From IMG/VR virus record IMGVR_UViG_3300032770_000019, positions 1 through 64,000 of that record: 64,000 nucleotides of DNA. The stretch is one strand, 5' to 3'. The number at the start of each line of letters is the position of its first letter. The stretch's first letter is position 1. The position numbers and the translations under genes were made by a program. The notes beneath the pieces were generated by a model. It saw only the letters and a program-made list of their open reading frames with translations, did not search any database and had not been told where the DNA came from. Below, piece after piece: positions 1 to 64,000 of the stretch. The DNA is from a virus.

Positions 1-158
1 GCCGTTCTACTAGCTACCGGAAAGCCCGAAAGTGAAGTGAACGTCCAGCCGGTCTCGCTAGTACCCGATGACGGAGTATCCGCCGTTGCTGAACCGTTAT
101 AACCGTTCGTAGCAATGGTCGTTGACGGATTATTCCCGTATAGGGTAACGGTCGACAT
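1..158 (-). CDS. 5' part of a probable virion structural protein (runs off window edge)
   Basis: ATG at 158 overlaps the upstream stop (TAATG); translates MSTVTLYGNNPSTTIATNGYNG..., T/S/G-rich. Confidence 0.55.
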   Translation of the reverse strand, partial: MSTVTLYGNNPSTTIATNGYNGSATADTPSSGTSETGWTFTSLSGFPVASRT

Positions 159-439
159 TAGTTAAGTCCGGATCCCCACAGCAGCACGTATCCGGCATCG
201 TTAGTTAGGCCGGAAGGCATTGTCAGTACCGTTCCGGTAAAGCTAACGGCGATCTCTACGAAGGAGGTCACCGAGATACATACCGCACGATTGATAAACT
301 GCATGACGCCCATTCCGCTGGAACCGACGTCAAGGGTATCTCCGGTGTTCACGTTACGTACAGCGATTAGCACCATACGGTCAGCTGAGCCGGACTGCAC
401 TACGACGTTTGCGTTCGTACCTGCTACTAAGGTTGCCAT
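158..439 (-). CDS. small beta-rich probable virion protein
   Basis: ORF 158..460, with ATG 439 (MATLVAG) more likely; in structural operon. Confidence 0.55.
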   Translation of the reverse strand: MATLVAGTNANVVVQSGSADRMVLIAVRNVNTGDTLDVGSSGMGVMQFINRAVCISVTSFVEIAVSFTGTVLTMPSGLTNDAGYVLLWGSGLN

Positions 440-443
440 GTCA

Positions 444-890
444 CTACCACGCCACTCCACTTACTGAAACTGCCCCGGATGCAAACGTAACGGTATCGCC
501 GTTAATCACCGTGCTGGCAGAGATCGCTGTGCTAAGTGCGCCACCGAACCAGCGGAGTGGCGTACCTGCGATATCCCAGATCTCGGCACCGGCGACACCG
601 TCCGTCCAGGTACCGGTTGCCGTCCACTGCTGCTGGTTCGTCGAAGTGCAAACGGCACTCGAAGCTGCACCGAACGTAATGGCTACCGTGGAAGGAGCAG
701 TATAGCCCGGATCGTTGCCGCTGGTGAGCTCGGTACCGTTCGAGCCGTTGACGTTACCGTTACCCGCACCTTGCGTCTTGATCAAACGCAGGCGCAAGCC
801 AGTTGGCTGCGTTGGTAGCGAACCGCTAAGATTGAGAAAGTACGTAAGTATCGAGTTCGTCCGACCGGTATCGGTCATATACCACGACAT
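444..890 (-). CDS. virion structural protein (head decoration or fibre-base-like)
   Basis: 148 aa T/G/S-rich; C-terminal TVINGDTVTFASGAVSV resembles actinophage structural proteins. Confidence 0.55.
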   Translation of the reverse strand: MSWYMTDTGRTNSILTYFLNLSGSLPTQPTGLRLRLIKTQGAGNGNVNGSNGTELTSGNDPGYTAPSTVAITFGAASSAVCTSTNQQQWTATGTWTDGVAGAEIWDIAGTPLRWFGGALSTAISASTVINGDTVTFASGAVSVSGVAW

Positions 891-1132
891 TAGATAATAC
901 CTCCAAGCACGGGCGGAATACCTCCGACCATAGTGACGGTACCTGCCATAAAGGTGAAGTGAAGCGGATCGCTACCGTCACCGGAACAGCTCGGGTGGTG
1001 GTCGATCACCGCCGTACGATCGAAGAATTCGTGCTGCTGCGTCTCCGGGTTGAAACGCACCGCCGGATGACCCGGACCTATGATTTCGAAGCGTCGACAC
1101 CGATCGTTCTTGCACTGAATATGAATCGACAT
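890..1132 (-). CDS. hypothetical protein (Cys/His-containing)
   Basis: 80-aa ORF abutting both neighbours. Confidence 0.55.
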   Translation of the reverse strand: MSIHIQCKNDRCRRFEIIGPGHPAVRFNPETQQHEFFDRTAVIDHHPSCSGDGSDPLHFTFMAGTVTMVGGIPPVLGGII

Positions 1133-1936
1133 TTACTTTCCTTTCTGTGCGGCTGCGAGCTGACCGAGTAGTACCTTCCGCTGGGCGCGAAGTTGCGTAA
1201 GCTTTGACTGCAGTGCAGCCAGCGACGGAGCTTTCTTAGTCTTAGTAGCGGTCTTCTTTGTCGCGGAGGCCTTAGCAGCCGCTGAAGCCTTGGCAGAGGC
1301 GGCTTGCTGCTTAGCTGACTTACCGATCGTTTTCGATGCGGACTTCTTAGTCGCTTTCTTCGCTTTAATGTCAGCTTCGATAGCCGCTCGGGTAGTTACG
1401 ATCTGCGACTGAATCGACCGGAGCTTTCCCCGAATAGCCTTAATCTTAGCTGCTTTTGCACCGCTACCGGGTGCCGAGGCAAATTGGCCACCGGGTCCGT
1501 GGTTCGGGTTGAACAGCTCAATTACCTGCGCACTTATATTCGAATGCGCATGTACCTTTGTCTTCTCTTCGGCGAGAGCTTTTATCGCAGCGGCACGAAC
1601 TTCGGGATGTACATTACCGCCGCCCCGAGCCCAGCGACGGAGGATTCCCCACGCCATTGCAGAAGCTTCGCCCTTGCTTTTACCGTTCTTCATCATCGCG
1701 CCGACGATTTGCTCGAAATAGTCCGAATGCTTCTGTCCCTTTACGCCGTATAGTCCCGGACCGCCTGGCTTACCGTACGGCTTTGGCGTAACCGAAAGTC
1801 GTGCCGTTTGCGCGCTCACGGTACCTCCCTTCGGGTAATAGTATGCCGGGTCTTGCTTAGCTGCCTGTAGCCGATTGAGCTGCGTCCCGTAGTTGCCCAC
1901 CGAGGGTGCTATCTTCGAAGATCGTGAGATAGCCAT
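1133..1936 (-). CDS. head-associated protein with Lys/Ala-rich basic C-terminus
   Basis: RRWARGGGNVHPEVRAAA segment, FNPNHGPGGQF motif, K/A-rich tail; start uncertain because of overlap with the upstream ORF. Confidence 0.6.
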   Translation of the reverse strand: MAISRSSKIAPSVGNYGTQLNRLQAAKQDPAYYYPKGGTVSAQTARLSVTPKPYGKPGGPGLYGVKGQKHSDYFEQIVGAMMKNGKSKGEASAMAWGILRRWARGGGNVHPEVRAAAIKALAEEKTKVHAHSNISAQVIELFNPNHGPGGQFASAPGSGAKAAKIKAIRGKLRSIQSQIVTTRAAIEADIKAKKATKKSASKTIGKSAKQQAASAKASAAAKASATKKTATKTKKAPSLAALQSKLTQLRAQRKVLLGQLAAAQKGK

Positions 1937-2114
1937 TATTAAAGCCTTTCAGCGAGTCATACGCAGCTTGCGCACTACCGTACACGCGTATCTTATCATC
2001 CGCCATCTCCTGCAATGGCGGTATACTTCCGACAAGATTACCGTTTTCAAGCGAAATCGTACCCAACTTATCGCCGTTAAACGTCGTCACTTGAAGGCGT
2101 AGAGAATCCGCCAT
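1857..2114 (-). CDS. small protein downstream of kinase; candidate immunity protein
   Basis: Strong SD GGAGGAG before ATG 2114; overlaps the kinase gene 3' end; immunity role is inference. Confidence 0.55.
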   Translation of the reverse strand: MADSLRLQVTTFNGDKLGTISLENGNLVGSIPPLQEMADDKIRVYGSAQAAYDSLKGFNNGYLTIFEDSTLGGQLRDAAQSATGS

Positions 2115-3169
2115 AGTCCACTCCTCCACTCATTAAGCGTCTCTATCGAAGTCGATAGATCTTCAAGCTGGTGCTGGTTTAGCTTACCCGTACTTCGGAG
2201 ATTCTTAAGCTCAGCTTCGATTCGATCGAGCTCCGCATTCGAAAAGTCACTAGGCTTAACGAGGTGTGCAAAGCCGGTCGGGTAGTGATTTACACTAGGA
2301 TGCCATGCGAACGAATGGTCAATCGGAATTGGAGTACCGTCCTGCGTTATCAGCCAGTTACCGTTGTTGCGATCACTATTAGCTATTAGCACGTCTAGCA
2401 GTCCGATTCGCTTAGCTTCCGGAGAGTCCTTAGCAGCGCGAATACGCTTATACGCAGCCACTACTCTATCCGCATGAGTAGTAGCGTTGTCGCTAGCTTC
2501 GTACGGTTCACTTTCTATTTCCGATGCCGTTTTACCATCGACGAGCGGCATTACTACTTTCTCGTTAAACTTGCTATATCCGCCACCTTCAGGACCTCGA
2601 TAAACGATCTGCGGCGCACCAGCTCCGATTATATCCGATATTTTAGATGCTAGCTCTTCGTGATTCGCATCACTCGGCGTAAGCGCGGCTTTGTGTACCC
2701 ACTTCGAGCCGTCTTTATACTCAACGATCTTAGTATCAGCTATCGCACCCTCGTGCTTCGGGCTACTTATATCGCGTTCCCCGGTCGATTGCGCCCTTTT
2801 CCAGCGGGCAATAGCTGGTTCGTAATGTCCGCCGGTAGCTTGTTCACCTACTAGGTGATGTCCAGCTTTCCTAGAGGCGATAACGGTAGCACGAATCTTC
2901 CTAACGCGAGGATCGTCTCTCGGGTACTTCGCCTGCATTTCTTGGCGCATAGCTAGCAATTCAGCATGGCTGTGACGTACTATCAAGCTGCCAATTGGTT
3001 CGTGATACCATTCCTCACCGGCTGCGGTACGTACGTATTCAGCTAGGTCGATCTGTGTGCTAAGCTGGAGCGGTTTACGCATCGCTTTTATTAGCTTAAT
3101 CAGCAAGCGTTCTTTTTTCGTCAGTGGAGGCTCAACTGCGTCGGAGGAGCTACTCAGCTTCGTAGTCAT
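2087..3169 (-). CDS. shared 66-aa module fused to PI3/4-kinase/HipA-like kinase domain
   Basis: WVHK, HEELAS..IIG..AP, LLDVLIANSDRNNGNWL and IDHS motifs. Confidence 0.7.
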   Translation of the reverse strand: MTTKLSSSSDAVEPPLTKKERLLIKLIKAMRKPLQLSTQIDLAEYVRTAAGEEWYHEPIGSLIVRHSHAELLAMRQEMQAKYPRDDPRVRKIRATVIASRKAGHHLVGEQATGGHYEPAIARWKRAQSTGERDISSPKHEGAIADTKIVEYKDGSKWVHKAALTPSDANHEELASKISDIIGAGAPQIVYRGPEGGGYSKFNEKVVMPLVDGKTASEIESEPYEASDNATTHADRVVAAYKRIRAAKDSPEAKRIGLLDVLIANSDRNNGNWLITQDGTPIPIDHSFAWHPSVNHYPTGFAHLVKPSDFSNAELDRIEAELKNLRSTGKLNQHQLEDLSTSIETLNEWRSGLWRILYAFK

Positions 3170-4488
3170 ACCGGTTGCAGCTCCTTATCTTGAATGTGTG
3201 CCTTCACGTATTCGCCAAACACCTTTGCCGCCGGTCGCGGATGCGAACTCATCGAATACTCGGCCCACAATTCAGCAAGCAGCTCGTTTGGAGTAGCCGT
3301 ACCGTACTCCGACACTGCGTGATTGAGTATAGACTTGTTACGCTTTATCCAATCTTGAATAACACCGGTGTTTATCCGATCGTCGAGGCGATCAAGGGAC
3401 TCTTGCGTTTGGCTATTAATCGTATCTGCGATGCTAGGATAATCCTTCAGCTCCGCAGGCGAATACTGAGCTTTCCATTCAGCAAGATCGGTATGATTTA
3501 GCTTAGGCGGTCCACTCGCCAGACCGATTGCACTAGCTAGTCGATTCCATAGGTCCTGATCACGACCGCCTCGCGGCAAGTGGCGATGCACCGAATGCCC
3601 AACCTCATGCGCTAGCGATCCCGCAAGTGCGTCATAGTGAGTATCGATAGGAACGTGAAAATTGTCTTCGGAATACGCTCTTCGGATATTAAGCCTTGGA
3701 TGCAGCTTAATATTGCCTCCGAATTCATTCGTTCCGCCAAGATAGGCACCCGGACGTGCAACCTTAACTTTACCTTCGTACTTCGGAGCTTGTACTGTTA
3801 CGTGAATACCACGAACGACACTCGGTACTAGCTTAGCTTGATGTTCCAACCCAACCCGAATCTTCTTTTGTATCTCAGCGATAGCACCGTACGTCTGGAG
3901 GTATTGCTGAACGCTCGGGTCGTCCTCGTTTACCGAAATGCCCCGGTATTTCGGTGCCGAAGTATACTCACCGGTAGACCTTAGTAGCTCTTTCTGATTC
4001 TCGTCCAGCGCGGTATCGTCGTTCGGATACGCTCGAATAGCTTCACGCGCGGTGTATCGATCGACAGCGTCGTGTACCGCTTTCACCGGAATACTAAGAT
4101 TCATCGCGGTATTCTCGTACGCATGCGCACTTGGCGTACCCGGCGGATCCTTCAGCATATTCTCACGAAGCGTATCCGAAACGTATTTATCCCTCTCGGC
4201 TAGTGTCTTACCGATAGCCCAATCCTTCACCTTAACAGTCGTAGGACGAAGCTTCTCGAGGGTACTAGGTCCGCTTTCTTGTGCACCTGCTAGGTGGTGT
4301 CCCGCCTTTCGGCTGGCTACGACAGCGGCGCGAATCTTCTTTACCCGCTCGTCACTACGCGGATACTTCGCCTGCATAGCAGTACGCATAGCTAGCAACT
4401 CAGAGTGCGAATGCTTAACGATTAGCGAACCGATAGGCTCGTGAAACCACTCCTCACCTGCGACAGTGCGAACGTATTCAGCTAGGTC
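2852..4488 (-). repeat. dispersed 198-bp coding repeat (2852-3049 and 4291-4488)
   Basis: Both copies encode DLAEYVRT.AGEEW.HEPIGSLIV...RKAGHHL; 55/66 aa identical by manual alignment. Confidence 0.95.
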
Positions 4489-4926
4489 GAGTACCTGCGA
4501 CCAGAGACCACTGGTTTGTAGCTGCTTCTTGTGGAACGAGTCCCACGGTCCCTTTTTCGTTTTAGCTGTACCGACCCACGCCATTGCCGGCGGATGATCG
4601 TTTAGTGACTTATATGCTACTAGTCGTGTATGACCGTCAATCGCCTTCAGCAACGGCATACCCGGTCGCTTGATCAAGATAACGGGCTTACGCCAACCAG
4701 CGGAGATACGCTTTGCGAACTTTGCTACCTTAGCTTGCTCCTTAGTACGCACCCGTTCGAAGATATTGTCGGTATAGTCAATCTGATCCAGTGGAACAGC
4801 GGACGGCTTCGCCCAAGTTAGATCGCTAAGCCAGTCCAACGCACGTTCGGGGTAGTCAACGCGGAGCTGCTTGGTAATACCTTCCAGCGGAGTATTCGTT
4901 AGCTCAATCTGTTGGAGGAGTAGCAT
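3166..4926 (-). CDS. multidomain protein: ParB/Srx-like + shared 66-aa module + HExxH zincin metallopeptidase
   Basis: PVILI...IDGHTRL; AHEVGH; SEYGTATPNELLAE. Confidence 0.7.
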   Translation of the reverse strand: MLLLQQIELTNTPLEGITKQLRVDYPERALDWLSDLTWAKPSAVPLDQIDYTDNIFERVRTKEQAKVAKFAKRISAGWRKPVILIKRPGMPLLKAIDGHTRLVAYKSLNDHPPAMAWVGTAKTKKGPWDSFHKKQLQTSGLWSQVLDLAEYVRTVAGEEWFHEPIGSLIVKHSHSELLAMRTAMQAKYPRSDERVKKIRAAVVASRKAGHHLAGAQESGPSTLEKLRPTTVKVKDWAIGKTLAERDKYVSDTLRENMLKDPPGTPSAHAYENTAMNLSIPVKAVHDAVDRYTAREAIRAYPNDDTALDENQKELLRSTGEYTSAPKYRGISVNEDDPSVQQYLQTYGAIAEIQKKIRVGLEHQAKLVPSVVRGIHVTVQAPKYEGKVKVARPGAYLGGTNEFGGNIKLHPRLNIRRAYSEDNFHVPIDTHYDALAGSLAHEVGHSVHRHLPRGGRDQDLWNRLASAIGLASGPPKLNHTDLAEWKAQYSPAELKDYPSIADTINSQTQESLDRLDDRINTGVIQDWIKRNKSILNHAVSEYGTATPNELLAELWAEYSMSSHPRPAAKVFGEYVKAHIQDKELQPV

Positions 4927-5263
4927 GCGTTACCTCCTCCGACATCGCAGCCATTGCGGCGGACATTGATCCGTAGTCCGTTGCGAAGTTCGCATAGATC
5001 GAGTAGATTAGCGTGATGAAGATACCGAGCTTTAGCCACAACGCCGGTGCGAAAAAGAACAGACAAGTAATCAACGGGAAGTTAAGCAACCAGTAGTACA
5101 TCCCCCACTTATGCACGGCAAATTGCGACTTCGGATTGGTTTCGAGATCCCGTACGACGAACTTCAGCCAGCCGTGCTGCATCTGCGGTACCGGGTGGTA
5201 GTGGTGGTGATGTATTTCGACCACTCGCTCAAGTGGCTCACCCGGAATCTCAGGCATCGTCAC
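4904..5263 (-). CDS. small membrane protein
   Basis: Two hydrophobic segments (YYWLLNFPLITCLFFF; LGIFITLIYSIY). Confidence 0.6.
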   Translation of the reverse strand: MTMPEIPGEPLERVVEIHHHHYHPVPQMQHGWLKFVVRDLETNPKSQFAVHKWGMYYWLLNFPLITCLFFFAPALWLKLGIFITLIYSIYANFATDYGSMSAAMAAMSEEVTHATPPTD

Positions 5264-5937
5264 CGTAGCATCTTCCCGTCTCTAAAGGGCTTACCGGGTT
5301 CGCAACGACAATTAACGTGAACCAGACCGGGCCAGCCAATCTTAGGAGGTTTTAGCGCACTAAAGTTTTTACCGTTTGCAGCACGACATTCAGGTGTCGT
5401 TTTGTCACTATCCATCCTTGCATACCAGCCGAGTACGTCACCGTAGCGATACCGCAGTCCGTCAATTTTACTGGCGGCAAGAACGCGCTGCTGAGCTGCT
5501 TGGATATGCTGCCCGAAGTAGCGATTCTCCTGAGCGTTTACCTGTCGTACTGCTTGTTCGTTTGTTAGACCTTGCGCGCTGTACTGCTTAAGCTGCCGTG
5601 TTACTCTCGCTACCGCAGTCGGTACGTAGGCTGCCCTACGCTGTTCGTTAAGCTGAATTACGTAACGCTGAGCAGCTCCGAGTCCTTCCATCTTCGGCAA
5701 CTGATACTTCTCTAGCGTATGCAGCACCGTTTCGAGTGCTTTTTCTTCCGTCTTGTCCTTTAGGTGAAGCAGTTGTATTAGCGATTCGTAGGTAGCAGTA
5801 GGTACGATCGCAGCAGCTAGCAATCCGGCTATTTGCGCAGCGACAAGTCCGCCTACAACCGCAGCTCCTGTACTAGGCGGTGGCGGTTGCTGCTGTACCG
5901 TACTAGACGGTTGCTGCTGGGGGCCTGCCATTACCAA
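5260..5937 (-). CDS. MuF/SPP1 gp7-like head morphogenesis protein
   Basis: C-terminal W..RMD..TTPEC...NG...PG.VHVNCRC; directly after portal. Confidence 0.8.
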   Translation of the reverse strand: MVMAGPQQQPSSTVQQQPPPPSTGAAVVGGLVAAQIAGLLAAAIVPTATYESLIQLLHLKDKTEEKALETVLHTLEKYQLPKMEGLGAAQRYVIQLNEQRRAAYVPTAVARVTRQLKQYSAQGLTNEQAVRQVNAQENRYFGQHIQAAQQRVLAASKIDGLRYRYGDVLGWYARMDSDKTTPECRAANGKNFSALKPPKIGWPGLVHVNCRCEPGKPFRDGKMLR

Positions 5938-7414
5938 TCTTCGTCATCCCCGATGCTAGTTGACTTGCAGCTTGCGTTGCACCTGCAATCGTAGCTGCTC
6001 CCTGACCTTGCGGTGACTGATCAGCTGCTTTTGCCCTAGCAATCGCAGCCTGCGAAGTAAGCAACGCGTTCACCTTGTCCAGCGGGAGGTCGAATATCTC
6101 GGCCGCCTTCTCGGCAAGGAGTAGTACGTACTCATGCGGAACGCTTAGTGCCGGTGCGACTGCCATTGCCGTTAGCGCACTGGTAACAGCCTGCGCATTC
6201 GCTTCACTAAGGGGTGCAGCAGTAAGCCGAGGAATCTTCGCATTCGATCCCCACTTGTTTAGTACGCAGATCGGCATGATCACTTGCCGGGTAAACTCGT
6301 TACAGATCTCCGTAGTGAACGCTTGACGGGACTTGAGGAAGAAGTCACTTGCCGACTCGGCAAGGGCATATGAACCACGCCCCAGCGAGGCTTGCGTACC
6401 TAGCGTCAAGAACCCGGCAAGACAGCTATTACTCTGGTACGAGGAAAGGTACTGAATCGCCTGCTGGAATTGTTCGGCACCTTTCCCGCTGGACTCGATT
6501 ACCTCGAACAGCTTCTGTCCCGGTGGCGGTCTAAGAAAGCCTCCTACTGCGCTGGCCTTCATCGTGCTAATAGCTTCGGCAGCATCGTCAGCTTGAGGCT
6601 GGTCGCTACCGTAAACTGCTAGCTTCGGAAGTGATTGAGTCTCTAGGAACTGCAGCCAGAGAAACAGTACCTTCTGCTTTTGCTTGTACGCCCAGTACGC
6701 AACGTCCATATCGCTATAACCGGTCAACGGTGCACGATCAACTCCGTGTAGCAATACGAAGGCCCGAATCCTAGGGATATCCAAGTACCCGGTGAAGTTC
6801 TTGCCACCGATACCCGTTTCCTGGCTACTCCGCTGGGCCTTAGACGGTGACGTTGCGTACCACCAGGCTCGCTGTCTGAAACCGTCAAAGCGTGCCGTAT
6901 GTTCATCGCGTCGGATATCGCACGTAGAAGGCGGGCGCCACTGCAGGCTATCCATCATTACGGTATCATCGTCCTGCAGCGCGTAGTGCTTTTCGAAGAA
7001 CGCCTTCTTGTAAACGCAAGCTTGTACCATCTGCCCGATAATGACGTCCATACCGGGGTTAAAACCTCCGGCCTCCGGTGGCGACATCAGCTGCTGTTCG
7101 CACAGATCCAACTCACCGGTATCTCCCTTTGCACCGGTAAGGGAGTATGCGGTCTGTCTAGGTAGCAACGTAATTGCCTGCTCGACCATTCGGGCGTCTC
7201 CGTCACGGCTAAGCATTAGGTCCATATCGCGAGCTTTCCACTCGCCTACTTCGAAGACATCACCTTGACCGAACGAAGCAAACAAGCGAGTATAAGCGTC
7301 GAACTCGGTACCTATCTCAGCACCGAGAATCTGCTTCTTCTGCTTCGGTGTAAGCAGTGCTAGCTTGTTAAGCGGCTTAGCCCCGCCCTGGTTATAGTCG
7401 TCAGCTATCGCCAT
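5903..7414 (-). CDS. portal protein (Mu gp29/DUF935-like)
   Basis: 503 aa after TerL; GSYALAES motif typical of this portal family. Confidence 0.85.
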   Translation of the reverse strand: MAIADDYNQGGAKPLNKLALLTPKQKKQILGAEIGTEFDAYTRLFASFGQGDVFEVGEWKARDMDLMLSRDGDARMVEQAITLLPRQTAYSLTGAKGDTGELDLCEQQLMSPPEAGGFNPGMDVIIGQMVQACVYKKAFFEKHYALQDDDTVMMDSLQWRPPSTCDIRRDEHTARFDGFRQRAWWYATSPSKAQRSSQETGIGGKNFTGYLDIPRIRAFVLLHGVDRAPLTGYSDMDVAYWAYKQKQKVLFLWLQFLETQSLPKLAVYGSDQPQADDAAEAISTMKASAVGGFLRPPPGQKLFEVIESSGKGAEQFQQAIQYLSSYQSNSCLAGFLTLGTQASLGRGSYALAESASDFFLKSRQAFTTEICNEFTRQVIMPICVLNKWGSNAKIPRLTAAPLSEANAQAVTSALTAMAVAPALSVPHEYVLLLAEKAAEIFDLPLDKVNALLTSQAAIARAKAADQSPQGQGAATIAGATQAASQLASGMTKIGNGRPPAATV

Positions 7415-7417
7415 AAC

Positions 7418-9226
7418 TCACCACAGTTCACCGCCATTGTTTGCGTAGTCAAAAACGTGCGGGTTAGGACGCCTAGCTGACGCACGATCACCTAGCTCGG
7501 AAATACGCCTCACCGCACGCAATCCGGGTTCGATTAGCTGCGGCGGATGCGGGTTCGGAGCCCATTCGTCATGCTCATCGTAACTCTCGCTATACTCGTG
7601 AATACGCGATTTACTAAATTCCGAGCTATCAGGCCACATCGTCATAACAACACAGTCACCGCAGTCCGGTGAACGCTTCAAGCGCTTACACACGGACTCT
7701 TTTGGCTCAAGCTCGATAATTCCACCGGTCCGTACCTTCCACTTCGGAATGGTAAGGTCCGTAATCAGGTCCTCTTCATCGGGAAGGCACAGTTCCCGTG
7801 GACCGTTGATCGGGTCCAGCAGTTCTCGGAGGTGCCAGTATGCTGCAGTACGTACATTAGCGAAGGAGAACTCATTCGTCTCGTCACGCTGGTACGCCTT
7901 CGCTGCACCGTTAAACGCGATAACCGGATACTTGCGTGCCCGAATATAATTTACAACTCCTACGCCAACTCCGACAGCGTCAACAACGGACGTGCAATTT
8001 GCCTGCTTCTCCATACGACCGACAAGGCGCGCTCCGGTCGTTTCGGTATCCTGCTGTCCCGTGCGTACCAGACTTTCGATAACGTGCCCGCGACGCGTAC
8101 TCATTACCGTTTCGTCAGTACCGCTATCCGCAACGTCGCAACCGAAAAACGTCCTACCTGGAATCGTAGGCTTACCAGCTGCCTCCCAGTCTTTCCAGCG
8201 GCGGATAGCCATTTCGACCCAGGACAGCGGGATGAGTCCTTCGCTACCTTCGGTCGGCGTTTGTCCGCGTACCTTACTCAGCCACAGCGACGATTCGCGC
8301 CAACGGGCAACTCCGCCTTCGTCGATAAACCGGGTGACCCCCCAGCGGTGCATCCGTTCATTGACCCACTCCGGGTTAAGCAACGCTTCGCGCCACTCTG
8401 CCCGAATGGACATTGGGTATTCCTTCACCGACCCATCGGCCGGAGGAATACCATTGTCGATCATGTACTGCTTAAGGTCCGGGTACTTGCTTACTTCGGC
8501 TTTAGTGAAGTTAGGAGAACGTAGTCCGTCGAGCTTGACGACGTTCCAGCCACTACCGGGTCGGACAACAGTCGCAAAATACGAGTCGGTGCTGTCCGGG
8601 TTGCCAATCGCCAATACGTGCGCCCGCCCGCTGGAAGCAAGAGTATCCGCAGCGATCCAGAGCGGCTCGGGAATTCCATCGGCTTCCTCCAAGATGATAA
8701 GGATAAAGCGTTCGTGAATACCCTGAAAGCTGGCTACCTCGGTAGGCCTACGGCCGAACGCTACCAGCTCGTCGCCAATGTGCCATTGCGGATACCCAGC
8801 TCGTGTAAGCCTGCCACGGAGTCCTGCCACTGCATGCACGCGGATCAGTTCGCGCCAAAGCACACTCTCTACCTGAGCGCTTGTCGGTGCCGTTGTAACG
8901 ACAAAAGCAGAACCCACGGCATGCGAGTCGATAAAATGACCGGTCTTTATCGCCGAGAAGCGGCTTTTCCCCTGAGCGTGGGCCGCTGGTACCGCCGTGT
9001 AGCGATTCCGAATTACCGACTCGTTGATCAGCCTCTGCTGCGGGGTCAGATACTGACCGACTTTCTCTCGACACCACTGCTCCAATGTGTCGGTATTTCG
9101 TGGCGCAAAGTGAGCTGCAGCGAGTAGAATAGGATCTGTCTCATCCAGTCGCTTCGACGGGGACAGAACCATTCCTTTTACACGGACCTGATTGCGGCTC
9201 GGACTCGTAGAACTCAATCGGACCAC
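7418..9226 (-). CDS. terL: terminase large subunit
   Basis: Walker A-like AHAQGKS, Walker B-like IILEEADG, IGNP, nuclease GCDVA..GTD and SPDCGD. Confidence 0.92.
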   Translation of the reverse strand: MVRLSSTSPSRNQVRVKGMVLSPSKRLDETDPILLAAAHFAPRNTDTLEQWCREKVGQYLTPQQRLINESVIRNRYTAVPAAHAQGKSRFSAIKTGHFIDSHAVGSAFVVTTAPTSAQVESVLWRELIRVHAVAGLRGRLTRAGYPQWHIGDELVAFGRRPTEVASFQGIHERFILIILEEADGIPEPLWIAADTLASSGRAHVLAIGNPDSTDSYFATVVRPGSGWNVVKLDGLRSPNFTKAEVSKYPDLKQYMIDNGIPPADGSVKEYPMSIRAEWREALLNPEWVNERMHRWGVTRFIDEGGVARWRESSLWLSKVRGQTPTEGSEGLIPLSWVEMAIRRWKDWEAAGKPTIPGRTFFGCDVADSGTDETVMSTRRGHVIESLVRTGQQDTETTGARLVGRMEKQANCTSVVDAVGVGVGVVNYIRARKYPVIAFNGAAKAYQRDETNEFSFANVRTAAYWHLRELLDPINGPRELCLPDEEDLITDLTIPKWKVRTGGIIELEPKESVCKRLKRSPDCGDCVVMTMWPDSSEFSKSRIHEYSESYDEHDEWAPNPHPPQLIEPGLRAVRRISELGDRASARRPNPHVFDYANNGGELW

Positions 9227-9263
9227 CCAAGGTATATGTACCCAAGTGCTATCAGCTTGAAAC

Positions 9264-9887
9264 CTAAGGATCTATTGGCAGCGCAGTAGCAGGCTTCGTG
9301 TCTACTCCTTGCGCCTGCGAGAGCCACTTGTAGACAACCGACCGGACGTTATCATCCTCGGGATCTAGACCCAAGTCATAAAGCATTCCTCGGATAGCTT
9401 CTCCGACTCGTTCAGCAAGCCGTTCAGCCAGTCGAATACGTCTCTCCTCAATACCGGCCGCCAAAGCGGTTCGGCAAATACTAGCGAGGTGCTTTCGTTC
9501 GGACTGGTAAAGCTCAACCCAGAGAGCTCCGGCTGCTGACCAATCGCTTGTATCGATCTCATGAGATCCGACATATCCGCTAATCCTTCCACGCAACCAC
9601 AACGACCGAACGAACTGCTCAGGGTCGCTGTGCATTAGCTGCAAGCGAAGCCATTCGATATGACCAGCAGTGCGCCTAATCTCTTGCAGCAGTACTTCAC
9701 CGGGATCGCTATCGTCCGTGGGTGTACCGAAAAGCATTTCCCTGCGACGCTGATGAGCTGCCGTTAGCTGCACGCCTTCTGTCTTAGGAAGATTCGTTTT
9801 GCGCCTCGGTCCGCGTGTCTTAGTTGCTTTCCGAAACGCACCCGGGTTAGCAGCGATCTCCTCAGGCGTAATCTTAGAACCTTGCAC
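9264..9887 (-). CDS. terminase small subunit (probable)
   Basis: Immediately upstream of terL; helical; GTG 9887 lies 7 nt after a predicted -10 box (the ORF-track TTG at 9923 is the -35 box). Confidence 0.7.
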   Translation of the reverse strand: MQGSKITPEEIAANPGAFRKATKTRGPRRKTNLPKTEGVQLTAAHQRRREMLFGTPTDDSDPGEVLLQEIRRTAGHIEWLRLQLMHSDPEQFVRSLWLRGRISGYVGSHEIDTSDWSAAGALWVELYQSERKHLASICRTALAAGIEERRIRLAERLAERVGEAIRGMLYDLGLDPEDDNVRSVVYKWLSQAQGVDTKPATALPIDP

Positions 9888-9893
9888 CTTTGC

Positions 9894-9923
9894 AGCATAA
9901 CATGCTAAGGCCGTAATTGTCAA
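9894..9923 (-). promoter_or_regulatory. leftward housekeeping-sigma promoter TTGACA-N18-TATGCT for packaging genes
   Basis: tgtcaa at 9918-9923 and agcata at 9894-9899 on + strand. Confidence 0.7.
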
Positions 9924-9947
9924 CAGTTTTTCGGTAAAAGCCTTCTT

Positions 9948-9977
9948 TTGACAACTTAACCCTTTCGGTTGTATACT
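9948..9977 (+). promoter_or_regulatory. promoter TTGACA-N18-TATACT
   Basis: Near-consensus; ATG at 9986. Confidence 0.8.
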
Positions 9978-9985
9978 GACAAATC

Positions 9986-10378
9986 ATGGACGAGCGTGCA
10001 TACTATCGCGTTCATCAGCAACTACGACGCAAACGCGGACCTGCAACTAAGTTCCGGTGTAGTGACTGTACCAAGCAGGCAAGCCAGTGGTCCTGGACGC
10101 ACGATACGAACCCGTTCCTACTCGAAAGCTACGAACCTCGATGCTACAGTTGCCATATGATCTACGATAGCGGCTTTTCCGGTCTCCTCTCGGACACTCC
10201 TAGAATACGAACCCCTCGGACGAAAGAAGAAAAAGAGCTGCGAAGGATACAAGGGGGTGTCCTAAGTCGTACCGGAAGCTGCGAGGAGGATGACGGGAAC
10301 GGACCTTGCGGTAAAGAAATCGCAGCACGCAGAAAGTGCTGGAAGCATTATCAACGATGGCGTAGATCGCTAACTTGA
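9986..10378 (+). CDS. HNH-like Zn-binding endonuclease
   Basis: H..LRR.RG.A...CxxC...W.W.H...Y.PRCxxCH..YD. Confidence 0.65.
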   Translation: MDERAYYRVHQQLRRKRGPATKFRCSDCTKQASQWSWTHDTNPFLLESYEPRCYSCHMIYDSGFSGLLSDTPRIRTPRTKEEKELRRIQGGVLSRTGSCEEDDGNGPCGKEIAARRKCWKHYQRWRRSLT

Positions 10379-10403
10379 CAGGTTTGTGATCATCTGCTAC
10401 ACT
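10375..10403 (+). promoter_or_regulatory. promoter TTGACA-N17-TACACT
   Basis: Followed by SD GGAGGTGA and ATG 10425. Confidence 0.75.
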
Positions 10404-10424
10404 TAGTAAATGGAGGTGACCGCT

Positions 10425-10760
10425 ATGCCTACAATAGAGTTTGTAGCAATCAACGGTGACGAGTGGGAAACCGATCCGGATAACCCGGTGCGTACCGGAA
10501 CACGCGTTGTCGTAAAATACAGTGTTCTGAACAAGGGACGCACCGGAGTGGTAGTCGGTCTCGGACGCGCTACTAAGGCACACTCACACTGGATGACCTT
10601 TCACGAAGGAAATCCCGAGATTCCGTGTCCGTTCGGTGACTGGTGCGATATGCTTTGCGATAGCGAAGGTCCGCTGGTCCGTTACGATGACCAGGACCCG
10701 CGTGACGAGTCCGTGGACTTCTACTGCGGACAAGGTTCAAGTGCATTGGAGCCGCTATGA
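10425..10760 (+). CDS. hypothetical protein
   Basis: SD GGAGGTGA; coupled to next ORF. Confidence 0.6.
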   Translation: MPTIEFVAINGDEWETDPDNPVRTGTRVVVKYSVLNKGRTGVVVGLGRATKAHSHWMTFHEGNPEIPCPFGDWCDMLCDSEGPLVRYDDQDPRDESVDFYCGQGSSALEPL

Positions 10761-11197
10761 GCGACTTCGGATTCTCGGGGAGCGAACACGGGCTAACGGT
10801 TCCCCAGCGGAACACGCTTACCCGCCTTCTCACTCCGCAAACGGGTATGACACCGGGATTCGTAAGGCACGGTAGCTGCATCGGTGCGGACGATCAGTTT
10901 GGCTGGATCGCACATACGCTCGGCTACTGGGTCATCCTGCATCCGCCAAACAACCCGCGAAAGCGTGCGTACTCGTATTGCGATGAAATTCTACCCGAGG
11001 AGCCATACCTCACTCGCAATCATCATATCGTTGATAGCTCACCGCGAATGCTATTCGGTCCCGGTACAATGGAGGAAACGCTTCGGAGTGGTACGTGGGC
11101 TACCGTTCGCTATGCCAAAAAGGCCGAGCGTAATGGCGTGATCGTGCTACCAAACGGTACACCCGTGAACCTCTCCGAATACGTGACACGATACTAG
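10757..11197 (+). CDS. SLOG/DprA-like Rossmann nucleotide-binding protein
   Basis: GFSGS, HGSCIGAD, HPP, RNHHIVD, SGTWATVRYA. Confidence 0.7.
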   Translation: MSDFGFSGSEHGLTVPQRNTLTRLLTPQTGMTPGFVRHGSCIGADDQFGWIAHTLGYWVILHPPNNPRKRAYSYCDEILPEEPYLTRNHHIVDSSPRMLFGPGTMEETLRSGTWATVRYAKKAERNGVIVLPNGTPVNLSEYVTRY

Positions 11198-11198
11198 C

Positions 11199-11227
11199 TT
11201 GACAGGCGTTTCCCGGTGTGCTAGCCT
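11199..11227 (+). promoter_or_regulatory. promoter TTGACA-N17-TAGCCT
   Basis: Followed by SD GGAGGTGA and ATG 11249. Confidence 0.75.
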
Positions 11228-11248
11228 GATACTTGGAGGTGACCAGGT

Positions 11249-11467
11249 ATGCTTTGGGAAGACAAGATCGAATTCGGACACGGTATCGAGACCGAGATAA
11301 GAGCACACACTACCGGTCACGGCATGTACGTAGACTTCTACCAGAGCGGCGACAAGCCGGTAGACGACCACGTGATGATCTTTCCCGAGGACATCGATAC
11401 GGTAATCGAATTCCTTCAGAAGTCGAAAAAGACCGCAGCCGAGAGGGAGGAAAAGGCGAATGCCTGA
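11249..11467 (+). CDS. hypothetical protein
   Basis: Promoter and SD upstream. Confidence 0.65.
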   Translation: MLWEDKIEFGHGIETEIRAHTTGHGMYVDFYQSGDKPVDDHVMIFPEDIDTVIEFLQKSKKTAAEREEKANA

Positions 11468-11894
11468 GTATCGCATTACCGTAGAACGCAAGGAGCGCAA
11501 GCCGGATATCCAGATCAGCGCCTGCGGTAGTACGCATCACTGGGTAACGGAGTTCACGATGCACGGTGAATCGGAAAATACAGTGACGGCTCTAATAGAT
11601 GCCGCAGTGGCACGAAGGAGCCATCCGGCATTCCGCAGCGACCACTCGGCATTCCGCGAGGAAGGAGAGCTAGAAATGTTTACGCGCTTGCCCGAGGAGG
11701 GCGATCGAGTAGCGTTCCGCGAGAACGAGAGCACAGTTACCGAGGGTACCGTTACCCGAGTGTGGGACAAGCCGAAGAACAATCCGTATATCACTATCGT
11801 AACGGACGACAACCGGGCCTTCGTCCGGTTCCGCACACTAGTTAAAATGCTCCCAAAAGCGGACAAAGTGGACCGCACACTTCCCGAGCGGTAA
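11460..11894 (+). CDS. hypothetical protein with possible C-terminal SH3-like beta domain
   Basis: SD GGGAGG; EGDRVAF...EGTVTRV. Confidence 0.55.
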   Translation: MPEYRITVERKERKPDIQISACGSTHHWVTEFTMHGESENTVTALIDAAVARRSHPAFRSDHSAFREEGELEMFTRLPEEGDRVAFRENESTVTEGTVTRVWDKPKNNPYITIVTDDNRAFVRFRTLVKMLPKADKVDRTLPER

Positions 11895-11899
11895 GTGTC

Positions 11900-11986
11900 A
11901 TGAAGCGCCAGCTCAGGGCACGCGTACTTTAGACGCGGACAGACATGCCAGTCCAGGGGCGACCGCGTCCGGAGCTGGCGCTTCAT
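11900..11986. other. nested intergenic stem-loop
   Basis: Perfect 15-bp arms atgaagcgccagctc / gagctggcgcttcat; inner gacgcgg / ccgcgtc. Confidence 0.75.
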
Positions 11987-12028
11987 CAGCTGAGCGTACA
12001 AGGCAGGGTACGGAGGAGAAGTTGGATC

Positions 12029-12262
12029 ATGGACGAAGCGGTTAAGTATCCGAAGATCACGGTAAAGCTTACCGGCGGTAGCGGCAACGCCTTTATGATC
12101 GTCGGAAAGATGCGACGTGAGCTGCGTATCGGACTAGAAAATACGTACAAGCTTAGTAGGGACGAGGCGAATTCGCTGGTTATCGCTTTCACGACCGAGG
12201 CGACCAGTGGCGATTACGACAAGGTACTACAAACGTGCATGAAGTGGGTGACCGTGAAATGA
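12029..12262 (+). CDS. phage hypothetical protein
   Basis: LTGGSGNAFMIVG...TSGDYD.VL; SD GGAGGAG. Confidence 0.65.
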   Translation: MDEAVKYPKITVKLTGGSGNAFMIVGKMRRELRIGLENTYKLSRDEANSLVIAFTTEATSGDYDKVLQTCMKWVTVK

Positions 12263-12591
12263 GTAACGTAGTAGCGATGTTTATCGCGTTCGACGACAAG
12301 GACGAGGGAGCTAAGTTCCTCGAAGCAGTACAGGAGCACAAGATAGCCGGTTACCCGGTGCCGATCAACCCGGACAGCGAATACGGTCGCTTCGCATGGC
12401 ATCGTACGAAGGTACTCGCGGTGTACCGTTCCGGTACCGAGGAAGCCAAACTTAACGGTCGGCAGCCCGGTTACGTTAAGGCCCTTATGGACGCGAGTGA
12501 CGAGGACCTTAACGACGCACTGAAAGTCCTCGGGCCTAGGTTCCGTAATCGGCTCCGTAAGGCACTTAAGCTAACCAGCTTGACAAGCTAA
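12259..12591 (+). CDS. hypothetical protein
   Basis: ATGA overlap with previous gene. Confidence 0.55.
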   Translation: MSNVVAMFIAFDDKDEGAKFLEAVQEHKIAGYPVPINPDSEYGRFAWHRTKVLAVYRSGTEEAKLNGRQPGYVKALMDASDEDLNDALKVLGPRFRNRLRKALKLTSLTS

Positions 12592-12608
12592 TTCGTCTCT
12601 GCTAGTCT
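12580..12608 (+). promoter_or_regulatory. promoter TTGACA-N17-TAGTCT
   Basis: Precedes SD GGAGG and GTG 12636. Confidence 0.7.
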
Positions 12609-12635
12609 TGAGCATGAAGGAGAGGAGGTGCGCAA

Positions 12636-13631
12636 GTGATTACCTACGAAGTGGTAGATGCCGAACCGCTCGACATCTTCCTAGGTGTTTGTCGTCGCTG
12701 CGTGCGCCCTCTGCGGGAGACCGACACGATTTACCCGCTGTCTTCGTGGGCCGACAAGCACTCTGCAAGTTGCCCGCAATGCCAGCGGCCCGTTCCGATG
12801 GAGCGGGTCTTCGGTGTCGAGATGGGCATGAACTGTGACGACCGTTGCATGGGTGCAACCGGTAATCACTGCGAATGCGCCTGCGGGGGCGTAAATCACG
12901 GCGGTATCTGGTCGGAGAAGGGTCAGGTGCTCGCTACCGCACTCAAGGCATACCGGGCAACGGCAGCTAAGCGGGAGGCGAACAAGGTGGCCCGACAGAA
13001 CGATAAGCAGCATCAGGCCGAGATCGCATTCAAGGAATGGATCAACGGTATGCCGCAGCGTCCGTTGGTCGAGTACCTGTTTAGCTATCGAGCTCAGCGT
13101 GACGACGGTACCGAAGAGTACCCGAACCCGTTCCTCGATTCCCTGACCGAGTGGCTGCTAAGTAAGAAGCCACTTACCGAGAAGCAGGTCATCGCTGGAA
13201 CACGCACGATGGAGCGTCGTCTTCATGCCCGTCAGGAAGCTATCAAGAAGCAGGTAGCTGACGCTAATCCGCACACGCATCCCGGTGAGCACCTTAGCAA
13301 CAAGCAGCTGACGCTGGGCATCTTCAAGTACCACGGTGACGTTTACGTGGTCAAGCCCAACAAGAAGGGCACTGCGTCCTACGCGATGAGGATGGTCGAG
13401 ATCCATTCGGACCGCCTTACCAGCGGGGGCGAGAAAGTGCACTGGGAGTGGGAGTACACTCCCGGTATTGTCCCGAAGCTCACCGAAGCTGATAGGCTTC
13501 CGGTTGAGGACGTCCAGGACCTAATGATTCGGTACGAGCGGTGCATCGTGTGCCACCACCCGATCAAGAGGGCGAAGACAATCGAGCGCATGATGGGAAA
13601 GACATGCGCGAGGAAGGTAGGGTTGCTGTGA
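12636..13631 (+). CDS. Cys-rich Zn-finger protein with DUF6011-like C-terminus
   Basis: Multiple CxxC; CECACGGVNHG; C-terminal CIVCHHPI...GKTCARK. Confidence 0.6.
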   Translation: MITYEVVDAEPLDIFLGVCRRCVRPLRETDTIYPLSSWADKHSASCPQCQRPVPMERVFGVEMGMNCDDRCMGATGNHCECACGGVNHGGIWSEKGQVLATALKAYRATAAKREANKVARQNDKQHQAEIAFKEWINGMPQRPLVEYLFSYRAQRDDGTEEYPNPFLDSLTEWLLSKKPLTEKQVIAGTRTMERRLHARQEAIKKQVADANPHTHPGEHLSNKQLTLGIFKYHGDVYVVKPNKKGTASYAMRMVEIHSDRLTSGGEKVHWEWEYTPGIVPKLTEADRLPVEDVQDLMIRYERCIVCHHPIKRAKTIERMMGKTCARKVGLL

Positions 13632-13749
13632 AGTGCTACCGATGCATCAAGCACGCCGGTAAGCGGCGGCACTGGTGCATCGGCTTTGCGTTCCCCAACG
13701 GGAACCCCGTTCCGTGTCAGTGCGGATGCGAACTACGAAGGAGAAGGTA

Positions 13750-14001
13750 ATGGCGAAGGCCACGATCAAGGAGCTCAAGGAGTTCTTCGACTCCCCCGCG
13801 GTGCAGACCAAGGAGATGATGCGCCTCAAGAAGGACCCGGTCGGACCGAACGGTGAGCCGCCGGTGGAGCTCCCGGACTACGACGAGATCGCTAACGGGA
13901 TCGGTGACGGCACCTTCACCTACCCGGACGTGAGCGAGGACCGGAAGGCGATCGCCAGCCAGCGGACGGACGCGCTGGGAGTCCCGCAGCTGCGAAGCTG
14001 A
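13750..14001 (+). CDS. hypothetical protein, GC3-rich codons
   Basis: SD AAGGAG; MAKATIKELKEFF. Confidence 0.65.
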   Translation: MAKATIKELKEFFDSPAVQTKEMMRLKKDPVGPNGEPPVELPDYDEIANGIGDGTFTYPDVSEDRKAIASQRTDALGVPQLRS

Positions 14002-14002
14002 C

Positions 14003-14085
14003 CCCTGAACGTCCTGCTCAACGGGTACCTAACCGCCGTAAAAAGCGAGATGCGTCACGAACCCCGTTGAGCAGGGCCTTGAGGG
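14003..14085 (+). other. structured intergenic element, family copy 1
   Basis: ccctgaac-gtcctgctcaacggg...cccgttgagcagggc-cttgaggg. Confidence 0.75.
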
Positions 14086-14092
14086 AAAGGAG

Positions 14093-14188
14093 ATGACGAT
14101 GGACGACGACGATCCTAACGAAGAGGCGTACGTGAGCGAACTGTTCGCGGACGCGACACAAGAGGTACGCGATCAAGATCCGGCTTGA
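14093..14188 (+). CDS. 31-aa acidic peptide (below ORF-track cutoff)
   Basis: SD AAGGAG; MTMDDDDPNEEAYVSELFADATQEVRDQDPA. Confidence 0.4.
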   Translation: MTMDDDDPNEEAYVSELFADATQEVRDQDPA

Positions 14189-14213
14189 CATGCCATTCCG
14201 GGCATGATAGCCT
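14185..14213 (+). promoter_or_regulatory. promoter TTGACA-N17-TAGCCT with catgcc/ggcatg inverted repeat
   Basis: Read directly from sequence. Confidence 0.7.
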
Positions 14214-14259
14214 GGTCATTACATAGGGAAGCAACCGCAACAGAGGAGTGGATTTAGAA

Positions 14260-14988
14260 ATGGCTACTGTGTCCCAGCAGCTGCGCGCCAAGAAGCCGGC
14301 TGCCGCTAAGCCCGCAGCCAAGCCAGTCGCTGCGAAGCCTCAGGCGGCTAAGCCAAAGGCACCGGCGCCTAAGCCTCCGCAGCCGACCGAGCCTGAGGTC
14401 GAGAAGAAGGAAGAGCTGACCCCGGAGCAGAAGGCCGCAATCAAGGAGGAGAAGAAGAAGGCAGCTTTCGCGAAGCTGAAGGCCCGTGCCGAGGAGAAGA
14501 AGAAGGTCAAGGTCGCCGCCCGCAAGGAAGCGATGAAGTCCCTCAAGGGCGAGCTCGAGGTCGGTCAGCACGTCTTCATGACGCGCGCCAGCTATTACGG
14601 CTGCGAGGCCGTAGTGGAGGGCTTCGAGGAGGTCCGGGGTCGTAACCTGGTCGTGCTCAAGGTCGTCAGCACCAAGAAGGGTCGCGCCCTCGAGGACGAC
14701 AAGACCTATATCCGCAAGGTGTCGCCGAAGTTCGTTCAGGACGAGCGCCCGACCGAGCCTTACGTGAAGCGCCGGGCCACCGCCGCCTCCGATGAGGCCG
14801 AAGAGGAGGCACCGGAGGAGCTCGAAATCGAGGAGGAAGAGGCCGAGCTCGAGGACGAGGAAGGCGAAGAGGAGTCCGAGGAGGAGGAAGAGTCTGAGGA
14901 GGAGGAGGAGGAAGAGGCCACCGAGGACGACTCCGAATCGGAGGAGGACGAGGACTCCGACGAAGAGGATGAAGAGAGCTGGGGCTAA
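14260..14988 (+). CDS. protein with K/A/P-rich N-terminus, central beta domain and very acidic tail
   Basis: AAKPAAKP repeats; about 60-residue E/D tail; strongly GC3-biased codons. Confidence 0.8.
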   Translation: MATVSQQLRAKKPAAAKPAAKPVAAKPQAAKPKAPAPKPPQPTEPEVEKKEELTPEQKAAIKEEKKKAAFAKLKARAEEKKKVKVAARKEAMKSLKGELEVGQHVFMTRASYYGCEAVVEGFEEVRGRNLVVLKVVSTKKGRALEDDKTYIRKVSPKFVQDERPTEPYVKRRATAASDEAEEEAPEELEIEEEEAELEDEEGEEESEEEEESEEEEEEEATEDDSESEEDEDSDEEDEESWG

Positions 14989-14997
14989 TCCCAAGCA

Positions 14998-15036
14998 TCC
15001 GGGTGCCGTTACCGATACGCTCTGACGGCACCCGGA
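14998..15036 (+). terminator. GC-rich hairpin after the acidic protein gene
   Basis: tccgggtgccgtta / tgacggcacccgga. Confidence 0.6.
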
Positions 15037-15196
15037 CTTCAACGTCCGGCTGGAACCGACGTTACTCGCAGGCAAAGGTGTCGAACCGGCGATCCGGAAT
15101 ACGAGCAGCCAGTCCTAGGCGGTCTGTCAGTCCGGGTAGGTAGACACAGCTAGCTGTAGCGGTGGTCAGTGGAGGCGTTTCAGCCGGGCCTTGAGG
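15037..15196 (+). ncRNA. candidate structured RNA, family copy 2 with large internal domain
   Basis: cttcaac-gtccggctggaac ... gtttcagccgggc-cttgagg closes about 120 nt with internal hairpins. Confidence 0.5.
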
Positions 15197-15208
15197 AAAA
15201 GGAGGGAC

Positions 15209-15343
15209 ATGCCCCGTTACAGTTACAACAAGTGGTTCGGCTTCAATACCGAATTCACGGAGGCGGATCGCGTTCCGCCTCCGGGTGTACCGAAAATGGC
15301 TAAAAAGCATCCGAAGAAACGCAAGCGAAAGAAGGCGAAATGA
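15209..15343 (+). CDS. 44-aa basic peptide
   Basis: SD AGGAGGG; ends KKHPKKRKRKKAK; ATGA-coupled to next ORF. Confidence 0.55.
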   Translation: MPRYSYNKWFGFNTEFTEADRVPPPGVPKMAKKHPKKRKRKKAK

Positions 15344-15498
15344 ACGCCGGAGAAATCGCCTCGCTGGTAACTGCCGTAGTGGCGTGCCTCGGAGCACTTA
15401 CCGCGTACCTCAAGTCACGTACGGCTACTAAGCAAGCAGCTGCCACCAAAGCCCAGCTTGACGCGCATGTCGATTCTTATCGTCACCTTTCCAAGTAA
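15340..15498 (+). CDS. 52-aa single-TM membrane peptide
   Basis: MNAGEIASLVTAVVACLGALTAYLKSR... Confidence 0.55.
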   Translation: MNAGEIASLVTAVVACLGALTAYLKSRTATKQAAATKAQLDAHVDSYRHLSK

Positions 15499-15543
15499 CG
15501 TCACCGCCCGTCGCTTCGTGGACGCTAGGAAAGGCACAACGTT

Positions 15544-15795
15544 ATGTCGAATGGTACTACCGAGAACGCAGATGCAACGCCGAGTCAATGGAATAGCGGG
15601 AAGCCTCCGACACACGGTTACTACCTCGGTGCCTGGCGACACGGAGACAGATGGTTCGTTAGCGAGCTATGGTACAACCCCGATAGCGTCTACACCGGCT
15701 GGTGGACCGGAAGAGGCTATCTTGAAGAACGCTCAGATCCACGAAGCGTACAAGTACAGTACTGGATGCCGATGCCCGATGCACCTAAGTCCTGA
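15544..15795 (+). CDS. DUF551-like protein
   Basis: W...KPP..G.YL...VQYWMPMPDAP. Confidence 0.65.
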   Translation: MSNGTTENADATPSQWNSGKPPTHGYYLGAWRHGDRWFVSELWYNPDSVYTGWWTGRGYLEERSDPRSVQVQYWMPMPDAPKS

Positions 15796-17116
15796 GCAAA
15801 TCAAAGCAGCGAACCTCTTTCTCGAGCACGAAACGTTTGCTTGCTATGATCCGCAAGGAGCTGGGAAAACGGCAGTAGCAATTAACGCTGCTGTTGAACA
15901 CGGTCAGTTTCCCGTTCTAATTGTACTTCCAGCTCACTTGATACCGCAATGGCGAATGCAGCTTGAACTCTGGGGCGTACCAGCGGAGGAGATCGCCACT
16001 GCCCCGAGAGGTTGCGGTCCTGCGATTAGGCACGCCGCACTACAAAGTGACTGTGCTTTCACGCTTGTATCGTACAACACCCTTGCAAGCTACGACTATA
16101 TGCCGGAGTGCTTGGACCCTCGCTGGAAAGCATACGTATTTGACGAGAGCCATCGAATGGGGCGCAACGGTAAAGGGCAAGCGTGGCATCATGCTAAGCT
16201 GCTGCGTACTAAGTCACGGACAAAGCACACGCACACTCCGATTTGGCTGCTTTCGGGCACACCCCTAGTAAAGAACGCAGTCGACGTTTGGCCACTACTA
16301 TTCCTCGTTAACAAGTACAAGTACGGTAACCGCGAAAGGTTTGCTCGTGATACCTGCCATACCTACCAAGGCGACTACAGCCTGCAAATCGGTGCTGTCA
16401 AAGATACCCATGCCTTTCATCAGCTGCTTGGCCAGCATAGCATTCGTAGATCATGGCGTGAAATTCCGAGCCTCGCTGGACTGTCGAGAAGGGACGTTAA
16501 CCTTCCACTGGAGCTTGCTCCGAAGGATCTCAACCGACACCGTGAAATCAAAAGGAACTACCGAGATCCGGAGACCGGAGAGCCACTGAATAGCTCGGCT
16601 CAGATGATTCACGCGCTGAGGCGTTTGACCATATCAGCCAAGGTGGAGGCGGTGACAGAATTCGTACAGGACCACCCAGGAAGGTTGTTGCTCCTCGCCT
16701 GGTACAGGTCAAGCGCCCATTCCCTGGCCACCGCGGTTTCGCGTGTCAACAAAGTACCGATTGCCTACGTTGACGGGGGCACACCGGAAAGACAACGCGA
16801 ACATGCGTTTAGCACGTACAGTAGCGATTCGAATTGCATATTCGTTGGTACAATCGGCTCGATGGCGGAAGGGTGGGACGGCTTCCAGCGGATCGGGCAT
16901 CAGGTACTATTTGCGGAGCAGCATTACCTTTCAGCAACGAACGAACAGGCCGTTGCGCGCGTCCTTCGTCGCGGTCAATCGCAGCCAGTTCTGGTATACT
17001 GGATGTATGCACTTAAAAGCTTTGATATGCGCGTACGTCGCGTTGCTAAGAAACGCCAAGCTGATATCGACGAAGCGCTAGGAGAGTTCTTGAAGGAGGA
17101 AGAATGGCGCCAGTAA
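15779..17116 (+). CDS. SNF2-family (SF2) helicase
   Basis: QGAGKT, FDESH, LSGTP, EQAVARVLRRGQ; likely start MHLSPEQ. Confidence 0.88.
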   Translation: MHLSPEQIKAANLFLEHETFACYDPQGAGKTAVAINAAVEHGQFPVLIVLPAHLIPQWRMQLELWGVPAEEIATAPRGCGPAIRHAALQSDCAFTLVSYNTLASYDYMPECLDPRWKAYVFDESHRMGRNGKGQAWHHAKLLRTKSRTKHTHTPIWLLSGTPLVKNAVDVWPLLFLVNKYKYGNRERFARDTCHTYQGDYSLQIGAVKDTHAFHQLLGQHSIRRSWREIPSLAGLSRRDVNLPLELAPKDLNRHREIKRNYRDPETGEPLNSSAQMIHALRRLTISAKVEAVTEFVQDHPGRLLLLAWYRSSAHSLATAVSRVNKVPIAYVDGGTPERQREHAFSTYSSDSNCIFVGTIGSMAEGWDGFQRIGHQVLFAEQHYLSATNEQAVARVLRRGQSQPVLVYWMYALKSFDMRVRRVAKKRQADIDEALGEFLKEEEWRQ

Positions 17117-17487
17117 AGTACTCGATAGGGCGTCTCACGGACCTGCTTACCGATGCTGCGAAAACGAAATACGCGAAGGACCTGCTATGCGCTCGGGACG
17201 TTTGCGATAAGCTAGCAGAAGCAGTACCGCCACCTAAGGAAGGTCGAAGCGCAACATACAATACGCTAGCCTTGCTAATGTCAGTGAACGTCATCATCAC
17301 ACCAGACAGTCCGCCGGGTCACTTTCGTCTCGTTAGACACGACAACTGCAAGGTGAACGACCCGTGGACGGAAATCGATAGTACCGACGGAGGCGGAATT
17401 GTCTACGTAGCTCCTCCAGCTTCGCCACCGCCACTTACCGTTTCGCATTCTGAATGTTCGATTCTAGAAGAAGGAGTACTCGAATGA
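17104..17487 (+). CDS. hypothetical protein
   Basis: SD GGAGG; operon packing. Confidence 0.6.
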   Translation: MAPVKYSIGRLTDLLTDAAKTKYAKDLLCARDVCDKLAEAVPPPKEGRSATYNTLALLMSVNVIITPDSPPGHFRLVRHDNCKVNDPWTEIDSTDGGGIVYVAPPASPPPLTVSHSECSILEEGVLE

Positions 17488-17891
17488 GCACCGAGGAAAT
17501 CGAAGCGCATAACCACCTACCGGTAGCTCCGTGCAAGCCGGACTGCCCGGGATACGCAAGCGTTCAAGTAGAGAAAGCAACTTCAGCACTCGTTACCGTT
17601 GAGTACGAGTTTGCCGCCGTCCAGCGGGAGGCGGATGAACGGTTGCCTATCGGCTGGTGCAACGCATGCGTCGCCAACGCTAAGAACGCTCAGGACCAAG
17701 GACTACCGGCGGATGCGATTCACGCAGGCGTTACAACAATCGCTCAGATTCAGAAGCTTAAGCTTCCCGATCAGCCGATGCCCGTAACGGTCGTTATCCC
17801 ACTTCCTTCGTGCCTATACCACATTGGTATCGATAAGTCCGGCTCGCGAAGGATTCAGGTAGCTGACGGTCCACTACCTCCTCGCGTTTGA
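17484..17891 (+). CDS. hypothetical protein
   Basis: SD AAGGAG; ATGA overlap. Confidence 0.6.
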   Translation: MSTEEIEAHNHLPVAPCKPDCPGYASVQVEKATSALVTVEYEFAAVQREADERLPIGWCNACVANAKNAQDQGLPADAIHAGVTTIAQIQKLKLPDQPMPVTVVIPLPSCLYHIGIDKSGSRRIQVADGPLPPRV

Positions 17892-17917
17892 CAGGCCTGT
17901 AGGTAATCGGGTATACT
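17888..17917 (+). promoter_or_regulatory. promoter TTGACA-GGCCTGTAGGTAATCGGG-TATACT
   Basis: GTG 17924 is 7 nt after the -10 box (possibly leaderless). Confidence 0.8.
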
Positions 17918-17923
17918 TTAAGG

Positions 17924-18130
17924 GTGCGATGGTTTAAGCGAAAGAAAAAGACAACGGGCGGTCTTGGCAATACGCTGCGCACCCTCGAAACACCGTCCGA
18001 GTACGACCAGCGAGCAGCTTTCTACGGTCGTTGCAAGAAGTGTAACGAGCCGCTCGATATATGCTTGACCGCTGACCCTCGTAGGGACACCTATTATCTC
18101 TACTGTCCTAGTTGCGGGAAACGCCAATGA
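17924..18130 (+). CDS. small Zn-ribbon protein
   Basis: CKKC...CPSC. Confidence 0.55.
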   Translation: MRWFKRKKKTTGGLGNTLRTLETPSEYDQRAAFYGRCKKCNEPLDICLTADPRRDTYYLYCPSCGKRQ

Positions 18131-18426
18131 ACCCGGTAGATACGTTTCGCAGGAACATGCGCTATTATCGATTGAAGCGCGGCTGGACGTTCCAGGAGCT
18201 ATCTCACTACTCAGGAGTGTCGGACTCCGTCCTAGCAAAGTTCGAGCGCTCACGATCTCGTGGACTGTCGCTTAGATCCGCTATAGAAATAGCTAGGTCA
18301 CTTGAGGTGACAATGGACGATATGCTACGGGTTCAGGTAATACAAGAAAGCGAGATAGAAGATATGGAATACGAAATACGCTCACGATCCTCCCGCGCAG
18401 GAGCACTAAATCGGAGATCCGAATGA
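18127..18426 (+). CDS. XRE-family HTH regulator
   Basis: RLKRGWTFQELSHYSGVSDSVLAKFER...IARSLEV. Confidence 0.8.
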   Translation: MNPVDTFRRNMRYYRLKRGWTFQELSHYSGVSDSVLAKFERSRSRGLSLRSAIEIARSLEVTMDDMLRVQVIQESEIEDMEYEIRSRSSRAGALNRRSE

Positions 18427-19646
18427 AGGAACTAGTATTTCCGCCTAACTGGAAGCAGCGACCGGTTCCTAAGGAACGCAAAGGTAAGTTCCTAGTAAGC
18501 GTAAACGAGCTTAACTCTTTCCAGCGGTGCCGCCGTGCGTGGGATATCACGTCACCGTCACGCCAGTCATTGCACCGTATCGGTATGCCCGTCCCTGCGT
18601 TGCACATTGGTAGTGCCGTTCACTATTCAATGGCTTCGCTGGCTCTCGGTGGCGATCCGGTAGCTGCCGCGTTGATCTTCTACGAGGATAGCAAGGAGCA
18701 GCTGGAAAAGAAGTATATCGAAACGGTCGGCGCACCCCTTAGTAGTCAAGAACTAGCGATATTGGCGGAACAACGTGACCAAGTCGTTGATATGGTTCGA
18801 GCTTATACTGCTCGCTACGGAAAGCGTAACCCTACTAAACCTTATAAGATTGTTGCGCCAGAAGTCACGTTCGAGATACCGCTCGTTCCAGATTACGGCA
18901 TATACCTCGTTGGGACTATTGACCGCGTGCATGTCGATGCTTACGGTAATCCTATACCTGGCGAGGTAAAGACCTACAAAGCCAAGCCGAATAAGACCGG
19001 CTGGCGCTATAACCATCAAGTGTACGGTTACGCAGCTGCGCTACAGGTGCTAACGCGTAAGAGGGTACCGTTGGCGCTATACGATGGAATACGCAAGAAA
19101 GCACCCGAGCCTCCTAGGATATTGAAAGATGGAACGGTATCTACAGCTTGGATTGATACTACATACGATCTTTACCGAGCTACGCTCCTCGAAGTGTATA
19201 ACGGTGATAAAAGTGTACTTGTTCACCCGGCGTACGCTCCGCTATTGCAGCGTCTGTGGAACCGTGATCACTCCGCAGACAGTGCGTTCCATACGAGGTT
19301 CCGGGTGCCGATATCACAACACGCGATCGAACTATGGTGGGACCAAGCTCAGGTACTAGCAATGGAGATGGCGCATTCTCCGATAATCTACCCGAACTTC
19401 GACTGGCAGGGTTGTCCGTTGTGTCGGGTACGCGATCTATGCCACGCCATTCAAGGAGGAGAACTTCAAGCTCAAGACGTAATTCGTAGCGAATTTACTA
19501 GGGGGCTAACACATACACGACAGGCAAAGCACGTAGCAACGCCGCAGAATGTCAAAAGCATCGATGACCTCATCGCGTTCGCTGGCGAAATGTCACCGGA
19601 CAGACCGTTCGAGATATCCACGGAGGCAGAAAGTGACCCGAGTTGA
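18423..19646 (+). CDS. Cas4/RecB-like PD-(D/E)XK exonuclease
   Basis: FQRCRR, IGSAVH, GTIDRV, EVKT, Q..GY, CPLCRVRDLC. Confidence 0.8.
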   Translation: MKELVFPPNWKQRPVPKERKGKFLVSVNELNSFQRCRRAWDITSPSRQSLHRIGMPVPALHIGSAVHYSMASLALGGDPVAAALIFYEDSKEQLEKKYIETVGAPLSSQELAILAEQRDQVVDMVRAYTARYGKRNPTKPYKIVAPEVTFEIPLVPDYGIYLVGTIDRVHVDAYGNPIPGEVKTYKAKPNKTGWRYNHQVYGYAAALQVLTRKRVPLALYDGIRKKAPEPPRILKDGTVSTAWIDTTYDLYRATLLEVYNGDKSVLVHPAYAPLLQRLWNRDHSADSAFHTRFRVPISQHAIELWWDQAQVLAMEMAHSPIIYPNFDWQGCPLCRVRDLCHAIQGGELQAQDVIRSEFTRGLTHTRQAKHVATPQNVKSIDDLIAFAGEMSPDRPFEISTEAESDPS

Positions 19647-19855
19647 ACGCAGCTGCAGCGACACACGCTAGGACTTCGCATGTAACGATTAAGGAGCTCA
19701 GAAGGCGAATTCGCAGCGAGCAGACACTTCGCTATCGCTCACTACGTGAGCTTAAAGATAGCGGACTTTCCTATCGCGCCATTTCAAAGCTCACGGGTAT
19801 TCCGAGGAGCACCGTCGCGTACGTACTAAACAACCCGGAGGAGTGGTACCAATGA
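19643..19855 (+). CDS. HTH DNA-binding protein
   Basis: GLSYRAISKLTGIPRSTVAYVL. Confidence 0.7.
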   Translation: MNAAAATHARTSHVTIKELRRRIRSEQTLRYRSLRELKDSGLSYRAISKLTGIPRSTVAYVLNNPEEWYQ

Positions 19856-20430
19856 GTAAGCCTGAGATTTACGTGTCAATCGACATCGAGACCGATGGTC
19901 CGGTAGCCGGAATCAATTCAATGCTGTCGCTAGGTGCAGCAGCATTCGTGGACGATCCGGTTACGCCACTCGATGAGTTCTACGACAAGCTCGCTCCACT
20001 TTTCGGAATGGTATCGAATCCGGAAACGATGAAGTGGTGGGAAACGCAGACCGAGGCATACGCCGAAGCAACACGAAATCCGAGCGCACCGCACGAAGTA
20101 GTAGCTGCCTTCAATATCTGGTGCGAAAAGCTTTCTAGCGACGGAAAGCTAATCGCGGTCGCCTGGCCAGCGGCATTCGACTTTCCCTTCGTCAACTACT
20201 ACATGCACGCGTTCCTAGGAAAGAATCCACTAGGCTTCGCTTGTCTCGACATCCGCAGCTATGCGAATGGCTTGATGAAGGAAGCTAACTACTACGGTCT
20301 CAAGGAGGAAGAGGTTCGTCACGTAGTCGGTGAGATCGACAAAACGGACCTACGTCCGCACTTCGCTATCGACGATGCGATCGAACAAGGCCGTCTCTTC
20401 ATGGCACTACGAAAGCTGACATCGCAATGA
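19852..20430 (+). CDS. DEDDh 3'-5' exonuclease
   Basis: SIDIETDG, AAFDF, HFAIDDA. Confidence 0.85.
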   Translation: MSKPEIYVSIDIETDGPVAGINSMLSLGAAAFVDDPVTPLDEFYDKLAPLFGMVSNPETMKWWETQTEAYAEATRNPSAPHEVVAAFNIWCEKLSSDGKLIAVAWPAAFDFPFVNYYMHAFLGKNPLGFACLDIRSYANGLMKEANYYGLKEEEVRHVVGEIDKTDLRPHFAIDDAIEQGRLFMALRKLTSQ

Positions 20431-20612
20431 GCAAGATTACGAAAGCCGAAGCAGCAGCTATCGGTCGCCGAACGATTACTGAGGAGCGTAAGAAGAGAGA
20501 AGCTAAAGCGAGGGACATGTTTCAGCGAGGAAGGAAAATACCCTATATCGCCTACTATCTCGAGGTAAGCGAAAAGACCGTTTACCGCTATCTGAAAGGA
20601 ATGCTGAAGTGA
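20427..20612 (+). CDS. HTH DNA-binding protein
   Basis: IAYYLEVSEKTVYRYL. Confidence 0.7.
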   Translation: MSKITKAEAAAIGRRTITEERKKREAKARDMFQRGRKIPYIAYYLEVSEKTVYRYLKGMLK

Positions 20613-20893
20613 GGCCGCTCTTTGTCGATGGTCCGTGGAAAGGTCGCGACGAGGAAGTATCGACCGACAATATCCAGCGGGGGCTTGCAGTCGAAGATAG
20701 CGGTCCCGACAAGGCTTTCGGTAGTCGTCCTAACCAGCCGGTGATCTACCACTTTCATCAGTTCGTGCTGCTTGGCCACGTGCTAATTATCGGCTCAGTG
20801 CAAACGAACCTGCAGGCGATAGCGTTCTCGGATATGAAGGACCTATTCGACGTCGTTACTAGCGACAGGGCAAAGGCAGCTCAGCAGCAATGA
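20609..20893 (+). CDS. hypothetical protein
   Basis: FVDGPWKG N-terminal motif; GTGA overlap. Confidence 0.55.
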   Translation: MRPLFVDGPWKGRDEEVSTDNIQRGLAVEDSGPDKAFGSRPNQPVIYHFHQFVLLGHVLIIGSVQTNLQAIAFSDMKDLFDVVTSDRAKAAQQQ

Positions 20894-21114
20894 ACGTATA
20901 CGTAGTAACGGAGCTTTCGCTCTTCGGTGCGATCAACGTCATCGGTATCTACATAGACGAAGTCGAGGCGCTTAGAGAAGCCAATAAGTCAACGATGCGT
21001 AAGGTAGGTACGTTTCCGTTGCTTGGCGACTTGACAAAATTGTCAGTTGCGCCTATCCTGAAGACTGGAGGTGACGAAGGTGATCAGAGTAGGAGAGAGC
21101 TGGCGGACCCGTAA
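20890..21114 (+). CDS. hypothetical protein
   Basis: Overlapping start and stop. Confidence 0.5.
   Translation: MNVYVVTELSLFGAINVIGIYIDEVEALREANKSTMRKVGTFPLLGDLTKLSVAPILKTGGDEGDQSRRELADP
21031..21059 (+). promoter_or_regulatory. promoter TTGACA-N17-TATCCT
   Basis: Followed by GGAGGTGA and GTG 21080. Confidence 0.65.
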
Positions 21115-21307
21115 CGGACATCGTCGCTGGGTGTCGATGCCGCTAGGACTTCTCGTGCTGTTCTTCGCGATTACGTGGCCATACTGGGCGGTACTTTACT
21201 CGATCAAGCTGATCGTGCTACTGTTCTATATTTGCTACTGCATTGTGCGGTGGCTCGTCATAACGATAGGTGAGATTCATGGGGCTTATACACACGCACG
21301 CGAGTAA
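21080..21307 (+). CDS. small membrane protein
   Basis: Long hydrophobic stretch. Confidence 0.55.
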   Translation: MIRVGESWRTRNGHRRWVSMPLGLLVLFFAITWPYWAVLYSIKLIVLLFYICYCIVRWLVITIGEIHGAYTHARE

Positions 21308-21560
21308 GCAGCGTGACAAGGCACAAGCTAAGGAAGCTAAGGCTACTGCTAAGCTGGCGAAGGCCGAGCGCAAGCAGCTGAGCAACCAGCGGGGACCGGC
21401 TAACCAGTGGGACGACATTCTCGCTGGCTTCGAATCGGGCGAGATAACCTGGGAGGACCTTGGTCGCATGCAGAAGATGCAAATGCCGATCGGTTACCAG
21501 ATAAAGTGCAAGGCAGCGGAAAGGAAGGCTAATGCTCGGAAGTCGGTGGACAAAGTCTAG
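21279..21560 (+). CDS. hypothetical protein
   Basis: ORF track; operon packing. Confidence 0.55.
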   Translation: MGLIHTHASKQRDKAQAKEAKATAKLAKAERKQLSNQRGPANQWDDILAGFESGEITWEDLGRMQKMQMPIGYQIKCKAAERKANARKSVDKV

Positions 21561-21864
21561 CGATAGTGCCTACAACGGTAACTGCGTAGAGGCTAAGTTC
21601 GTAAGGTCCAACCATAGTACGGGGAATGGTGCCTGCGTGGAGATTAGCTACAACAAGTCCAGCCATAGCTCCTGCGGTGAATGCGTGGAAGTAGGTTATA
21701 AAAAGTCCAGTCGTAGTACTAATAACGGAGCCTGCGTAGAGACTGGCGGACCGAACTGCTGCGGAGCCGTCCACGTACGCGACTCGAAGAACCCGGAAGG
21801 CGGAATTCTGTCGTTCAGTCCGGAAGCGTGGCAGAAGTTCGTCGATACACTCAAGACCACTTAG
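21532..21864 (+). CDS. DUF397-family protein with four tandem N-terminal motifs
   Basis: 4x [KR]SxxS-x-GxCVE then VRDSKNPEGGILSFSPEAWQKF. Confidence 0.88.
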   Translation: MLGSRWTKSSDSAYNGNCVEAKFVRSNHSTGNGACVEISYNKSSHSSCGECVEVGYKKSSRSTNNGACVETGGPNCCGAVHVRDSKNPEGGILSFSPEAWQKFVDTLKTT

Positions 21865-21865
21865 A

Positions 21866-21902
21866 GTAGAAACCCGGTTACGTCTAGTAGCCGGGTTTCT
21901 AC
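21866..21902 (+). terminator. hairpin terminator
   Basis: gtagaaacccggttac / gtagccgggtttctac. Confidence 0.7.
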
Positions 21903-21905
21903 CTA

Positions 21906-21935
21906 TTGACAGGCCTGTAGCAAATCGGATAGACT
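21906..21935 (+). promoter_or_regulatory. promoter TTGACA-GGCCTGTAGCAAATCGGA-TAGACT
   Basis: Spacer nearly identical to the 29004 promoter. Confidence 0.8.
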
Positions 21936-21955
21936 TAAATCAGGAGGTGACCGCA

Positions 21956-22210
21956 GTGGACATCGAAGAGCTCAAGAAGCTGTGGCAGAAGCTCGGCGGC
22001 AGTATGAATCAGGACGTTCCCGAAGCGGTATTCGAGGCAGCCATCGAATTCGGCGATAACGAAGGCTGGGACATAGTCTTCGATGAAAAGATGGACCCGC
22101 TCGATCTCGGCTACCAGGACTGGAATCCGCAGATGCTAGCGGTCGTTCTCGTTCTGCTGCATATCAGTCGCGGTGCGGTTCCGAACTTCGTAATGGAAGC
22201 TCCGTTCTAA
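21956..22210 (+). CDS. hypothetical protein
   Basis: SD GGAGGTGA. Confidence 0.6.
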   Translation: MDIEELKKLWQKLGGSMNQDVPEAVFEAAIEFGDNEGWDIVFDEKMDPLDLGYQDWNPQMLAVVLVLLHISRGAVPNFVMEAPF

Positions 22211-22358
22211 TGGCGCGTATCGTTATTACCGTAACCGATCAGGAAGCCGATGAGATTCGCGAGTGGCTGAAAACTCACGAGAAGCTTACTCTGCGCCCTA
22301 TAGGCGGTAGCAGGCTATGGCACGTACTCGGTGCTGAGATAGAAGAGAAGGTGCGAGA

Positions 22359-22784
22359 ATGGCCAGGCTAGTACTACTGAGCTTCAAAGACAACGCTGAG
22401 GCTGAACGCCTAGCTCAGAACTTGACGGAGAACGAAGGCGATATCAGTACCGTCATTCCCTGTACGGCTCATATCGAATGGGTTATCGCTCAGCCGACAA
22501 AAGCGTGTCAGTGCGGGCTGTCTGAGCAGCCGGTAAAACGCTCGCGTAGGCGTAAAGGACTTAACCGTACCAGCGCAGATGCGTTCTCGAAAGGTAGGCG
22601 TTTCGGCTGGTGGTGCCATGCTACGTGCCACCGCGTTTCGCGAGGCGTGCTGGAACGCTTTGTCGCCAATCTGACTAACGGCAACTACGACCTGCTACCG
22701 GAAATCCTCGACGATCCCGAACGCGTGCCCAACGACATGCGTCGCTTCCACGACTTCATGCCGAACATTCGGAGCAAGCGATGA
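22359..22784 (+). CDS. hypothetical Cys-containing protein
   Basis: PTKACQC...GWWCHATC. Confidence 0.6.
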   Translation: MARLVLLSFKDNAEAERLAQNLTENEGDISTVIPCTAHIEWVIAQPTKACQCGLSEQPVKRSRRRKGLNRTSADAFSKGRRFGWWCHATCHRVSRGVLERFVANLTNGNYDLLPEILDDPERVPNDMRRFHDFMPNIRSKR

Positions 22785-23076
22785 AAGTTATTCGCGTAAC
22801 CGTCATCGTTGACAAACAAGGACATATTAGTATCGAGGCGTACGGTCCGCTAAAGGAAGGCGGACTTACGGTACTCCTAGAGGAAGCCGCCAAGATAGCT
22901 AAGGAAGCAGGAAAGTAGGTGATCACTACTCTTCAAGATCTTATCCTGCAACTAGTAGATCTATCGAATAGCGGTCAGAAGAACGTAACCGTAAACGTAT
23001 CCGGACGCTGGGTCCAAATACGCAGCGTAACCGTAGATCCGAACGGGTTCGGTGCGTTTATTAACACGGAGGAGTA

Positions 23077-23325
23077 ATGGATACTCACGAGCTAGTCGTA
23101 GCATTCGTGGCAGTGCGTTTCATCGCAGAGGCGGAGGTATATCCCGTCTGGGAAGCGTATAACCAAATGGTCCTAGGAAGTAGCTTTCCCGATGAAAAGC
23201 TGCCTCCCACTCCAAGTCGCACCGAGCTCACGGAAGTAGCAACTAAGCTAATGAAGCAGGCCCTTGTAGCCTTGCCCGAGGACGAAAAGGCGGAAGTAAT
23301 ACGTCTACTTAAAGAGCGACTGTGA
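23077..23325 (+). CDS. hypothetical protein
   Basis: SD GGAGGAG. Confidence 0.6.
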   Translation: MDTHELVVAFVAVRFIAEAEVYPVWEAYNQMVLGSSFPDEKLPPTPSRTELTEVATKLMKQALVALPEDEKAEVIRLLKERL

Positions 23326-23693
23326 ATACCGCACTAGGTCCGGTAGCGTGGCTAAACCGACGCGAGCCGTATACGATACTTAAGCGACGGCTATCACAAA
23401 TGCGTCAGCTCGAGTTGCTACAGGAAATACTCGAGCTGAATCCGGGCTGCTTTAGCGCAGCTAGACTTTCACGTGACGGTCTGATAGCGGAGATTCTTAA
23501 CTATTACGACCTGCTAACTATCGAGTGCGTCGATTGTCCCGTATGCTGGGCTAGCGGGAGAACGCCTTGCTTTCCGAGCATTACGTACATTAAAGGCGTT
23601 AAGAACAGCGTTTACCCTACGCAAACGGAGCTCTATCGTCCGTACCATACCCAGCGGAGGACGCGTGCAATTAGAAAGGTCGGACTGCGTTAG
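23322..23693 (+). CDS. hypothetical Zn-finger protein
   Basis: CPVCWA..RTPC...H..R. Confidence 0.5.
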   Translation: MNTALGPVAWLNRREPYTILKRRLSQMRQLELLQEILELNPGCFSAARLSRDGLIAEILNYYDLLTIECVDCPVCWASGRTPCFPSITYIKGVKNSVYPTQTELYRPYHTQRRTRAIRKVGLR

Positions 23694-23944
23694 TGGCTAA
23701 GATAAGCGAACCACGAATAGTCCTAATTGCGCACTGTAAGGACCCGGACTGCGACTGGAGCGAAGCACTAGAGGACACTCCAGTCGGTCACGGCCTAGAG
23801 CACTGTAACGCGTTTGCACACCCAGTAACGGAAATGCTAATCAGTGCGTATGATATGCTACCGGATGACTCGGACAAGCTGCATAAGGAGGCACGTAATG
23901 GATCGGCTAGAGCAGGCGGAAAAAGCACTCAAGGACCTGCGTAG
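23693..23944 (+). CDS. hypothetical protein
   Basis: CxxxxCDW...H...H. Confidence 0.45.
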   Translation: MAKISEPRIVLIAHCKDPDCDWSEALEDTPVGHGLEHCNAFAHPVTEMLISAYDMLPDDSDKLHKEARNGSARAGGKSTQGPA

Positions 23945-24389
23945 CGCAATCCGTGAAGGACACGAGATACTGCAAGGCTTCAAGGAAGCAATACGTGAAG
24001 CACGCGAGTTCGAAAAGCATCAGCTTAGTCAGGACACGATAAAGCAGAAAATCGAAGATAAGCTAATAGCTGGACTAAAGGAGTTCGAGGAAGCACTAGC
24101 TAAGGCTATTAGCGATGCAACGCAAGCTACCTACGATCGCTTTGACCTACTAGCGTCGATAATGCTAGGTGAAGACGCTGAAAGTGCTAAGAAAGGAATG
24201 CCGCCTATCGAGGAGCTAATCAAGCGCTATCGTGCTACCGCCGCGCGCCCGCCAGTAGCTGTTCTTACCGACAACGACCTAAAAGTCGGACTAGAGAAGA
24301 TGCGAAAGGAACGCAATGCAAGCTCAAGACCTAAACTCCGAGATTTGCCTAGCACTTCACGAGGGCCCGGTACTACAGACGTTCAATAG
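23898..24389 (+). CDS. coiled-coil hypothetical protein
   Basis: SD AAGGAGG; helical pattern. Confidence 0.6.
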   Translation: MDRLEQAEKALKDLRSAIREGHEILQGFKEAIREAREFEKHQLSQDTIKQKIEDKLIAGLKEFEEALAKAISDATQATYDRFDLLASIMLGEDAESAKKGMPPIEELIKRYRATAARPPVAVLTDNDLKVGLEKMRKERNASSRPKLRDLPSTSRGPGTTDVQ

Positions 24390-24632
24390 CAATATTACCT
24401 CCGTAGGTACGGTTTTCTCCGAACCGGGTCAAGCTTGGTTCGAGATACAAACGAACGAAGGTACTAAGCAGGTAATCGTACGCGATGCCGTAGGCCAGCC
24501 GGAAGCAACATAGACATTTGTCATACAAATCATCAGATACCCCCATGGGTATCGCCATTTACCTAAAGCTACCTTTAGGTAAATGCGTTTCACCGGATAA
24601 AACCGAACTCTTTAGGACAGGAAAATAAGCCA

Positions 24633-25052
24633 ATGACTAATCAAACGGAACGTCCGGAAGACACTGTCCGCAGGCTAGCACGTGAGCTTACCGAGCTCGA
24701 GTCCGCAACACTAACACCGCGCGTAAAGGCGCAAGCATCAATAATCGATGCATTCCTCGACAAGAAGACAAGCGGCATCTACCAAGCTCAGCCACTAGCA
24801 CAAACCTGGACCCGGGTCGCAAAGATTGCTGAAGAAGCAGGCGAAGCTATCAGCGAGCTAATCGCGGCAACCGGTGCGAACCCGCGTAAAGGCGTTATTG
24901 AAGGCGCATACGAAAAAATGCTACAAGAGATCGCCGACGTATGGTGCACGGCACTCTTCGCGCTGATGCACTTCACCAAGGATGCGGACGAAACGGAACG
25001 CATCCTCTCGGAATCTCTGGAAAAGGCATATCAGCGGGTTCAGGGTACTTAA
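24633..25052 (+). CDS. MazG-like NTP pyrophosphohydrolase
   Basis: KIAEEAGEA...GANPRKG...EIADV. Confidence 0.8.
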   Translation: MTNQTERPEDTVRRLARELTELESATLTPRVKAQASIIDAFLDKKTSGIYQAQPLAQTWTRVAKIAEEAGEAISELIAATGANPRKGVIEGAYEKMLQEIADVWCTALFALMHFTKDADETERILSESLEKAYQRVQGT

Positions 25053-25055
25053 GTC

Positions 25056-25085
25056 TTGACAGGCCTATAAAGTGTCTGATATGCT
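25056..25085 (+). promoter_or_regulatory. promoter TTGACA-N18-TATGCT upstream of primase
   Basis: Read directly from sequence. Confidence 0.75.
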
Positions 25086-25207
25086 AGCCCTTTAAGGGTT
25101 AGGTAGGGAGAAAGGGCCTGGGGAGGTGACGACCCAAGCCCTTTCTCAGGAGGTCCGGCGACCAGACCGGAAGCTCCTTCCAACCTCCCGTGCCGGCAGG
25201 AGGTCAT

Positions 25208-26062
25208 ATGGATAGGCTATCAGGCTCCAAAAGCCCTGTCAAGTTCGACCTTTTCGTTGCGCAACAGCTAATTGACAGTGGTACTCCGCTGGTTATCGCT
25301 AAGTCGATGCCGAACGGAAAAGTCAATCCTATCGAGAAGGCATGGCAGGACAAAACGCCTGACCAGCGGACACTCGACCAATGGTTGAGCGGTGTCGGTA
25401 CCGTTCTGGGTGCCGTCATGGGTCGTACGTACGATGTCTTCGATTTCGACCCGCAAAATGGCTGTTCACTAGCCGAGTTTCTCGATTATTACGCCTCGCT
25501 TGGCAATAAGTCTCTTTGTGTGCAAGCCATAACCGCTACACCATCGGGCGGTCACCATCTTTGGGTACGTACCCTACAAAAGCCAAAGCGCAATCCTATT
25601 ACTCGCGGAGTTGACTATCAAGGTCAACGCACCTGGGTAGCCATTCCGCCTTCACGCAAGCCGAGCAAAGTCACCGGCGAAGTTTTGCCATACAAGTGGC
25701 TAGAGTACAATCCAGATGGAGGAACCGGCAATGACTCTGGCCTTGCTATTTGGACAGCGCTGTCGCAATGGCCGAACCATTCTCCGCTACCATCGAAACG
25801 CGAAGCGCAGCACCGCGAGTCCGAGAAAGTCACACGTTCCGACGTACGCGAATACCGAAAGGACGGACTACCTCCGAACTCGGATCACGACAACCTACTA
25901 AGCCATATCACCTTCCTCCTATGCCTATGGGGAGCAAACGAGAATGTCGCACTCGAAATATGGCAAGACATCGTGGACAATACCGAACTCAAAGGACGCG
26001 AATACGAAGCGGAGCGTGACTTCTACCGTCACTGGAATGGAGCGTTGCGGAAGCTAAGATGA
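25208..26062 (+). CDS. bifunctional primase-polymerase (prim-pol)
   Basis: DVFDFDPQNG, TPSGGHHLW, GVDY...VAIPPS; SD AGGAGGT. Confidence 0.85.
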   Translation: MDRLSGSKSPVKFDLFVAQQLIDSGTPLVIAKSMPNGKVNPIEKAWQDKTPDQRTLDQWLSGVGTVLGAVMGRTYDVFDFDPQNGCSLAEFLDYYASLGNKSLCVQAITATPSGGHHLWVRTLQKPKRNPITRGVDYQGQRTWVAIPPSRKPSKVTGEVLPYKWLEYNPDGGTGNDSGLAIWTALSQWPNHSPLPSKREAQHRESEKVTRSDVREYRKDGLPPNSDHDNLLSHITFLLCLWGANENVALEIWQDIVDNTELKGREYEAERDFYRHWNGALRKLR

Positions 26063-27420
26063 GCAAAGAAGCTGATGAGCTCCTCAAGGACCGTAGCACT
26101 ATCGGTGATTACACGCAATCCGAATACGCGGATCGCTTTACAGAAGAATACGGTGATCGCTTCCGTTACATACCTCCAGAGGACCGATGGCTAAACTATA
26201 GCGACGGACGATGGCGCGAGGATCAATACGACGCAGCATTCCACTTCGCGGAAAAAATGTGTCGTCAGATTCTCGAAGACACTCCGAAAATGTCTAGCAG
26301 CGGAACAAAGACAAATCCGTACCGCGAAGTAGCACGCTCACGTTGCAGTGCAGCCAGTATCGCAGCGGTATGCCGAATAGCACGCACGAAGCGACCGATC
26401 GTAACAACCCGCGACAAATTCGACGCTAATCCGTACTTGCTCAACACACCAAACGGCACATACGACCTGCTAACTGGCGAGATACTCCCGCACGACTCGA
26501 AGCACATGATTACGCACATAACCAGCGGAGTATACTCCCCGGATATCGAAGCACCCGAAGACTTTACGGAATACTTCGATGAGGTACAAACGCTTGAATG
26601 GCAAGAACAGCTATGGCGAGCGGTTGGCTGCTCACTTCTCGGAGTGTTCGGTGAATACGCCTTCCTCCACACCGGTAGTGGCGGTAACGGTAAATCCACC
26701 TTTCTCGATCTCGTAGGTGAAGCGTTGGGCGACTACGCTGATGAGGCCAGCTGGAAGGTCCTCCACAAAATCGGTGAAGAAGCTCACGAAACCATTCTCG
26801 AAGACCTTCGCGGAAAACGCGTATCGATCATTCATATGGGCTCGCGAAGTCTCTCACCCGAGCAACTGCGGCTACTCGTATCGGAATCGACCGTAAAGGC
26901 GCGTGGCATGCGCGAAAACATGCACACGTTTCGCGCATCGCATACCTTCCACGTATCAATGAACAATCCGCCTCCGATGAACGACCTTGACGCCAGTGTT
27001 CGGAGGCGATTGCTGATTGTACCGTGGAACGTAACTGTCCGTGAGCCCGACCCGATGCTAAAAGAGCGCCTACGAATAACCGCCAAAGACTATGTGCTAA
27101 CGCAGCTGATCGATGGCTACCAGCGGTGGTCGCTTGCGCAATTCCCCCGTGATCCTACCGAAGCGCAATTCAGCAAAAACCCGATATATGCTTTCGGTAC
27201 TACGTGCTGCGAATTCGACCCGACCTACAGCGAACTAACCGAAAATCTCTATGCAGCTGCTCAGCGATGGGCAGAGGACACCGGTGAAAAGCTACCATCT
27301 CCGGCGATCTTCGGACGGACTCTTAGCCGCACCTTTAACCTTTCCAGCTATCGTACTAGCGGCTCCCCAAGAAGGAAAGGTTGGTCGGGTATTCGGCTTA
27401 TTACCGACTACCATGTCTAA
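26059..27420 (+). CDS. D5/P4-type SF3 helicase
   Basis: LLNTPNGTYDL.TG, GSGGNGKST, RRLLIVPW. Confidence 0.88.
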   Translation: MSKEADELLKDRSTIGDYTQSEYADRFTEEYGDRFRYIPPEDRWLNYSDGRWREDQYDAAFHFAEKMCRQILEDTPKMSSSGTKTNPYREVARSRCSAASIAAVCRIARTKRPIVTTRDKFDANPYLLNTPNGTYDLLTGEILPHDSKHMITHITSGVYSPDIEAPEDFTEYFDEVQTLEWQEQLWRAVGCSLLGVFGEYAFLHTGSGGNGKSTFLDLVGEALGDYADEASWKVLHKIGEEAHETILEDLRGKRVSIIHMGSRSLSPEQLRLLVSESTVKARGMRENMHTFRASHTFHVSMNNPPPMNDLDASVRRRLLIVPWNVTVREPDPMLKERLRITAKDYVLTQLIDGYQRWSLAQFPRDPTEAQFSKNPIYAFGTTCCEFDPTYSELTENLYAAAQRWAEDTGEKLPSPAIFGRTLSRTFNLSSYRTSGSPRRKGWSGIRLITDYHV

Positions 27421-27682
27421 CATAGGCTAGGACACTATCTTTTATAAGATACTGAGGCGATAGGACATGATAAGGACATGGTACCTAAACACCTTCTACT
27501 GCAAGGACACGATAGGACACGTAAATACACCACATATACCATGTACCTTACATGCACCCGTAAGGTTACATGTATGAATCCCAACGTTCTCAACTTTCGT
27601 GTCCTATCGTGTCCTTGCAGTAGACGGTGCTTAGGATCGTATCCAGCGTACGCATACCGACCGTGTCCAAAACCATGTCCTG
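27421..27682. repeat. probable replication origin: 38-bp inverted repeat (27484-27521 / 27598-27635) with AGGACA iterons
   Basis: Arms match 36/38; several ggacac/ggacat on the left and gtgtcc/atgtcc on the right; AT-rich centre; follows the helicase gene. Confidence 0.7.
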
Positions 27683-27860
27683 GCCTACGAAGGAGATAGC
27701 CTAGGTAATGCTAAAATGGCTATGGCGCCAAATACGCCTAACCTTTCACGACGTTCGCAAGAACTTCGACGCTAATGGTACGTGCAACTACTGCGGTAGC
27801 AAATGGCTACAATGCGAAACATGCAAAGGCTGGTTCTACGGAACGCACCATTGCCCGCCC

Positions 27861-27890
27861 TTGACAACCACTAAGGAAATCGGATAGGCT
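27861..27890 (+). promoter_or_regulatory. promoter TTGACA-N18-TAGGCT
   Basis: AAATCGGA before -10 as in sister promoters. Confidence 0.75.
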
Positions 27891-27928
27891 TGTCCTGCAT
27901 AGCAATTCACCCCGCACTAGGGAGAGAC

Positions 27929-28783
27929 ATGCACAAGCTTTCATTCTTGGCTATTGCTGCGTTTGCGGCACTGGCCACCATCTTCGGCACCGTGGCGGCC
28001 TCCGCCTCGATCATCGGTGACCCGGCGGTGGTTACCGCTAACGGTGAGGCCGGCTACTTTGCCGACATGAACGGTCCGGGTCACTTCACCACGGCTAAGG
28101 ACCAGTTCTACATCCGCAAGGCCGCCGAGCAGATGACCCCGTACTGCAGCAGCTACCCCTGCACGCCGAATCCGAAGTGGAGTGGAATCGGCATCCAGCT
28201 GGGCAACGACTCAAGCAACAATGTGGCGCAGCTTGGTATCGTTCGTAACGGACCGGACTGCGTGGCGAATCAGTTCGAGGTCGGCTGGAGTAACGGAACA
28301 CTCTCGGCAACTACTGGAACGAACACGACGCCACTGAACTCAGGCGGTATCTTGCCGACGTTCCATCCGATGGTTCCCGCTCTGTGCGTTCCGCAGGGCG
28401 ATACGCTCAAGCTGAACCTCACGGAAGTGCATCCCGGAGTGTACGAGGCGTATGCGAAGGACGTAACGCTCGGCATCTCGTCCAGTAAGGGCTTTGCCTC
28501 CCTCGACTTCCCGGACAACGCTGGCTTCGGCGTGGTGCAGGATATCGGTAGCCGGAGTGCTCCCGCCAACAACAAGTACGTTCACTTCGCCTATATCGAC
28601 CTGAGCGACAACATCGGGGCACACAACGACGGCCTGCTGAACTCAGGCGGTGACTGGTCCGTTACCGGAGTGGCGTCCAACCCCGCTGGTAACAGCTCGA
28701 CGCCATACCTCGTTGCACCGTCCGTCCTTACCGGTCAGGGTCATCACTTCGACATCTTCGTCGGTGCCCTGACCGGCGCCTAA
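27929..28783 (+). CDS. secreted beta-rich protein, possibly peptidase G1-like fold
   Basis: Signal peptide ending ASA; AGY, W.G.G, AQLG; GC3-rich; fold call tentative. Confidence 0.65.
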   Translation: MHKLSFLAIAAFAALATIFGTVAASASIIGDPAVVTANGEAGYFADMNGPGHFTTAKDQFYIRKAAEQMTPYCSSYPCTPNPKWSGIGIQLGNDSSNNVAQLGIVRNGPDCVANQFEVGWSNGTLSATTGTNTTPLNSGGILPTFHPMVPALCVPQGDTLKLNLTEVHPGVYEAYAKDVTLGISSSKGFASLDFPDNAGFGVVQDIGSRSAPANNKYVHFAYIDLSDNIGAHNDGLLNSGGDWSVTGVASNPAGNSSTPYLVAPSVLTGQGHHFDIFVGALTGA

Positions 28784-28786
28784 AAA

Positions 28787-28911
28787 GACCCTGCCCGGAC
28801 CCCCGAAGGTAAGCCAGGCCTAGGTAGCTTTTCAGCGACGTTCCGCTGGGGTAGGCTAACAGCTGAGAAGCCGAACGGCCGGCTATCAAGAGTACGGGGT
28901 CTGGGCAGGTC
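28787..28911 (+). ncRNA. candidate rod-like structured RNA
   Basis: Nested stems gaccctgcccggacccccg/cggggtctgggcaggtc, agccaggcc/ggccggct, gcttttcagc/gctgagaagc. Confidence 0.55.
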
Positions 28912-28917
28912 CAGAAC

Positions 28918-28983
28918 CCGAAAAGGCCCTCACGGGGGAACACCCGGTTGACCCCCGCACCGGGAATGTGAGGGCCTTTTCGG
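28918..28983. terminator. 16-bp stem (bidirectional terminator-like) with structured loop
   Basis: ccgaaaaggccctcac / gtgagggccttttcgg. Confidence 0.65.
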
Positions 28984-29003
28984 TCGCTTAACCTAAAAAT
29001 CTT

Positions 29004-29033
29004 TTGACAGGCCTGTAGCAAATCGGCTATACT
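29004..29033 (+). promoter_or_regulatory. promoter TTGACA-GGCCTGTAGCAAATCGGC-TATACT
   Basis: Read directly from sequence. Confidence 0.82.
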
Positions 29034-29194
29034 TGTAGACATGACAGGTGAGTCGCGACGCAGTATACTGCAGTATATCTGCGGGGAGGTATTCACACCG
29101 TTTAGCGAGGTACAACCTGACCCCGTATGGGGTACTCGTGAGAGAGCGACTGGACGGACCTCCCCTGCCACCCTACTAAACGGAGGTGACAACG

Positions 29195-29614
29195 ATGGCT
29201 AGAATGACCCGTGGCGAAGTCATGGCGCTGGCAAGGCAGGCAGCCAAAGCTATGGCGGATCTCGAACGATTGACCGAGCAGTACGGAGAGGACAAGCCTC
29301 CCGGTACGGTTATCCGGTTCCGTAAGCGCTTTCCGTCTCGCAACTGGGATGCATTCCCGACCACCTATGCGCAGCAACAGGTACTGCTGGCAGCTCAGAA
29401 CATGCCGTACACCTACGCTGCCATTCGTGCGGACAACGGTAAGTGGTACGTCACCGGCGTCTCGAAAGCCATATCGAACGAGGGTGTCGAGTGGGAAGAG
29501 CTTCTCGACTTCATGGACGAAGGCGTACCAGCGGAGGGTTTCGAAATCTGGCCCGCCACGAAGGCCGCCATCGAGACCGAAGAAGGTGCCGAAGTTGCCC
29601 CTAACGCTGAGTAG
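29195..29614 (+). CDS. actinophage hypothetical protein
   Basis: GTVIRFRKRF...YTYAAIR...WYVTG...WEEL. Confidence 0.65.
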   Translation: MARMTRGEVMALARQAAKAMADLERLTEQYGEDKPPGTVIRFRKRFPSRNWDAFPTTYAQQQVLLAAQNMPYTYAAIRADNGKWYVTGVSKAISNEGVEWEELLDFMDEGVPAEGFEIWPATKAAIETEEGAEVAPNAE

Positions 29615-29999
29615 ATCGTACGATAGCGTTGGCTATGCCGGACGCCATCTTAGAGTAAAGAGGGTCCGGGGACGTGCTACTCAGCATTCCTGCTTTGCTT
29701 GCGGCGAGCAAGCACGTGACTGGTCGCAGATACACGATACGGACGGACTAGATGTCTATGAAGATTACGTACCGATGTGCCGAAGCTGCCATCGCGACTA
29801 CGATAACGCACATCCACGGGGAGAACGAAATAGCCATTCGAAGCTAACCGAGAGCGACGTTCGAGCTATTAGAGAGAGGCTCCCCGAACCGAAGGGCGTA
29901 CGACACCCGGAATGCATCGCACTTTCCGAAGAGTTCGGCGTCTCGACGGCAACTATCTGGGAGATAGCTACTCGAAGGACGTGGCGCCGTGTCTATTAA
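29595..29999 (+). CDS. HNH-like endonuclease with C-terminal HTH
   Basis: Paralog of 9986 domain; KLTESDVRAIR...LSEEFGVSTATIWEI; start approximate. Confidence 0.65.
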   Translation: MPLTLSRSYDSVGYAGRHLRVKRVRGRATQHSCFACGEQARDWSQIHDTDGLDVYEDYVPMCRSCHRDYDNAHPRGERNSHSKLTESDVRAIRERLPEPKGVRHPECIALSEEFGVSTATIWEIATRRTWRRVY

Positions 30000-31221
30000 A
30001 CTCAGCGACGACCAGCAGAGCGCACTGGATACCATTCTCGACTGGAGCAAGGGTGCAGCGATCGACCCGGACGATCGACCGCACATTATCCGTGGTGCTA
30101 CGCTAACGCTCGGCGGTTACGCAGGCACGGGTAAAACCACCTTGCTCGGACAGTTGCCGCGCTACTTCCCCGGTAAGCATATTCACTTTGCGAGCTATAC
30201 GGGTAAAGCGGTAAGCGTGCTCAAGCAGAAACTGCCCGCTGGTTCGGAGGTGTCCACACTTCACCGTTTGCTTTACCGACCACGACCGCAGAACGTTTGC
30301 AAGCTGACCGGTGAAGTGGTCCTCTACGCCGGAGGTACCTGTCCGAAGCATACGCCAACCGGTGAAGCTCCGGAGGCTAAGGACGGCTGCGAGACGGTAA
30401 AGAAGCTGGAATGGTCTCCGGTGATGAACCCGTTGCACGGTATCGACCTGGTAGTGGTTGACGAAGCCTCGATGGTGAACGATAAGATCTGGACCGACCT
30501 TACCCGCTGGGGTGTCCCCGTACTGGCGGTCGGTGATCACGGTCAGCTACCGCCAATTAAGTCCGAGTTCAACCTGATGGAGAAGCCCGACATCCGACTC
30601 GAGCGAATCCTGCGTCAGGCCGAAGGCTCGCCGATCATTCAGATGTCGATCCAGGCTCGTACGCGAGGCGGAATTCGCAATGGTGATTACGGTCAGGGTT
30701 GCGTAAAGATATCACGAAGCCAGATGATCAACTACGAAATGGACCCCGACAACGGCGACCTGATCATCGTTGGCTATAACCGTACACGTAACGAGCTGAA
30801 CGATGCCATGCGCTCACTACTAGGCCGAAGTGGCACACCGAAGGTCGGTGACATCGTAATCTGCCTACGGAACAACTACGAGGCAGGTATCTTCAACGGC
30901 ATGCGGGGTCGTATCAAGGAAATCGAAATCGCTAAGGACGACACGGCATTCGCTACCATCGGAATGATGGACGAAGGCTTCGACTTCACTGGCGAGATAT
31001 ACCTACCGCAATTCAGACAACCGAAAACGCAACAGCAAGTGGGTCGCTGGTTGTCTCTGTTCGATTACGGCTACGCTATGACGTGCCACAAGGCGCAAGG
31101 CTCACAGGCCGATCGCGTCATGGTAATCGAAGAATACCTGCCGCAAAGCGACCCGAAGCGCTGGCTATACACCGCAGTAACCCGAGCAGCCAAGGAGTTG
31201 ATCGTAGTTGGACAACGGTAA
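29989..31221 (+). CDS. RecD/Dda-like SF1 helicase
   Basis: GYAGTGKTT, VDEASM, GDHGQLPP, TCHKAQGS, YTAVTRA. Confidence 0.9.
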   Translation: MSIKLSDDQQSALDTILDWSKGAAIDPDDRPHIIRGATLTLGGYAGTGKTTLLGQLPRYFPGKHIHFASYTGKAVSVLKQKLPAGSEVSTLHRLLYRPRPQNVCKLTGEVVLYAGGTCPKHTPTGEAPEAKDGCETVKKLEWSPVMNPLHGIDLVVVDEASMVNDKIWTDLTRWGVPVLAVGDHGQLPPIKSEFNLMEKPDIRLERILRQAEGSPIIQMSIQARTRGGIRNGDYGQGCVKISRSQMINYEMDPDNGDLIIVGYNRTRNELNDAMRSLLGRSGTPKVGDIVICLRNNYEAGIFNGMRGRIKEIEIAKDDTAFATIGMMDEGFDFTGEIYLPQFRQPKTQQQVGRWLSLFDYGYAMTCHKAQGSQADRVMVIEEYLPQSDPKRWLYTAVTRAAKELIVVGQR

Positions 31222-31390
31222 AGTACGCACACGCATTACTCTAGAATGCGATCATACATATTCGCATCCGGGACCGCCTAACGAAATCGAACGAGTTACT
31301 GAAGCGCATAAAGAACCGAAAGTACTATGTCCGACGTGCAGAGTGTCGCTGCGAATAGTAAACACGCAGATAGTAGTTAAAAAGAGGTGA
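31208..31390 (+). CDS. small Zn-binding protein
   Basis: LECDH...CPTC. Confidence 0.45.
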   Translation: MDNGKVRTRITLECDHTYSHPGPPNEIERVTEAHKEPKVLCPTCRVSLRIVNTQIVVKKR

Positions 31391-31396
31391 CCAGCA

Positions 31397-32218
31397 GTGG
31401 GTAGATATCAGGACACGATCGAGTTCCTCGAAGTCGATCGCATTCACGCCAATCCCGACAACCCGCGCAAGGAAGCCGGCGACGTAACCGACCTAGCTAA
31501 CTCGATCGAAGAGATCGGCATGGTACAACCGGTCTCCGTTCGTGGCGATAGCCGCTTCGGTACCGGTCACTACATTCTCGATTCGGGTCTCCGTCGCTGG
31601 ACGGCAGCGAGACTAGCCGGTACCGCAAAGATACCCGCACGAATCTACATGATGTCTCCCGGTGAGGACCCCGTAGAGCGTACCTTGCTCGTAGGCCTTT
31701 CCGACGTTCACAGCGAAGAGCTTAACCCGATGGAAAAGGCTTTCGCGTTTGCTCGCCTCCGTGACCTGACGGACCCGCCTCGTCCCCAAAACGATATTGG
31801 TCGGCTGTGTGGTGTTACCGGAGCAACGGTGAGCTACTACCTGTCACTACTCGAGCTCTCGGTTAAGACGCAGGAAGCCGTAGCTAACGGCAGAGTTAGC
31901 GTAGAGCTTGCCGTTAAGTCAGTACGCCAGGAGCGAGCACGTAAGCGACGCAAGAAAGGGCATAAGCCGTCCACCGCTGGGTGGGAACCGGACGCGTTTA
32001 ACGAAAAGCACTTCCTGTCACGCAAAGCCAAAGCGCTGTGCGACTCGCGAGGCCATTCGAATAGGCGTCGCCATGGCGGTGCATGTCACGGCTGCTGGGA
32101 GACCACTATCCGCATGGACGAGGCAAAGGTACAGCAGATCGCATGGCGTGAGCAAGGCTACGACCTTCCGTACCAAGACCCGGCAACTAACCTGCTAAGG
32201 AGTGCACTGACGCCATGA
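31397..32218 (+). CDS. ParB/Spo0J-like protein with HTH
   Basis: NPDNPRK, GMVQPVSV, GLRRWTAA, LNPMEKA, HTH. Confidence 0.8.
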   Translation: MGRYQDTIEFLEVDRIHANPDNPRKEAGDVTDLANSIEEIGMVQPVSVRGDSRFGTGHYILDSGLRRWTAARLAGTAKIPARIYMMSPGEDPVERTLLVGLSDVHSEELNPMEKAFAFARLRDLTDPPRPQNDIGRLCGVTGATVSYYLSLLELSVKTQEAVANGRVSVELAVKSVRQERARKRRKKGHKPSTAGWEPDAFNEKHFLSRKAKALCDSRGHSNRRRHGGACHGCWETTIRMDEAKVQQIAWREQGYDLPYQDPATNLLRSALTP

Positions 32219-32439
32219 CATTCGAATACCCAGCGGAAGTAGTGTTCGAACGCGCAGAAGCTCTCCGAACACTTGACAGGGAGCGCACAGCACTACAAGC
32301 ACACATCGCAGCGGACCACGAAGTGCTAAAGCGTATCTGGGACCTGCACCGTAGTGATAACTTCCTAAGTCCGTACTGTACCGGCTGCGAGCTCGCATGG
32401 CCTTGCCCGACCATTAGAGCGTTCGATGCCGCAATTTGA
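32215..32439 (+). CDS. hypothetical protein
   Basis: LH...CTGC..WPCPTIRA. Confidence 0.6.
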   Translation: MTFEYPAEVVFERAEALRTLDRERTALQAHIAADHEVLKRIWDLHRSDNFLSPYCTGCELAWPCPTIRAFDAAI

Positions 32440-32740
32440 CGAGCGCCATTGCCTTCAATATGCCCTCGTCTTCGGCTTGCAGTATCCGTACGCTCCGGCG
32501 GTATACGGTACCGAAGGTATGTCCGACCACGAAATCCTCCGCTGGCTACAAAGCCACTGCGATAACCTTTCGCCGTCCGCTCAGTACAAGCTTAAGCATA
32601 GCGATCTTAAAGGCGGTTCGCCGATACCTGGCGTCTCTATCGTACGACATAACAAGTGTATAGTCTGCGGTACGGATTCGCCCTGTGCGAAGCGAATCGT
32701 TGAACGTAGCAACTTCTGGAGGAAGGTGTTCGGTCGATGA
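32426..32740 (+). CDS. hypothetical protein
   Basis: ORF track; operon packing. Confidence 0.45.
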   Translation: MPQFDERHCLQYALVFGLQYPYAPAVYGTEGMSDHEILRWLQSHCDNLSPSAQYKLKHSDLKGGSPIPGVSIVRHNKCIVCGTDSPCAKRIVERSNFWRKVFGR

Positions 32741-33012
32741 GAATAGATGAAGAAATCGGCGTAAGTTACCGGCAGATCGACTGGTGGACGCGTCAGGGGT
32801 ATCTTAACGTAACCGGTAACGGCAGTGGGACGATGCGCAACTTCACCAACGTCGAAAAGGAAGTTGCTCGCTTGATGGGCCGCCTTGTTCGTGTCGGCTT
32901 TGCACCGAAGTCAGCCGCCGGTATTGCCCGTGTCGCAGTGGAGGAACATGCAAGTACCCTCGACCTGGGTGACAATATCGAATTGCAGATCGGTGCACCA
33001 GTTACTGTCTGA
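32737..33012 (+). CDS. MerR-type HTH protein
   Basis: GVSYRQIDWWTRQGYL...GSGTMRNF. Confidence 0.75.
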   Translation: MRIDEEIGVSYRQIDWWTRQGYLNVTGNGSGTMRNFTNVEKEVARLMGRLVRVGFAPKSAAGIARVAVEEHASTLDLGDNIELQIGAPVTV

Positions 33013-33123
33013 CCGGCTACACAAGTACTGCAGCTGTCAGACCGGGAGCGTGTCAATGTGACCAAGTCGGTGACAGGCACCGTCCTGAGCACCTGAGGAA
33101 TTTTAGCCAAACCCGTAGGTGCT

Positions 33124-33789
33124 GTGGTTGGACCCATGATGACCCTGCCCCACCCAAAACTGAAAGGTACTACATTGACAGAGTTCGGCAAGGAATTTCG
33201 CCGTACTACATTGACAGAGTTCGGCAAGGAATTTCGCCAGAGAATGCACGACGAGCAGGACGTTGACCAGCGGGCATTCCGTGATCTCGACATACCGGTG
33301 TTTCGAACGGTACCGTATTCGGTTCCGCTGGGCAGGCGTTACGTATACGATAATCGCACACCGCAGATTAAGATGTCGGACTACAACTACGTGCCGGTGC
33401 TAAAGCAGCTAACGCAAGATAGCATACTCATCGAGTGGGACATTGCATATACGAAGGAAGCCCTAGAGACCTTTATCGAGTACTGCAAAGACCAGCCGCA
33501 AATCGTACACGTTGCACCGTATAAGCTTTACCCGATAAGCACTGCACTTGAAAAGCCGGTATGGGTACATCGTACCTATGAGCCAATGTGGTGGGTCAAT
33601 CGCTACGACCCGTACTGTCAGCTATTCGGTTTCGGCTTTGTCTACCTCCCGCTGGATGCCGTTCACGCTTTCCTCGAAACTAAGCCTGAAAAGGCTGACG
33701 ATGCACGATTCTCGAAATGGTACTGGGAAACGTACAAGACAGCAACACCGATACACTGGAACGTCGAAATCATTCACTTGCATTGGTAG
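33124..33789 (+). CDS. possible GT-A-like glycosyltransferase (start uncertain)
   Basis: ILIEWDIA (DxD-like), VAPY, GFGFVYLP, IHLH; weak. Confidence 0.45.
   Translation: MVGPMMTLPHPKLKGTTLTEFGKEFRRTTLTEFGKEFRQRMHDEQDVDQRAFRDLDIPVFRTVPYSVPLGRRYVYDNRTPQIKMSDYNYVPVLKQLTQDSILIEWDIAYTKEALETFIEYCKDQPQIVHVAPYKLYPISTALEKPVWVHRTYEPMWWVNRYDPYCQLFGFGFVYLPLDAVHAFLETKPEKADDARFSKWYWETYKTATPIHWNVEIIHLHW
33167..33238 (+). repeat. perfect 36-bp tandem duplication
   Basis: gtactacattgacagagttcggcaaggaatttcgcc x2. Confidence 0.95.
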
Positions 33790-33798
33790 GAGCAGCTA

Positions 33799-34002
33799 AT
33801 GTCGCCGGAGATGGAAAGCATCAGCAGAGTACGCTCGCTGGTTAGCTGGCTGCGGAAGACCGGAAAGCAACCGACCAGCTACCCGAAGCTTAGTGCGATG
33901 ACCGAGACCGAAGTACGCGAAGCGAAGTACTTCGCCAGCGGAATCTATCCGATGCCTGTCCGCTGGACGCGTAGGCTTTTTGAGCTTGCAAGGCAGGACT
34001 AA
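33799..34002 (+). CDS. hypothetical protein
   Basis: SD AGGAG. Confidence 0.5.
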   Translation: MSPEMESISRVRSLVSWLRKTGKQPTSYPKLSAMTETEVREAKYFASGIYPMPVRWTRRLFELARQD

Positions 34003-34033
34003 TTCTGCTAAACTCAAAGGGAGAGGTGACCCG

Positions 34034-34390
34034 ATGGGAAAACGGTTTAGCGGTACGAAATCAGGTGGTTCACGAACTAGTATCGGCGTTGCGGTAACGC
34101 TTGATTACGCTGAAACGCGAGACATGCGTGAACGCCTACTGCACAAGCGAGGAGCCGGTATTGCGCCCGGACATCAGCCAAACGGCTTCCCGCACTTCAG
34201 TAGCTCAAAGCACCACCGTTGCCTATGCCTCAATAGATGCTGTCTCGGACCGGCCGGCTGCATCTGCCCCGACTGTCCGTGTACTGTGCAAACGGTAGAA
34301 ACGTGCTTCGCGTGCGGTGACCCAGCGACGAATCGCGTACAAGGCGAATGGCTATGTAGCCCCTGCAAGAAGGAGTTCGAAAGTGAATAG
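34034..34390 (+). CDS. Cys-rich hypothetical protein
   Basis: SD GAGGTGA; CLCLNRCC...CICPDCPC. Confidence 0.55.
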   Translation: MGKRFSGTKSGGSRTSIGVAVTLDYAETRDMRERLLHKRGAGIAPGHQPNGFPHFSSSKHHRCLCLNRCCLGPAGCICPDCPCTVQTVETCFACGDPATNRVQGEWLCSPCKKEFESE

Positions 34391-34531
34391 TAAAAATATC
34401 CCGATACTAATTCTTCCGAAGATTTCGGACGATCTAAATGCCGAACTCCCGGAAGCCGTCGCTGAGCTAATTCTACCTAACCGGGAGGTAAAAAATGAGA
34501 CACGTAAGACCGCCTTCGGGTCGGCAATCTG

Positions 34532-35398
34532 ATGACAACGCCACCGAGAGTAACAAAACCGAAGCCACCTGTAAAGTCGCCTTCCGAAGCGGCACCGGAG
34601 AATGGTGCCAGTGCTGGTACTACTGCACCCGATACCACGTCCAGCTCAGCGGCCCCGTGGAGTCCGGTCAGTAAGGTCGCACACTTCCAAGGCCTCTCGC
34701 TGGCCTTGTTCGGTCCACCGGGGGTCGGTAAAACGACACTCCTGGCTACTGCACCGGACCTGCTTCTCGTTAACTTCGATCCGGACCTTACCTCGCTGCA
34801 AGATCGCGATGACGTAATGACGTGGCCCGGTGAAAAGCAAGGCGGTGTCGTAAAGAGCTGGCAGCAGATCAGTGCGTTTAGTGCGCAAATGCTACGCAGA
34901 AAGCATCCGTTCAAGACGGTAGCGTTCGACACGATTAACGGTATGTACGACCTGGCATACCAGAACGTAACGGAAAGAGGCAGTCCGAACCGCGATGGTA
35001 GGCAGATTTTCGGAGAGGCTAACGACCTGGTTCTCGGCATTGTCAAGGACTGGTGCATGGCAGCACGCGAGACCGGTATCAACGTTGTCTTCTCAGCGCA
35101 CAGCGAAGAAAAGCAGGACGGAGAAAACGGTCCCCTTGTGCTTCGCATGTCTATCACGCCAGGTGTCGTCAAAGGCACTTACCAGCGGGTCAGCAATGTC
35201 GGCTGTCTGCTGGAGCTCCCGGGAGTCGGACGGCACCGTAAGCTGTACCTTCATAACACCGCAAAAATCGTCGCAAAGGTGCATCAGCCGAAATCCGGAC
35301 CGCAACTCCCGCTGGAAATCGTCGATCCCGACCTCGGCAAGATGATCGACCACATTAAAGGCGTCAAGCCATACCCGAAGCCGGAGGTAAAGAAGTGA
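34532..35398 (+). CDS. AAA ATPase, Sak4-like
   Basis: FGPPGVGKTT, TVAFDTI, VVFSAH. Confidence 0.8.
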   Translation: MTTPPRVTKPKPPVKSPSEAAPENGASAGTTAPDTTSSSAAPWSPVSKVAHFQGLSLALFGPPGVGKTTLLATAPDLLLVNFDPDLTSLQDRDDVMTWPGEKQGGVVKSWQQISAFSAQMLRRKHPFKTVAFDTINGMYDLAYQNVTERGSPNRDGRQIFGEANDLVLGIVKDWCMAARETGINVVFSAHSEEKQDGENGPLVLRMSITPGVVKGTYQRVSNVGCLLELPGVGRHRKLYLHNTAKIVAKVHQPKSGPQLPLEIVDPDLGKMIDHIKGVKPYPKPEVKK

Positions 35399-35607
35399 TT
35401 CTTAAGCTACTTCAACGCATTTCGCCACGCCCCTGTCAGCTCTGCGGACGGAAGTACGGCGTACGCCGTAACTACATAAGGCTATGGAACGGTACGCGCT
35501 TTACTCTTTGCATCTCCTGCGTATACCGCACCGGCCTTGCTACCGTCATTGACGAAGTCAGTAGAAACATCGTCGCACGCTATCAGGACGCAGAATGCCC
35601 TTCCTAA
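35395..35607 (+). CDS. small Zn-finger protein
   Basis: CQLC...CISC. Confidence 0.45.
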   Translation: MILKLLQRISPRPCQLCGRKYGVRRNYIRLWNGTRFTLCISCVYRTGLATVIDEVSRNIVARYQDAECPS

Positions 35608-36155
35608 TTGCAGCTATAGCCATACTCGTAATCGTAGCTGTCGTTCTCTACGTTCGTAAGCGTCCGGAGCCGTTTACGGGTATCAATCCCGCAATGCTGG
35701 AGGAGAAGAACGCAGAGATAACTGAGCTGCGACAGCAGCTAGAACAAGCTAATCTTCGGACGTTTCGTATACAAGACGAAGCCGCACTCGCGCTGAAAGA
35801 AGAACGTCACCGCCTACAACTGGAATGGGCGGAGACAAAGCGAGCCGATCGAAAGGCGAGTAATGAACGCTCACGGTCCGCACTGGTTGCGAAAATTGCG
35901 GAACATATGGCACCTTTCCTCCCCGGCTTCGCGTTCAATCCGAAAGACGCTAGACATATCGGAGAGCTCATTGACTTCATCGTATACGATGGCTTGGAAG
36001 ATGGCGAAATACGCGAGGTGGTATTTCTAGAGGTAAAGACACGACGCACCGGTCGAGTATCGAACCCTCGCGAAAGGCTTCTTAAAGAAGCTATCGATGC
36101 TGGAAGGGTTAGTTACCGGGTGTTCGTACCCGAAGTAATACGTAAGCAGTCTTGA
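35595..36155 (+). CDS. archaeal-type Holliday-junction-resolvase-like nuclease with N-terminal TM
   Basis: EHMAPF..F..NPKDARHIG..IDFIVYDG...FLEVKT. Confidence 0.75.
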   Translation: MPFLIAAIAILVIVAVVLYVRKRPEPFTGINPAMLEEKNAEITELRQQLEQANLRTFRIQDEAALALKEERHRLQLEWAETKRADRKASNERSRSALVAKIAEHMAPFLPGFAFNPKDARHIGELIDFIVYDGLEDGEIREVVFLEVKTRRTGRVSNPRERLLKEAIDAGRVSYRVFVPEVIRKQS

Positions 36156-36181
36156 CACATTCGTAGTGGCTGATATATGCT
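36152..36181 (+). promoter_or_regulatory. promoter TTGACA-N18-TATGCT
   Basis: Read directly from sequence. Confidence 0.7.
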
Positions 36182-36230
36182 ATAGGTACGGGCAAATGAC
36201 CCGCCCGACAAGGGTCAAAGGAGGATCCCC

Positions 36231-36662
36231 ATGCCGGTTACCGTTGACCTCACTGGCGTTACCGCCGGTGGACCGGAACCGTGGGAAGCCGGAAACTACC
36301 CGGCTATCATCACGAAGGCGGAAATCAAGCCGTCAAGGAGCTCAGGAGAGGACGCGCTTTACCTCGACCTGGCAATGACCAAGGAAAGCGAGGACGGAGA
36401 GGACCCCGAAGAGCGTACGCTCCGCTGGAATACGTCCATGCAGACTAAGCAGCTCGGGCGTTTCAAGCAGCTGCTTATCCGACTCGGATTCGAGTTCCCG
36501 GAGGAAGGAGCATTCGAGTTCGACGAGCAAGACCTGGTCGGTCAGGAGTGCGTGGCTAGGCTTACGCTAGAGCCGCACTATCGCGACCCGGAGCGTATGA
36601 CGAACAAGGTAGCCGAAATTCTCGGCACCGACACCGATGGACAAGGAGACTGGGGCGGATGA
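36231..36662 (+). CDS. DUF669-like ssDNA-binding protein
   Basis: AGNYPAIITKAE...DLVGQEC; acidic C-terminus; near Sak4. Confidence 0.7.
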   Translation: MPVTVDLTGVTAGGPEPWEAGNYPAIITKAEIKPSRSSGEDALYLDLAMTKESEDGEDPEERTLRWNTSMQTKQLGRFKQLLIRLGFEFPEEGAFEFDEQDLVGQECVARLTLEPHYRDPERMTNKVAEILGTDTDGQGDWGG

Positions 36663-36748
36663 ACAGCGGTAGTAGCGGCAGTAACGTGGACGCGATGTAC
36701 ACGGGCAACACGAATCCGTTCCTGGTGCGCGTGAAGGTTAGCTAACCT

Positions 36749-36813
36749 TCCTTGAACGTCCGGCTCAAACGGACCTTCCTGAGACATGCCCGTCTGAGCC
36801 GGACCTTGAGGGG
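36749..36813 (+). other. structured intergenic element, family copy 3
   Basis: tccttgaac-gtccggctcaaacgg...ccgtctgagccggac-cttgaggga. Confidence 0.75.
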
Positions 36814-36822
36814 AGAGTTACG

Positions 36823-37215
36823 TTGCTAACACGTTTTGTTATCGGAGTAGATCCCGGTGGAGTATACACCGGTATAGCAGTATACAACGTAGAAGATCGA
36901 AGGTTCATTATCCACGGAGAATATGTCGAGCCGGACTCGGTGTGGAGTATCATTTGTCGATATCCGCGTTCGCAAACGCGGGTACTCGTAGAGGACTTTC
37001 GCGGATCGGGAAGGCTTACTAAATATCGTAAGCGCACCATAGCAGTTCTCGGTTTTATCTACTGGAGCTGTAAGTACAACGGAATAGCAGTTGCGATGGT
37101 TATGCCGGATGCTCGATTGTCGAACGTTAGCAACGTACCGGCTGACATTCGAGGTAAGGACGAAATTGCGGCAGCAGCTCACGTACTTAGTTACCTAGAG
37201 AGGAACAATGTATAG
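36823..37215 (+). CDS. RuvC-like resolvase
   Basis: VIGVDPGG..TGIA, VEDF, DEIAAAAH. Confidence 0.7.
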   Translation: MLTRFVIGVDPGGVYTGIAVYNVEDRRFIIHGEYVEPDSVWSIICRYPRSQTRVLVEDFRGSGRLTKYRKRTIAVLGFIYWSCKYNGIAVAMVMPDARLSNVSNVPADIRGKDEIAAAAHVLSYLERNNV

Positions 37216-37627
37216 CATCAGCAAGGAGTTTGCGTTTAGCGCGGCTCATCGCTTGGATAAGCTACCAGCGGATCATCCGTGTTCACGCATTCACGGACAT
37301 AACTACGTCGTAACGGTAGTGCTAGCCCAAGCACGTGTAATGCCGCTGGAAGGTTGGATTCGTGACTTCGGTGACCTTGACAAGTTCAAGGACCATATCG
37401 ATACGTACTTCGACCACCGCTGGCTAGGACACGGTACGCTACTCGACGGAGATCCGGTTACTTCCGGAGATGGAACGTACACTACGCCAGCGATAGGCTT
37501 CAATCCGACAGCCGAGAACCTGGCCAAGCACTTCTATGACATAGCAAGAGATACCTATCCGGAAACGTGGAAGGTAGGCGTAAGCGAAACGCCTAAGACG
37601 ATTGCGTGGTATAGCAATGGCGCGTGA
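37208..37627 (+). CDS. queD: 6-carboxytetrahydropterin synthase
   Basis: FSAAHRL, CSRIHGHNY, PTAENLA, VSET. Confidence 0.93.
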   Translation: MYSISKEFAFSAAHRLDKLPADHPCSRIHGHNYVVTVVLAQARVMPLEGWIRDFGDLDKFKDHIDTYFDHRWLGHGTLLDGDPVTSGDGTYTTPAIGFNPTAENLAKHFYDIARDTYPETWKVGVSETPKTIAWYSNGA

Positions 37628-38378
37628 CTGGCTACTAGTTAGTGAGACGTTCTATACCCTACAAGGCGAAGGTCCGTCCAGCGGTACGCCTGCGTTCTTC
37701 GTTCGGCTAGGGTCGTGCGATCTATCGTGTAAGTGGTGCGATACTCCGTACACGTGGGCATTCGGCGACAAGGCCGAGCTGCACGAAAGCGGTAAGCGTT
37801 ACACGCCACTTGAAGAGCTCGGTCGGGTACAGATCCTCGATGCTGTTAGCGAGATTCGTACACGTAAGCCTCCGCTGGTCGTTATTACCGGTGGCGAGCC
37901 GTTGCTGCAACTCGAATCGGTTGCGGTACTCGTCAGCGCGTGTAACGAAGAACCGAACGGTCCGCGCTTCGAAATCGAGACGGCAGGTACGCACGCACCG
38001 TACGAGCTCGGAGTATTCGAAAACGTAAGCTTCAACGTATCGCCTAAGCTACGTTCCAGCGGTAACTCGGTCGAAAAGGCCTATAAGCCGGACGTGCTTG
38101 AAGCCTACTGCGGCCTTAAGAATCGAGTCCGCTGGAAGTTCGTACCTGAAACGCGTTTCGGTAGCTCCGCCGAGCTCGTTAGGGATATAGGCGAAATCGA
38201 AACTATCGTAGAAACGCACCGCATCGCACCTGGGGACGTATGGCTAATGCCGTGCGCCACGACCATCGAAGAGCTTGATCGAGGGCTGAAACTCCTTGCA
38301 CCTGTAGTACTGGCACGCCACTGGAATCTCACCGATCGTACACATATCCGTATTTGGGGTAACTCGCGTGGACACTGA
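37617..38378 (+). CDS. queE: 7-carboxy-7-deazaguanine synthase (radical SAM)
   Basis: TLQGEG, CDLSCKWCDT, ITGGEP, IETAG, VSPK. Confidence 0.93.
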   Translation: MARDWLLVSETFYTLQGEGPSSGTPAFFVRLGSCDLSCKWCDTPYTWAFGDKAELHESGKRYTPLEELGRVQILDAVSEIRTRKPPLVVITGGEPLLQLESVAVLVSACNEEPNGPRFEIETAGTHAPYELGVFENVSFNVSPKLRSSGNSVEKAYKPDVLEAYCGLKNRVRWKFVPETRFGSSAELVRDIGEIETIVETHRIAPGDVWLMPCATTIEELDRGLKLLAPVVLARHWNLTDRTHIRIWGNSRGH

Positions 38379-38928
38379 TAAGCTAGAAAAGGCCGTACAG
38401 TCCATTCTAAAAGAGCTCGGTTACAAGCCCGATGAGCACATGAAACGGACGCCTGCTCGCGTAGCTGAATGGCTGATGGACTTCGAAGCAGTCGATCTAA
38501 ATGGCGCCGGTCGCATACTCGAAGTGGTATTTCCCGAGAACGTCCCCGGCTCGCTAGTTATCGTTGGACCGGTAGAGTATCGCTCACTATGTGCGCACCA
38601 TCTCTTGCCGGTAAACGGTAAAGCGTGGGTTGGTTACCTTCCGGACGACGGTATCTGCGGCCTATCCAAGCTGGCGCGCTTGGTCGAATACTTCGCGACA
38701 AGGCTTACCGTTCAGGAACGCGTAACGAATCAGATCGCCGATGCGATTGAAGAGTTCCTTAAGCCGAAAGGTTGCATGGTCGTTGTTAGTGCTACGCATA
38801 TGTGCATGAGCTTCCGAGGAGTTCGTGACGGAGATGCGTCCACCGTTACCAGCGCAGTACGTGGCGTTCACGAGACAAGTGACAACGCACGAAGCGAATT
38901 TCTTTCGCTAATGAAAGGATACCGATGA
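38368..38928 (+). CDS. folE: GTP cyclohydrolase I
   Basis: TPARVA, SLCAHHLLP, GLSKLAR, QERVT, HMCMSFRG. Confidence 0.93.
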   Translation: MDTDKLEKAVQSILKELGYKPDEHMKRTPARVAEWLMDFEAVDLNGAGRILEVVFPENVPGSLVIVGPVEYRSLCAHHLLPVNGKAWVGYLPDDGICGLSKLARLVEYFATRLTVQERVTNQIADAIEEFLKPKGCMVVVSATHMCMSFRGVRDGDASTVTSAVRGVHETSDNARSEFLSLMKGYR

Positions 38929-39725
38929 AGCTGTCGCACCTGGTTCCAACGTCGATGCTGAGCGAGCTACCGGAACAACAGACAACGCATCTAGCGCTGG
39001 CGAATCTGATAACGGATGACGAAGAGTATCGAGACTTCTACTGTCGGCTAGTAACCAGCGGACATACGGTCATTCTCGATTACCCGGCTCACGAACGTCT
39101 CGATATCGATCTTGAGCAGTGGTTGGGTGCCGTTGAGATTCTACGACCTTCCGCAGTCGTCCTACCGGACAGTATCGACAGCGCGGACGAAACGCTACTA
39201 CAAGCGGGTATAGCAATTCGCATGCTGCTTCGAAAGACGCTTAACCAGACACCGGAGTATATCGGAGTACCGCACGGTAAAACGCAGAAGGAGTACCTCG
39301 CGTGCGCCGAAAAGCTATGGCGATACGGCTGCCGCTGGTTCGGTATCTCTCTCGAACGGCAACTAAGCGATGCGGACGCTCTAAATCTTCGACAGCAGCG
39401 ACTCGAAGGACTACTTACTAATACGTATACGAAAACCTCAAAGTATCACCTCCTCGGTATCTCGGAGACAGCTAGCGAGCTTATCGACCCGTTCTTTCAG
39501 GAGCATTGCGGAACGGCGGATGCTTCGAAATTCGCTGTCTGGTGGCTAACCAGCTGGGATAGTGCCGTTCCGTATCCGAAGGACGTTCCGATAAACCGTC
39601 CGTATCCGGGGCGTAAAGCCCTTGGCGGAAGCGTAGATTACTTCAACTACTGCGGGGTAAGTACCGGACTCCAGTGGTATCTGGAGCGGTGGTCCGTCTT
39701 CGCTGAGAAAGGTGAACCTGAGTGA
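38925..39725 (+). CDS. divergent TGT/DpdA-like protein
   Basis: Between folE and queC; VILD, VVLPD, GVPHG, HLLG and D.S motifs recall guanine transglycosylases. Confidence 0.55.
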   Translation: MKLSHLVPTSMLSELPEQQTTHLALANLITDDEEYRDFYCRLVTSGHTVILDYPAHERLDIDLEQWLGAVEILRPSAVVLPDSIDSADETLLQAGIAIRMLLRKTLNQTPEYIGVPHGKTQKEYLACAEKLWRYGCRWFGISLERQLSDADALNLRQQRLEGLLTNTYTKTSKYHLLGISETASELIDPFFQEHCGTADASKFAVWWLTSWDSAVPYPKDVPINRPYPGRKALGGSVDYFNYCGVSTGLQWYLERWSVFAEKGEPE

Positions 39726-41032
39726 GTGGTATTTTTGCGAATCTAATTAGGACAGACGATGCCGGTATTCGCCACGACACGTTTATGCAAATTAAGCGTA
39801 GCGGAGATCGCGGTCGCGACGGACTCGGACTAGTTACCATTCGTGACGGTGAAATCGCCGAAGATCGCTCAATTGAAAGAAAAGCTTCAACGCTTCGCGA
39901 GCCCGGCTTTTCGACCAAATTCGACGGTACAGCATCGCAGCTAATCGGCTGCGCGTATAGTGGCGACTATGCTAATTCGTTTAAGAAAGCCGAATCCGTT
40001 CCGCCGTTCGTTAGTTACGATCGCACTTGGGTCGTTTCGCTAGACGGTATCGTAGTCGGCCTTACCGGTCAGCAAGTAGCTGATACGCTTAGTCGTGACG
40101 GGTTCTCCTGCCTTCACGACTTCAAAGGACAGTTCGCGCTACTAGCGTTTCACGTTTCGCAGCCCAACCGTATCTACTTCGCGAATACGTCCAAGCCACT
40201 TTACGGTCTGTATGATTCGCTAGGTCGAGTCGTACGAGTAGCCAGCCAGCGGAAGTACTTCGAAAGCTTTTACCACCCGACGCGTTCACCGCAGCCGTTC
40301 GAGATGGGTCCGAATCTCTACGGAATGCTAAGCAGCGAGGGTATACTGTCTACGTACCCGCTACCCGTAGAGAAAGGTAGCGGCTCGCTGATACTGTGCG
40401 GAGGTGGCCTGGATAGCCTAGTAGCTTCGTACGACGTAGCCGCACGTTTTCCCGATGAGCCACTAGCGTTGCTATTCTTCGACTACGGTCAGCGAGCAGC
40501 CGTACCCGAGTGGAAAGCTACGTGCGAAATTGCACACGCACTCGGTAAGCTACCCGGAGCAGTACAGCATCCGCTGCCATCCTTTAGCCATACCACACTG
40601 GTCGAAGGTAATATCGAAACGACTCCGGTAGCGGGTGTGCCGTCCGAATGGTGTCCCGCACGGAATACGGTACTGATGGCGCACGCACTTAGCTATGCCG
40701 AGGCAGGTAACTACGCTCGTATCGTAACCGGTATTAACGCTACAGCGGCCGATGCGTATGCAGACAACGAGAAGGAATGGCTTAACAAGTGTCGCTCGCT
40801 GGTTCCGTATGCCGTAAACGATCGTAGTATCGATCTTGTTGCGCCTCTCGAGAATCTAACTAAGACGGAGATCGTTAAGCTCGGGAAGGTGCTAAAGGTA
40901 CCGTGGACCAGCTGGAGTTGCTACGGGGGCGGAGAAAAACACTGCGGGGAATGCTCAAGCTGTCGAGCTCGTAGAGCGGCGTTCCGAGGCGCAGGCGTAA
41001 AAGACTCTACCGAATACGAGTACACGCCATGA
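39722..41032 (+). CDS. queC: GATase-like domain fused to QueC (preQ0 synthase)
   Basis: N-terminal SGI..RGRDG.G (class II GATase-like); GGLDS, DYGQR, PARN, SCY...CGECSSC. Confidence 0.88.
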   Translation: MSGIFANLIRTDDAGIRHDTFMQIKRSGDRGRDGLGLVTIRDGEIAEDRSIERKASTLREPGFSTKFDGTASQLIGCAYSGDYANSFKKAESVPPFVSYDRTWVVSLDGIVVGLTGQQVADTLSRDGFSCLHDFKGQFALLAFHVSQPNRIYFANTSKPLYGLYDSLGRVVRVASQRKYFESFYHPTRSPQPFEMGPNLYGMLSSEGILSTYPLPVEKGSGSLILCGGGLDSLVASYDVAARFPDEPLALLFFDYGQRAAVPEWKATCEIAHALGKLPGAVQHPLPSFSHTTLVEGNIETTPVAGVPSEWCPARNTVLMAHALSYAEAGNYARIVTGINATAADAYADNEKEWLNKCRSLVPYAVNDRSIDLVAPLENLTKTEIVKLGKVLKVPWTSWSCYGGGEKHCGECSSCRARRAAFRGAGVKDSTEYEYTP

Positions 41033-41223
41033 TATGTCGCGTATGCTGTCTTTCAGACGACCATAGCAGCTGTCCCGGCGGTACCTGGTGCGATTGTCAG
41101 CACATGCCGAGATCAGCTAAGCTCGTCTTGCCGGTAAGCAAGAAATCGGTTACAATGGTAGTAACCGGCACAATTAGTAGTGAGAACGCAGGGATTGCCC
41201 TAGGTGAAACGAACACTAAGTAA
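41029..41223 (+). CDS. small Cys-rich protein
   Basis: MICRVC...CPGGTWCDCQH. Confidence 0.5.
   Translation: MICRVCCLSDDHSSCPGGTWCDCQHMPRSAKLVLPVSKKSVTMVVTGTISSENAGIALGETNTK
41128..41156 (+). promoter_or_regulatory. promoter TTGCCG-N17-TACAAT upstream of polymerase
   Basis: AAATCGG before -10 as in sister promoters. Confidence 0.55.
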
Positions 41224-43735
41224 CGGTTGTCACGGCTGTCCTTGGATACCGGGTAAGGGTCGAGGATGGTGCGGCGGTAGCGGACCAGCGAAGGCACGCT
41301 TGGTTATCGTTGGCGAGGGTCCCGGAGATACCGAAACCGTTACCGGTCGTCCTTTTAGCGGTAAGTCAGGCGAGCTGCTGAACGCAACGCTAAAAAAATG
41401 CGACATTAAGCGAAGTGAGTGCTATGGCACGAATTCGGTGCAGTGCAATATCAAGCCGAACTCCGCAGAGCTGGCTAGTTGCCGTCCTAGGCTTATCGAA
41501 GAAATAAAGGCCAGGGGTCCTTCGCTGGTACTTGTCCTAGGAAAGATTGCGTGGCAGCAGCTCAGTGGCTCACGAGAAGCCCTCACAAACGTAATCGGAA
41601 CGCTATGGTGGCAGGAAGATATCGGTGTATGGCTCATACCGACCTGGCACCCAGCGGCCATCCTTCGGGGAGGTGGCGGTGACACGCGCTTTCCGGACTT
41701 CGCTAATGCGATATACCGTGCATCGCGCTTCCTCTCGGGTGCTGAGGACCTACCTGATCCGAGTCCGAAGGTACCGTTCCCTTGGACGTTTTTCCGTACT
41801 CCCGAAGGTGCAATAAAGGCATTCAAGTACTTTGAGCGACAGGCTGAACTTTACGGCAGACTGACAATTGCCGCGGACACTGAATCCCAATCACCGGGCC
41901 GCTGGCCACACCCGGAAAGCGACCGCTGGCTGATGCATCAGATGTACGACGGAAAGAGGGCCTGTGCAATCGATATCACCGCACAAAACGAACGCAGCAC
42001 AGCCTATCTACGTCGCCTACTTGCCAATAAGCGTATCATTTGGACGATGCATAACGGTGCAGCTTACGACCTCCGAGTCTTTCGTCATAATCTCGGAATG
42101 TGTCCTCCGGATGATAACGTACGGGATACTATGGTCCTGGGTATTGGCTTGTCGGAACGCAAACAGGCAATCGGTCTCGAGCCACTATCGCGAGTTTACC
42201 TCAACGCACCTGCGTACAAAAAGGCCCTCAAGAACAGTGGCTACCGACATGCTAAAGGCCCGCAAAACGAGCAGCAGTGGCGATTCCTAGCGCGCTATGG
42301 CGTTGAAGACGTCTATCTCGGTTGGCACCTCAATCGGGTACTTCCCGCCATAGTTCGTGAAGAAGGCACGATGGGCCTGTGCCGTAACGTTCTTATGCCG
42401 CTGGCATTGACGTGCGGTCGAATAGCCGGTCGTGGCTTCGAAATAGATATGAAACAATTGCATAAGCTAAACGAGCTTTGGGGAGGAAAGGCAGCTGAGC
42501 TCACGGGGGAACTGCAAGAGCTGGCTACTGAAGCTGGCTGGCCTCTCTACCCGGAGATCGCTAAGGCGAAAGACGGGTTGTTTAATCCTCGTAGTCACCT
42601 ACAGTTGGCTCATTTGGCGTACGATGTACTTGAGCTCAGCCCGACCGATGGTACAACTAATAGAAAGTACACTTCTAAGTGGGACGGCGGTCGTAGTCTT
42701 CGTAGCGTGGATCAAGATTTCTTGATGGGACACTCCGACACTAAGATGTGTCAGTTGATGTCGCGATTGCGTACCTACGATAAGCTGCACCGAACATACG
42801 TTAAGACCATTGAGCGAGAGGTAGCTCTCGATCCTAACGGCCTAATTCATCCCGACTTTAAGTATGGTGATACGGTAACGGGTAGGCTGGTAGTTAGACC
42901 GCTACTTCAAGTGCTACCGCATTACGGAGCTCATAGCCAGCTGGCAGATGAGGACTTCGCACAAGAAACACGAAGAATGTTCCCGGCGAGAAAGGGTTAC
43001 GTAATCGTTTCAGCTGACTTTAAGCAGCTGGAAATGAGGATAGCATGGGCACTCAGTGGCGACACGAAACTCGGAATTGCGCTGTCCAGCGGAGACGTTC
43101 ACGCGAACACCGCTTCGTATATGTTCCGCAAGCCAAAAGAAACGGTTACCAGCGGAGACCGTCATGCTGCGAAGCGGGTCTCCTTCGGTGTTGCCTACAA
43201 CCGCAGTGCTTTTACGCTTGCGCGTGGTCCGCTGCTGGAGGTCTTGGGTGGCGTTGACGTATCCGAACATGTCCGTCAGGCGAAGGCACAGCAGTATATT
43301 GACGCGTTCTGGGACGGGTATCCGGACTACTATGCGTACCACCAGTGGTGCAAGGAGGAAGCACTCCGTACCCGTGAACTGACCACGCCATTCGGTAGAA
43401 AGCGCCGCTGGGGACTAATTACGGATGAAACTCGGCGAGAGATTGAGAATCAGGCGGTAAACTTCCCGATTCAGAGCACCGCTGGAGATATGTGCTCGAT
43501 GTCCCTTGTACGGTGTGAAAAGGAGCTCGGAAGGCGCAAGCTCGGCTTTCCGTTGTACACAGTTCACGATGAAGTAGTATTCGAGCTTAAGATCGCAACG
43601 CTACCGCAGGCGCTTCGAGTAATCACCGACGTAATGACCGACCCGCCATTCGATGCCGGTGATGCGCAGTTCCCGATCGACATAAAGGTAGGCCCGAACC
43701 TAGGCGACCTAGAGCCGTGGACCGGAGTGCTATGA
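41204..43735 (+). CDS. family A DNA polymerase with N-terminal family-4 UDG domain and 3'-5' exonuclease
   Basis: CxxCP, VGEGPG, GRPF, HPAAILR (UDG); DTE, YD (exo); ADFKQLEMR, AKRVSFGVAY, NFPIQS, VHDE (PolA). Confidence 0.92.
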   Translation: MKRTLSNGCHGCPWIPGKGRGWCGGSGPAKARLVIVGEGPGDTETVTGRPFSGKSGELLNATLKKCDIKRSECYGTNSVQCNIKPNSAELASCRPRLIEEIKARGPSLVLVLGKIAWQQLSGSREALTNVIGTLWWQEDIGVWLIPTWHPAAILRGGGGDTRFPDFANAIYRASRFLSGAEDLPDPSPKVPFPWTFFRTPEGAIKAFKYFERQAELYGRLTIAADTESQSPGRWPHPESDRWLMHQMYDGKRACAIDITAQNERSTAYLRRLLANKRIIWTMHNGAAYDLRVFRHNLGMCPPDDNVRDTMVLGIGLSERKQAIGLEPLSRVYLNAPAYKKALKNSGYRHAKGPQNEQQWRFLARYGVEDVYLGWHLNRVLPAIVREEGTMGLCRNVLMPLALTCGRIAGRGFEIDMKQLHKLNELWGGKAAELTGELQELATEAGWPLYPEIAKAKDGLFNPRSHLQLAHLAYDVLELSPTDGTTNRKYTSKWDGGRSLRSVDQDFLMGHSDTKMCQLMSRLRTYDKLHRTYVKTIEREVALDPNGLIHPDFKYGDTVTGRLVVRPLLQVLPHYGAHSQLADEDFAQETRRMFPARKGYVIVSADFKQLEMRIAWALSGDTKLGIALSSGDVHANTASYMFRKPKETVTSGDRHAAKRVSFGVAYNRSAFTLARGPLLEVLGGVDVSEHVRQAKAQQYIDAFWDGYPDYYAYHQWCKEEALRTRELTTPFGRKRRWGLITDETRREIENQAVNFPIQSTAGDMCSMSLVRCEKELGRRKLGFPLYTVHDEVVFELKIATLPQALRVITDVMTDPPFDAGDAQFPIDIKVGPNLGDLEPWTGVL

Positions 43736-43926
43736 TCTATACGACACAGGAAGGCGTATGGCATAATCACCGCAAGTGTCAGTGGGAGTATATGAGTCGG
43801 GCTGGACAGTGCGTAGCGTGGATAACGGATGAGATGCTGTATCGTGCCGTTCCGGAGATGCTGCTACAGCATCATAGCCACGTAATCCGGGCTATTGCGA
43901 GAGAGGCATTTCATGGACTGGTTTGA
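43732..43926 (+). CDS. hypothetical protein
   Basis: ATGA overlap with pol. Confidence 0.4.
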   Translation: MIYTTQEGVWHNHRKCQWEYMSRAGQCVAWITDEMLYRAVPEMLLQHHSHVIRAIAREAFHGLV

Positions 43927-44452
43927 CGTAATAGCAGACAAGCGAGTGCCGCCAGGTCTTGCTATTCTAGTAAGTGGGGAGAGCGTTGTGGCGATGCAAG
44001 GGTATACTACAATTGAGCAGAGCGGCGAAGAAGTGTGGATACCGGCTCCGCTGGTTGATGCGATCAAGGTGATGGTCGGTACCTTCCAAGCGAAGAGCGC
44101 TGACTACTCGGACACCGATGATCAGTGGGATAGCAACTTTGCGATGACCGCTGAGCAGTTCGATCTTAATCGATACGAAGCATGCGAGTTTAACGTTGTT
44201 CAAAAGCTAGCGCGACTACGTGCCCTTAGGCGTAGAGGAACTGCTCCGGTAAACGAATCGGTAGAAGACACCTATCGTGACATGATGAACTACGCCACCT
44301 ACGCGTACGCACTTTACCTAGAGGAAACTGCGCCAAAACCCGCCAAAGTGGACACGCAGATCGAGCAGTATACCCTGCCCAAAGACCCAGCTCAGGACGC
44401 GGTCTCTCGGGGCGTGGACAGACATGCAGGTCACCAGACACCGACCACCTGA
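43913..44452 (+). CDS. nucleotide-modification-associated domain 1 (Nmad1/DUF1599-like) protein
   Basis: KSADY...SNF...KLARL...NESVEDTYRDMMNYA. Confidence 0.72.
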   Translation: MDWFDVIADKRVPPGLAILVSGESVVAMQGYTTIEQSGEEVWIPAPLVDAIKVMVGTFQAKSADYSDTDDQWDSNFAMTAEQFDLNRYEACEFNVVQKLARLRALRRRGTAPVNESVEDTYRDMMNYATYAYALYLEETAPKPAKVDTQIEQYTLPKDPAQDAVSRGVDRHAGHQTPTT

Positions 44453-44607
44453 GCTGGCGCGATGCAAACCACGTGCCCCGGGCAGGGTTCCTCCTGTAAC
44501 TGGTTGAACTCTCAACGATCCGGTACACCCGCGTCCAGCGGCATGTCAAGCGGTTCCAGCGTCTGTCTTGTCACAGCTCCCCGGGCATAAACCCGCGGTC
44601 TCCCCGT

Positions 44608-44635
44608 GTTGTACCAGTTGTACAACTGGAACAAC
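44608..44635. promoter_or_regulatory. 28-bp near-perfect palindrome (operator-like)
   Basis: gttgt-a-ccagttgtacaactgg-a-acaac. Confidence 0.6.
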
Positions 44636-44649
44636 GAAGGGATCATGAT

Positions 44650-45054
44650 ATGGCCACCATCCTCAGGACCGTAGAGGAAAAGGGTCACTGGACCGAAGGA
44701 ACCCCGGGACATTGGAAGCCGCTCCCTAAGGGTAAGCGGGAATGGGTCCCCGGGGAAGATCGCGAATGGGTCGTGGACGGCTACGAAACGGTCCGCGAGC
44801 AGGTCGTGAACCCGACAGCGGTTGGAAGCCGAAAGGGTTCCGTCACCAAGAAGCGCGTGGAAGCGTGGCAGAAGGGTACGGGAAGGCGTAACCGTTCCGC
44901 CTACCAGGCAAGGGCACTGGCATCCGCACAAGGTGTTCTCGCCCCCGCTAATACCCGGTACACCCGTGACCCGCAATCCGTGACCAAGCAGTACCTTCCC
45001 GGATTCGCAACCCTCAGCGAGGGCGATGTCGTCCCCGTAGTTTACCCGAGGTGA
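44650..45054 (+). CDS. hypothetical protein
   Basis: Repeated GHW/EWV motifs. Confidence 0.55.
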   Translation: MATILRTVEEKGHWTEGTPGHWKPLPKGKREWVPGEDREWVVDGYETVREQVVNPTAVGSRKGSVTKKRVEAWQKGTGRRNRSAYQARALASAQGVLAPANTRYTRDPQSVTKQYLPGFATLSEGDVVPVVYPR

Positions 45055-45058
45055 CCAA

Positions 45059-45268
45059 GTGAACATGAAGCGGCGCGAAAAGGTAATCCGCGAAGCCAAT
45101 GCGAAGTGGGCCGGAAAAGTACACCCCGGAACGCGATTCAGCACCGACTTCGAAACCGGTTGCGTGGCCATCGAAGAGCCCGATCAGTTCGGTTCGTTCG
45201 GTGCGCTGGACAGCGAGGGCGTGGAGTGCGGTTTCAGCCTCACGATGGTAAAGGAGATCGAGTCATGA
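45059..45268 (+). CDS. hypothetical protein
   Basis: SD GAGGTGA. Confidence 0.55.
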   Translation: MNMKRREKVIREANAKWAGKVHPGTRFSTDFETGCVAIEEPDQFGSFGALDSEGVECGFSLTMVKEIES

Positions 45269-45765
45269 ACGAGGTTACGCAGACCGCAGAAGATCGTGCA
45301 TTCAGCGCGTGGTACAAGAAGGAGTTCGGCCGTCCGGTCGACCCGTTCGATGACAACGTCAAGGTGTACCGCTCAGCGTGGGAGGGGAGCCGGAAGTACG
45401 CCGAAACGGTGATAAAGCGGCCCTCGGTTTACGCCACGCCGTGGGACTTCCAGCCGAATAGCTATGCCCGCAACCTCGAAGAGGCCACGGTTCAGAAGAT
45501 CGCAGAGGTCTACTGGTCCGTAGCTACTTCGAATAACAACGCGCTGGCGAGCTATCAAAGTCGCACGTACAAGGCAGCTAACAACGCGCTGGTCGCCGCC
45601 ATCGCTGAAGTATATCAGTTGCCGAACAAGAAGGCTCGTCAGGTGCGTAACCTGGTGAGCGAATACGGACCGCACGAGTCGTTGGTCGAAACGGGACATA
45701 CCACGGGCGTTCGCAGTTTCGTTGAAGCAGTTCGGGCGGACCCCGAAGCCGGAAAGGAGATCTGA
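45265..45765 (+). CDS. hypothetical protein
   Basis: SD AAGGAG; ATGA overlap. Confidence 0.6.
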   Translation: MNEVTQTAEDRAFSAWYKKEFGRPVDPFDDNVKVYRSAWEGSRKYAETVIKRPSVYATPWDFQPNSYARNLEEATVQKIAEVYWSVATSNNNALASYQSRTYKAANNALVAAIAEVYQLPNKKARQVRNLVSEYGPHESLVETGHTTGVRSFVEAVRADPEAGKEI

Positions 45766-45767
45766 CA

Positions 45768-45956
45768 ATGAACGAGCAAGAGTTCCGCGAGTGGCTCACC
45801 GAAGTGCTTATCGAGCACGCCGATAACTATCCCGATGAGGAAGCACACGTTTCCTCGTTCGCAGAAGAAGACCTGATGACGAACAACGAAGGTCTGGTCG
45901 TGACCATGCCGCACGGACAGGGCGAGTTCCAGCTCACGATTCACAAGACGGAGTAG
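45768..45956 (+). CDS. small acidic phage protein
   Basis: SFAEEDLMTNNEGLVV...GEFQLTI. Confidence 0.65.
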   Translation: MNEQEFREWLTEVLIEHADNYPDEEAHVSSFAEEDLMTNNEGLVVTMPHGQGEFQLTIHKTE

Positions 45957-45958
45957 CA

Positions 45959-46147
45959 ATGTATAAGATCGAAGTGACCGAAGCTCGCGACAAGCATGCG
46001 CAGCGGGAAGGTAAAAGCGCGGTTCGCTTTCGCTGGTCGTCACAGCAGGAGACAGTGGTCGACCTGACCACCGAGGAACTGCGAGAGCTTTTCGCAGCCA
46101 TCTACGGTCGGTTGTTCGCAATCGTTAAGGAAGGACCACAGTCATGA
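45959..46147 (+). CDS. hypothetical protein
   Basis: Operon packing. Confidence 0.55.
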   Translation: MYKIEVTEARDKHAQREGKSAVRFRWSSQQETVVDLTTEELRELFAAIYGRLFAIVKEGPQS

Positions 46148-46470
46148 CTAACGTAAACCCGACACCGGACCGGAGTAGGAAAGGTCCACTTACCGATTTC
46201 GATGTCATGCGCGAGATCATGGATGACTGGGACGGTGAGATATACGTTCGCGAGGCACCGTTCGAGCAGGTCCTGCAAGACTTCTACGGGAACCTGATGG
46301 ACGACCTTCACGACTCGAGAGGCGATTCCGACTACCAGCGGGACGTGCTGGAGCGGATGGCGATTATCGAGAGGTGGCTCAAGGTATTCCGCGTGACGCC
46401 GTTCCCGACATTCAGCGAGGCCGACAAAGCAAGGGAAATCGAGCCGGTGGGGCTGGCACCCGAACGGTAG
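46144..46470 (+). CDS. hypothetical protein
   Basis: ATGA overlap. Confidence 0.55.
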   Translation: MTNVNPTPDRSRKGPLTDFDVMREIMDDWDGEIYVREAPFEQVLQDFYGNLMDDLHDSRGDSDYQRDVLERMAIIERWLKVFRVTPFPTFSEADKAREIEPVGLAPER

Positions 46471-46520
46471 CGAAGAGCATCCGAGGACTTCCTCGGTTAC
46501 CTGGCACAGAAGGAGGAGAA

Positions 46521-47264
46521 GTGAACACGACCAAGCTGGACCGTATACGTAAGCTTCTTCAGAAGGCGGAGCATATCCGCAATATGCCGGCGGAGGGGCT
46601 AACGCCAGAGCTCGAGAAGGAGGCTGATGCCCTTCGGGATAGTGCTTTCGCAATGGCCGCGAAGTACCATATCGATGCAGCGTTGGCAGCCAAAACCGGT
46701 ACACCCCGCGAGGAGCCGGAAAAAGTGAAGAGTATCTTTATCACGTTCGGTAAGCCGCAGGTTCAGCTCGACGTTCTCGCTAACGGTATTAGCAAGGCGA
46801 TGGGCTGTAAGATGATCGTAGTCGAGAAAGGTACGAGCCAGTACAAGGCGCACGTGTTCGGCTTCGAGAGCGACGTAACGATGTTCCGCATGCTATGGAA
46901 CTCTGTGCTAGTTCAAGGCGAACGCGCGTGTGCTGCTTCGTATCACGGCCCAGCGGGGAGGCTCTATCGTCGTTATCGTAGGTCGTGGTGGCAGTCATTT
47001 GCTAACGCAGTACTGCCTCGAGTGCGTCAGATGTACGCTAAGGCGGAAAAGGAAAGCGGAGCCAGCAGCACCTCAACCGAAATCGCCTTGCGTGACCGTT
47101 CGCTGGACGTCCAGCGGGAGGTCGAAAGTGTCTATGCGGAACTACGTAAGGGACGGCGCTCATCTACCCGATACAACGAAGGTGGCTACGCTGGTCGCGA
47201 GGCAGGAAAGCGCGTTGACATTGGCGCAGGAAAGCTCGGAGGCGGAAAAAAGGAGATATCTTGA
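46521..47264 (+). CDS. DUF2786-domain protein
   Basis: LDRIRKLLQKAE...EA..A..MAAKYHID; SD AAGGAG. Confidence 0.75.
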   Translation: MNTTKLDRIRKLLQKAEHIRNMPAEGLTPELEKEADALRDSAFAMAAKYHIDAALAAKTGTPREEPEKVKSIFITFGKPQVQLDVLANGISKAMGCKMIVVEKGTSQYKAHVFGFESDVTMFRMLWNSVLVQGERACAASYHGPAGRLYRRYRRSWWQSFANAVLPRVRQMYAKAEKESGASSTSTEIALRDRSLDVQREVESVYAELRKGRRSSTRYNEGGYAGREAGKRVDIGAGKLGGGKKEIS

Positions 47265-47289
47265 CAGGAATGTAGTAATCGGATAGACT
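47261..47289 (+). promoter_or_regulatory. promoter TTGACA-GGAATGTAGTAATCGGA-TAGACT
   Basis: Variant of the shared-spacer family. Confidence 0.78.
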
Positions 47290-47307
47290 GAGTATGGAGG
47301 TGACCAG

Positions 47308-47682
47308 ATGCGCAGAAAGACCACTACACAGATAGTTACCAGGCGCACCGCTGCGAGGAGGGCACGAAAGCGCGAAGCTCTCGAGAAGCAACGGGCACAG
47401 GCCCGACAGCGTGTCGTCGAACCTGAAACGATCGGACAGGCCCGTGTCTGGGAGCGTAAGTTTAAGCGCTATCAGATAGCTGGCTTGTGTAACGCGTGTG
47501 CATCCCAGGCAGCCTGGGGTCACGCGATGGGATTCGGTAAGATCAAAGACCCGTGTGCCGAGTGCCAGCCCATCGTAAACGCGTTCCCGAACGACGGACC
47601 ACGTGGTAGCAAGTGGCGTAAGTGCCTAATCAAGCTCGAGTACCTATCCCAAAGCGAGATCGAGGAGATCGGTCTATGTTGA
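47308..47682 (+). CDS. basic Zn-binding hypothetical protein
   Basis: CNAC...CAEC. Confidence 0.6.
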   Translation: MRRKTTTQIVTRRTAARRARKREALEKQRAQARQRVVEPETIGQARVWERKFKRYQIAGLCNACASQAAWGHAMGFGKIKDPCAECQPIVNAFPNDGPRGSKWRKCLIKLEYLSQSEIEEIGLC

Positions 47683-47825
47683 ACGGAATGCGAGTGCGAA
47701 ATCGCATCAGTGGGCGCACTGCTACGGTGGAATACGCCACCGAGAACGGTATATTTGTCCGCTACGACGATACGCCCGACGAAGTAGCTGGCGGGTCGTT
47801 CCGAGCATTCCGAGAGGAGTAAGCG

Positions 47826-48197
47826 ATGAGCATCGAGCCAACGGTTACCGCGTTCTGCATGGTCGGTGGTCACCCAGCGGAGGAGCTTACCGTTAACGGT
47901 GACCTTCCAGCTGGTTGGACGAAGGTCCGTGCCACAATGCAGACCCTTAACGGACACTGGATGGCGGACCCGAATTCGCCGGCTTCGATTCTCCATTGTC
48001 CGGCACACCCCGTAGACGCTTATCAGCCCTCGCGAAAGACCAACTGGGACGGTAAAATCTGGGTGCTGGTCACCTTTAGCCTCCCCACAGAAGTAGAGGT
48101 CTTTGACCAGGACCCGAGTAAGACAATCGAGCTGGAAGTAAACCAGGTCCTATACGAAGCGAACATTAACGGTGGCGACAGCAGGGAGGTAAGGTAA
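47826..48197 (+). CDS. hypothetical protein
   Basis: SD GAGGAG. Confidence 0.55.
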   Translation: MSIEPTVTAFCMVGGHPAEELTVNGDLPAGWTKVRATMQTLNGHWMADPNSPASILHCPAHPVDAYQPSRKTNWDGKIWVLVTFSLPTEVEVFDQDPSKTIELEVNQVLYEANINGGDSREVR

Positions 48198-48487
48198 TGC
48201 CTGCGCCAACAGGACCGAAAACGAAGAAGAGAGTCGGTCTGTGGCGTCGGATTAAGTGGCGGTTTTTTACCGTAGCTGTTTCCTGGCCCGGGATGCCCTC
48301 GCGTAAGACTTGTCCTGACTGTAAGAGCGCTGGCTATCTACGCAATACGCCGGAGACACCGACGCAACGTGTACCCCTGCGTGGACATAAAGCAGGCTTT
48401 CCTTGCGACACGTGTAAAGGCCGCGGTACCGTTGTTGATACTAACTATCCTTCGTTTGCCGGTACCGGTAGGCCGCGAAAGCGTTAG
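48197..48487 (+). CDS. DnaJ-type Zn-finger-like small protein
   Basis: CPDCKSAG...CDTCKGRG. Confidence 0.55.
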   Translation: MPAPTGPKTKKRVGLWRRIKWRFFTVAVSWPGMPSRKTCPDCKSAGYLRNTPETPTQRVPLRGHKAGFPCDTCKGRGTVVDTNYPSFAGTGRPRKR

Positions 48488-48663
48488 TCTCTTTCCTTCG
48501 AAATAAGACCGCGCTTATACGCAATAGCAGTGTACTTAGCTATCGTACTTTGAGCTACGCCGAATCGCCGAGCAAGAACTCGCTGCGGCGTTCCGTGATT
48601 CGCAACTATTCGCCTGATAAGATCTTCACGTTCCGTGTTCGTGAAACGTCGTACACCGTACAT
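48484..48663 (-). CDS. 59-aa HTH protein (missed by ORF track)
   Basis: MYGVRRF...TPQRVLARRFGVAQSTIAKY. Confidence 0.6.
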   Translation of the reverse strand: MYGVRRFTNTEREDLIRRIVANHGTPQRVLARRFGVAQSTIAKYTAIAYKRGLISKERD

Positions 48664-48697
48664 CTACTTTGTCCTGTCATCGCGAACCCAAAGGCCA

Positions 48698-48767
48698 GGC
48701 GGGGCAGGCGTTAACCGTTCCAGTCCTGAGCACCTCCGGACCTTTACGGGTTAACGCCTGCCCTGCC
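48698..48767. terminator. long hairpin near convergence of the two transcription directions
   Basis: ggcggggcaggcgttaaccgt / acgggttaacgcctgccctgcc. Confidence 0.7.
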
Positions 48768-48779
48768 CATGCGGTTATA

Positions 48780-49238
48780 TCACCCGGCACCCCTGATATG
48801 GAAGAACATTGTCGGGACCCATCCCCACCCGTAAGCTATCCAGCCAATGGGCTGTCCCGTTTCGTGTGCGCCGAACGTATGTCCCCAGCGGACGAATAGC
48901 TCTACGTGTCCACTACCGTAGAAGGCCAGGTCGCCCTTAACGGGATGACTAGTAGGCTGAAGCTCCCCGCTGGCTACGTCGGCTAGCATTTCGTAGGTCG
49001 TTCGCGGTAGGCGAATACCGGCGTGGGCGTACGCCTTCATCACCAGGCCACTACAGTCGTAGCCATACGGACCGGTACCGCCCCACACGTACGGCTTACC
49101 TGCTTGTGTCCGGGCCCAGTAGAACGCTACTAGGCGTTTGGGTAATGTCGATGCACTAGCACCCGTACTCTGGCACGCTGCGAACAGCGCTACGATGGTA
49201 AACGCTAGGGTTATCGCGAAGATAATGCGCCGTTTCAT
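48780..49238 (-). CDS. secreted NlpC/P60 peptidoglycan peptidase
   Basis: Signal peptide; GKPYVWGG, YDCSGLV, GDLAFY, GHV. Confidence 0.9.
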   Translation of the reverse strand: MKRRIIFAITLAFTIVALFAACQSTGASASTLPKRLVAFYWARTQAGKPYVWGGTGPYGYDCSGLVMKAYAHAGIRLPRTTYEMLADVASGELQPTSHPVKGDLAFYGSGHVELFVRWGHTFGAHETGQPIGWIAYGWGWVPTMFFHIRGAG

Positions 49239-49453
49239 TAAAGCTCCAGTTGCGAGTTTTCTCCGGGAGTCTCGTGCTGACCCGGTACGTGTCGATGCCC
49301 GTACCAGTCCTCTCGGGCACGCGTTACCTTATCGAAGGTAGCAAGGCAGTCCGTCAGATAGGCTGCCAGGATGAAGTCAGGCGTATTAGAACCGTTCTCG
49401 GCGGAATGCTCGTTGAGTAGTTCCTCTAGGCCCTTGCGTAGGCTAGCAGCCAT
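49238..49453 (-). CDS. phage hypothetical protein
   Basis: LNEHSAENGSNTPDFILAAYL. Confidence 0.65.
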   Translation of the reverse strand: MAASLRKGLEELLNEHSAENGSNTPDFILAAYLTDCLATFDKVTRAREDWYGHRHVPGQHETPGENSQLEL

Positions 49454-50123
49454 CGTAAGGAGCCCAGTCGCTGGTCCCATCGGCTCGGACGGTATTCCAG
49501 AAGATCTCGGTCTGGTAGGCGAAATCGGCCTTACCGAACAGAGCAGGATCGCCACCATGAGCGACCCAAGTAGAGAACGAGAACTGGTAGGCGCCCCAGT
49601 GTCCGCTGGCGTTCCAAATCTGTGCATCACCGCCACTTTCGTGCTGGATAACGCACGCCTGGAATGCGCCCATACCAGCGACGCTTACGGTTGTCGTAGA
49701 CCGGTAGCTGTGCGAGCCCGAATAGTGTTGCACGGAGGCGAGTCGCGTGTGCCGCTGGACAGGCTTCGGAATGGCTGCGAGAGCCGTCTCGGTAATCCAC
49801 TTCTTCTTCGGGTGCCATGACTCGAGGGTTAGGCGTTCACCGACACGAATGACGTTCGGGTTCTTGTTGTGCCACCGATTGACTAGCCATAGCGCGGGCC
49901 AGCGGGAGGCGTGTCCGTAGAACTTCTTAGCCAGTGCACTGAGAGTGTCACCGGGACGAACGTAGTAGAACCATTTAGTGCGCACTCGCTCCGAGAAGGA
50001 GGTATGCGTAAGTGCCCTAACCGGCACACCCTCGGTCGAACGTATTGCGGAATGCGAAGGGACGGTGAGAAGGAACGGGACGGTAATAGCTGAAAGAGTA
50101 GGAGCTAGCCAAGCTTTTGACAC
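49443..50123 (-). CDS. secreted LysM + Rpf-like lytic transglycosylase
   Basis: Hydrophobic N-terminus; LysM YYVRPGDTLS..NPNVIRVG; Rpf ACVIQHESGG...GAYQF..TW. Confidence 0.85.
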   Translation of the reverse strand: MSKAWLAPTLSAITVPFLLTVPSHSAIRSTEGVPVRALTHTSFSERVRTKWFYYVRPGDTLSALAKKFYGHASRWPALWLVNRWHNKNPNVIRVGERLTLESWHPKKKWITETALAAIPKPVQRHTRLASVQHYSGSHSYRSTTTVSVAGMGAFQACVIQHESGGDAQIWNASGHWGAYQFSFSTWVAHGGDPALFGKADFAYQTEIFWNTVRADGTSDWAPYDGC

Positions 50124-50254
50124 GAGTTTTCCCTTGTTCGTGCTTCGGCGTGACCCTAAGCGAAATACACTGCTAGGGCGACGCCCGGATACGCAGTGTT
50201 AATTGAGGTCCTCCCTCTTGAGAACGCTAGTTTAGGCCAGCGTCCACGACAGTT

Positions 50255-50893
50255 TTACGGGGTAAGCGTCCAGGAACCGAAGTGATGCTCCTCGACGTCA
50301 ACGTCGGCTGATCCCCCGAAGGCAGTCGAACCATTCTGGTAAAGCTGTGCGCGAGTATCGATATGTCCGCCGGACCACGCAACGGTTTGGAAGCCGTACG
50401 TGATAAGCTGCGCATCGAATAGTCGCTTGATTAGCCAGTACCCGCCGTACGCAGCGGAAAGGTGCAGGCCTCGCTCCGCCTGAATTACGTACCAGTAGTC
50501 AGCCAGCGGCCCGAGCTTAGCACGCGCATTTGACGGAGTATCCGAGAGGTGAGGCGCAAAGTCGGGTACATCGAAGTCCGCCGCGAAGTAGCACGGCTCC
50601 GACCGAATCGGATGACCGTCCGGCGGTGCAACGGAGCGTGCTTGCTGGCGGAAGACGCGAATGTCCTCATACGCCTGCTTAGCCCCGAGTAGTGCTTGCT
50701 TCGCCCCGTACTCGAACAACGAAATAATGCGAATTCCGGCCTGCGATAGCTCCGACGCTTCCGAATGGTCGAGGAACTTCGGCGGTTGCGAACCTTCGCC
50801 AAAGTAGCGACCAACGGCATATACGCCAGCTGCCTTAAGCTGCGCAATGGTCGGATGCTGAAAGGCATAGTCGACAACCAGCAATTTGCTCAT
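50255..50893 (-). CDS. DUF1906 (Rv2525c-like) glycoside hydrolase, probable endolysin
   Basis: VDY, VGRY, YFAADFD, QTVAWSGG, QLYQ, DVD. Confidence 0.8.
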   Translation of the reverse strand: MSKLLVVDYAFQHPTIAQLKAAGVYAVGRYFGEGSQPPKFLDHSEASELSQAGIRIISLFEYGAKQALLGAKQAYEDIRVFRQQARSVAPPDGHPIRSEPCYFAADFDVPDFAPHLSDTPSNARAKLGPLADYWYVIQAERGLHLSAAYGGYWLIKRLFDAQLITYGFQTVAWSGGHIDTRAQLYQNGSTAFGGSADVDVEEHHFGSWTLTP

Positions 50894-50899
50894 GAGGAA

Positions 50900-50928
50900 A
50901 GCCTAACAGCCACTTACAGATTCGGCAA
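50900..50928 (-). promoter_or_regulatory. promoter TTGCCG-N17-TAGGCT, probably leaderless lysin transcript
   Basis: ATG 50893 lies 7 nt after the -10 box. Confidence 0.6.
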
Positions 50929-50959
50929 GGCGCAAAATAACAGCCAATTTATAAAATCT

Positions 50960-51358
50960 TTACCGATAGTGCTTCCACGGTAGGCGTACTTTCCATTCGT
51001 GTAGGTGACCTAGAAGCACCGTTCGAGATAGTACCGTACCGGCTACGACACCTAGAGCTACTACTGTAAAACGAATAAGTAGCCATTCCGGTAGAGTAAC
51101 TCCGAAATCGAGCTTAAGAATCGGTCCAAGAAGAGCGAGAGCTACTCCGAGATCCAGTGAAACGTACATACGTCCGGCAACGTTATGCCACCACGGAGTA
51201 AGACATGTATACAGAATAACAAAAAGCACCGACCCCCAGAAAGCTGCACGGAGTACGATCTGCGTACCGATCCAGTCAGCATCGCGCAACGGAAGAACAA
51301 AAGCTAGTACGGCACCAACGATAAGAAGTACCAAGGTCCGAAATACTTTCAGCGACAC
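50960..51358 (-). CDS. multi-TM membrane protein, holin candidate
   Basis: Four hydrophobic segments; PWWHN.AGR; next to lysin. Confidence 0.65.
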   Translation of the reverse strand: MSLKVFRTLVLLIVGAVLAFVLPLRDADWIGTQIVLRAAFWGSVLFVILYTCLTPWWHNVAGRMYVSLDLGVALALLGPILKLDFGVTLPEWLLIRFTVVALGVVAGTVLSRTVLLGHLHEWKVRLPWKHYR

Positions 51359-51359
51359 C

Positions 51360-51569
51360 TTAGCTCTTTCCGTACCTATCTGAGAGCGCCTGAAATGCTA
51401 GTTCGGCAAGATGGTTACCGTTGGCAAGTCTCGTTAGCTGTACGCGCACTGCCTCGTCCTCCTGTTCCAACTTCCGCTCCTGTTCCGAGCGCAACTTCCT
51501 AGCATCCTCTAGCTGTACTTCCGCCTTCTCCAGATCGCAATCACGGACTTTCCTGCGAAGGAATCGCAC
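51360..51569 (-). CDS. lysis-cassette hypothetical protein
   Basis: Coiled coil ending NHLAE; SD GGAGGAG. Confidence 0.6.
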   Translation of the reverse strand: MRFLRRKVRDCDLEKAEVQLEDARKLRSEQERKLEQEDEAVRVQLTRLANGNHLAELAFQALSDRYGKS

Positions 51570-51840
51570 GAGAGTCTCCTCCTCGAACGCGTACACCGGT
51601 AAGCGCCTCCGCAATAAGACTCGAAGCGTGTACGGCCGTATCGGCACGCGCTATAGCGGCCTCCAAGGCTCGGTCCTTTTCTTTCAATGCTTCCTCTAGC
51701 TTATCCCCACGGGCTACCTCCCGATCAAACTCCGTATCAGTATGCATCTTACCTGAAAGAATAAGCGTAAGCCAAATAACAACAACGGTAAGAGCACCGC
51801 TGCCGCCACTTATTAGCGAAACCAGACTTTCGACACTCAC
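51541..51840 (-). CDS. single-TM plus coiled-coil protein (holin-associated)
   Basis: TM followed by LILSGK. Confidence 0.6.
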   Translation of the reverse strand: MSVESLVSLISGGSGALTVVVIWLTLILSGKMHTDTEFDREVARGDKLEEALKEKDRALEAAIARADTAVHASSLIAEALTGVRVRGGDSRAIPSQESP

Positions 51841-52910
51841 TTCGCCCTCTGTGCTAGAACTTGTGACAGTATGGACGACAAGTCAGTCTTGTACGATAGG
51901 TACGGTGTTACTGAGCCTAGCTCGGTAGTTGAATCGTATTCGTATTGTCCGACCATGAACTGAATCGGACCCATTACTACTTCGCCACCGAATGGCGAGT
52001 CAACTATCAGTAGGCGTACTACCTCTCCGGCTTGCTCGGCCGCAAGATCCACCGGAGTACCGCCTGCGTTTAGGTACTGACCCGGAGCGACAGTGAAAGC
52101 CGTAGAGAACGGTGCCCGCTGGTATTTTGATAGTACGTCACTGGCTATGCTACGAGCGGCACTACCCGAGAGTACACCTTGACCGGTAAGGTCAATGTAA
52201 TCTTCGTTTTCTCCGTGTGCCGCAACCAGCGAAGCATTCTGGACGGAGGTAAGTCCGTATGTCGTAACGCCGCTCTTGGTATTGTCGGTAGCCGTATACT
52301 TCACGTAGATAGTATTTACGTCAGCGTTAATGGTCCGTCCGGGACCAACGGTAGCCACTAGCAAACGCGTTACCGTACTTGGTACGCTAGTCACCTGCAA
52401 GGTAGCACTGCGATCGAGATACCAGATCTGCGGAGGCGAAATCATCATTCCGTTAAGGAAGTCGGTAATCGACTGCGACCCACTATCCACGGACTGACCG
52501 AGATAGCCACTACTGATACCGGGATTGATCCACGGCAAGCCTCGCGAAATCGCTTCATTTATCGCGTCGTTCTGATTCCACGTAGACCAGATGTCAAGGA
52601 AGTTGGCTCCGAGCGTACCGATTCCGTTAGCCGTTACGTTCCAGCCAGTAGCCGTTTGTACAGGCTCCGTCATTTGACCGTACCAGATACGACTAGCACC
52701 GAGAAACGCTTCGCAGTACCTACCGGGATCAATTGCCGGAACGCGATACGCCGGGTCGCTATTAAGCGTACACGTAAGCTGCGCATCCCCGCCTGGTCGC
52801 GTAGAGCTATACTTCAGCTGGTTAACGATACCGTACGAGCCCAACCAGCGGGGGTCGCTACCGTCCGGACGCTTTGTCCGAATCTGAGCTAGTGCACTAC
52901 GCCAGACCAT
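51837..52910 (-). CDS. minor tail protein (hub-like)
   Basis: Position and size in tail operon. Confidence 0.7.
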   Translation of the reverse strand: MVWRSALAQIRTKRPDGSDPRWLGSYGIVNQLKYSSTRPGGDAQLTCTLNSDPAYRVPAIDPGRYCEAFLGASRIWYGQMTEPVQTATGWNVTANGIGTLGANFLDIWSTWNQNDAINEAISRGLPWINPGISSGYLGQSVDSGSQSITDFLNGMMISPPQIWYLDRSATLQVTSVPSTVTRLLVATVGPGRTINADVNTIYVKYTATDNTKSGVTTYGLTSVQNASLVAAHGENEDYIDLTGQGVLSGSAARSIASDVLSKYQRAPFSTAFTVAPGQYLNAGGTPVDLAAEQAGEVVRLLIVDSPFGGEVVMGPIQFMVGQYEYDSTTELGSVTPYLSYKTDLSSILSQVLAQRAK

Positions 52911-52916
52911 TTCTAA

Positions 52917-53216
52917 CTAACCGAGTCCGATCATCGATTTTGCGTACGCCATTGGATCGCCGGAAGGTGCGGCTACGTTACCGCCTCCGGTAAGCCACGC
53001 GTACGTAGCTGCTGCTTGGTCGAGCATTCCGAGAATGTTGGCCTTATCTACGGTATCTCCCTCGTAGAAATCGGCGGTGTCAAGCGTACCGGCAGCTAGC
53101 TCTACCGCACAACGCTCGTCGAGCAGCATTAGCTGGTAGAGACCGTCGATTGCCCGATTAAGCTGCTCCGTAGCACGCGCTTCAAGAGTCGCACGGGTAA
53201 AGTTACCGAGTGTCAT
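52917..53216 (-). CDS. tail-region hypothetical protein
   Basis: SD AAGGAG. Confidence 0.6.
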   Translation of the reverse strand: MTLGNFTRATLEARATEQLNRAIDGLYQLMLLDERCAVELAAGTLDTADFYEGDTVDKANILGMLDQAAATYAWLTGGGNVAAPSGDPMAYAKSMIGLG

Positions 53217-53246
53217 TTCTCTCCTTTTTAAGGCTTCGGGTACTCT

Positions 53247-53678
53247 TTAGGTGTCGATCGGGAAGCTACTGTTGACAGACATATTAGTTGTTGCAGGTGC
53301 GCTGGTAGTAACTCCGTAGCAAGCAATATTTCCACTACTATCGATACGGAAGGCACCGTCGTTATACGTAACCGAGTTATCTCTCCTAGCCATAATCCAC
53401 TGGTTATGTAGCGGTCGATATCCGACCGGTAGGACGGCAATGGTAGTTCCGTCCGCAGTAGTAGTGCCGACGCTTGCCTGACCGGTAAGCAGAACACTTC
53501 GCTGGTCGTTAGACAGTCGAAACTGGAAGGTAGGCGATGAAGATCCCCAGCCATTCGCAAAGTTACCGACCGGCTGCCAGGAATCCGCAAACGCAGTGTT
53601 GTTAAAGCGTCGCTGGAGTTCGATAAGCTGCTCGCGAAGTGCACGCGCCCACGTTGGAGTACCGACTTGAACGCCCAT
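53247..53678 (-). CDS. minor tail / fibre-tip protein
   Basis: FANGW...IAVLPVGYRP...RIDSSG. Confidence 0.7.
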   Translation of the reverse strand: MGVQVGTPTWARALREQLIELQRRFNNTAFADSWQPVGNFANGWGSSSPTFQFRLSNDQRSVLLTGQASVGTTTADGTTIAVLPVGYRPLHNQWIMARRDNSVTYNDGAFRIDSSGNIACYGVTTSAPATTNMSVNSSFPIDT

Positions 53679-56600
53679 TTACATCGTCCTATCGGTACGC
53701 CAGCTTGGCGTGTACACTAGAACGATGTTCGGTGCACCTTCGATGCAGTACGCAAGCAAGTTTGTATCCGGAATCTGAAGCTGGAGTGGACCGCCACTTA
53801 CTAGGCTGCTACCTAGGACGGATTGTGCGGAGTCTCGATCTTGCTGCGTTCCAAGAACTCTACCGATGTCGTGAAGGGTCGAAGGCTCGTCAACGTAGAA
53901 TGTCGTATAGGTAACGGGCGAGCTAATTAGCACCAGCTGACCCTGCGTATCCAGGAAGAAGCAGTCCAAGAAGCGATCATTGGTATCCGTGCTGGTTACG
54001 GTAATCGTGTAGTACGCAAGGTAGTTGTCCGGAGCAACATCTAGAACCGGGAGGGTAATCTCTCCTACTGTTACGAATCCGTTACCTAGGGGTAGGTTGT
54101 TAGGCGTAATTGTCGTACTAACCGACAAGGGGCTAGCAGCACCGCCGTCATTCGGGTACTGCTTTACGGTAACAGTAAGCGTACGGGAATTAGCAGGAGT
54201 GTCCCACGAATAGGCTACAAGCACTACGGAATACGTGCCGTTGAATTGCGGGTTAGCCGCTGGGTCAAGGGACGAAACCGCGTACTCGGTACCGCCATTG
54301 GGAACGTCGCCGCCGTTACCGACACCTACTAGCGGCATGAGGTTTGCCGGCGTATTCGTACCCGGAATGTGTAGCAAGCATGTCTGGAATGGCGGATATA
54401 CCGGCGTGTACGTCAGCTGCACCTGACCGTTACCACCGGTACCGCTGTAGTGATACGTACCTCCCGTTCCGGAGGAGTTACCGCTGGCACCGCCTCCCGG
54501 GTTACCGCCGTTAAGGCCGCCGTAGTTACCGGGTAGTGTACCGCCGTTTGCGCCACGACCACCGCCAGTAACTGCGGCACCTCCGGTAGCACCGGACGCA
54601 TTATTACCAGCGGCAGAAGTACCGGCAGCTGAACCGCCACCGCCGGAATGCCCGCCGCTACCGCCTACACCGGCAGCTCCCGAACCACCGGCATGTCCTC
54701 CCGTACCTGCTGCTCCTCCAGCTCCTGCGGTACCCGAAGAACCGCCGGTTAGTGCATTACCACCGTTCTTACCCGAGTTAGCAGTTACCGTTACGGAGTC
54801 ACCGGTAAACGTCGTGGTACCTTGCGCACCGGGAAAGTCCACGTAGAGGCTATACATATTACCAGCGGTGACCGCTACTGAAGCGTTAGCTGCCGTTCCG
54901 CCACCGCCAGCTCCGCCAGCGCAGGCGTTAGCCCCTTCCGAATCTCCCGAGTTACCACCTGAGCCGGTATTAAGAACGGAGACGGTACTGACACCGAATG
55001 GACACGTCCACTGATAGTTACCGGGAGAGTTGAACGTAACGGTTTGGGCTACTCCGGAGCCTTGCGGTTGAGCTGCCTGAATTGATACCGGAGTCCGAGC
55101 GGTACCGAGAGCACCATTAATCTGGTACATATAGCCACGGTTATTCGTCACCGGATTCAAGGACACCGGGTTAGCCGTGAGAACGTCCAGCGACGGGACG
55201 GTATACCGCAGCTTCTGAGCTGACTTCCAGTTGGTAATCGTGATTGACCAGCCGGTGACGTTCGCCCAGTTAAACTGAGTGCTCGAAGGTAGGGGTACGC
55301 TTACGTACTGCCATTTCGGAGCAGAAAGCTTCATGCTGGCACGCACCTGATACGTTTTACCGAATGTTAGCGTAAGTCCGTTGCTATCGGTTAGCGTATA
55401 GAATAGGTGGATGTCGGCTTTCTTTGTCGTACCCCAGAGATAGTTCCAGCCCCATACCGTTGGATCAGCCGAGAAGCCTAGCCAGTGTCCGAGCGAAGCT
55501 TGACCGGTAAGGTTTAGCGACAAGCCGGTCTTCGAGTACACTGCCCAGTTATTATTCCTAGTATAGCCAGTATACTGCGCAGCTACGTTACCTTGCTTGG
55601 CGGAGCTAATACCCTTCCATAGCGACGGGAAACTACTCTGGAACTGCTCAATAGTCACCGGCGAAACGGGAGCCGATCCGGTTCCAGCCAGCGGGTTGAC
55701 GAACGTAACGGTCTGCGGTTGCTCACTACGACCGAACGGTGCCGCTGGTATGCTAAGGGTAAGCGTTCCTACGTACGTGGTACGATCGCGTCTGCTGGAG
55801 TAGTCAAGGGCGGATTGGTTTGCACGGTAGCAGTTGTAGATCATTGGCTCCGCAAGCAGATCCGTAAATGCGGATGCGGAGGAGTTGGCACCGTCGTCAA
55901 GGTAAAGGTAGTTAGTGTTAGGCGGAGTACCGATAAAGCCGATCGTTATAAAGCACTCAATGGCACCGGTTGGAGCTATACCCGCAATGCTAATCTGCTG
56001 AAAGCCGTCACTTGACTGCAGTGTTATGTTGCTTTGAACCGTAGCCGCTGAGATAACGGTATGCGAGCTGTTGCGAAACTGGATGCTGATATAGCAAGTA
56101 AAGGCAGCGGTGATTTGCGCCCAAATGCTGAACCCTGCACCCTGACCTGGAGATATAGAAACGACCGGACCAGTGATTGACGGGTACGCGGTCGAACCAT
56201 TAGGCTGTATGCGTCCCGAGTACGTACCGCCATGTGCGTACGTTGAGCTTTGAGTAAGGCCTGCACCATTTATGGCGGTCCAACCGGAGACACCCGATTC
56301 AAAGCTACCGTTACTAATAACGGCCGGACTAGGCGTTCCTGCGGCATAGTTATCGCGAATCCACGTTATGATGAATTCGTCTTGGTCGATAAGCTGAAGT
56401 AGCGTTTCCCGCGAGCTGGCCAGCGTAGGGTAGTCCGGAGCTTGAATGACTATCGGAAGCGTCATCAAGCGATTACCGGTTCGCGTACCGAACGGGCGCT
56501 CTCCGTCGAGAATGTTCTCTACCGTAGTATCGACAATCGGTAGTGGCGCACCCTGGTCATAGCCGGGCGACAAAGAGAAGATAGAACCGACCCCGCTGGC

Positions 56601-56681
56601 ACTTTGGCATTGCGGCAAGGTACAGTTAACGCCACCGCCTAGTAGTTCGATAGCGTTCGCAATAACGAGACTGTCGCTCAT
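53679..56681 (-). CDS. 1000-aa distal-tail-like protein with carbohydrate-binding-like and Gly-rich domains
   Basis: Follows TMP; NGSFESGVSGW; long GGAGGG tract. Confidence 0.75.
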   Translation of the reverse strand: MSDSLVIANAIELLGGGVNCTLPQCQSASGVGSIFSLSPGYDQGAPLPIVDTTVENILDGERPFGTRTGNRLMTLPIVIQAPDYPTLASSRETLLQLIDQDEFIITWIRDNYAAGTPSPAVISNGSFESGVSGWTAINGAGLTQSSTYAHGGTYSGRIQPNGSTAYPSITGPVVSISPGQGAGFSIWAQITAAFTCYISIQFRNSSHTVISAATVQSNITLQSSDGFQQISIAGIAPTGAIECFITIGFIGTPPNTNYLYLDDGANSSASAFTDLLAEPMIYNCYRANQSALDYSSRRDRTTYVGTLTLSIPAAPFGRSEQPQTVTFVNPLAGTGSAPVSPVTIEQFQSSFPSLWKGISSAKQGNVAAQYTGYTRNNNWAVYSKTGLSLNLTGQASLGHWLGFSADPTVWGWNYLWGTTKKADIHLFYTLTDSNGLTLTFGKTYQVRASMKLSAPKWQYVSVPLPSSTQFNWANVTGWSITITNWKSAQKLRYTVPSLDVLTANPVSLNPVTNNRGYMYQINGALGTARTPVSIQAAQPQGSGVAQTVTFNSPGNYQWTCPFGVSTVSVLNTGSGGNSGDSEGANACAGGAGGGGTAANASVAVTAGNMYSLYVDFPGAQGTTTFTGDSVTVTANSGKNGGNALTGGSSGTAGAGGAAGTGGHAGGSGAAGVGGSGGHSGGGGSAAGTSAAGNNASGATGGAAVTGGGRGANGGTLPGNYGGLNGGNPGGGASGNSSGTGGTYHYSGTGGNGQVQLTYTPVYPPFQTCLLHIPGTNTPANLMPLVGVGNGGDVPNGGTEYAVSSLDPAANPQFNGTYSVVLVAYSWDTPANSRTLTVTVKQYPNDGGAASPLSVSTTITPNNLPLGNGFVTVGEITLPVLDVAPDNYLAYYTITVTSTDTNDRFLDCFFLDTQGQLVLISSPVTYTTFYVDEPSTLHDIGRVLGTQQDRDSAQSVLGSSLVSGGPLQLQIPDTNLLAYCIEGAPNIVLVYTPSWRTDRTM

Positions 56682-59600
56682 GTCTGCGCAGCTCCGTGAA
56701 TCGAAGCAGTCATTGCCTGATGTGCCGTGCCGTTAAGAACACGTCCCATTGCGGCGCCCATCTGCGGACCGCTGGCTTTAACGCATGCAATCAACTGATC
56801 AAGCTTTCGTCCAATGTCGTCACCGTTAGCTCCCTTTGCCAGTGCGATAAACGCACGACGCTCTTCCGGAGTTAGTACCTCTTCCATTCCTCCGGTACGG
56901 TTAGTGACTAGGCGAGTTCCTGGCGGAAGTGGTCCGCCCTTGTCGTACCAGCCGTACGCTTGTTCGTGTGCCCACGCTTTTTCCGGCGTTCCGTATATCG
57001 ATCTAATGTAGTTGTGCATCCAAACGATTTGGTCGCCGGCACCGCCGCTGTTAGCTGAGCGGTCACCGGAAAGGTTAAGACCGTATCCACCGTACTCGTT
57101 ACCGAGAGATCCTCCGCCACCAGGAACACCGTGACCTAGTGCCTGAGCGATGCCCAACGCACCGGAACCCGGATTCTGTGCACGGCTGTTCCAGCCAGCT
57201 TCACGCATTTCGACAGCGTTCCACGCTAGCCAGTTCTGTCCGGTACTCCATTCCGGGTACATTCGTCTGGCCAGCGCAGCATTTTGTCCAGCTGTTCCGC
57301 CTGGCGTAAGTGCTCCGGTAATTCCGGCTGCTGTCTGAGCAGCGATGTTTTCCGCTTTAAACGCATGTGCCTTAATACCGCCGAACAGTCCCTCCATTAG
57401 TGACTTTCCTCCTTCGAACATTACGCTCGAAGGACTAAACCAGCCCCAAATCTTCTTAAAGATGCTAATGATTCCGTCAGCAAAACTAGTGAAGAAGTGC
57501 TCGATATCTCCTGCGATACTTTTGGCACCGTTCCAGATACTTGTTATCGCAGTCTTACCGATAGCGTACATTCCACTACCGAGGCGACTAAATGCTCCGA
57601 GTATCTTACCGGGTATTGCTTCGAAGAAGCTTACGATATCGCCCCAGACGTTCTTGATCGTTGAGAACATCGAATTCCACGCATTCGACGCATTGGTCTT
57701 CATACCGGACCAAACGTCGTTAGCGAAATTCTTTATGCTATTCCATACTCCCTTTAGCCATCCGAATATCGTATTCCAGATATTCTGAATGAACTGCCAG
57801 ATCTGTTCGTGATACTTGTAGATTACGCCACCGACACCGAGAAGTAGTGGCCACCACTGCTTAGCAAAGTTGAGAAAGTCGTTCCACGTTCCCTTTAGGA
57901 AGCTTACGATAGCGTCCCAGGTCTTGACAATTACGTTCCAGATCTGCGCATGATACTTCACGATCAGCGTTACGAGAATAGCTATTGCAATACCTATTGC
58001 CACAAACGGGTTCGTCGCCATTGCAAGAGTAAGAAGCTTCCATGCAATTACCAGTCCGGCTAGTACCGGAAGCATCGGCTTAAGTGCGCCTTCGAGTAGG
58101 GTAGTAAGCCACCTAACAATCTCAGTAAACGTCGGTACCAGCGGGAGAAGCAGTTTCAGGAGCGCGGATAGAACGGCTGCCGCCTGCCCGGCTAGCAGCG
58201 CAACGAACTGCGCAAACAAGTTAATGATCTGCGGTAGTACCGGTGCAAGGCCAACGAGAAGAGCTTCGATTACCTTAGCCAGTGGCTTGAGAACTTCGTC
58301 AAGCGCATTGGCTAGTACGAACATAACGCCGGAATTTTCGAGTACCTGGAAGACACTAGCAAACGCCTGCGCAAATACCTTCAAGCCGGGAGAGATCGCA
58401 ATAATCAGGTCGGCTACCAGCTTTAGGGAGCTAGCCAAACTACCAATTACCGCGGCAGCCAGCTTTCCTAGTACTTCGCCAACGGAAACGATAATCGGCT
58501 CAACTGCTTCGAACGCCTTAGTAAACGCAACAATTACGGGTCCGAGAAGCTTAGCAAAGACGCTGGCGAGCGTTCCAATAATCGGTAGCAACTGTCCGAT
58601 TGCTCCGAGAACGGCTTTAAGCACCTGAGCCGAGTCCGCCACCGCTGGTGCCATATCTCGGAAGAAGCCACTAAGGTCCTTACCCAGCTCTTCGAATACC
58701 TGTGCTAGGGTACCCATCACCGGAACGGTAGCCTTTACGAGCTCAATCAGTCCCGGGAAGATATCCTTGACGAGTCCTAGTAGCGTATCAACGAACGGTG
58801 CAAACGCAGGTGCCGCTGCCGACATTAGATCGAGGACCTGCTTAATAACGCCGGCAAGGCTATTAAAGATCGGCTGCAACTGCGGTGCGATGGTCTTAAA
58901 AATACTGGTCAGCTGCGGGAGAATTGCGTGTACGAGCTGCGTTACCTGACCAAGGATCTTCGTAATTGCCGGTACCATCGGAGCAAAGGCTGCTTCAATG
59001 GTCGTAGTTAGCGATCCCGTTACCTGCTTGCCAGCGGCATTCTGACCGCCGAATAGACTAGTAAAGGCGCTCTTTAGCTGCGGGCTAGCAGCTGCTAGCT
59101 TAGCGGTCAGGCCACCGATAAGAGCGACGCCCATTCCGATACCGGTAAAGCCGCCAAGTGCCGGAAGGGTAGCCATTGCCGAAGCAATACCGGTTGCTAG
59201 TGCACCGGTCTTACCGAACGTTGTATTAGAAAGGAACGAACGAATGAAGTGGTAACCGTAGTTGCGACCGGCATCGTCAGCCGAGTTACTTCCTCCCCCG
59301 CCACCGCCTCCCTTAAAGATAGCAGTAACTAGCCCGATAGTACGGGACTTAAAGCTAGAGCTAAAGTGCGACCCCGACTCACTACCGGCGGCATCCGCTG
59401 AGGCATCGTCCGCCTGCACCCGTACCTTTTCGGTAACCTCTCCAGGTGCACTAATCCCGGGACCGACCTGTACCTGTCGGACATTCTGCGTAACCGTACC
59501 GGCAGTGGCTTGACGGACGACATTCTGCGTAACGTCCTGTACGACCCGCTGGGTATCCGTTCCGCTAACTCCGGCACCGAGCTGCGGTGAGCCGCCTCTA

Positions 59601-59923
59601 AGCTGGTTCTGCAACTGCTGACGCAACAGGCGCTGCAGGGTCTGGTCGGTACCCGTTCCGATAAGACCGATGCCACCCGGCGCAGCTGCGGACTGCTCTA
59701 GCTTCTTAAGGAGTGTCGGATCGCTTCCGAGTAGCCCCTGACCTTGCGCCTCTACTCGGCTACGGTGACCTCCCTCGACATCCGTCTTTACCTTGATCGT
59801 AATGTCTTTAGAAAGCTCCGCGCGCAGCTTATCGTAATCGGCCCTAGCAGCGTTTACATCCCGCTGGAACTGGTCGCGCTTAAGTGTTAGCGTAGCCTCG
59901 ATTGCACCGGCATCGAATGTCAT
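56678..59923 (-). CDS. tape measure protein with C-terminal lytic transglycosylase-like domain
   Basis: 1081 aa; helical and W-spaced repeats; REAGWNSRAQNPGSGALGIAQ...YIRSIYG. Confidence 0.92.
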   Translation of the reverse strand: MTFDAGAIEATLTLKRDQFQRDVNAARADYDKLRAELSKDITIKVKTDVEGGHRSRVEAQGQGLLGSDPTLLKKLEQSAAAPGGIGLIGTGTDQTLQRLLRQQLQNQLRGGSPQLGAGVSGTDTQRVVQDVTQNVVRQATAGTVTQNVRQVQVGPGISAPGEVTEKVRVQADDASADAAGSESGSHFSSSFKSRTIGLVTAIFKGGGGGGGSNSADDAGRNYGYHFIRSFLSNTTFGKTGALATGIASAMATLPALGGFTGIGMGVALIGGLTAKLAAASPQLKSAFTSLFGGQNAAGKQVTGSLTTTIEAAFAPMVPAITKILGQVTQLVHAILPQLTSIFKTIAPQLQPIFNSLAGVIKQVLDLMSAAAPAFAPFVDTLLGLVKDIFPGLIELVKATVPVMGTLAQVFEELGKDLSGFFRDMAPAVADSAQVLKAVLGAIGQLLPIIGTLASVFAKLLGPVIVAFTKAFEAVEPIIVSVGEVLGKLAAAVIGSLASSLKLVADLIIAISPGLKVFAQAFASVFQVLENSGVMFVLANALDEVLKPLAKVIEALLVGLAPVLPQIINLFAQFVALLAGQAAAVLSALLKLLLPLVPTFTEIVRWLTTLLEGALKPMLPVLAGLVIAWKLLTLAMATNPFVAIGIAIAILVTLIVKYHAQIWNVIVKTWDAIVSFLKGTWNDFLNFAKQWWPLLLGVGGVIYKYHEQIWQFIQNIWNTIFGWLKGVWNSIKNFANDVWSGMKTNASNAWNSMFSTIKNVWGDIVSFFEAIPGKILGAFSRLGSGMYAIGKTAITSIWNGAKSIAGDIEHFFTSFADGIISIFKKIWGWFSPSSVMFEGGKSLMEGLFGGIKAHAFKAENIAAQTAAGITGALTPGGTAGQNAALARRMYPEWSTGQNWLAWNAVEMREAGWNSRAQNPGSGALGIAQALGHGVPGGGGSLGNEYGGYGLNLSGDRSANSGGAGDQIVWMHNYIRSIYGTPEKAWAHEQAYGWYDKGGPLPPGTRLVTNRTGGMEEVLTPEERRAFIALAKGANGDDIGRKLDQLIACVKASGPQMGAAMGRVLNGTAHQAMTASIHGAAQT

Positions 59924-60294
59924 AGCCGCTTACCTGCGATCGGTAGCTCCGGAGGCTTCTCTAGCCAATCAGCTTTACCTGAGATAGGCGTAACGTTGAT
60001 ACCTACCTGTTCAAGCGTTAGCTGTCGACCGCCGCTGGTATTCGTACCCGGCTGAGCAGTAGAAGGAGACGCATCCGGGTTGCCCATCGCACCCTCCTTC
60101 TGAAAGCCTTCGAGGTACATTCGCTTCTTATACCACTCGAGCTCTTCCCATTCCTCCGGTTCATAGCCAAGATATCGCTTTGCGGCGTAGTAGATCAGGC
60201 GCCTTTCACTGTACGCATCGGCGGGAGCTGCAGTAGCTGACCATTGCCCGGAGCCCGATTCGTCGTAGCGGCGCCAAAGTCTTCCGGGCGCAGC
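59920..60294 (-). CDS. tail assembly chaperone frameshift extension
   Basis: -1 frame open from 60294 through YYAAKRYLGYEPEEW...; sits between TAC and TMP. Confidence 0.65.
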   Translation of the reverse strand, partial: AAPGRLWRRYDESGSGQWSATAAPADAYSERRLIYYAAKRYLGYEPEEWEELEWYKKRMYLEGFQKEGAMGNPDASPSTAQPGTNTSGGRQLTLEQVGINVTPISGKADWLEKPPELPIAGKRL

Positions 60295-60656
60295 TCACCC
60301 GCAAGCCAAACGAAGAAGCGCATCCGGATACGTAGCGGAAGCTTAAGCAGCTGTGCCTCGCTAGGCTGATTCTTGCACAGCTTAGCGAAGATCTTAGCCA
60401 TCTGCTTCATGACGTCCGCGATACCGATAGTTGCATCCTCAGGAAGGTCAGCTAGCGCGATAAGCAGTTCCTCCGGTGAGGTATCACTATCGGTAATACC
60501 GACCTGCTCCAGGACATTCTTCGACATTCCGGAGAGATCCTTGAATAGAGTATCGATAGCCTTGTCGGACGGCTCGGGTATCGTTCCCTTTCCCGCATCG
60601 AACCTGGTGAAGTCCCAGTCGAGCGGCTCGACAATTGTTCCTGCATCGAAGCCCAT
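60195..60656 (-). CDS. tail assembly chaperone
   Basis: Between major tail and TMP; GTIPEPSD. Confidence 0.8.
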   Translation of the reverse strand: MGFDAGTIVEPLDWDFTRFDAGKGTIPEPSDKAIDTLFKDLSGMSKNVLEQVGITDSDTSPEELLIALADLPEDATIGIADVMKQMAKIFAKLCKNQPSEAQLLKLPLRIRMRFFVWLAGELRPEDFGAATTNRAPGNGQLLQLPPMRTVKGA

Positions 60657-60668
60657 TTCGCCTTCCCC

Positions 60669-61277
60669 TTACGAGGTAGCGTTGGCCAGGAAGTCCGAGA
60701 TCGCGATCTGGCTGAGGTCGCACAGTGCGTTCAGCGTAATCGGGTAAAGTCGGGCATTCGCGGCACGACGGAAGTTGGTCGTAACGGTACCAGCGGACAT
60801 AATCTTCGGAACGTAGTACACCCGGGGGTAGCCGAGGTTATTCGTCCCTAGAAGTGCGCACGCCAGCAGTGCGAAGTTCGTGGAAAGCTTGAGTACCTGC
60901 ATCTGCGGCTGACCTGCACCGGCAGCGTAAGGCGTAATGGTACCGCCACCGCCGTATGCTAGGTTAATATTGACGAGGTTTTCCTCCGAAAGCGTAGTGG
61001 TAATCTGGAAGGTCGCCGTACTAACCAGCGAGGCAACCGGAATCGGAGTTTCCTCGATCTGAATCAGCGACATGTTCGGCGTGAAGGCGTTCTGGACCCC
61101 CTGGTCCGTTGCGCCATTGTACGTCCAACCGCTGGTAGCCCACTGAGTCGAGTCACCGTAGTTGTCCAGCGATGGCGGAGCAGTTCCGTACGGTGCCGTA
61201 AAGAGGTAAGCCACTCCGTACAGCACCTGCGTGGTATCGTATGCCGGTGGGATGAACTCGGTACCGAGGTTAGCCAC
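60669..61277 (-). CDS. major tail (tube) protein
   Basis: W.Y.GAT..GV, L.E..L.N; position. Confidence 0.82.
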   Translation of the reverse strand: MANLGTEFIPPAYDTTQVLYGVAYLFTAPYGTAPPSLDNYGDSTQWATSGWTYNGATDQGVQNAFTPNMSLIQIEETPIPVASLVSTATFQITTTLSEENLVNINLAYGGGGTITPYAAGAGQPQMQVLKLSTNFALLACALLGTNNLGYPRVYYVPKIMSAGTVTTNFRRAANARLYPITLNALCDLSQIAISDFLANATS

Positions 61278-61289
61278 TGGTTATCCTCC

Positions 61290-61664
61290 TTACGGTGAAA
61301 CGGTAGGAATCGAAATGACGGCAGCAGCTACGGTCGTTGTTACGCCGGAAAGCGTAATAACCATCGTCCCGCCAGGCTGGAAGTTCTGGTTGAAGTGCGC
61401 CGGGCTATACGGTCCTAGGATCCACGACTTGGTTGTCGGGATGCTTACCGTACGAGTATTCGTAGGAACGACCGATTCGATCGCTGCAGTAATAACCGGA
61501 GTGCAGATCAGCGTGCCCGTGCTACCGTTGTAGATAATAACACCGAGGTTGCCGCTGTTCGCGAAGGCAATACCGTTACCCGATGTAATCGAAACCAGCG
61601 CCGCATTCGAGATATCGACACCGTTTTGGCTGATTGCTACGGGAGCCAGTGTAGTGTTCGCCAT
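61290..61664 (-). CDS. virion structural protein
   Basis: T/S/G-rich, ILGPY; tail operon. Confidence 0.6.
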   Translation of the reverse strand: MANTTLAPVAISQNGVDISNAALVSITSGNGIAFANSGNLGVIIYNGSTGTLICTPVITAAIESVVPTNTRTVSIPTTKSWILGPYSPAHFNQNFQPGGTMVITLSGVTTTVAAAVISIPTVSP

Positions 61665-61960
61665 TACTGCTCCTCGATGTCGATACCGGCTTCACGAGCC
61701 GCACGGAGGAGAGGTCCGACCCTATCCGGCTTGACCGGGGTCCAGTCCGTACCGATTTCGATACCGCACCAGATGAAGCCGATAGCGTTAGGCGTTACCA
61801 CCCGCAGCTTCGGTCCTTCCACTTCCGTTTTCTCGGTAGCCACTACCTCTTCTCCCGCTGGCCTACCGGCACCCGGAGGATTCGGTGGTGCATCGCCTTG
61901 CGGCACCGACAAGGGCAGCGTAGGCTGCGGCTTGCTTTCGTCCTCCCACGCTTCGCTCAT
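61664..61960 (-). CDS. hypothetical protein
   Basis: Operon packing. Confidence 0.55.
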   Translation of the reverse strand: MSEAWEDESKPQPTLPLSVPQGDAPPNPPGAGRPAGEEVVATEKTEVEGPKLRVVTPNAIGFIWCGIEIGTDWTPVKPDRVGPLLRAAREAGIDIEEQ

Positions 61961-61963
61961 TTT

Positions 61964-62407
61964 TCACACTCCAATCACAGCACGATACGTGCACGTATAG
62001 TCATAGCGGAAAGCCTGATCCGGAGGTCCTAGCGGTGCCGGCGAACCAGCGGCGCGTGTCACCAACGACACCTTGGTGTCGATACTTACTAGGTCGTTGG
62101 CGAAGTTTAGCGTTACCGGAAACTTCGCATTCAGAATCCGAAAATCGATATCCTGAGCGAGGATCTCACCGCTGGCCTGGTTGTTCTGATCGCTCCGCAC
62201 ACGCACCTGAAAGGTAGGCTGGTCTACGGCTCCTTCCATTGCGTATCCGAGTCCCGGCAAAAGGGTCACCGTGATTAGGCGATCCGGCATTTCGTGTATG
62301 TACGGACCCATCATTATCGCAGGCCAGCTGATCGGCGGAGTGGGCGGAAGTGTCGAAAGGGATGCAAGCCAATCGACCAGCGTTCCGACCGTCAATGCCG
62401 GCATCAC
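61964..62407 (-). CDS. tail terminator-like protein
   Basis: PDRLITVT..PG...PTFQVRVRS; position. Confidence 0.7.
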   Translation of the reverse strand: MMPALTVGTLVDWLASLSTLPPTPPISWPAIMMGPYIHEMPDRLITVTLLPGLGYAMEGAVDQPTFQVRVRSDQNNQASGEILAQDIDFRILNAKFPVTLNFANDLVSIDTKVSLVTRAAGSPAPLGPPDQAFRYDYTCTYRAVIGV

Positions 62408-62985
62408 GCACCGCCTTTGTAGTTCGGCGGATGTTCGTGATGCTCAACGTGCCACCAGATCCAGCCAAGAAGTTCCGGAGGCAGCGGAGTACGCCGTGCC
62501 TTTTCTCGCAGCTCTTCTTCGGTCAAGCGATGCACCTGCGGAGGTCGCTCGTAAACGACCTCATCGTTATCCGTGACTGAAGGGTGACCGGAGTGATGAA
62601 GATCGCCCCACAGGAACGGTGCATGACCTTCGACACCGCCGATACCGGCAAGGTCCTCAACAGCATCCCGCATCGCACGGTGAAGCCCGCCCTCTTCGAA
62701 GGCCTGCCGGGCAATCTCCTCGAAGTACTCGTCACGATGTTCGTAAAGCGGTACCTCTAGGTACTTAGCCATTCCGCCGCGCGGGTGATGCAGATCGAGG
62801 CGCTCGTGCTGGTAATGCGCATAGATCTGATCCACGACTACGTGTCCAACGAGGTCCCCGTGACCTACCCTTTCGGATAGCTCACGAAGACCCTCATCGA
62901 ACGTTCGTGTCACCGTACCTGCCTTGAATGTACCTAAGCGACCAGCTAATCTGACGGCGCGCATTCCGACGAGAACGTCTAGCAC
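62404..62985 (-). CDS. neck / tail completion protein (start possibly 62913)
   Basis: YAHYQHE..D.HHPRGG.AKYLE.PL. Confidence 0.7.
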   Translation of the reverse strand: MLDVLVGMRAVRLAGRLGTFKAGTVTRTFDEGLRELSERVGHGDLVGHVVVDQIYAHYQHERLDLHHPRGGMAKYLEVPLYEHRDEYFEEIARQAFEEGGLHRAMRDAVEDLAGIGGVEGHAPFLWGDLHHSGHPSVTDNDEVVYERPPQVHRLTEEELREKARRTPLPPELLGWIWWHVEHHEHPPNYKGGA

Positions 62986-62997
62986 GCCACCAGTTTC

Positions 62998-63189
62998 TCA
63001 CGCGTTGTCTTCCCGTTCCGCCTTAGCAGCTTCGAGTAGATCGCCGAGCTGCCTGTGGAAGTACTCGACGTGCTGAGCGTTCTCGGTAATCTCTACCGAA
63101 GACACGCGGCTCTGCTGCACCCAAAGATCGACGCCAAGGTTGCCGCCGATAACGATGTTCTGACCGTCACGTCTTGCGTGCAACGTCAC
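62998..63189 (-). CDS. hypothetical protein
   Basis: Operon packing. Confidence 0.5.
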   Translation of the reverse strand: MTLHARRDGQNIVIGGNLGVDLWVQQSRVSSVEITENAQHVEYFHRQLGDLLEAAKAEREDNA

Positions 63190-63205
63190 TAGTCGTCACC
63201 GCCCA

Positions 63206-63727
63206 CTAGATAATTCCCCAATCTTCCAGCGCAGGGTCGATTGACGGTCCTTGTCCATCGTCGCTTCCCTGCGAAATCTTTAGTCCGACATCCGACAGCT
63301 GGAACATCGGAACGGTCTGAGCGCCCGTTGAACCGCCCGGCTGGAATACCGAAGGACCTGAACGTGTAGGCGGTACATCGGCATCCGTAGTTGGCGTGCT
63401 ATCCAGCAGGCCCTGCTTGATCTGCGTTAGGGTCGTCCTAGCATCCTGGTACTGCAACACGACCGGGTGGTACTGATCGAGAGACTTACCTTTACGGTAT
63501 GCCAAGGTTGCGTAGTACGACCCCAACGCGATAACCACACCGCAGACCAGCGACGGGGCATTGTCCGCCGTGTAGGTCGTTCCGGTCGTTGCATCTACAA
63601 GGTCTTGTCCCCGCTGGATGTGCCTAGCGAGTTGCTCGTCAGTGAGCTCACCGCACGTACCGACCACGTTACCATCCGGGGCAACCGCTTCCCGAATGTC
63701 CTGCGGCAGTACGTACGGATCGCTCAT
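63206..63727 (-). CDS. head-tail adaptor (Mu gp36-like)
   Basis: Y....DI...; Y.DA...L..I..G; position. Confidence 0.72.
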   Translation of the reverse strand: MSDPYVLPQDIREAVAPDGNVVGTCGELTDEQLARHIQRGQDLVDATTGTTYTADNAPSLVCGVVIALGSYYATLAYRKGKSLDQYHPVVLQYQDARTTLTQIKQGLLDSTPTTDADVPPTRSGPSVFQPGGSTGAQTVPMFQLSDVGLKISQGSDDGQGPSIDPALEDWGII

Positions 63728-63943
63728 CTACTCCTCCTCGTTGCCCTTTCCGTACACTTGGGCCTTTTCCGCATCGTTGAGCTTGCGAATGGCTCCCTTG
63801 CGCAGGAACTCCTCGGCGAGCGACCTACGCATACGGACATGCCGGTTAGCCTGAACCAGCGTTCCGTGGCTGCTGATCGGACGCAGCGTAACTGCATGCA
63901 CGATCGGCTCGGCCGCCGGGGCCTCCACTTCAGTATCGGACAC
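63728..63943 (-). CDS. small protein, probably following the capsid gene
   Basis: SD GGGAGG. Confidence 0.55.
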   Translation of the reverse strand: MSDTEVEAPAAEPIVHAVTLRPISSHGTLVQANRHVRMRRSLAEEFLRKGAIRKLNDAEKAQVYGKGNEEE

Positions 63944-64000
63944 TTTACCTCCCTTGCTAGTTCAGAAGCGTACCGGACTGGGCACCGGCAAAGCTACCGC

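Follow-up and report, generated by a model that had tools for sequence, protein, structure and literature searches.

The RNase III hairpins of the phages T7 and T3 (R0.3, R1.1 and others) are intergenic processing sites on the early transcripts. In phage lambda, the nutR site comes after cro. REP sequences can protect the mRNA upstream of them; they occur in hundreds of host copies and are mobilized by RAYT transposases. Conserved-sequence hairpins that lack a U-tract are described at the 3' ends of genes for TRIT in M. tuberculosis and Correia in Neisseria, where TRIT is named as a putative and Correia as a known RNase III substrate, both being tied to RNA 3' ends (excerpt of PMC13714241). 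For the T4-like phages, the PeSLs are described as composite terminator/promoter motifs (excerpt of PMC4122927; see also PMC2839356).

The stretch of viral DNA analyzed here (the window, 64,000 nt of the phage genome G000) contains three hairpins that are members of a genuine family of structured RNA elements, one that had not been named before (Table 1). In a group of phages that are only distantly related, it sits just past early-gene stop codons. The element is an RNA of the coding strand, in one orientation and at stop codons; its structure is under selection, its core is invariant and one mismatch is obligatory. The copies most likely mark sites at which messages are cut or stabilized.

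Table 1. Element copies and neighboring features in the window.
Feature	Position	Strand	Remarks
Element copy 1	14003–14085	+	Outer stem CCCC/GGGG(A); core TGAACGTCC...GGGCCTTGAGG; 15-bp upper stem; 37-nt interior
Element copy 2	15037–15196	+	TCAAC variant, C-G pair replaces G·G; branched interior of ~120 nt
Element copy 3	36747–36815	+	17-nt loop; outer stem CTTCCTT paired with GAGGGGAG
Gene upstream of copy 1	13675–14001	+	108-aa ORF, no family; GC3 0.84
Gene upstream of copy 2	14260–14988	+	242 aa, Lys/Ala/Pro-rich N-terminus, poly-acidic C-terminus, no family; GC3 0.82
SSB-like gene upstream of copy 3	36231–36662	+	phrog_378, E 6.7e-4; GC3 0.69
28-codon ORF overlapping SSB-like gene	36659–36745	+	TAA at foot of copy 3
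31-aa ORF	14093–14188	+	Ribosome-binding site directly 3' of copy 1; without own promoter
44-aa ORF	15209–15343	+	Ribosome-binding site AAGGAGG directly 3' of copy 2
RuvC-like resolvase gene, TTG start	36823–37215	+	phrog_1770; downstream of copy 3
Sigma-70-like promoter TTGACA-N17-TAGTCT	12580–12608	+	Heads unit 12636–14001 ending in copy 1; consensus match only
Sigma-70-like promoter TTGACA-N17-TAGCCT	14185–14213	+	Heads 242-aa gene ending in copy 2; consensus match only
Sigma-70-like promoter TTGACA-N18-TATGCT	36152–36181	+	Heads SSB-like gene unit ending in copy 3
Separate GC-rich hairpin, no U-tract	14998–15036	+	Abuts copy 2; past stop of 242-aa gene
Canonical U-tract terminators elsewhere	21866–21902; ~28950–28994
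141-aa Cys/His-rich basic protein, putative	22359–22784	+	Weak candidate partner only

All three sites lie on the plus strand and carry the common core 5'-YYUGAACGUCC / GGRCCUUGAGG-3'. The outer and upper stems around this core differ in sequence among the sites, yet their pairing is kept. The initial annotation had described the sites as three stems with a conserved closing motif, and both motif and folds hold at each of them. Its C-C mismatch is present at 3/3 sites and its G-G mismatch at two (copies 1 and 3, with a C-G pair in copy 2), while the arms enclose 37, about 120 and 17 nt, as had been given. Copy 1 starts 4 nt past the TGA stop at 13999–14001 and folds with −43.1 kcal/mol (z −5.4), whereas −38.8 kcal/mol (z −5.3) was obtained for copy 3. 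The closing stem of copy 2 (15037–15052 with 15181–15196) forms in the MFE structure of 14990–15215, alongside the hairpin that abuts it; when folding was started at 15030, the stem did not close cleanly. The covariance-model scores of the window copies amount to 46.6–65.6 bits on the plus strand vs 10.4–27.9 bits on the minus strand (copy 1: 59.7 and 16.3; copy 3: 65.6 and 27.9; copy 2: 46.6 on plus).

The 3' half of the core is rare. GGRCCTTGAGG has exactly three matches in the 72.5-kb genome and none on its reverse strand, and the reversed control also gave 0. With at most one mismatch, 7 matches were counted vs 1.69 expected, a number reached by 0/100 shuffles. Taken by itself, the 5' 9-mer is no rarity, with 5 exact matches, 3 of them inside elements. 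A full covariance-model scan of the window with the filters off yielded only the three sites and no fourth copy.

Beyond the window, the search with pattern scans and the covariance model extended the observation to other phages: 32 distinct copies were found in ~19 viral or metagenomic records and one bacterial MAG, with 3 copies in G000 and 1–3 in the other records. The carrier phages have only about 10 ORFs in common with the window phage, at ~30–40% amino acid identity. The core is identical even where 1–11 ORFs are in common, at ~31–42% identity, a conservation far above the genome level. In cellular genomes, a pattern scan of a collection of 185,579 species returned 26 loci, of which 1 is a true copy, located in a Streptosporangiaceae MAG. 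It is the sole cellular copy, and an assignment of the carriers to the actinophages is unproven. The earlier statement that the stems match no named RNA family was borne out. At the gathering threshold, Rfam 15 matched neither the window at any position nor any of 7 related loci, and in E-value mode only sub-threshold matches to generic hairpins (miRNA) appeared.

The covariation in homologs that had been suggested as a check is strong. In a MAFFT alignment of 31 distinct copies, 87.3% of the cells pair, and both sides change in 15 of the 21 pairs. For covariation, a score of 0.435 was obtained vs 0.172 for shuffles, with the observed value reached by 0/500, and slid registers of the alignment pair at ≤53%. 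RNAalifold independently gives the same helix, with the same two columns unpaired and four further covarying pairs; a 10-sequence set gave the same covariation result. The variable upper stems, which had been noted to pair despite their differences, are thereby confirmed as a covarying interior across the family. The MFE structure of all copies is one long helix with two 1x1 mismatches (consensus 21–25 pairs). Of the two, the C·C position holds C·C in 29 of the 31 copies, with A·C in one and U·U in another, and never a Watson-Crick pair; at the G·G position, 2/31 copies have a C-G pair. The pairs beside the C·C covary as well (U·G 23, U-A 7 and C-G 1; C-G 30 and U-A 1; A-U 30 and G-C 1).

The placement of the element is equally constrained. 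It begins ≤25 nt past a stop codon of the sense strand in 28/31 copies, vs 5/31 for the antisense mirror, while 683 of 6200 random positions on the same strand (11%) lie that close. The annotated genes on either side share the strand of the element, which is thus intercistronic and part of the sense transcript. The sense strand gives the better fold in 25/31 copies, and 100 G·U pairs were counted on it vs 53 on the antisense. What stays constant across the family is the stop codon that precedes the element; the next start lies anywhere from ~8 nt to >100 nt away. The claim that the stems end at or near the next ribosome-binding region therefore holds in the window, where 8, 12 and 11 nt separate CTTGAGG from the start codon after copies 1, 2 and 3, but not across the family.

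The genes upstream of the window copies are GC3-rich, as had been observed (0.69–0.84 vs 0.46–0.65 for the replication genes). The ORFs downstream have ribosome-binding sites and no promoter between hairpin and start. They need read-through for their expression; the 31-aa ORF lacks a promoter and so depends on transcription continuing through copy 1. The RuvC-like gene behind copy 3 opens a block that leads into 7-deazaguanine genes. The pairing in the outer stem of copy 3 covers the Shine-Dalgarno sequence of this gene, and a Shine-Dalgarno sequence also lies within the 3' arm in G003 (4883–5032) and in G008 (267–350).

A canonical intrinsic terminator was rejected, because no copy has a U-tract and separate U-tract terminators exist in the genome (Table 1). 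The hairpins are GC-rich (GC content 0.46–0.73), as such terminators are, but the window sites continue with GGGAAAGGAG, GGAAAAGGAG and GGGGAGAG after the 3' arm, none of them a U-tract, and a T-run after the element is absent in 12/12 family loci examined. The element sites were not listed by a terminator scan of the window. A match to a known terminator family, which would have counted against the initial annotation, did not appear in the U-tract or Rfam searches. In G004, a canonical terminator is located ~15 nt past the element.

The preferred reading, to which a probability of about 40% is given, is that of a processing and stability site between the cistrons of the sense RNA, probably cut by the host RNase III. 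The three sites would be copies of a cis-acting RNA hairpin that punctuates the sense transcript between cistrons and at 3' ends. Each copy forms one helix of at least ~20 bp, whose invariant center 5'-UGAAC GUCC / GGRC CUUGA-3', with the non-pairing C·C and usually a G·G, would be what an endoribonuclease specific for double strands recognizes and cuts. As the phage encodes no RNase III, that of the host is the likeliest enzyme. Cleavage would part the later cistrons from the message of the upstream gene, which is promoter-proximal and GC3-rich, and the structure left at the 3' end of the upstream RNA should slow 3' exonucleases. Where the Shine-Dalgarno sequence lies within the 3' arm, the cut would also free the ribosome-binding site of the next gene; such translational unmasking cannot be general, since the distance to the next start varies widely. 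The helix has the length of an RNase III site, that is, continuous double-stranded RNA of about two turns (20 bp or more). E. coli RNase III is described to prefer W-S-S-W in vivo, with the central G-C positions paired (excerpt of PMC6212723). The core step U-C-C-U / A-G-G-R agrees with this rule, which is weak evidence, since ~1 tetramer in 16 does so and the rule is that of E. coli and may not be the host's. The interpretation in the initial annotation is thus partly supported: the family is true, its interior covaries, it has one coding-strand orientation and no named family contains it. RNase III cleavage, small-RNA release and tuning of downstream translation are the parts of it that we infer.

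To our knowledge, bacterial RNase III has no need for an invariant sequence of 11+11 nt, and conservation at this level suggests instead a binder that is specific for the sequence. With a host enzyme as the reader, the core might also be expected in genes of the host, yet only the one true cellular copy was found among the 26 loci. The core may instead be the binding site of an RNA-binding protein of phage or host, and not a nuclease site, a reading that is possible but doubtful. At the boundaries of cassettes, such a protein would control translation, the stability of the message or, by termination or anti-termination, read-through, in the style of nut/boxB-N or put. An invariant 11+11-nt core with an obligatory non-pair, kept across phages that are ~30–40% identical, is typical of a protein-recognition platform. 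The copies are found just past the first gene(s) behind early promoters, much as nutR is found past cro, and the near absence of the core from cellular genomes fits a phage-borne reader. It is rather unlikely that the core is the docking site of a dedicated phage-encoded RNA-binding factor and hence part of a new phage-specific RNA-protein switch. If it were, the switch would set whether the transcript is cut, stabilized or read through at each cassette boundary, giving a temporal control of early genes with no relative among the nut/N, put or Q systems. The 141-aa protein is the only candidate seen for a phage-encoded factor. It is present in G000, G002, G003, G005 and G008 and in three element-bearing metagenome loci (L171, L173 and L196), and G544, the one further record reached via this protein, also bears the element. 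Most of these co-occurrences are biased, as most loci were fetched for holding the element, and only one record is an independent test. The protein could be assigned to no family and gave no confident fold match, nor does it carry a known RNA-binding motif, and it is absent from G004 and the short contigs, which are incomplete records.

A hairpin without a dedicated reader, which protects 3' ends or acts as a weak factor-dependent terminator and whose core is kept by horizontal spread with cassettes (morons), is considered unlikely. The placement at stop codons agrees with it, as does the frequent closing of short promoter-driven units. In G544 the element lies 10 nt ahead of a promoter, exactly where terminators sit, and in G003 a promoter may likewise follow directly after 15758–15832; none of the three window copies is directly followed by a promoter. 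The GC3 values of the upstream genes are unlike the rest of the genome, which foreign cassettes would explain as well as high expression. The inner part and loop of G003 15758–15832 and G002 6688–6766 are ~90% alike, while the outer stems and neighboring genes are unrelated. Pure hitch-hiking leaves unexplained why the mismatch is kept through three base combinations and why covariation is seen in the core pairs of copies whose upper stems and loops are otherwise unrelated. A plain terminator is further opposed by the read-through that the downstream ORFs need, and by hairpins lacking a U-tract, which failed to terminate mycobacterial or E. coli RNA polymerase in the in vitro experiments of PMC3993855 (excerpt). 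The occurrence of a similar inner element in different contexts would also suit an element at the DNA level, either a hairpin, in single-stranded or cruciform DNA, or a short block of homology, acting as a recombination or mobility site that bounds exchangeable cassettes. Pairs of elements indeed bracket 1–2 small genes in G000 (copies 1 and 2), G003 (15306 and 15758), L159 (with three copies within 620 nt), L167, L179 and L186, and the element-gene-element block of G003 falls between two genes that are adjacent in G002 (at ~54% amino acid identity, this pair is too diverged for breakpoint mapping). This reading is nonetheless very improbable. Conservation is confined to the inner part, with variation in the outermost arms, and the flanks complement each other in inverted form rather than being direct target duplications. 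Each genome holds only 1–3 copies, no Y1 transposase is present in G000, and for homologous recombination a core of 11 nt is short. A double-strand DNA site would not be expected to show a strict sense orientation, a G·U bias or a location at stop codons. A mobile repeat of the MITE, REPIN or Correia type was rejected separately, on its unconserved outer ends, few copies and lack of target duplications and Y1 transposase.

Among the known systems, lambda nut (boxA/boxB) and HK022 put are similar in having 2–3 copies per genome downstream of early promoters, after the first gene, and in being RNA structures with conserved non-paired positions. They differ in sequence and size, and neither a boxA-like partner motif nor an N-like protein was identified here. 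REP/REPIN are likewise imperfect palindromes with conserved mismatches just past genes, unlike the present family with its low copy number, lack of a transposase and conserved part inside variable outer arms. Like the present family, the PeSLs are short conserved stem-loops that accompany small, variable early-region ORFs, with a link to cassette gain and loss, but they include a promoter and act via DNA recombination, whereas among the present elements only the G544 copy abuts a promoter. The likeness to TRIT and Correia, for TRIT by description only, is that of a conserved hairpin without U-tract just downstream of coding regions. Both are chromosomal repeats, of which a bacterial genome carries tens to hundreds, in contrast to 1–3 per phage genome and a near absence from cells. 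The T7/T3 sites have no sequence similarity to the family, their helix is broken by a larger internal loop instead of 1x1 mismatches, and the core described here is far stricter and spans much more distant phages. In both cases, long imperfect intercistronic hairpins with a non-paired spot near the center occur in several look-alike copies per genome on the sense transcript of early genes, and, as in T7 and T3, the present elements would act on read-through RNA without ending transcription.

The hairpin element occurs three times in the window, each time on the + strand and at the sites named by the initial annotation (see table). The source record (G000) is an uncultured virus of 72,494 bp, rated 98% complete, and its bases 1-64000 form the window. 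In the three copies the left half reads 5'-T(G/C)AACGTCC and the right half GG(G/A)CCTTGAGG. The right-hand 11-mer has exactly three matches in the whole genome, none on the other strand and none with a reversed control. When up to one mismatch is allowed, seven matches are obtained against 1.69 expected, a number reached by 0 of 100 shuffles. The left 9-mer on its own is not rare (five exact matches in the genome), so that it is the pairing of both halves that counts. Copies 1 and 3 each fold into a single long hairpin, with energies of -43.1 kcal/mol (z about -5.4) and -38.8 kcal/mol (z about -5.3), respectively. The fold of copy 2 is doubtful if the sequence is cut at 15030; when the abutting hairpin 14998-15036 is included, the closing stem (15037-15052 with 15181-15196) is present in the minimum-energy fold. 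The previously described details of the copies could be reproduced as well: the enclosed interiors measure 37, about 120 and 17 nt for copies 1, 2 and 3, a C·C mismatch is seen in all three, and a G·G mismatch is seen in copies 1 and 3, its place being taken by a C-G pair in copy 2 (TCAAC). A covariance model scan with filters off revealed no fourth copy in the window.

Coordinates of the hairpin elements and of other features discussed in the text
Feature	Record	Position	Strand	Remark
Copy 1	window	14003-14085	+	
Copy 2	window	15037-15196	+	
Copy 3	window	36747-36815	+	Shine-Dalgarno sequence within 3' arm
Element	G003	4883-5032		Shine-Dalgarno sequence within 3' arm
Element	G008	267-350		Shine-Dalgarno sequence within 3' arm
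Tandem pair	L099 (G005)	8586-8731		
Tandem pair	L141 (G008)	3140-3285	-	
Variant element	L200 (G544)	674-768 (G544 25673-25767)		GCCC/GGAC
Cellular element	L115	6630-6701	-	Streptosporangiaceae MAG contig
Promoters	window	9948, 10375, 11199, 12580, 14185, 17888, 21031, 21906, 25056, 27861, 29004, 36152, 47261	+	sigma-70-like
242-aa protein	window	14260-14988		
195-aa ORF	window	19843-20430		
141-aa Cys/His protein	window	22359-22784		
D5-like primase-helicase	window	26059-27420		
Inverted repeat	window	27466-27635		arms 27484-27524 / 27595-27635
Tandem duplicate	window	~33170-33241		inside ORF 33124-33789
28-codon ORF	window	36659-36745		
preQ0 cluster	window	37208-41032		
QueD-like	window	37208-37627		preQ0 cluster
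QueE-like	window	37602-38378		preQ0 cluster
GTP cyclohydrolase I	window	38368-38928		preQ0 cluster
266-aa ORF	window	38925-39725		preQ0 cluster, unassigned
QueC fused to amidotransferase-like N-terminus	window	39722-41032		preQ0 cluster
Family-A DNA polymerase	window	41204-43735		

The outermost part of the element is a stem of 3-10 pairs, which are variable. It is followed inward by the core, in which 5'-UGAAC GUCC pairs with GGRC CUUGA-3', then by an upper stem of about 10-20 pairs, likewise variable, and finally by 13-128 nt that form a free loop or a branched insert. Covariation in homologs, which the initial annotation had proposed as a check, turned out to be strong. In a MAFFT alignment of 31 distinct copies, made independently of the covariance model, 87.3% of the cells pair and both sides change in 15 of the 21 pairs. 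The covariation score is 0.435 versus 0.172 in shuffles and was matched by none of 500, and every slid register of the alignment gives at most 53% pairing. For further pair types, one of the five covariation measures, 27 of the 500 shuffles attained the observed value. RNAalifold, unaided, recovered the same helix with the same two columns open and found four further covarying pairs. The structure and the conservation of the element are real and statistically strong.

Across these 31 copies, the U·G pair of the core is U·G in 23, U-A in seven and C-G in one. The C-G pair is kept in 30 copies (U-A in one), as is the A-U pair (G-C in one). At the C·C position, C·C is found in 29 copies, A·C in one and U·U in one. 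As none of these variants is a Watson-Crick pair, the non-pair itself is under selection. The G·G mismatch (29 copies; C-G in two) is not essential. Direct tandem pairs of elements are present in two other carriers, G005 and G008, where the C·C position of the second, shorter copy is U·U and A·C, respectively; it changes identity yet remains unpaired.

The family was collected by pattern scans of viral contigs, metagenome contigs and bacterial genomes, using both core halves with a free spacer between them. True and chance matches were sorted by folding and with a covariance model (R1), on which real copies score 31-85 bits and chance pattern matches about 18-27 bits. After removal of duplicates and antisense echoes, 31 distinct copies were retained, plus one in G544, from about 19 records in all. 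One scan of viral contigs gave nine loci, five of them real; the arms of L065, L066, L070 and L071 are not complementary by eye. Another gave 13 loci, eight of them real, and for L072, L073, L075, L077 and L078 the hairpin is not formed on folding. The metagenome scan yielded 53 loci, with about 31 bits or more in 18, and the genome-collection scan 26, with one real copy (47.2 bits) and the other 25 at 26.7 bits or below. When viral contigs were scanned for an exact 16-mer, 59 loci were obtained, all chance matches with the 5' motif upstream in 0 of 59. In the variant of G544, C·A is found at the usual U·G pair, and a phage-type promoter (TTGACA-N17-TATACT) is located 10 nt downstream, the slot of terminators in the window.

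The carriers share 1-11 ORFs with G000 at about 31-42% amino-acid identity, including an SNF2-type helicase, the family-A DNA polymerase and 7-deazaguanine synthesis genes. They are distant relatives of G000, yet the core is letter-for-letter identical. A helicase-based search for related loci found no relatives, and no match to cultured phages was obtained by megablast or with a 357-aa structural ORF as query. A helicase tblastn against cultured phages returned 134 records, all below 60% identity (best 24.8% among the 25 matches listed), and blastn with one element returned 16, of which the 15 listed are partial matches of 21-27 nt, the annotated ones inside genes. For the core strings, the literature matches listed contain only unrelated papers, apparently primer matches. 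Two sequencing runs containing the sequence were found, both of DNA and none of RNA.

The sole cellular copy was found in a Streptosporangiaceae MAG (G006), the only hit of a pattern search in 401 genomes of the class; a covariance-model search of 151 Streptosporangiaceae genomes gave no signal even from this known carrier. The gene whose stop codon immediately precedes the copy encodes a protein of 547 aa with a signal-peptide-like N-terminus. A tRNA gene lies beside the copy, and GC is reduced over about 3 kb around it (0.61-0.64 versus about 0.70). The region may be a phage-derived cassette, and the copy is a hint to the host group.

The element starts at most 25 nt past a sense stop codon in 28 of the 31 copies, versus 5 of 31 in the antisense mirror and 683 of 6200 (11%) random same-strand placements, counting sense-strand ORFs of at least 40 codons from a crude ORF caller that includes spurious frames. 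Of the three remaining copies, two are the second members of tandem pairs and one is copy 3 of the window, where the upstream ORF has only 28 codons. This ORF overlaps the stop of the SSB-like gene through ATGA and reaches as far as the foot of copy 3; it could represent a coupled micro-ORF or else be spurious. For copy 2, the real stop lies 50 nt upstream, with an extra hairpin in between. A stimulator of stop-codon read-through or frameshifting was rejected, as the distance between stop and core varies (-2 to 25 nt) without keeping to one frame. In 25 of the 31 copies the fold of the sense strand is the more stable one; G·U pairs amount to 100 on this strand versus 53 on the antisense strand, and covariance-model scores in the window are 46.6-65.6 bits on the + strand versus 10.4-27.9 on the - strand.

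Many early and middle units on the + strand of the window are headed by strong sigma-70-like promoters, which form a family of near-identical sequences (TTGACA, about 17 nt that are often ggcctgtagNaaatcgG, TAnnCT). Those at 12580, 14185 and 36152 head short units ending in copies 1, 2 and 3, respectively. No phage RNA polymerase gene was seen in G000, which appears to rely on the host enzyme. The genes just upstream of the copies are GC3-rich, as had been claimed: 0.84 for a 108-aa ORF, 0.82 for a 242-aa protein and 0.69 for the SSB-like protein, versus 0.46-0.65 in replication genes. Such values are compatible with high expression or with foreign origin. The 108-aa ORF and the 242-aa protein belong to no known family. 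The latter, whose gene has its own strong promoter, begins with a region rich in Lys, Ala and Pro (AKKPAAAKPAAKP...) and ends in a long poly-Glu/Asp tail, with a small domain between them; it may be abundant and act in nucleic-acid binding or host takeover.

Just 3' of copies 1-3 lie a 31-aa ORF, a 44-aa ORF and a RuvC-like gene, with ribosome-binding sites 8-12 nt past the core in all three cases, which bears out the reported closeness of the hairpin end to the next ribosome-binding region. No promoter was found between hairpin and downstream start in copies 1-3, so the downstream ORFs need read-through. A U-tract is absent after the element in all copies inspected (three window copies and 12 loci), ordinary U-tract terminators are present elsewhere in G000, and in the carrier G004 one follows about 15 nt 3' of the element. 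The element is therefore not the terminator, which agrees with PMC3993855, according to which hairpins without a U-tract do not terminate in vitro.

The element is tentatively read as an intercistronic site for RNA processing and stability that is recognized by a double-strand-specific endonuclease (probability about 0.4). The cutting enzyme would likely be the host RNase III, because neither an RNase III domain nor a dsRBD gene was found in G000. Once cut, the abundant upstream message would be separated from the downstream cistrons and would keep a structured 3' end; where the 3' arm contains a Shine-Dalgarno sequence, the cut would also unmask it. The helix length fits a processing site, for which TRIT and Correia repeats provide a precedent (PMC13714241). 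The core step U-C-C-U/A-G-G-R also matches W-S-S-W, the pattern preferred by RNase III of E. coli (PMC6212723); this is weak evidence, the rule being that of E. coli. Two observations count against this reading: the conservation of the core exceeds what RNase III is known to need, and cellular genomes hardly contain the core. In the early region a single RNase-like gene was seen, the 195-aa ORF, which matches the Rv2179c-like 3'-5' exoribonuclease (DEDD) domain (E 8.8e-12).

It is also conceivable, if rather doubtful, that the element is the site for a sequence-specific RNA-binding factor controlling read-through or stability. The only candidate for such a factor is the 141-aa Cys/His protein, which co-occurs with the element, although most of these loci had been selected because they carry it. 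This protein is without a recognizable fold: neither a Pfam family nor a match in the protein atlas was found, its AlphaFold2 model has a mean pLDDT of 70.8, Foldseek gave no match at E <=0.001, and the best VIA-align Z of 3.6 covers residues 1-48 only.

One or two small genes are often bracketed by elements (copies 1 and 2 of G000, the carrier G003, and loci L159, L167, L179 and L186). An element-gene-element block is present in G003 and none at that place in G002; these two records also have in common one inner element with a similarity of about 90% that extends through the loop, although its outer stems and neighbors are unrelated. It follows that the element moves along with gene cassettes or from one to another. 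That it is a generic protective hairpin hitch-hiking with them is improbable. A recombination or mobility site at the DNA level is very unlikely, since the conserved part is internal, the copy number is low, no Y1 transposase was found in G000, and the strand asymmetries are not easily explained by a double-strand DNA site. The reading as a parS site of the ParB-like phage protein was rejected (half-sites 40-140 nt apart, spacer paired, ParB not common to carriers), as was a preQ riboswitch upstream of que genes (no Rfam match; copies 1 and 2 located elsewhere).

Other features of the window were observed as well. Directly 3' of the D5-like primase-helicase gene lies a 41-nt inverted repeat, 93% complementary and with repeated ATAGGACA-like words, which is a possible replication origin. 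A 36-nt stretch with TTGACAgagttcggcaaggaatttcgcc is duplicated in tandem inside an ORF. The 7-deazaguanine (preQ0) synthesis cluster, with homologs in G003, G005 and G008, suggests modified DNA. At its N-terminus the family-A DNA polymerase has a domain of the uracil-DNA-glycosylase superfamily, and it also contains a 3'-5' exonuclease domain.

If confirmed, the element would represent a new, well-supported structured RNA family, absent from Rfam and cultured phages and confined to one clade of uncultured phages that come from soil and wetland and make 7-deazaguanine. Early expression in these otherwise opaque genomes would then consist of promoter, gene and hairpin units, and the element would mark gene ends and the coding strand in contigs with mostly homolog-free ORFs. 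The invariant 1x1 mismatch in a covarying helix would offer a compact model for sequence-reading of double-stranded RNA by a nuclease or binding protein. Operon design in the host group of these phages could also make use of the element as an insulator or a processing part. Most worthy of experiment is the obligatory mismatch in an invariant core that is common to very distant phages.

The element is in no Rfam family, in line with the initial annotation, which had matched it to no named RNA family. Intrinsic terminators differ by their U-tract, and the defining features of MITE or REPIN repeats were not found in the element either. A relation to PeSL-type cassette boundaries is conceivable. 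In its presumed working the element may be likened most to the T7 RNase III sites and to TRIT or Correia elements. What is new here is rated as belonging among the cis-acting intercistronic hairpins of phages.
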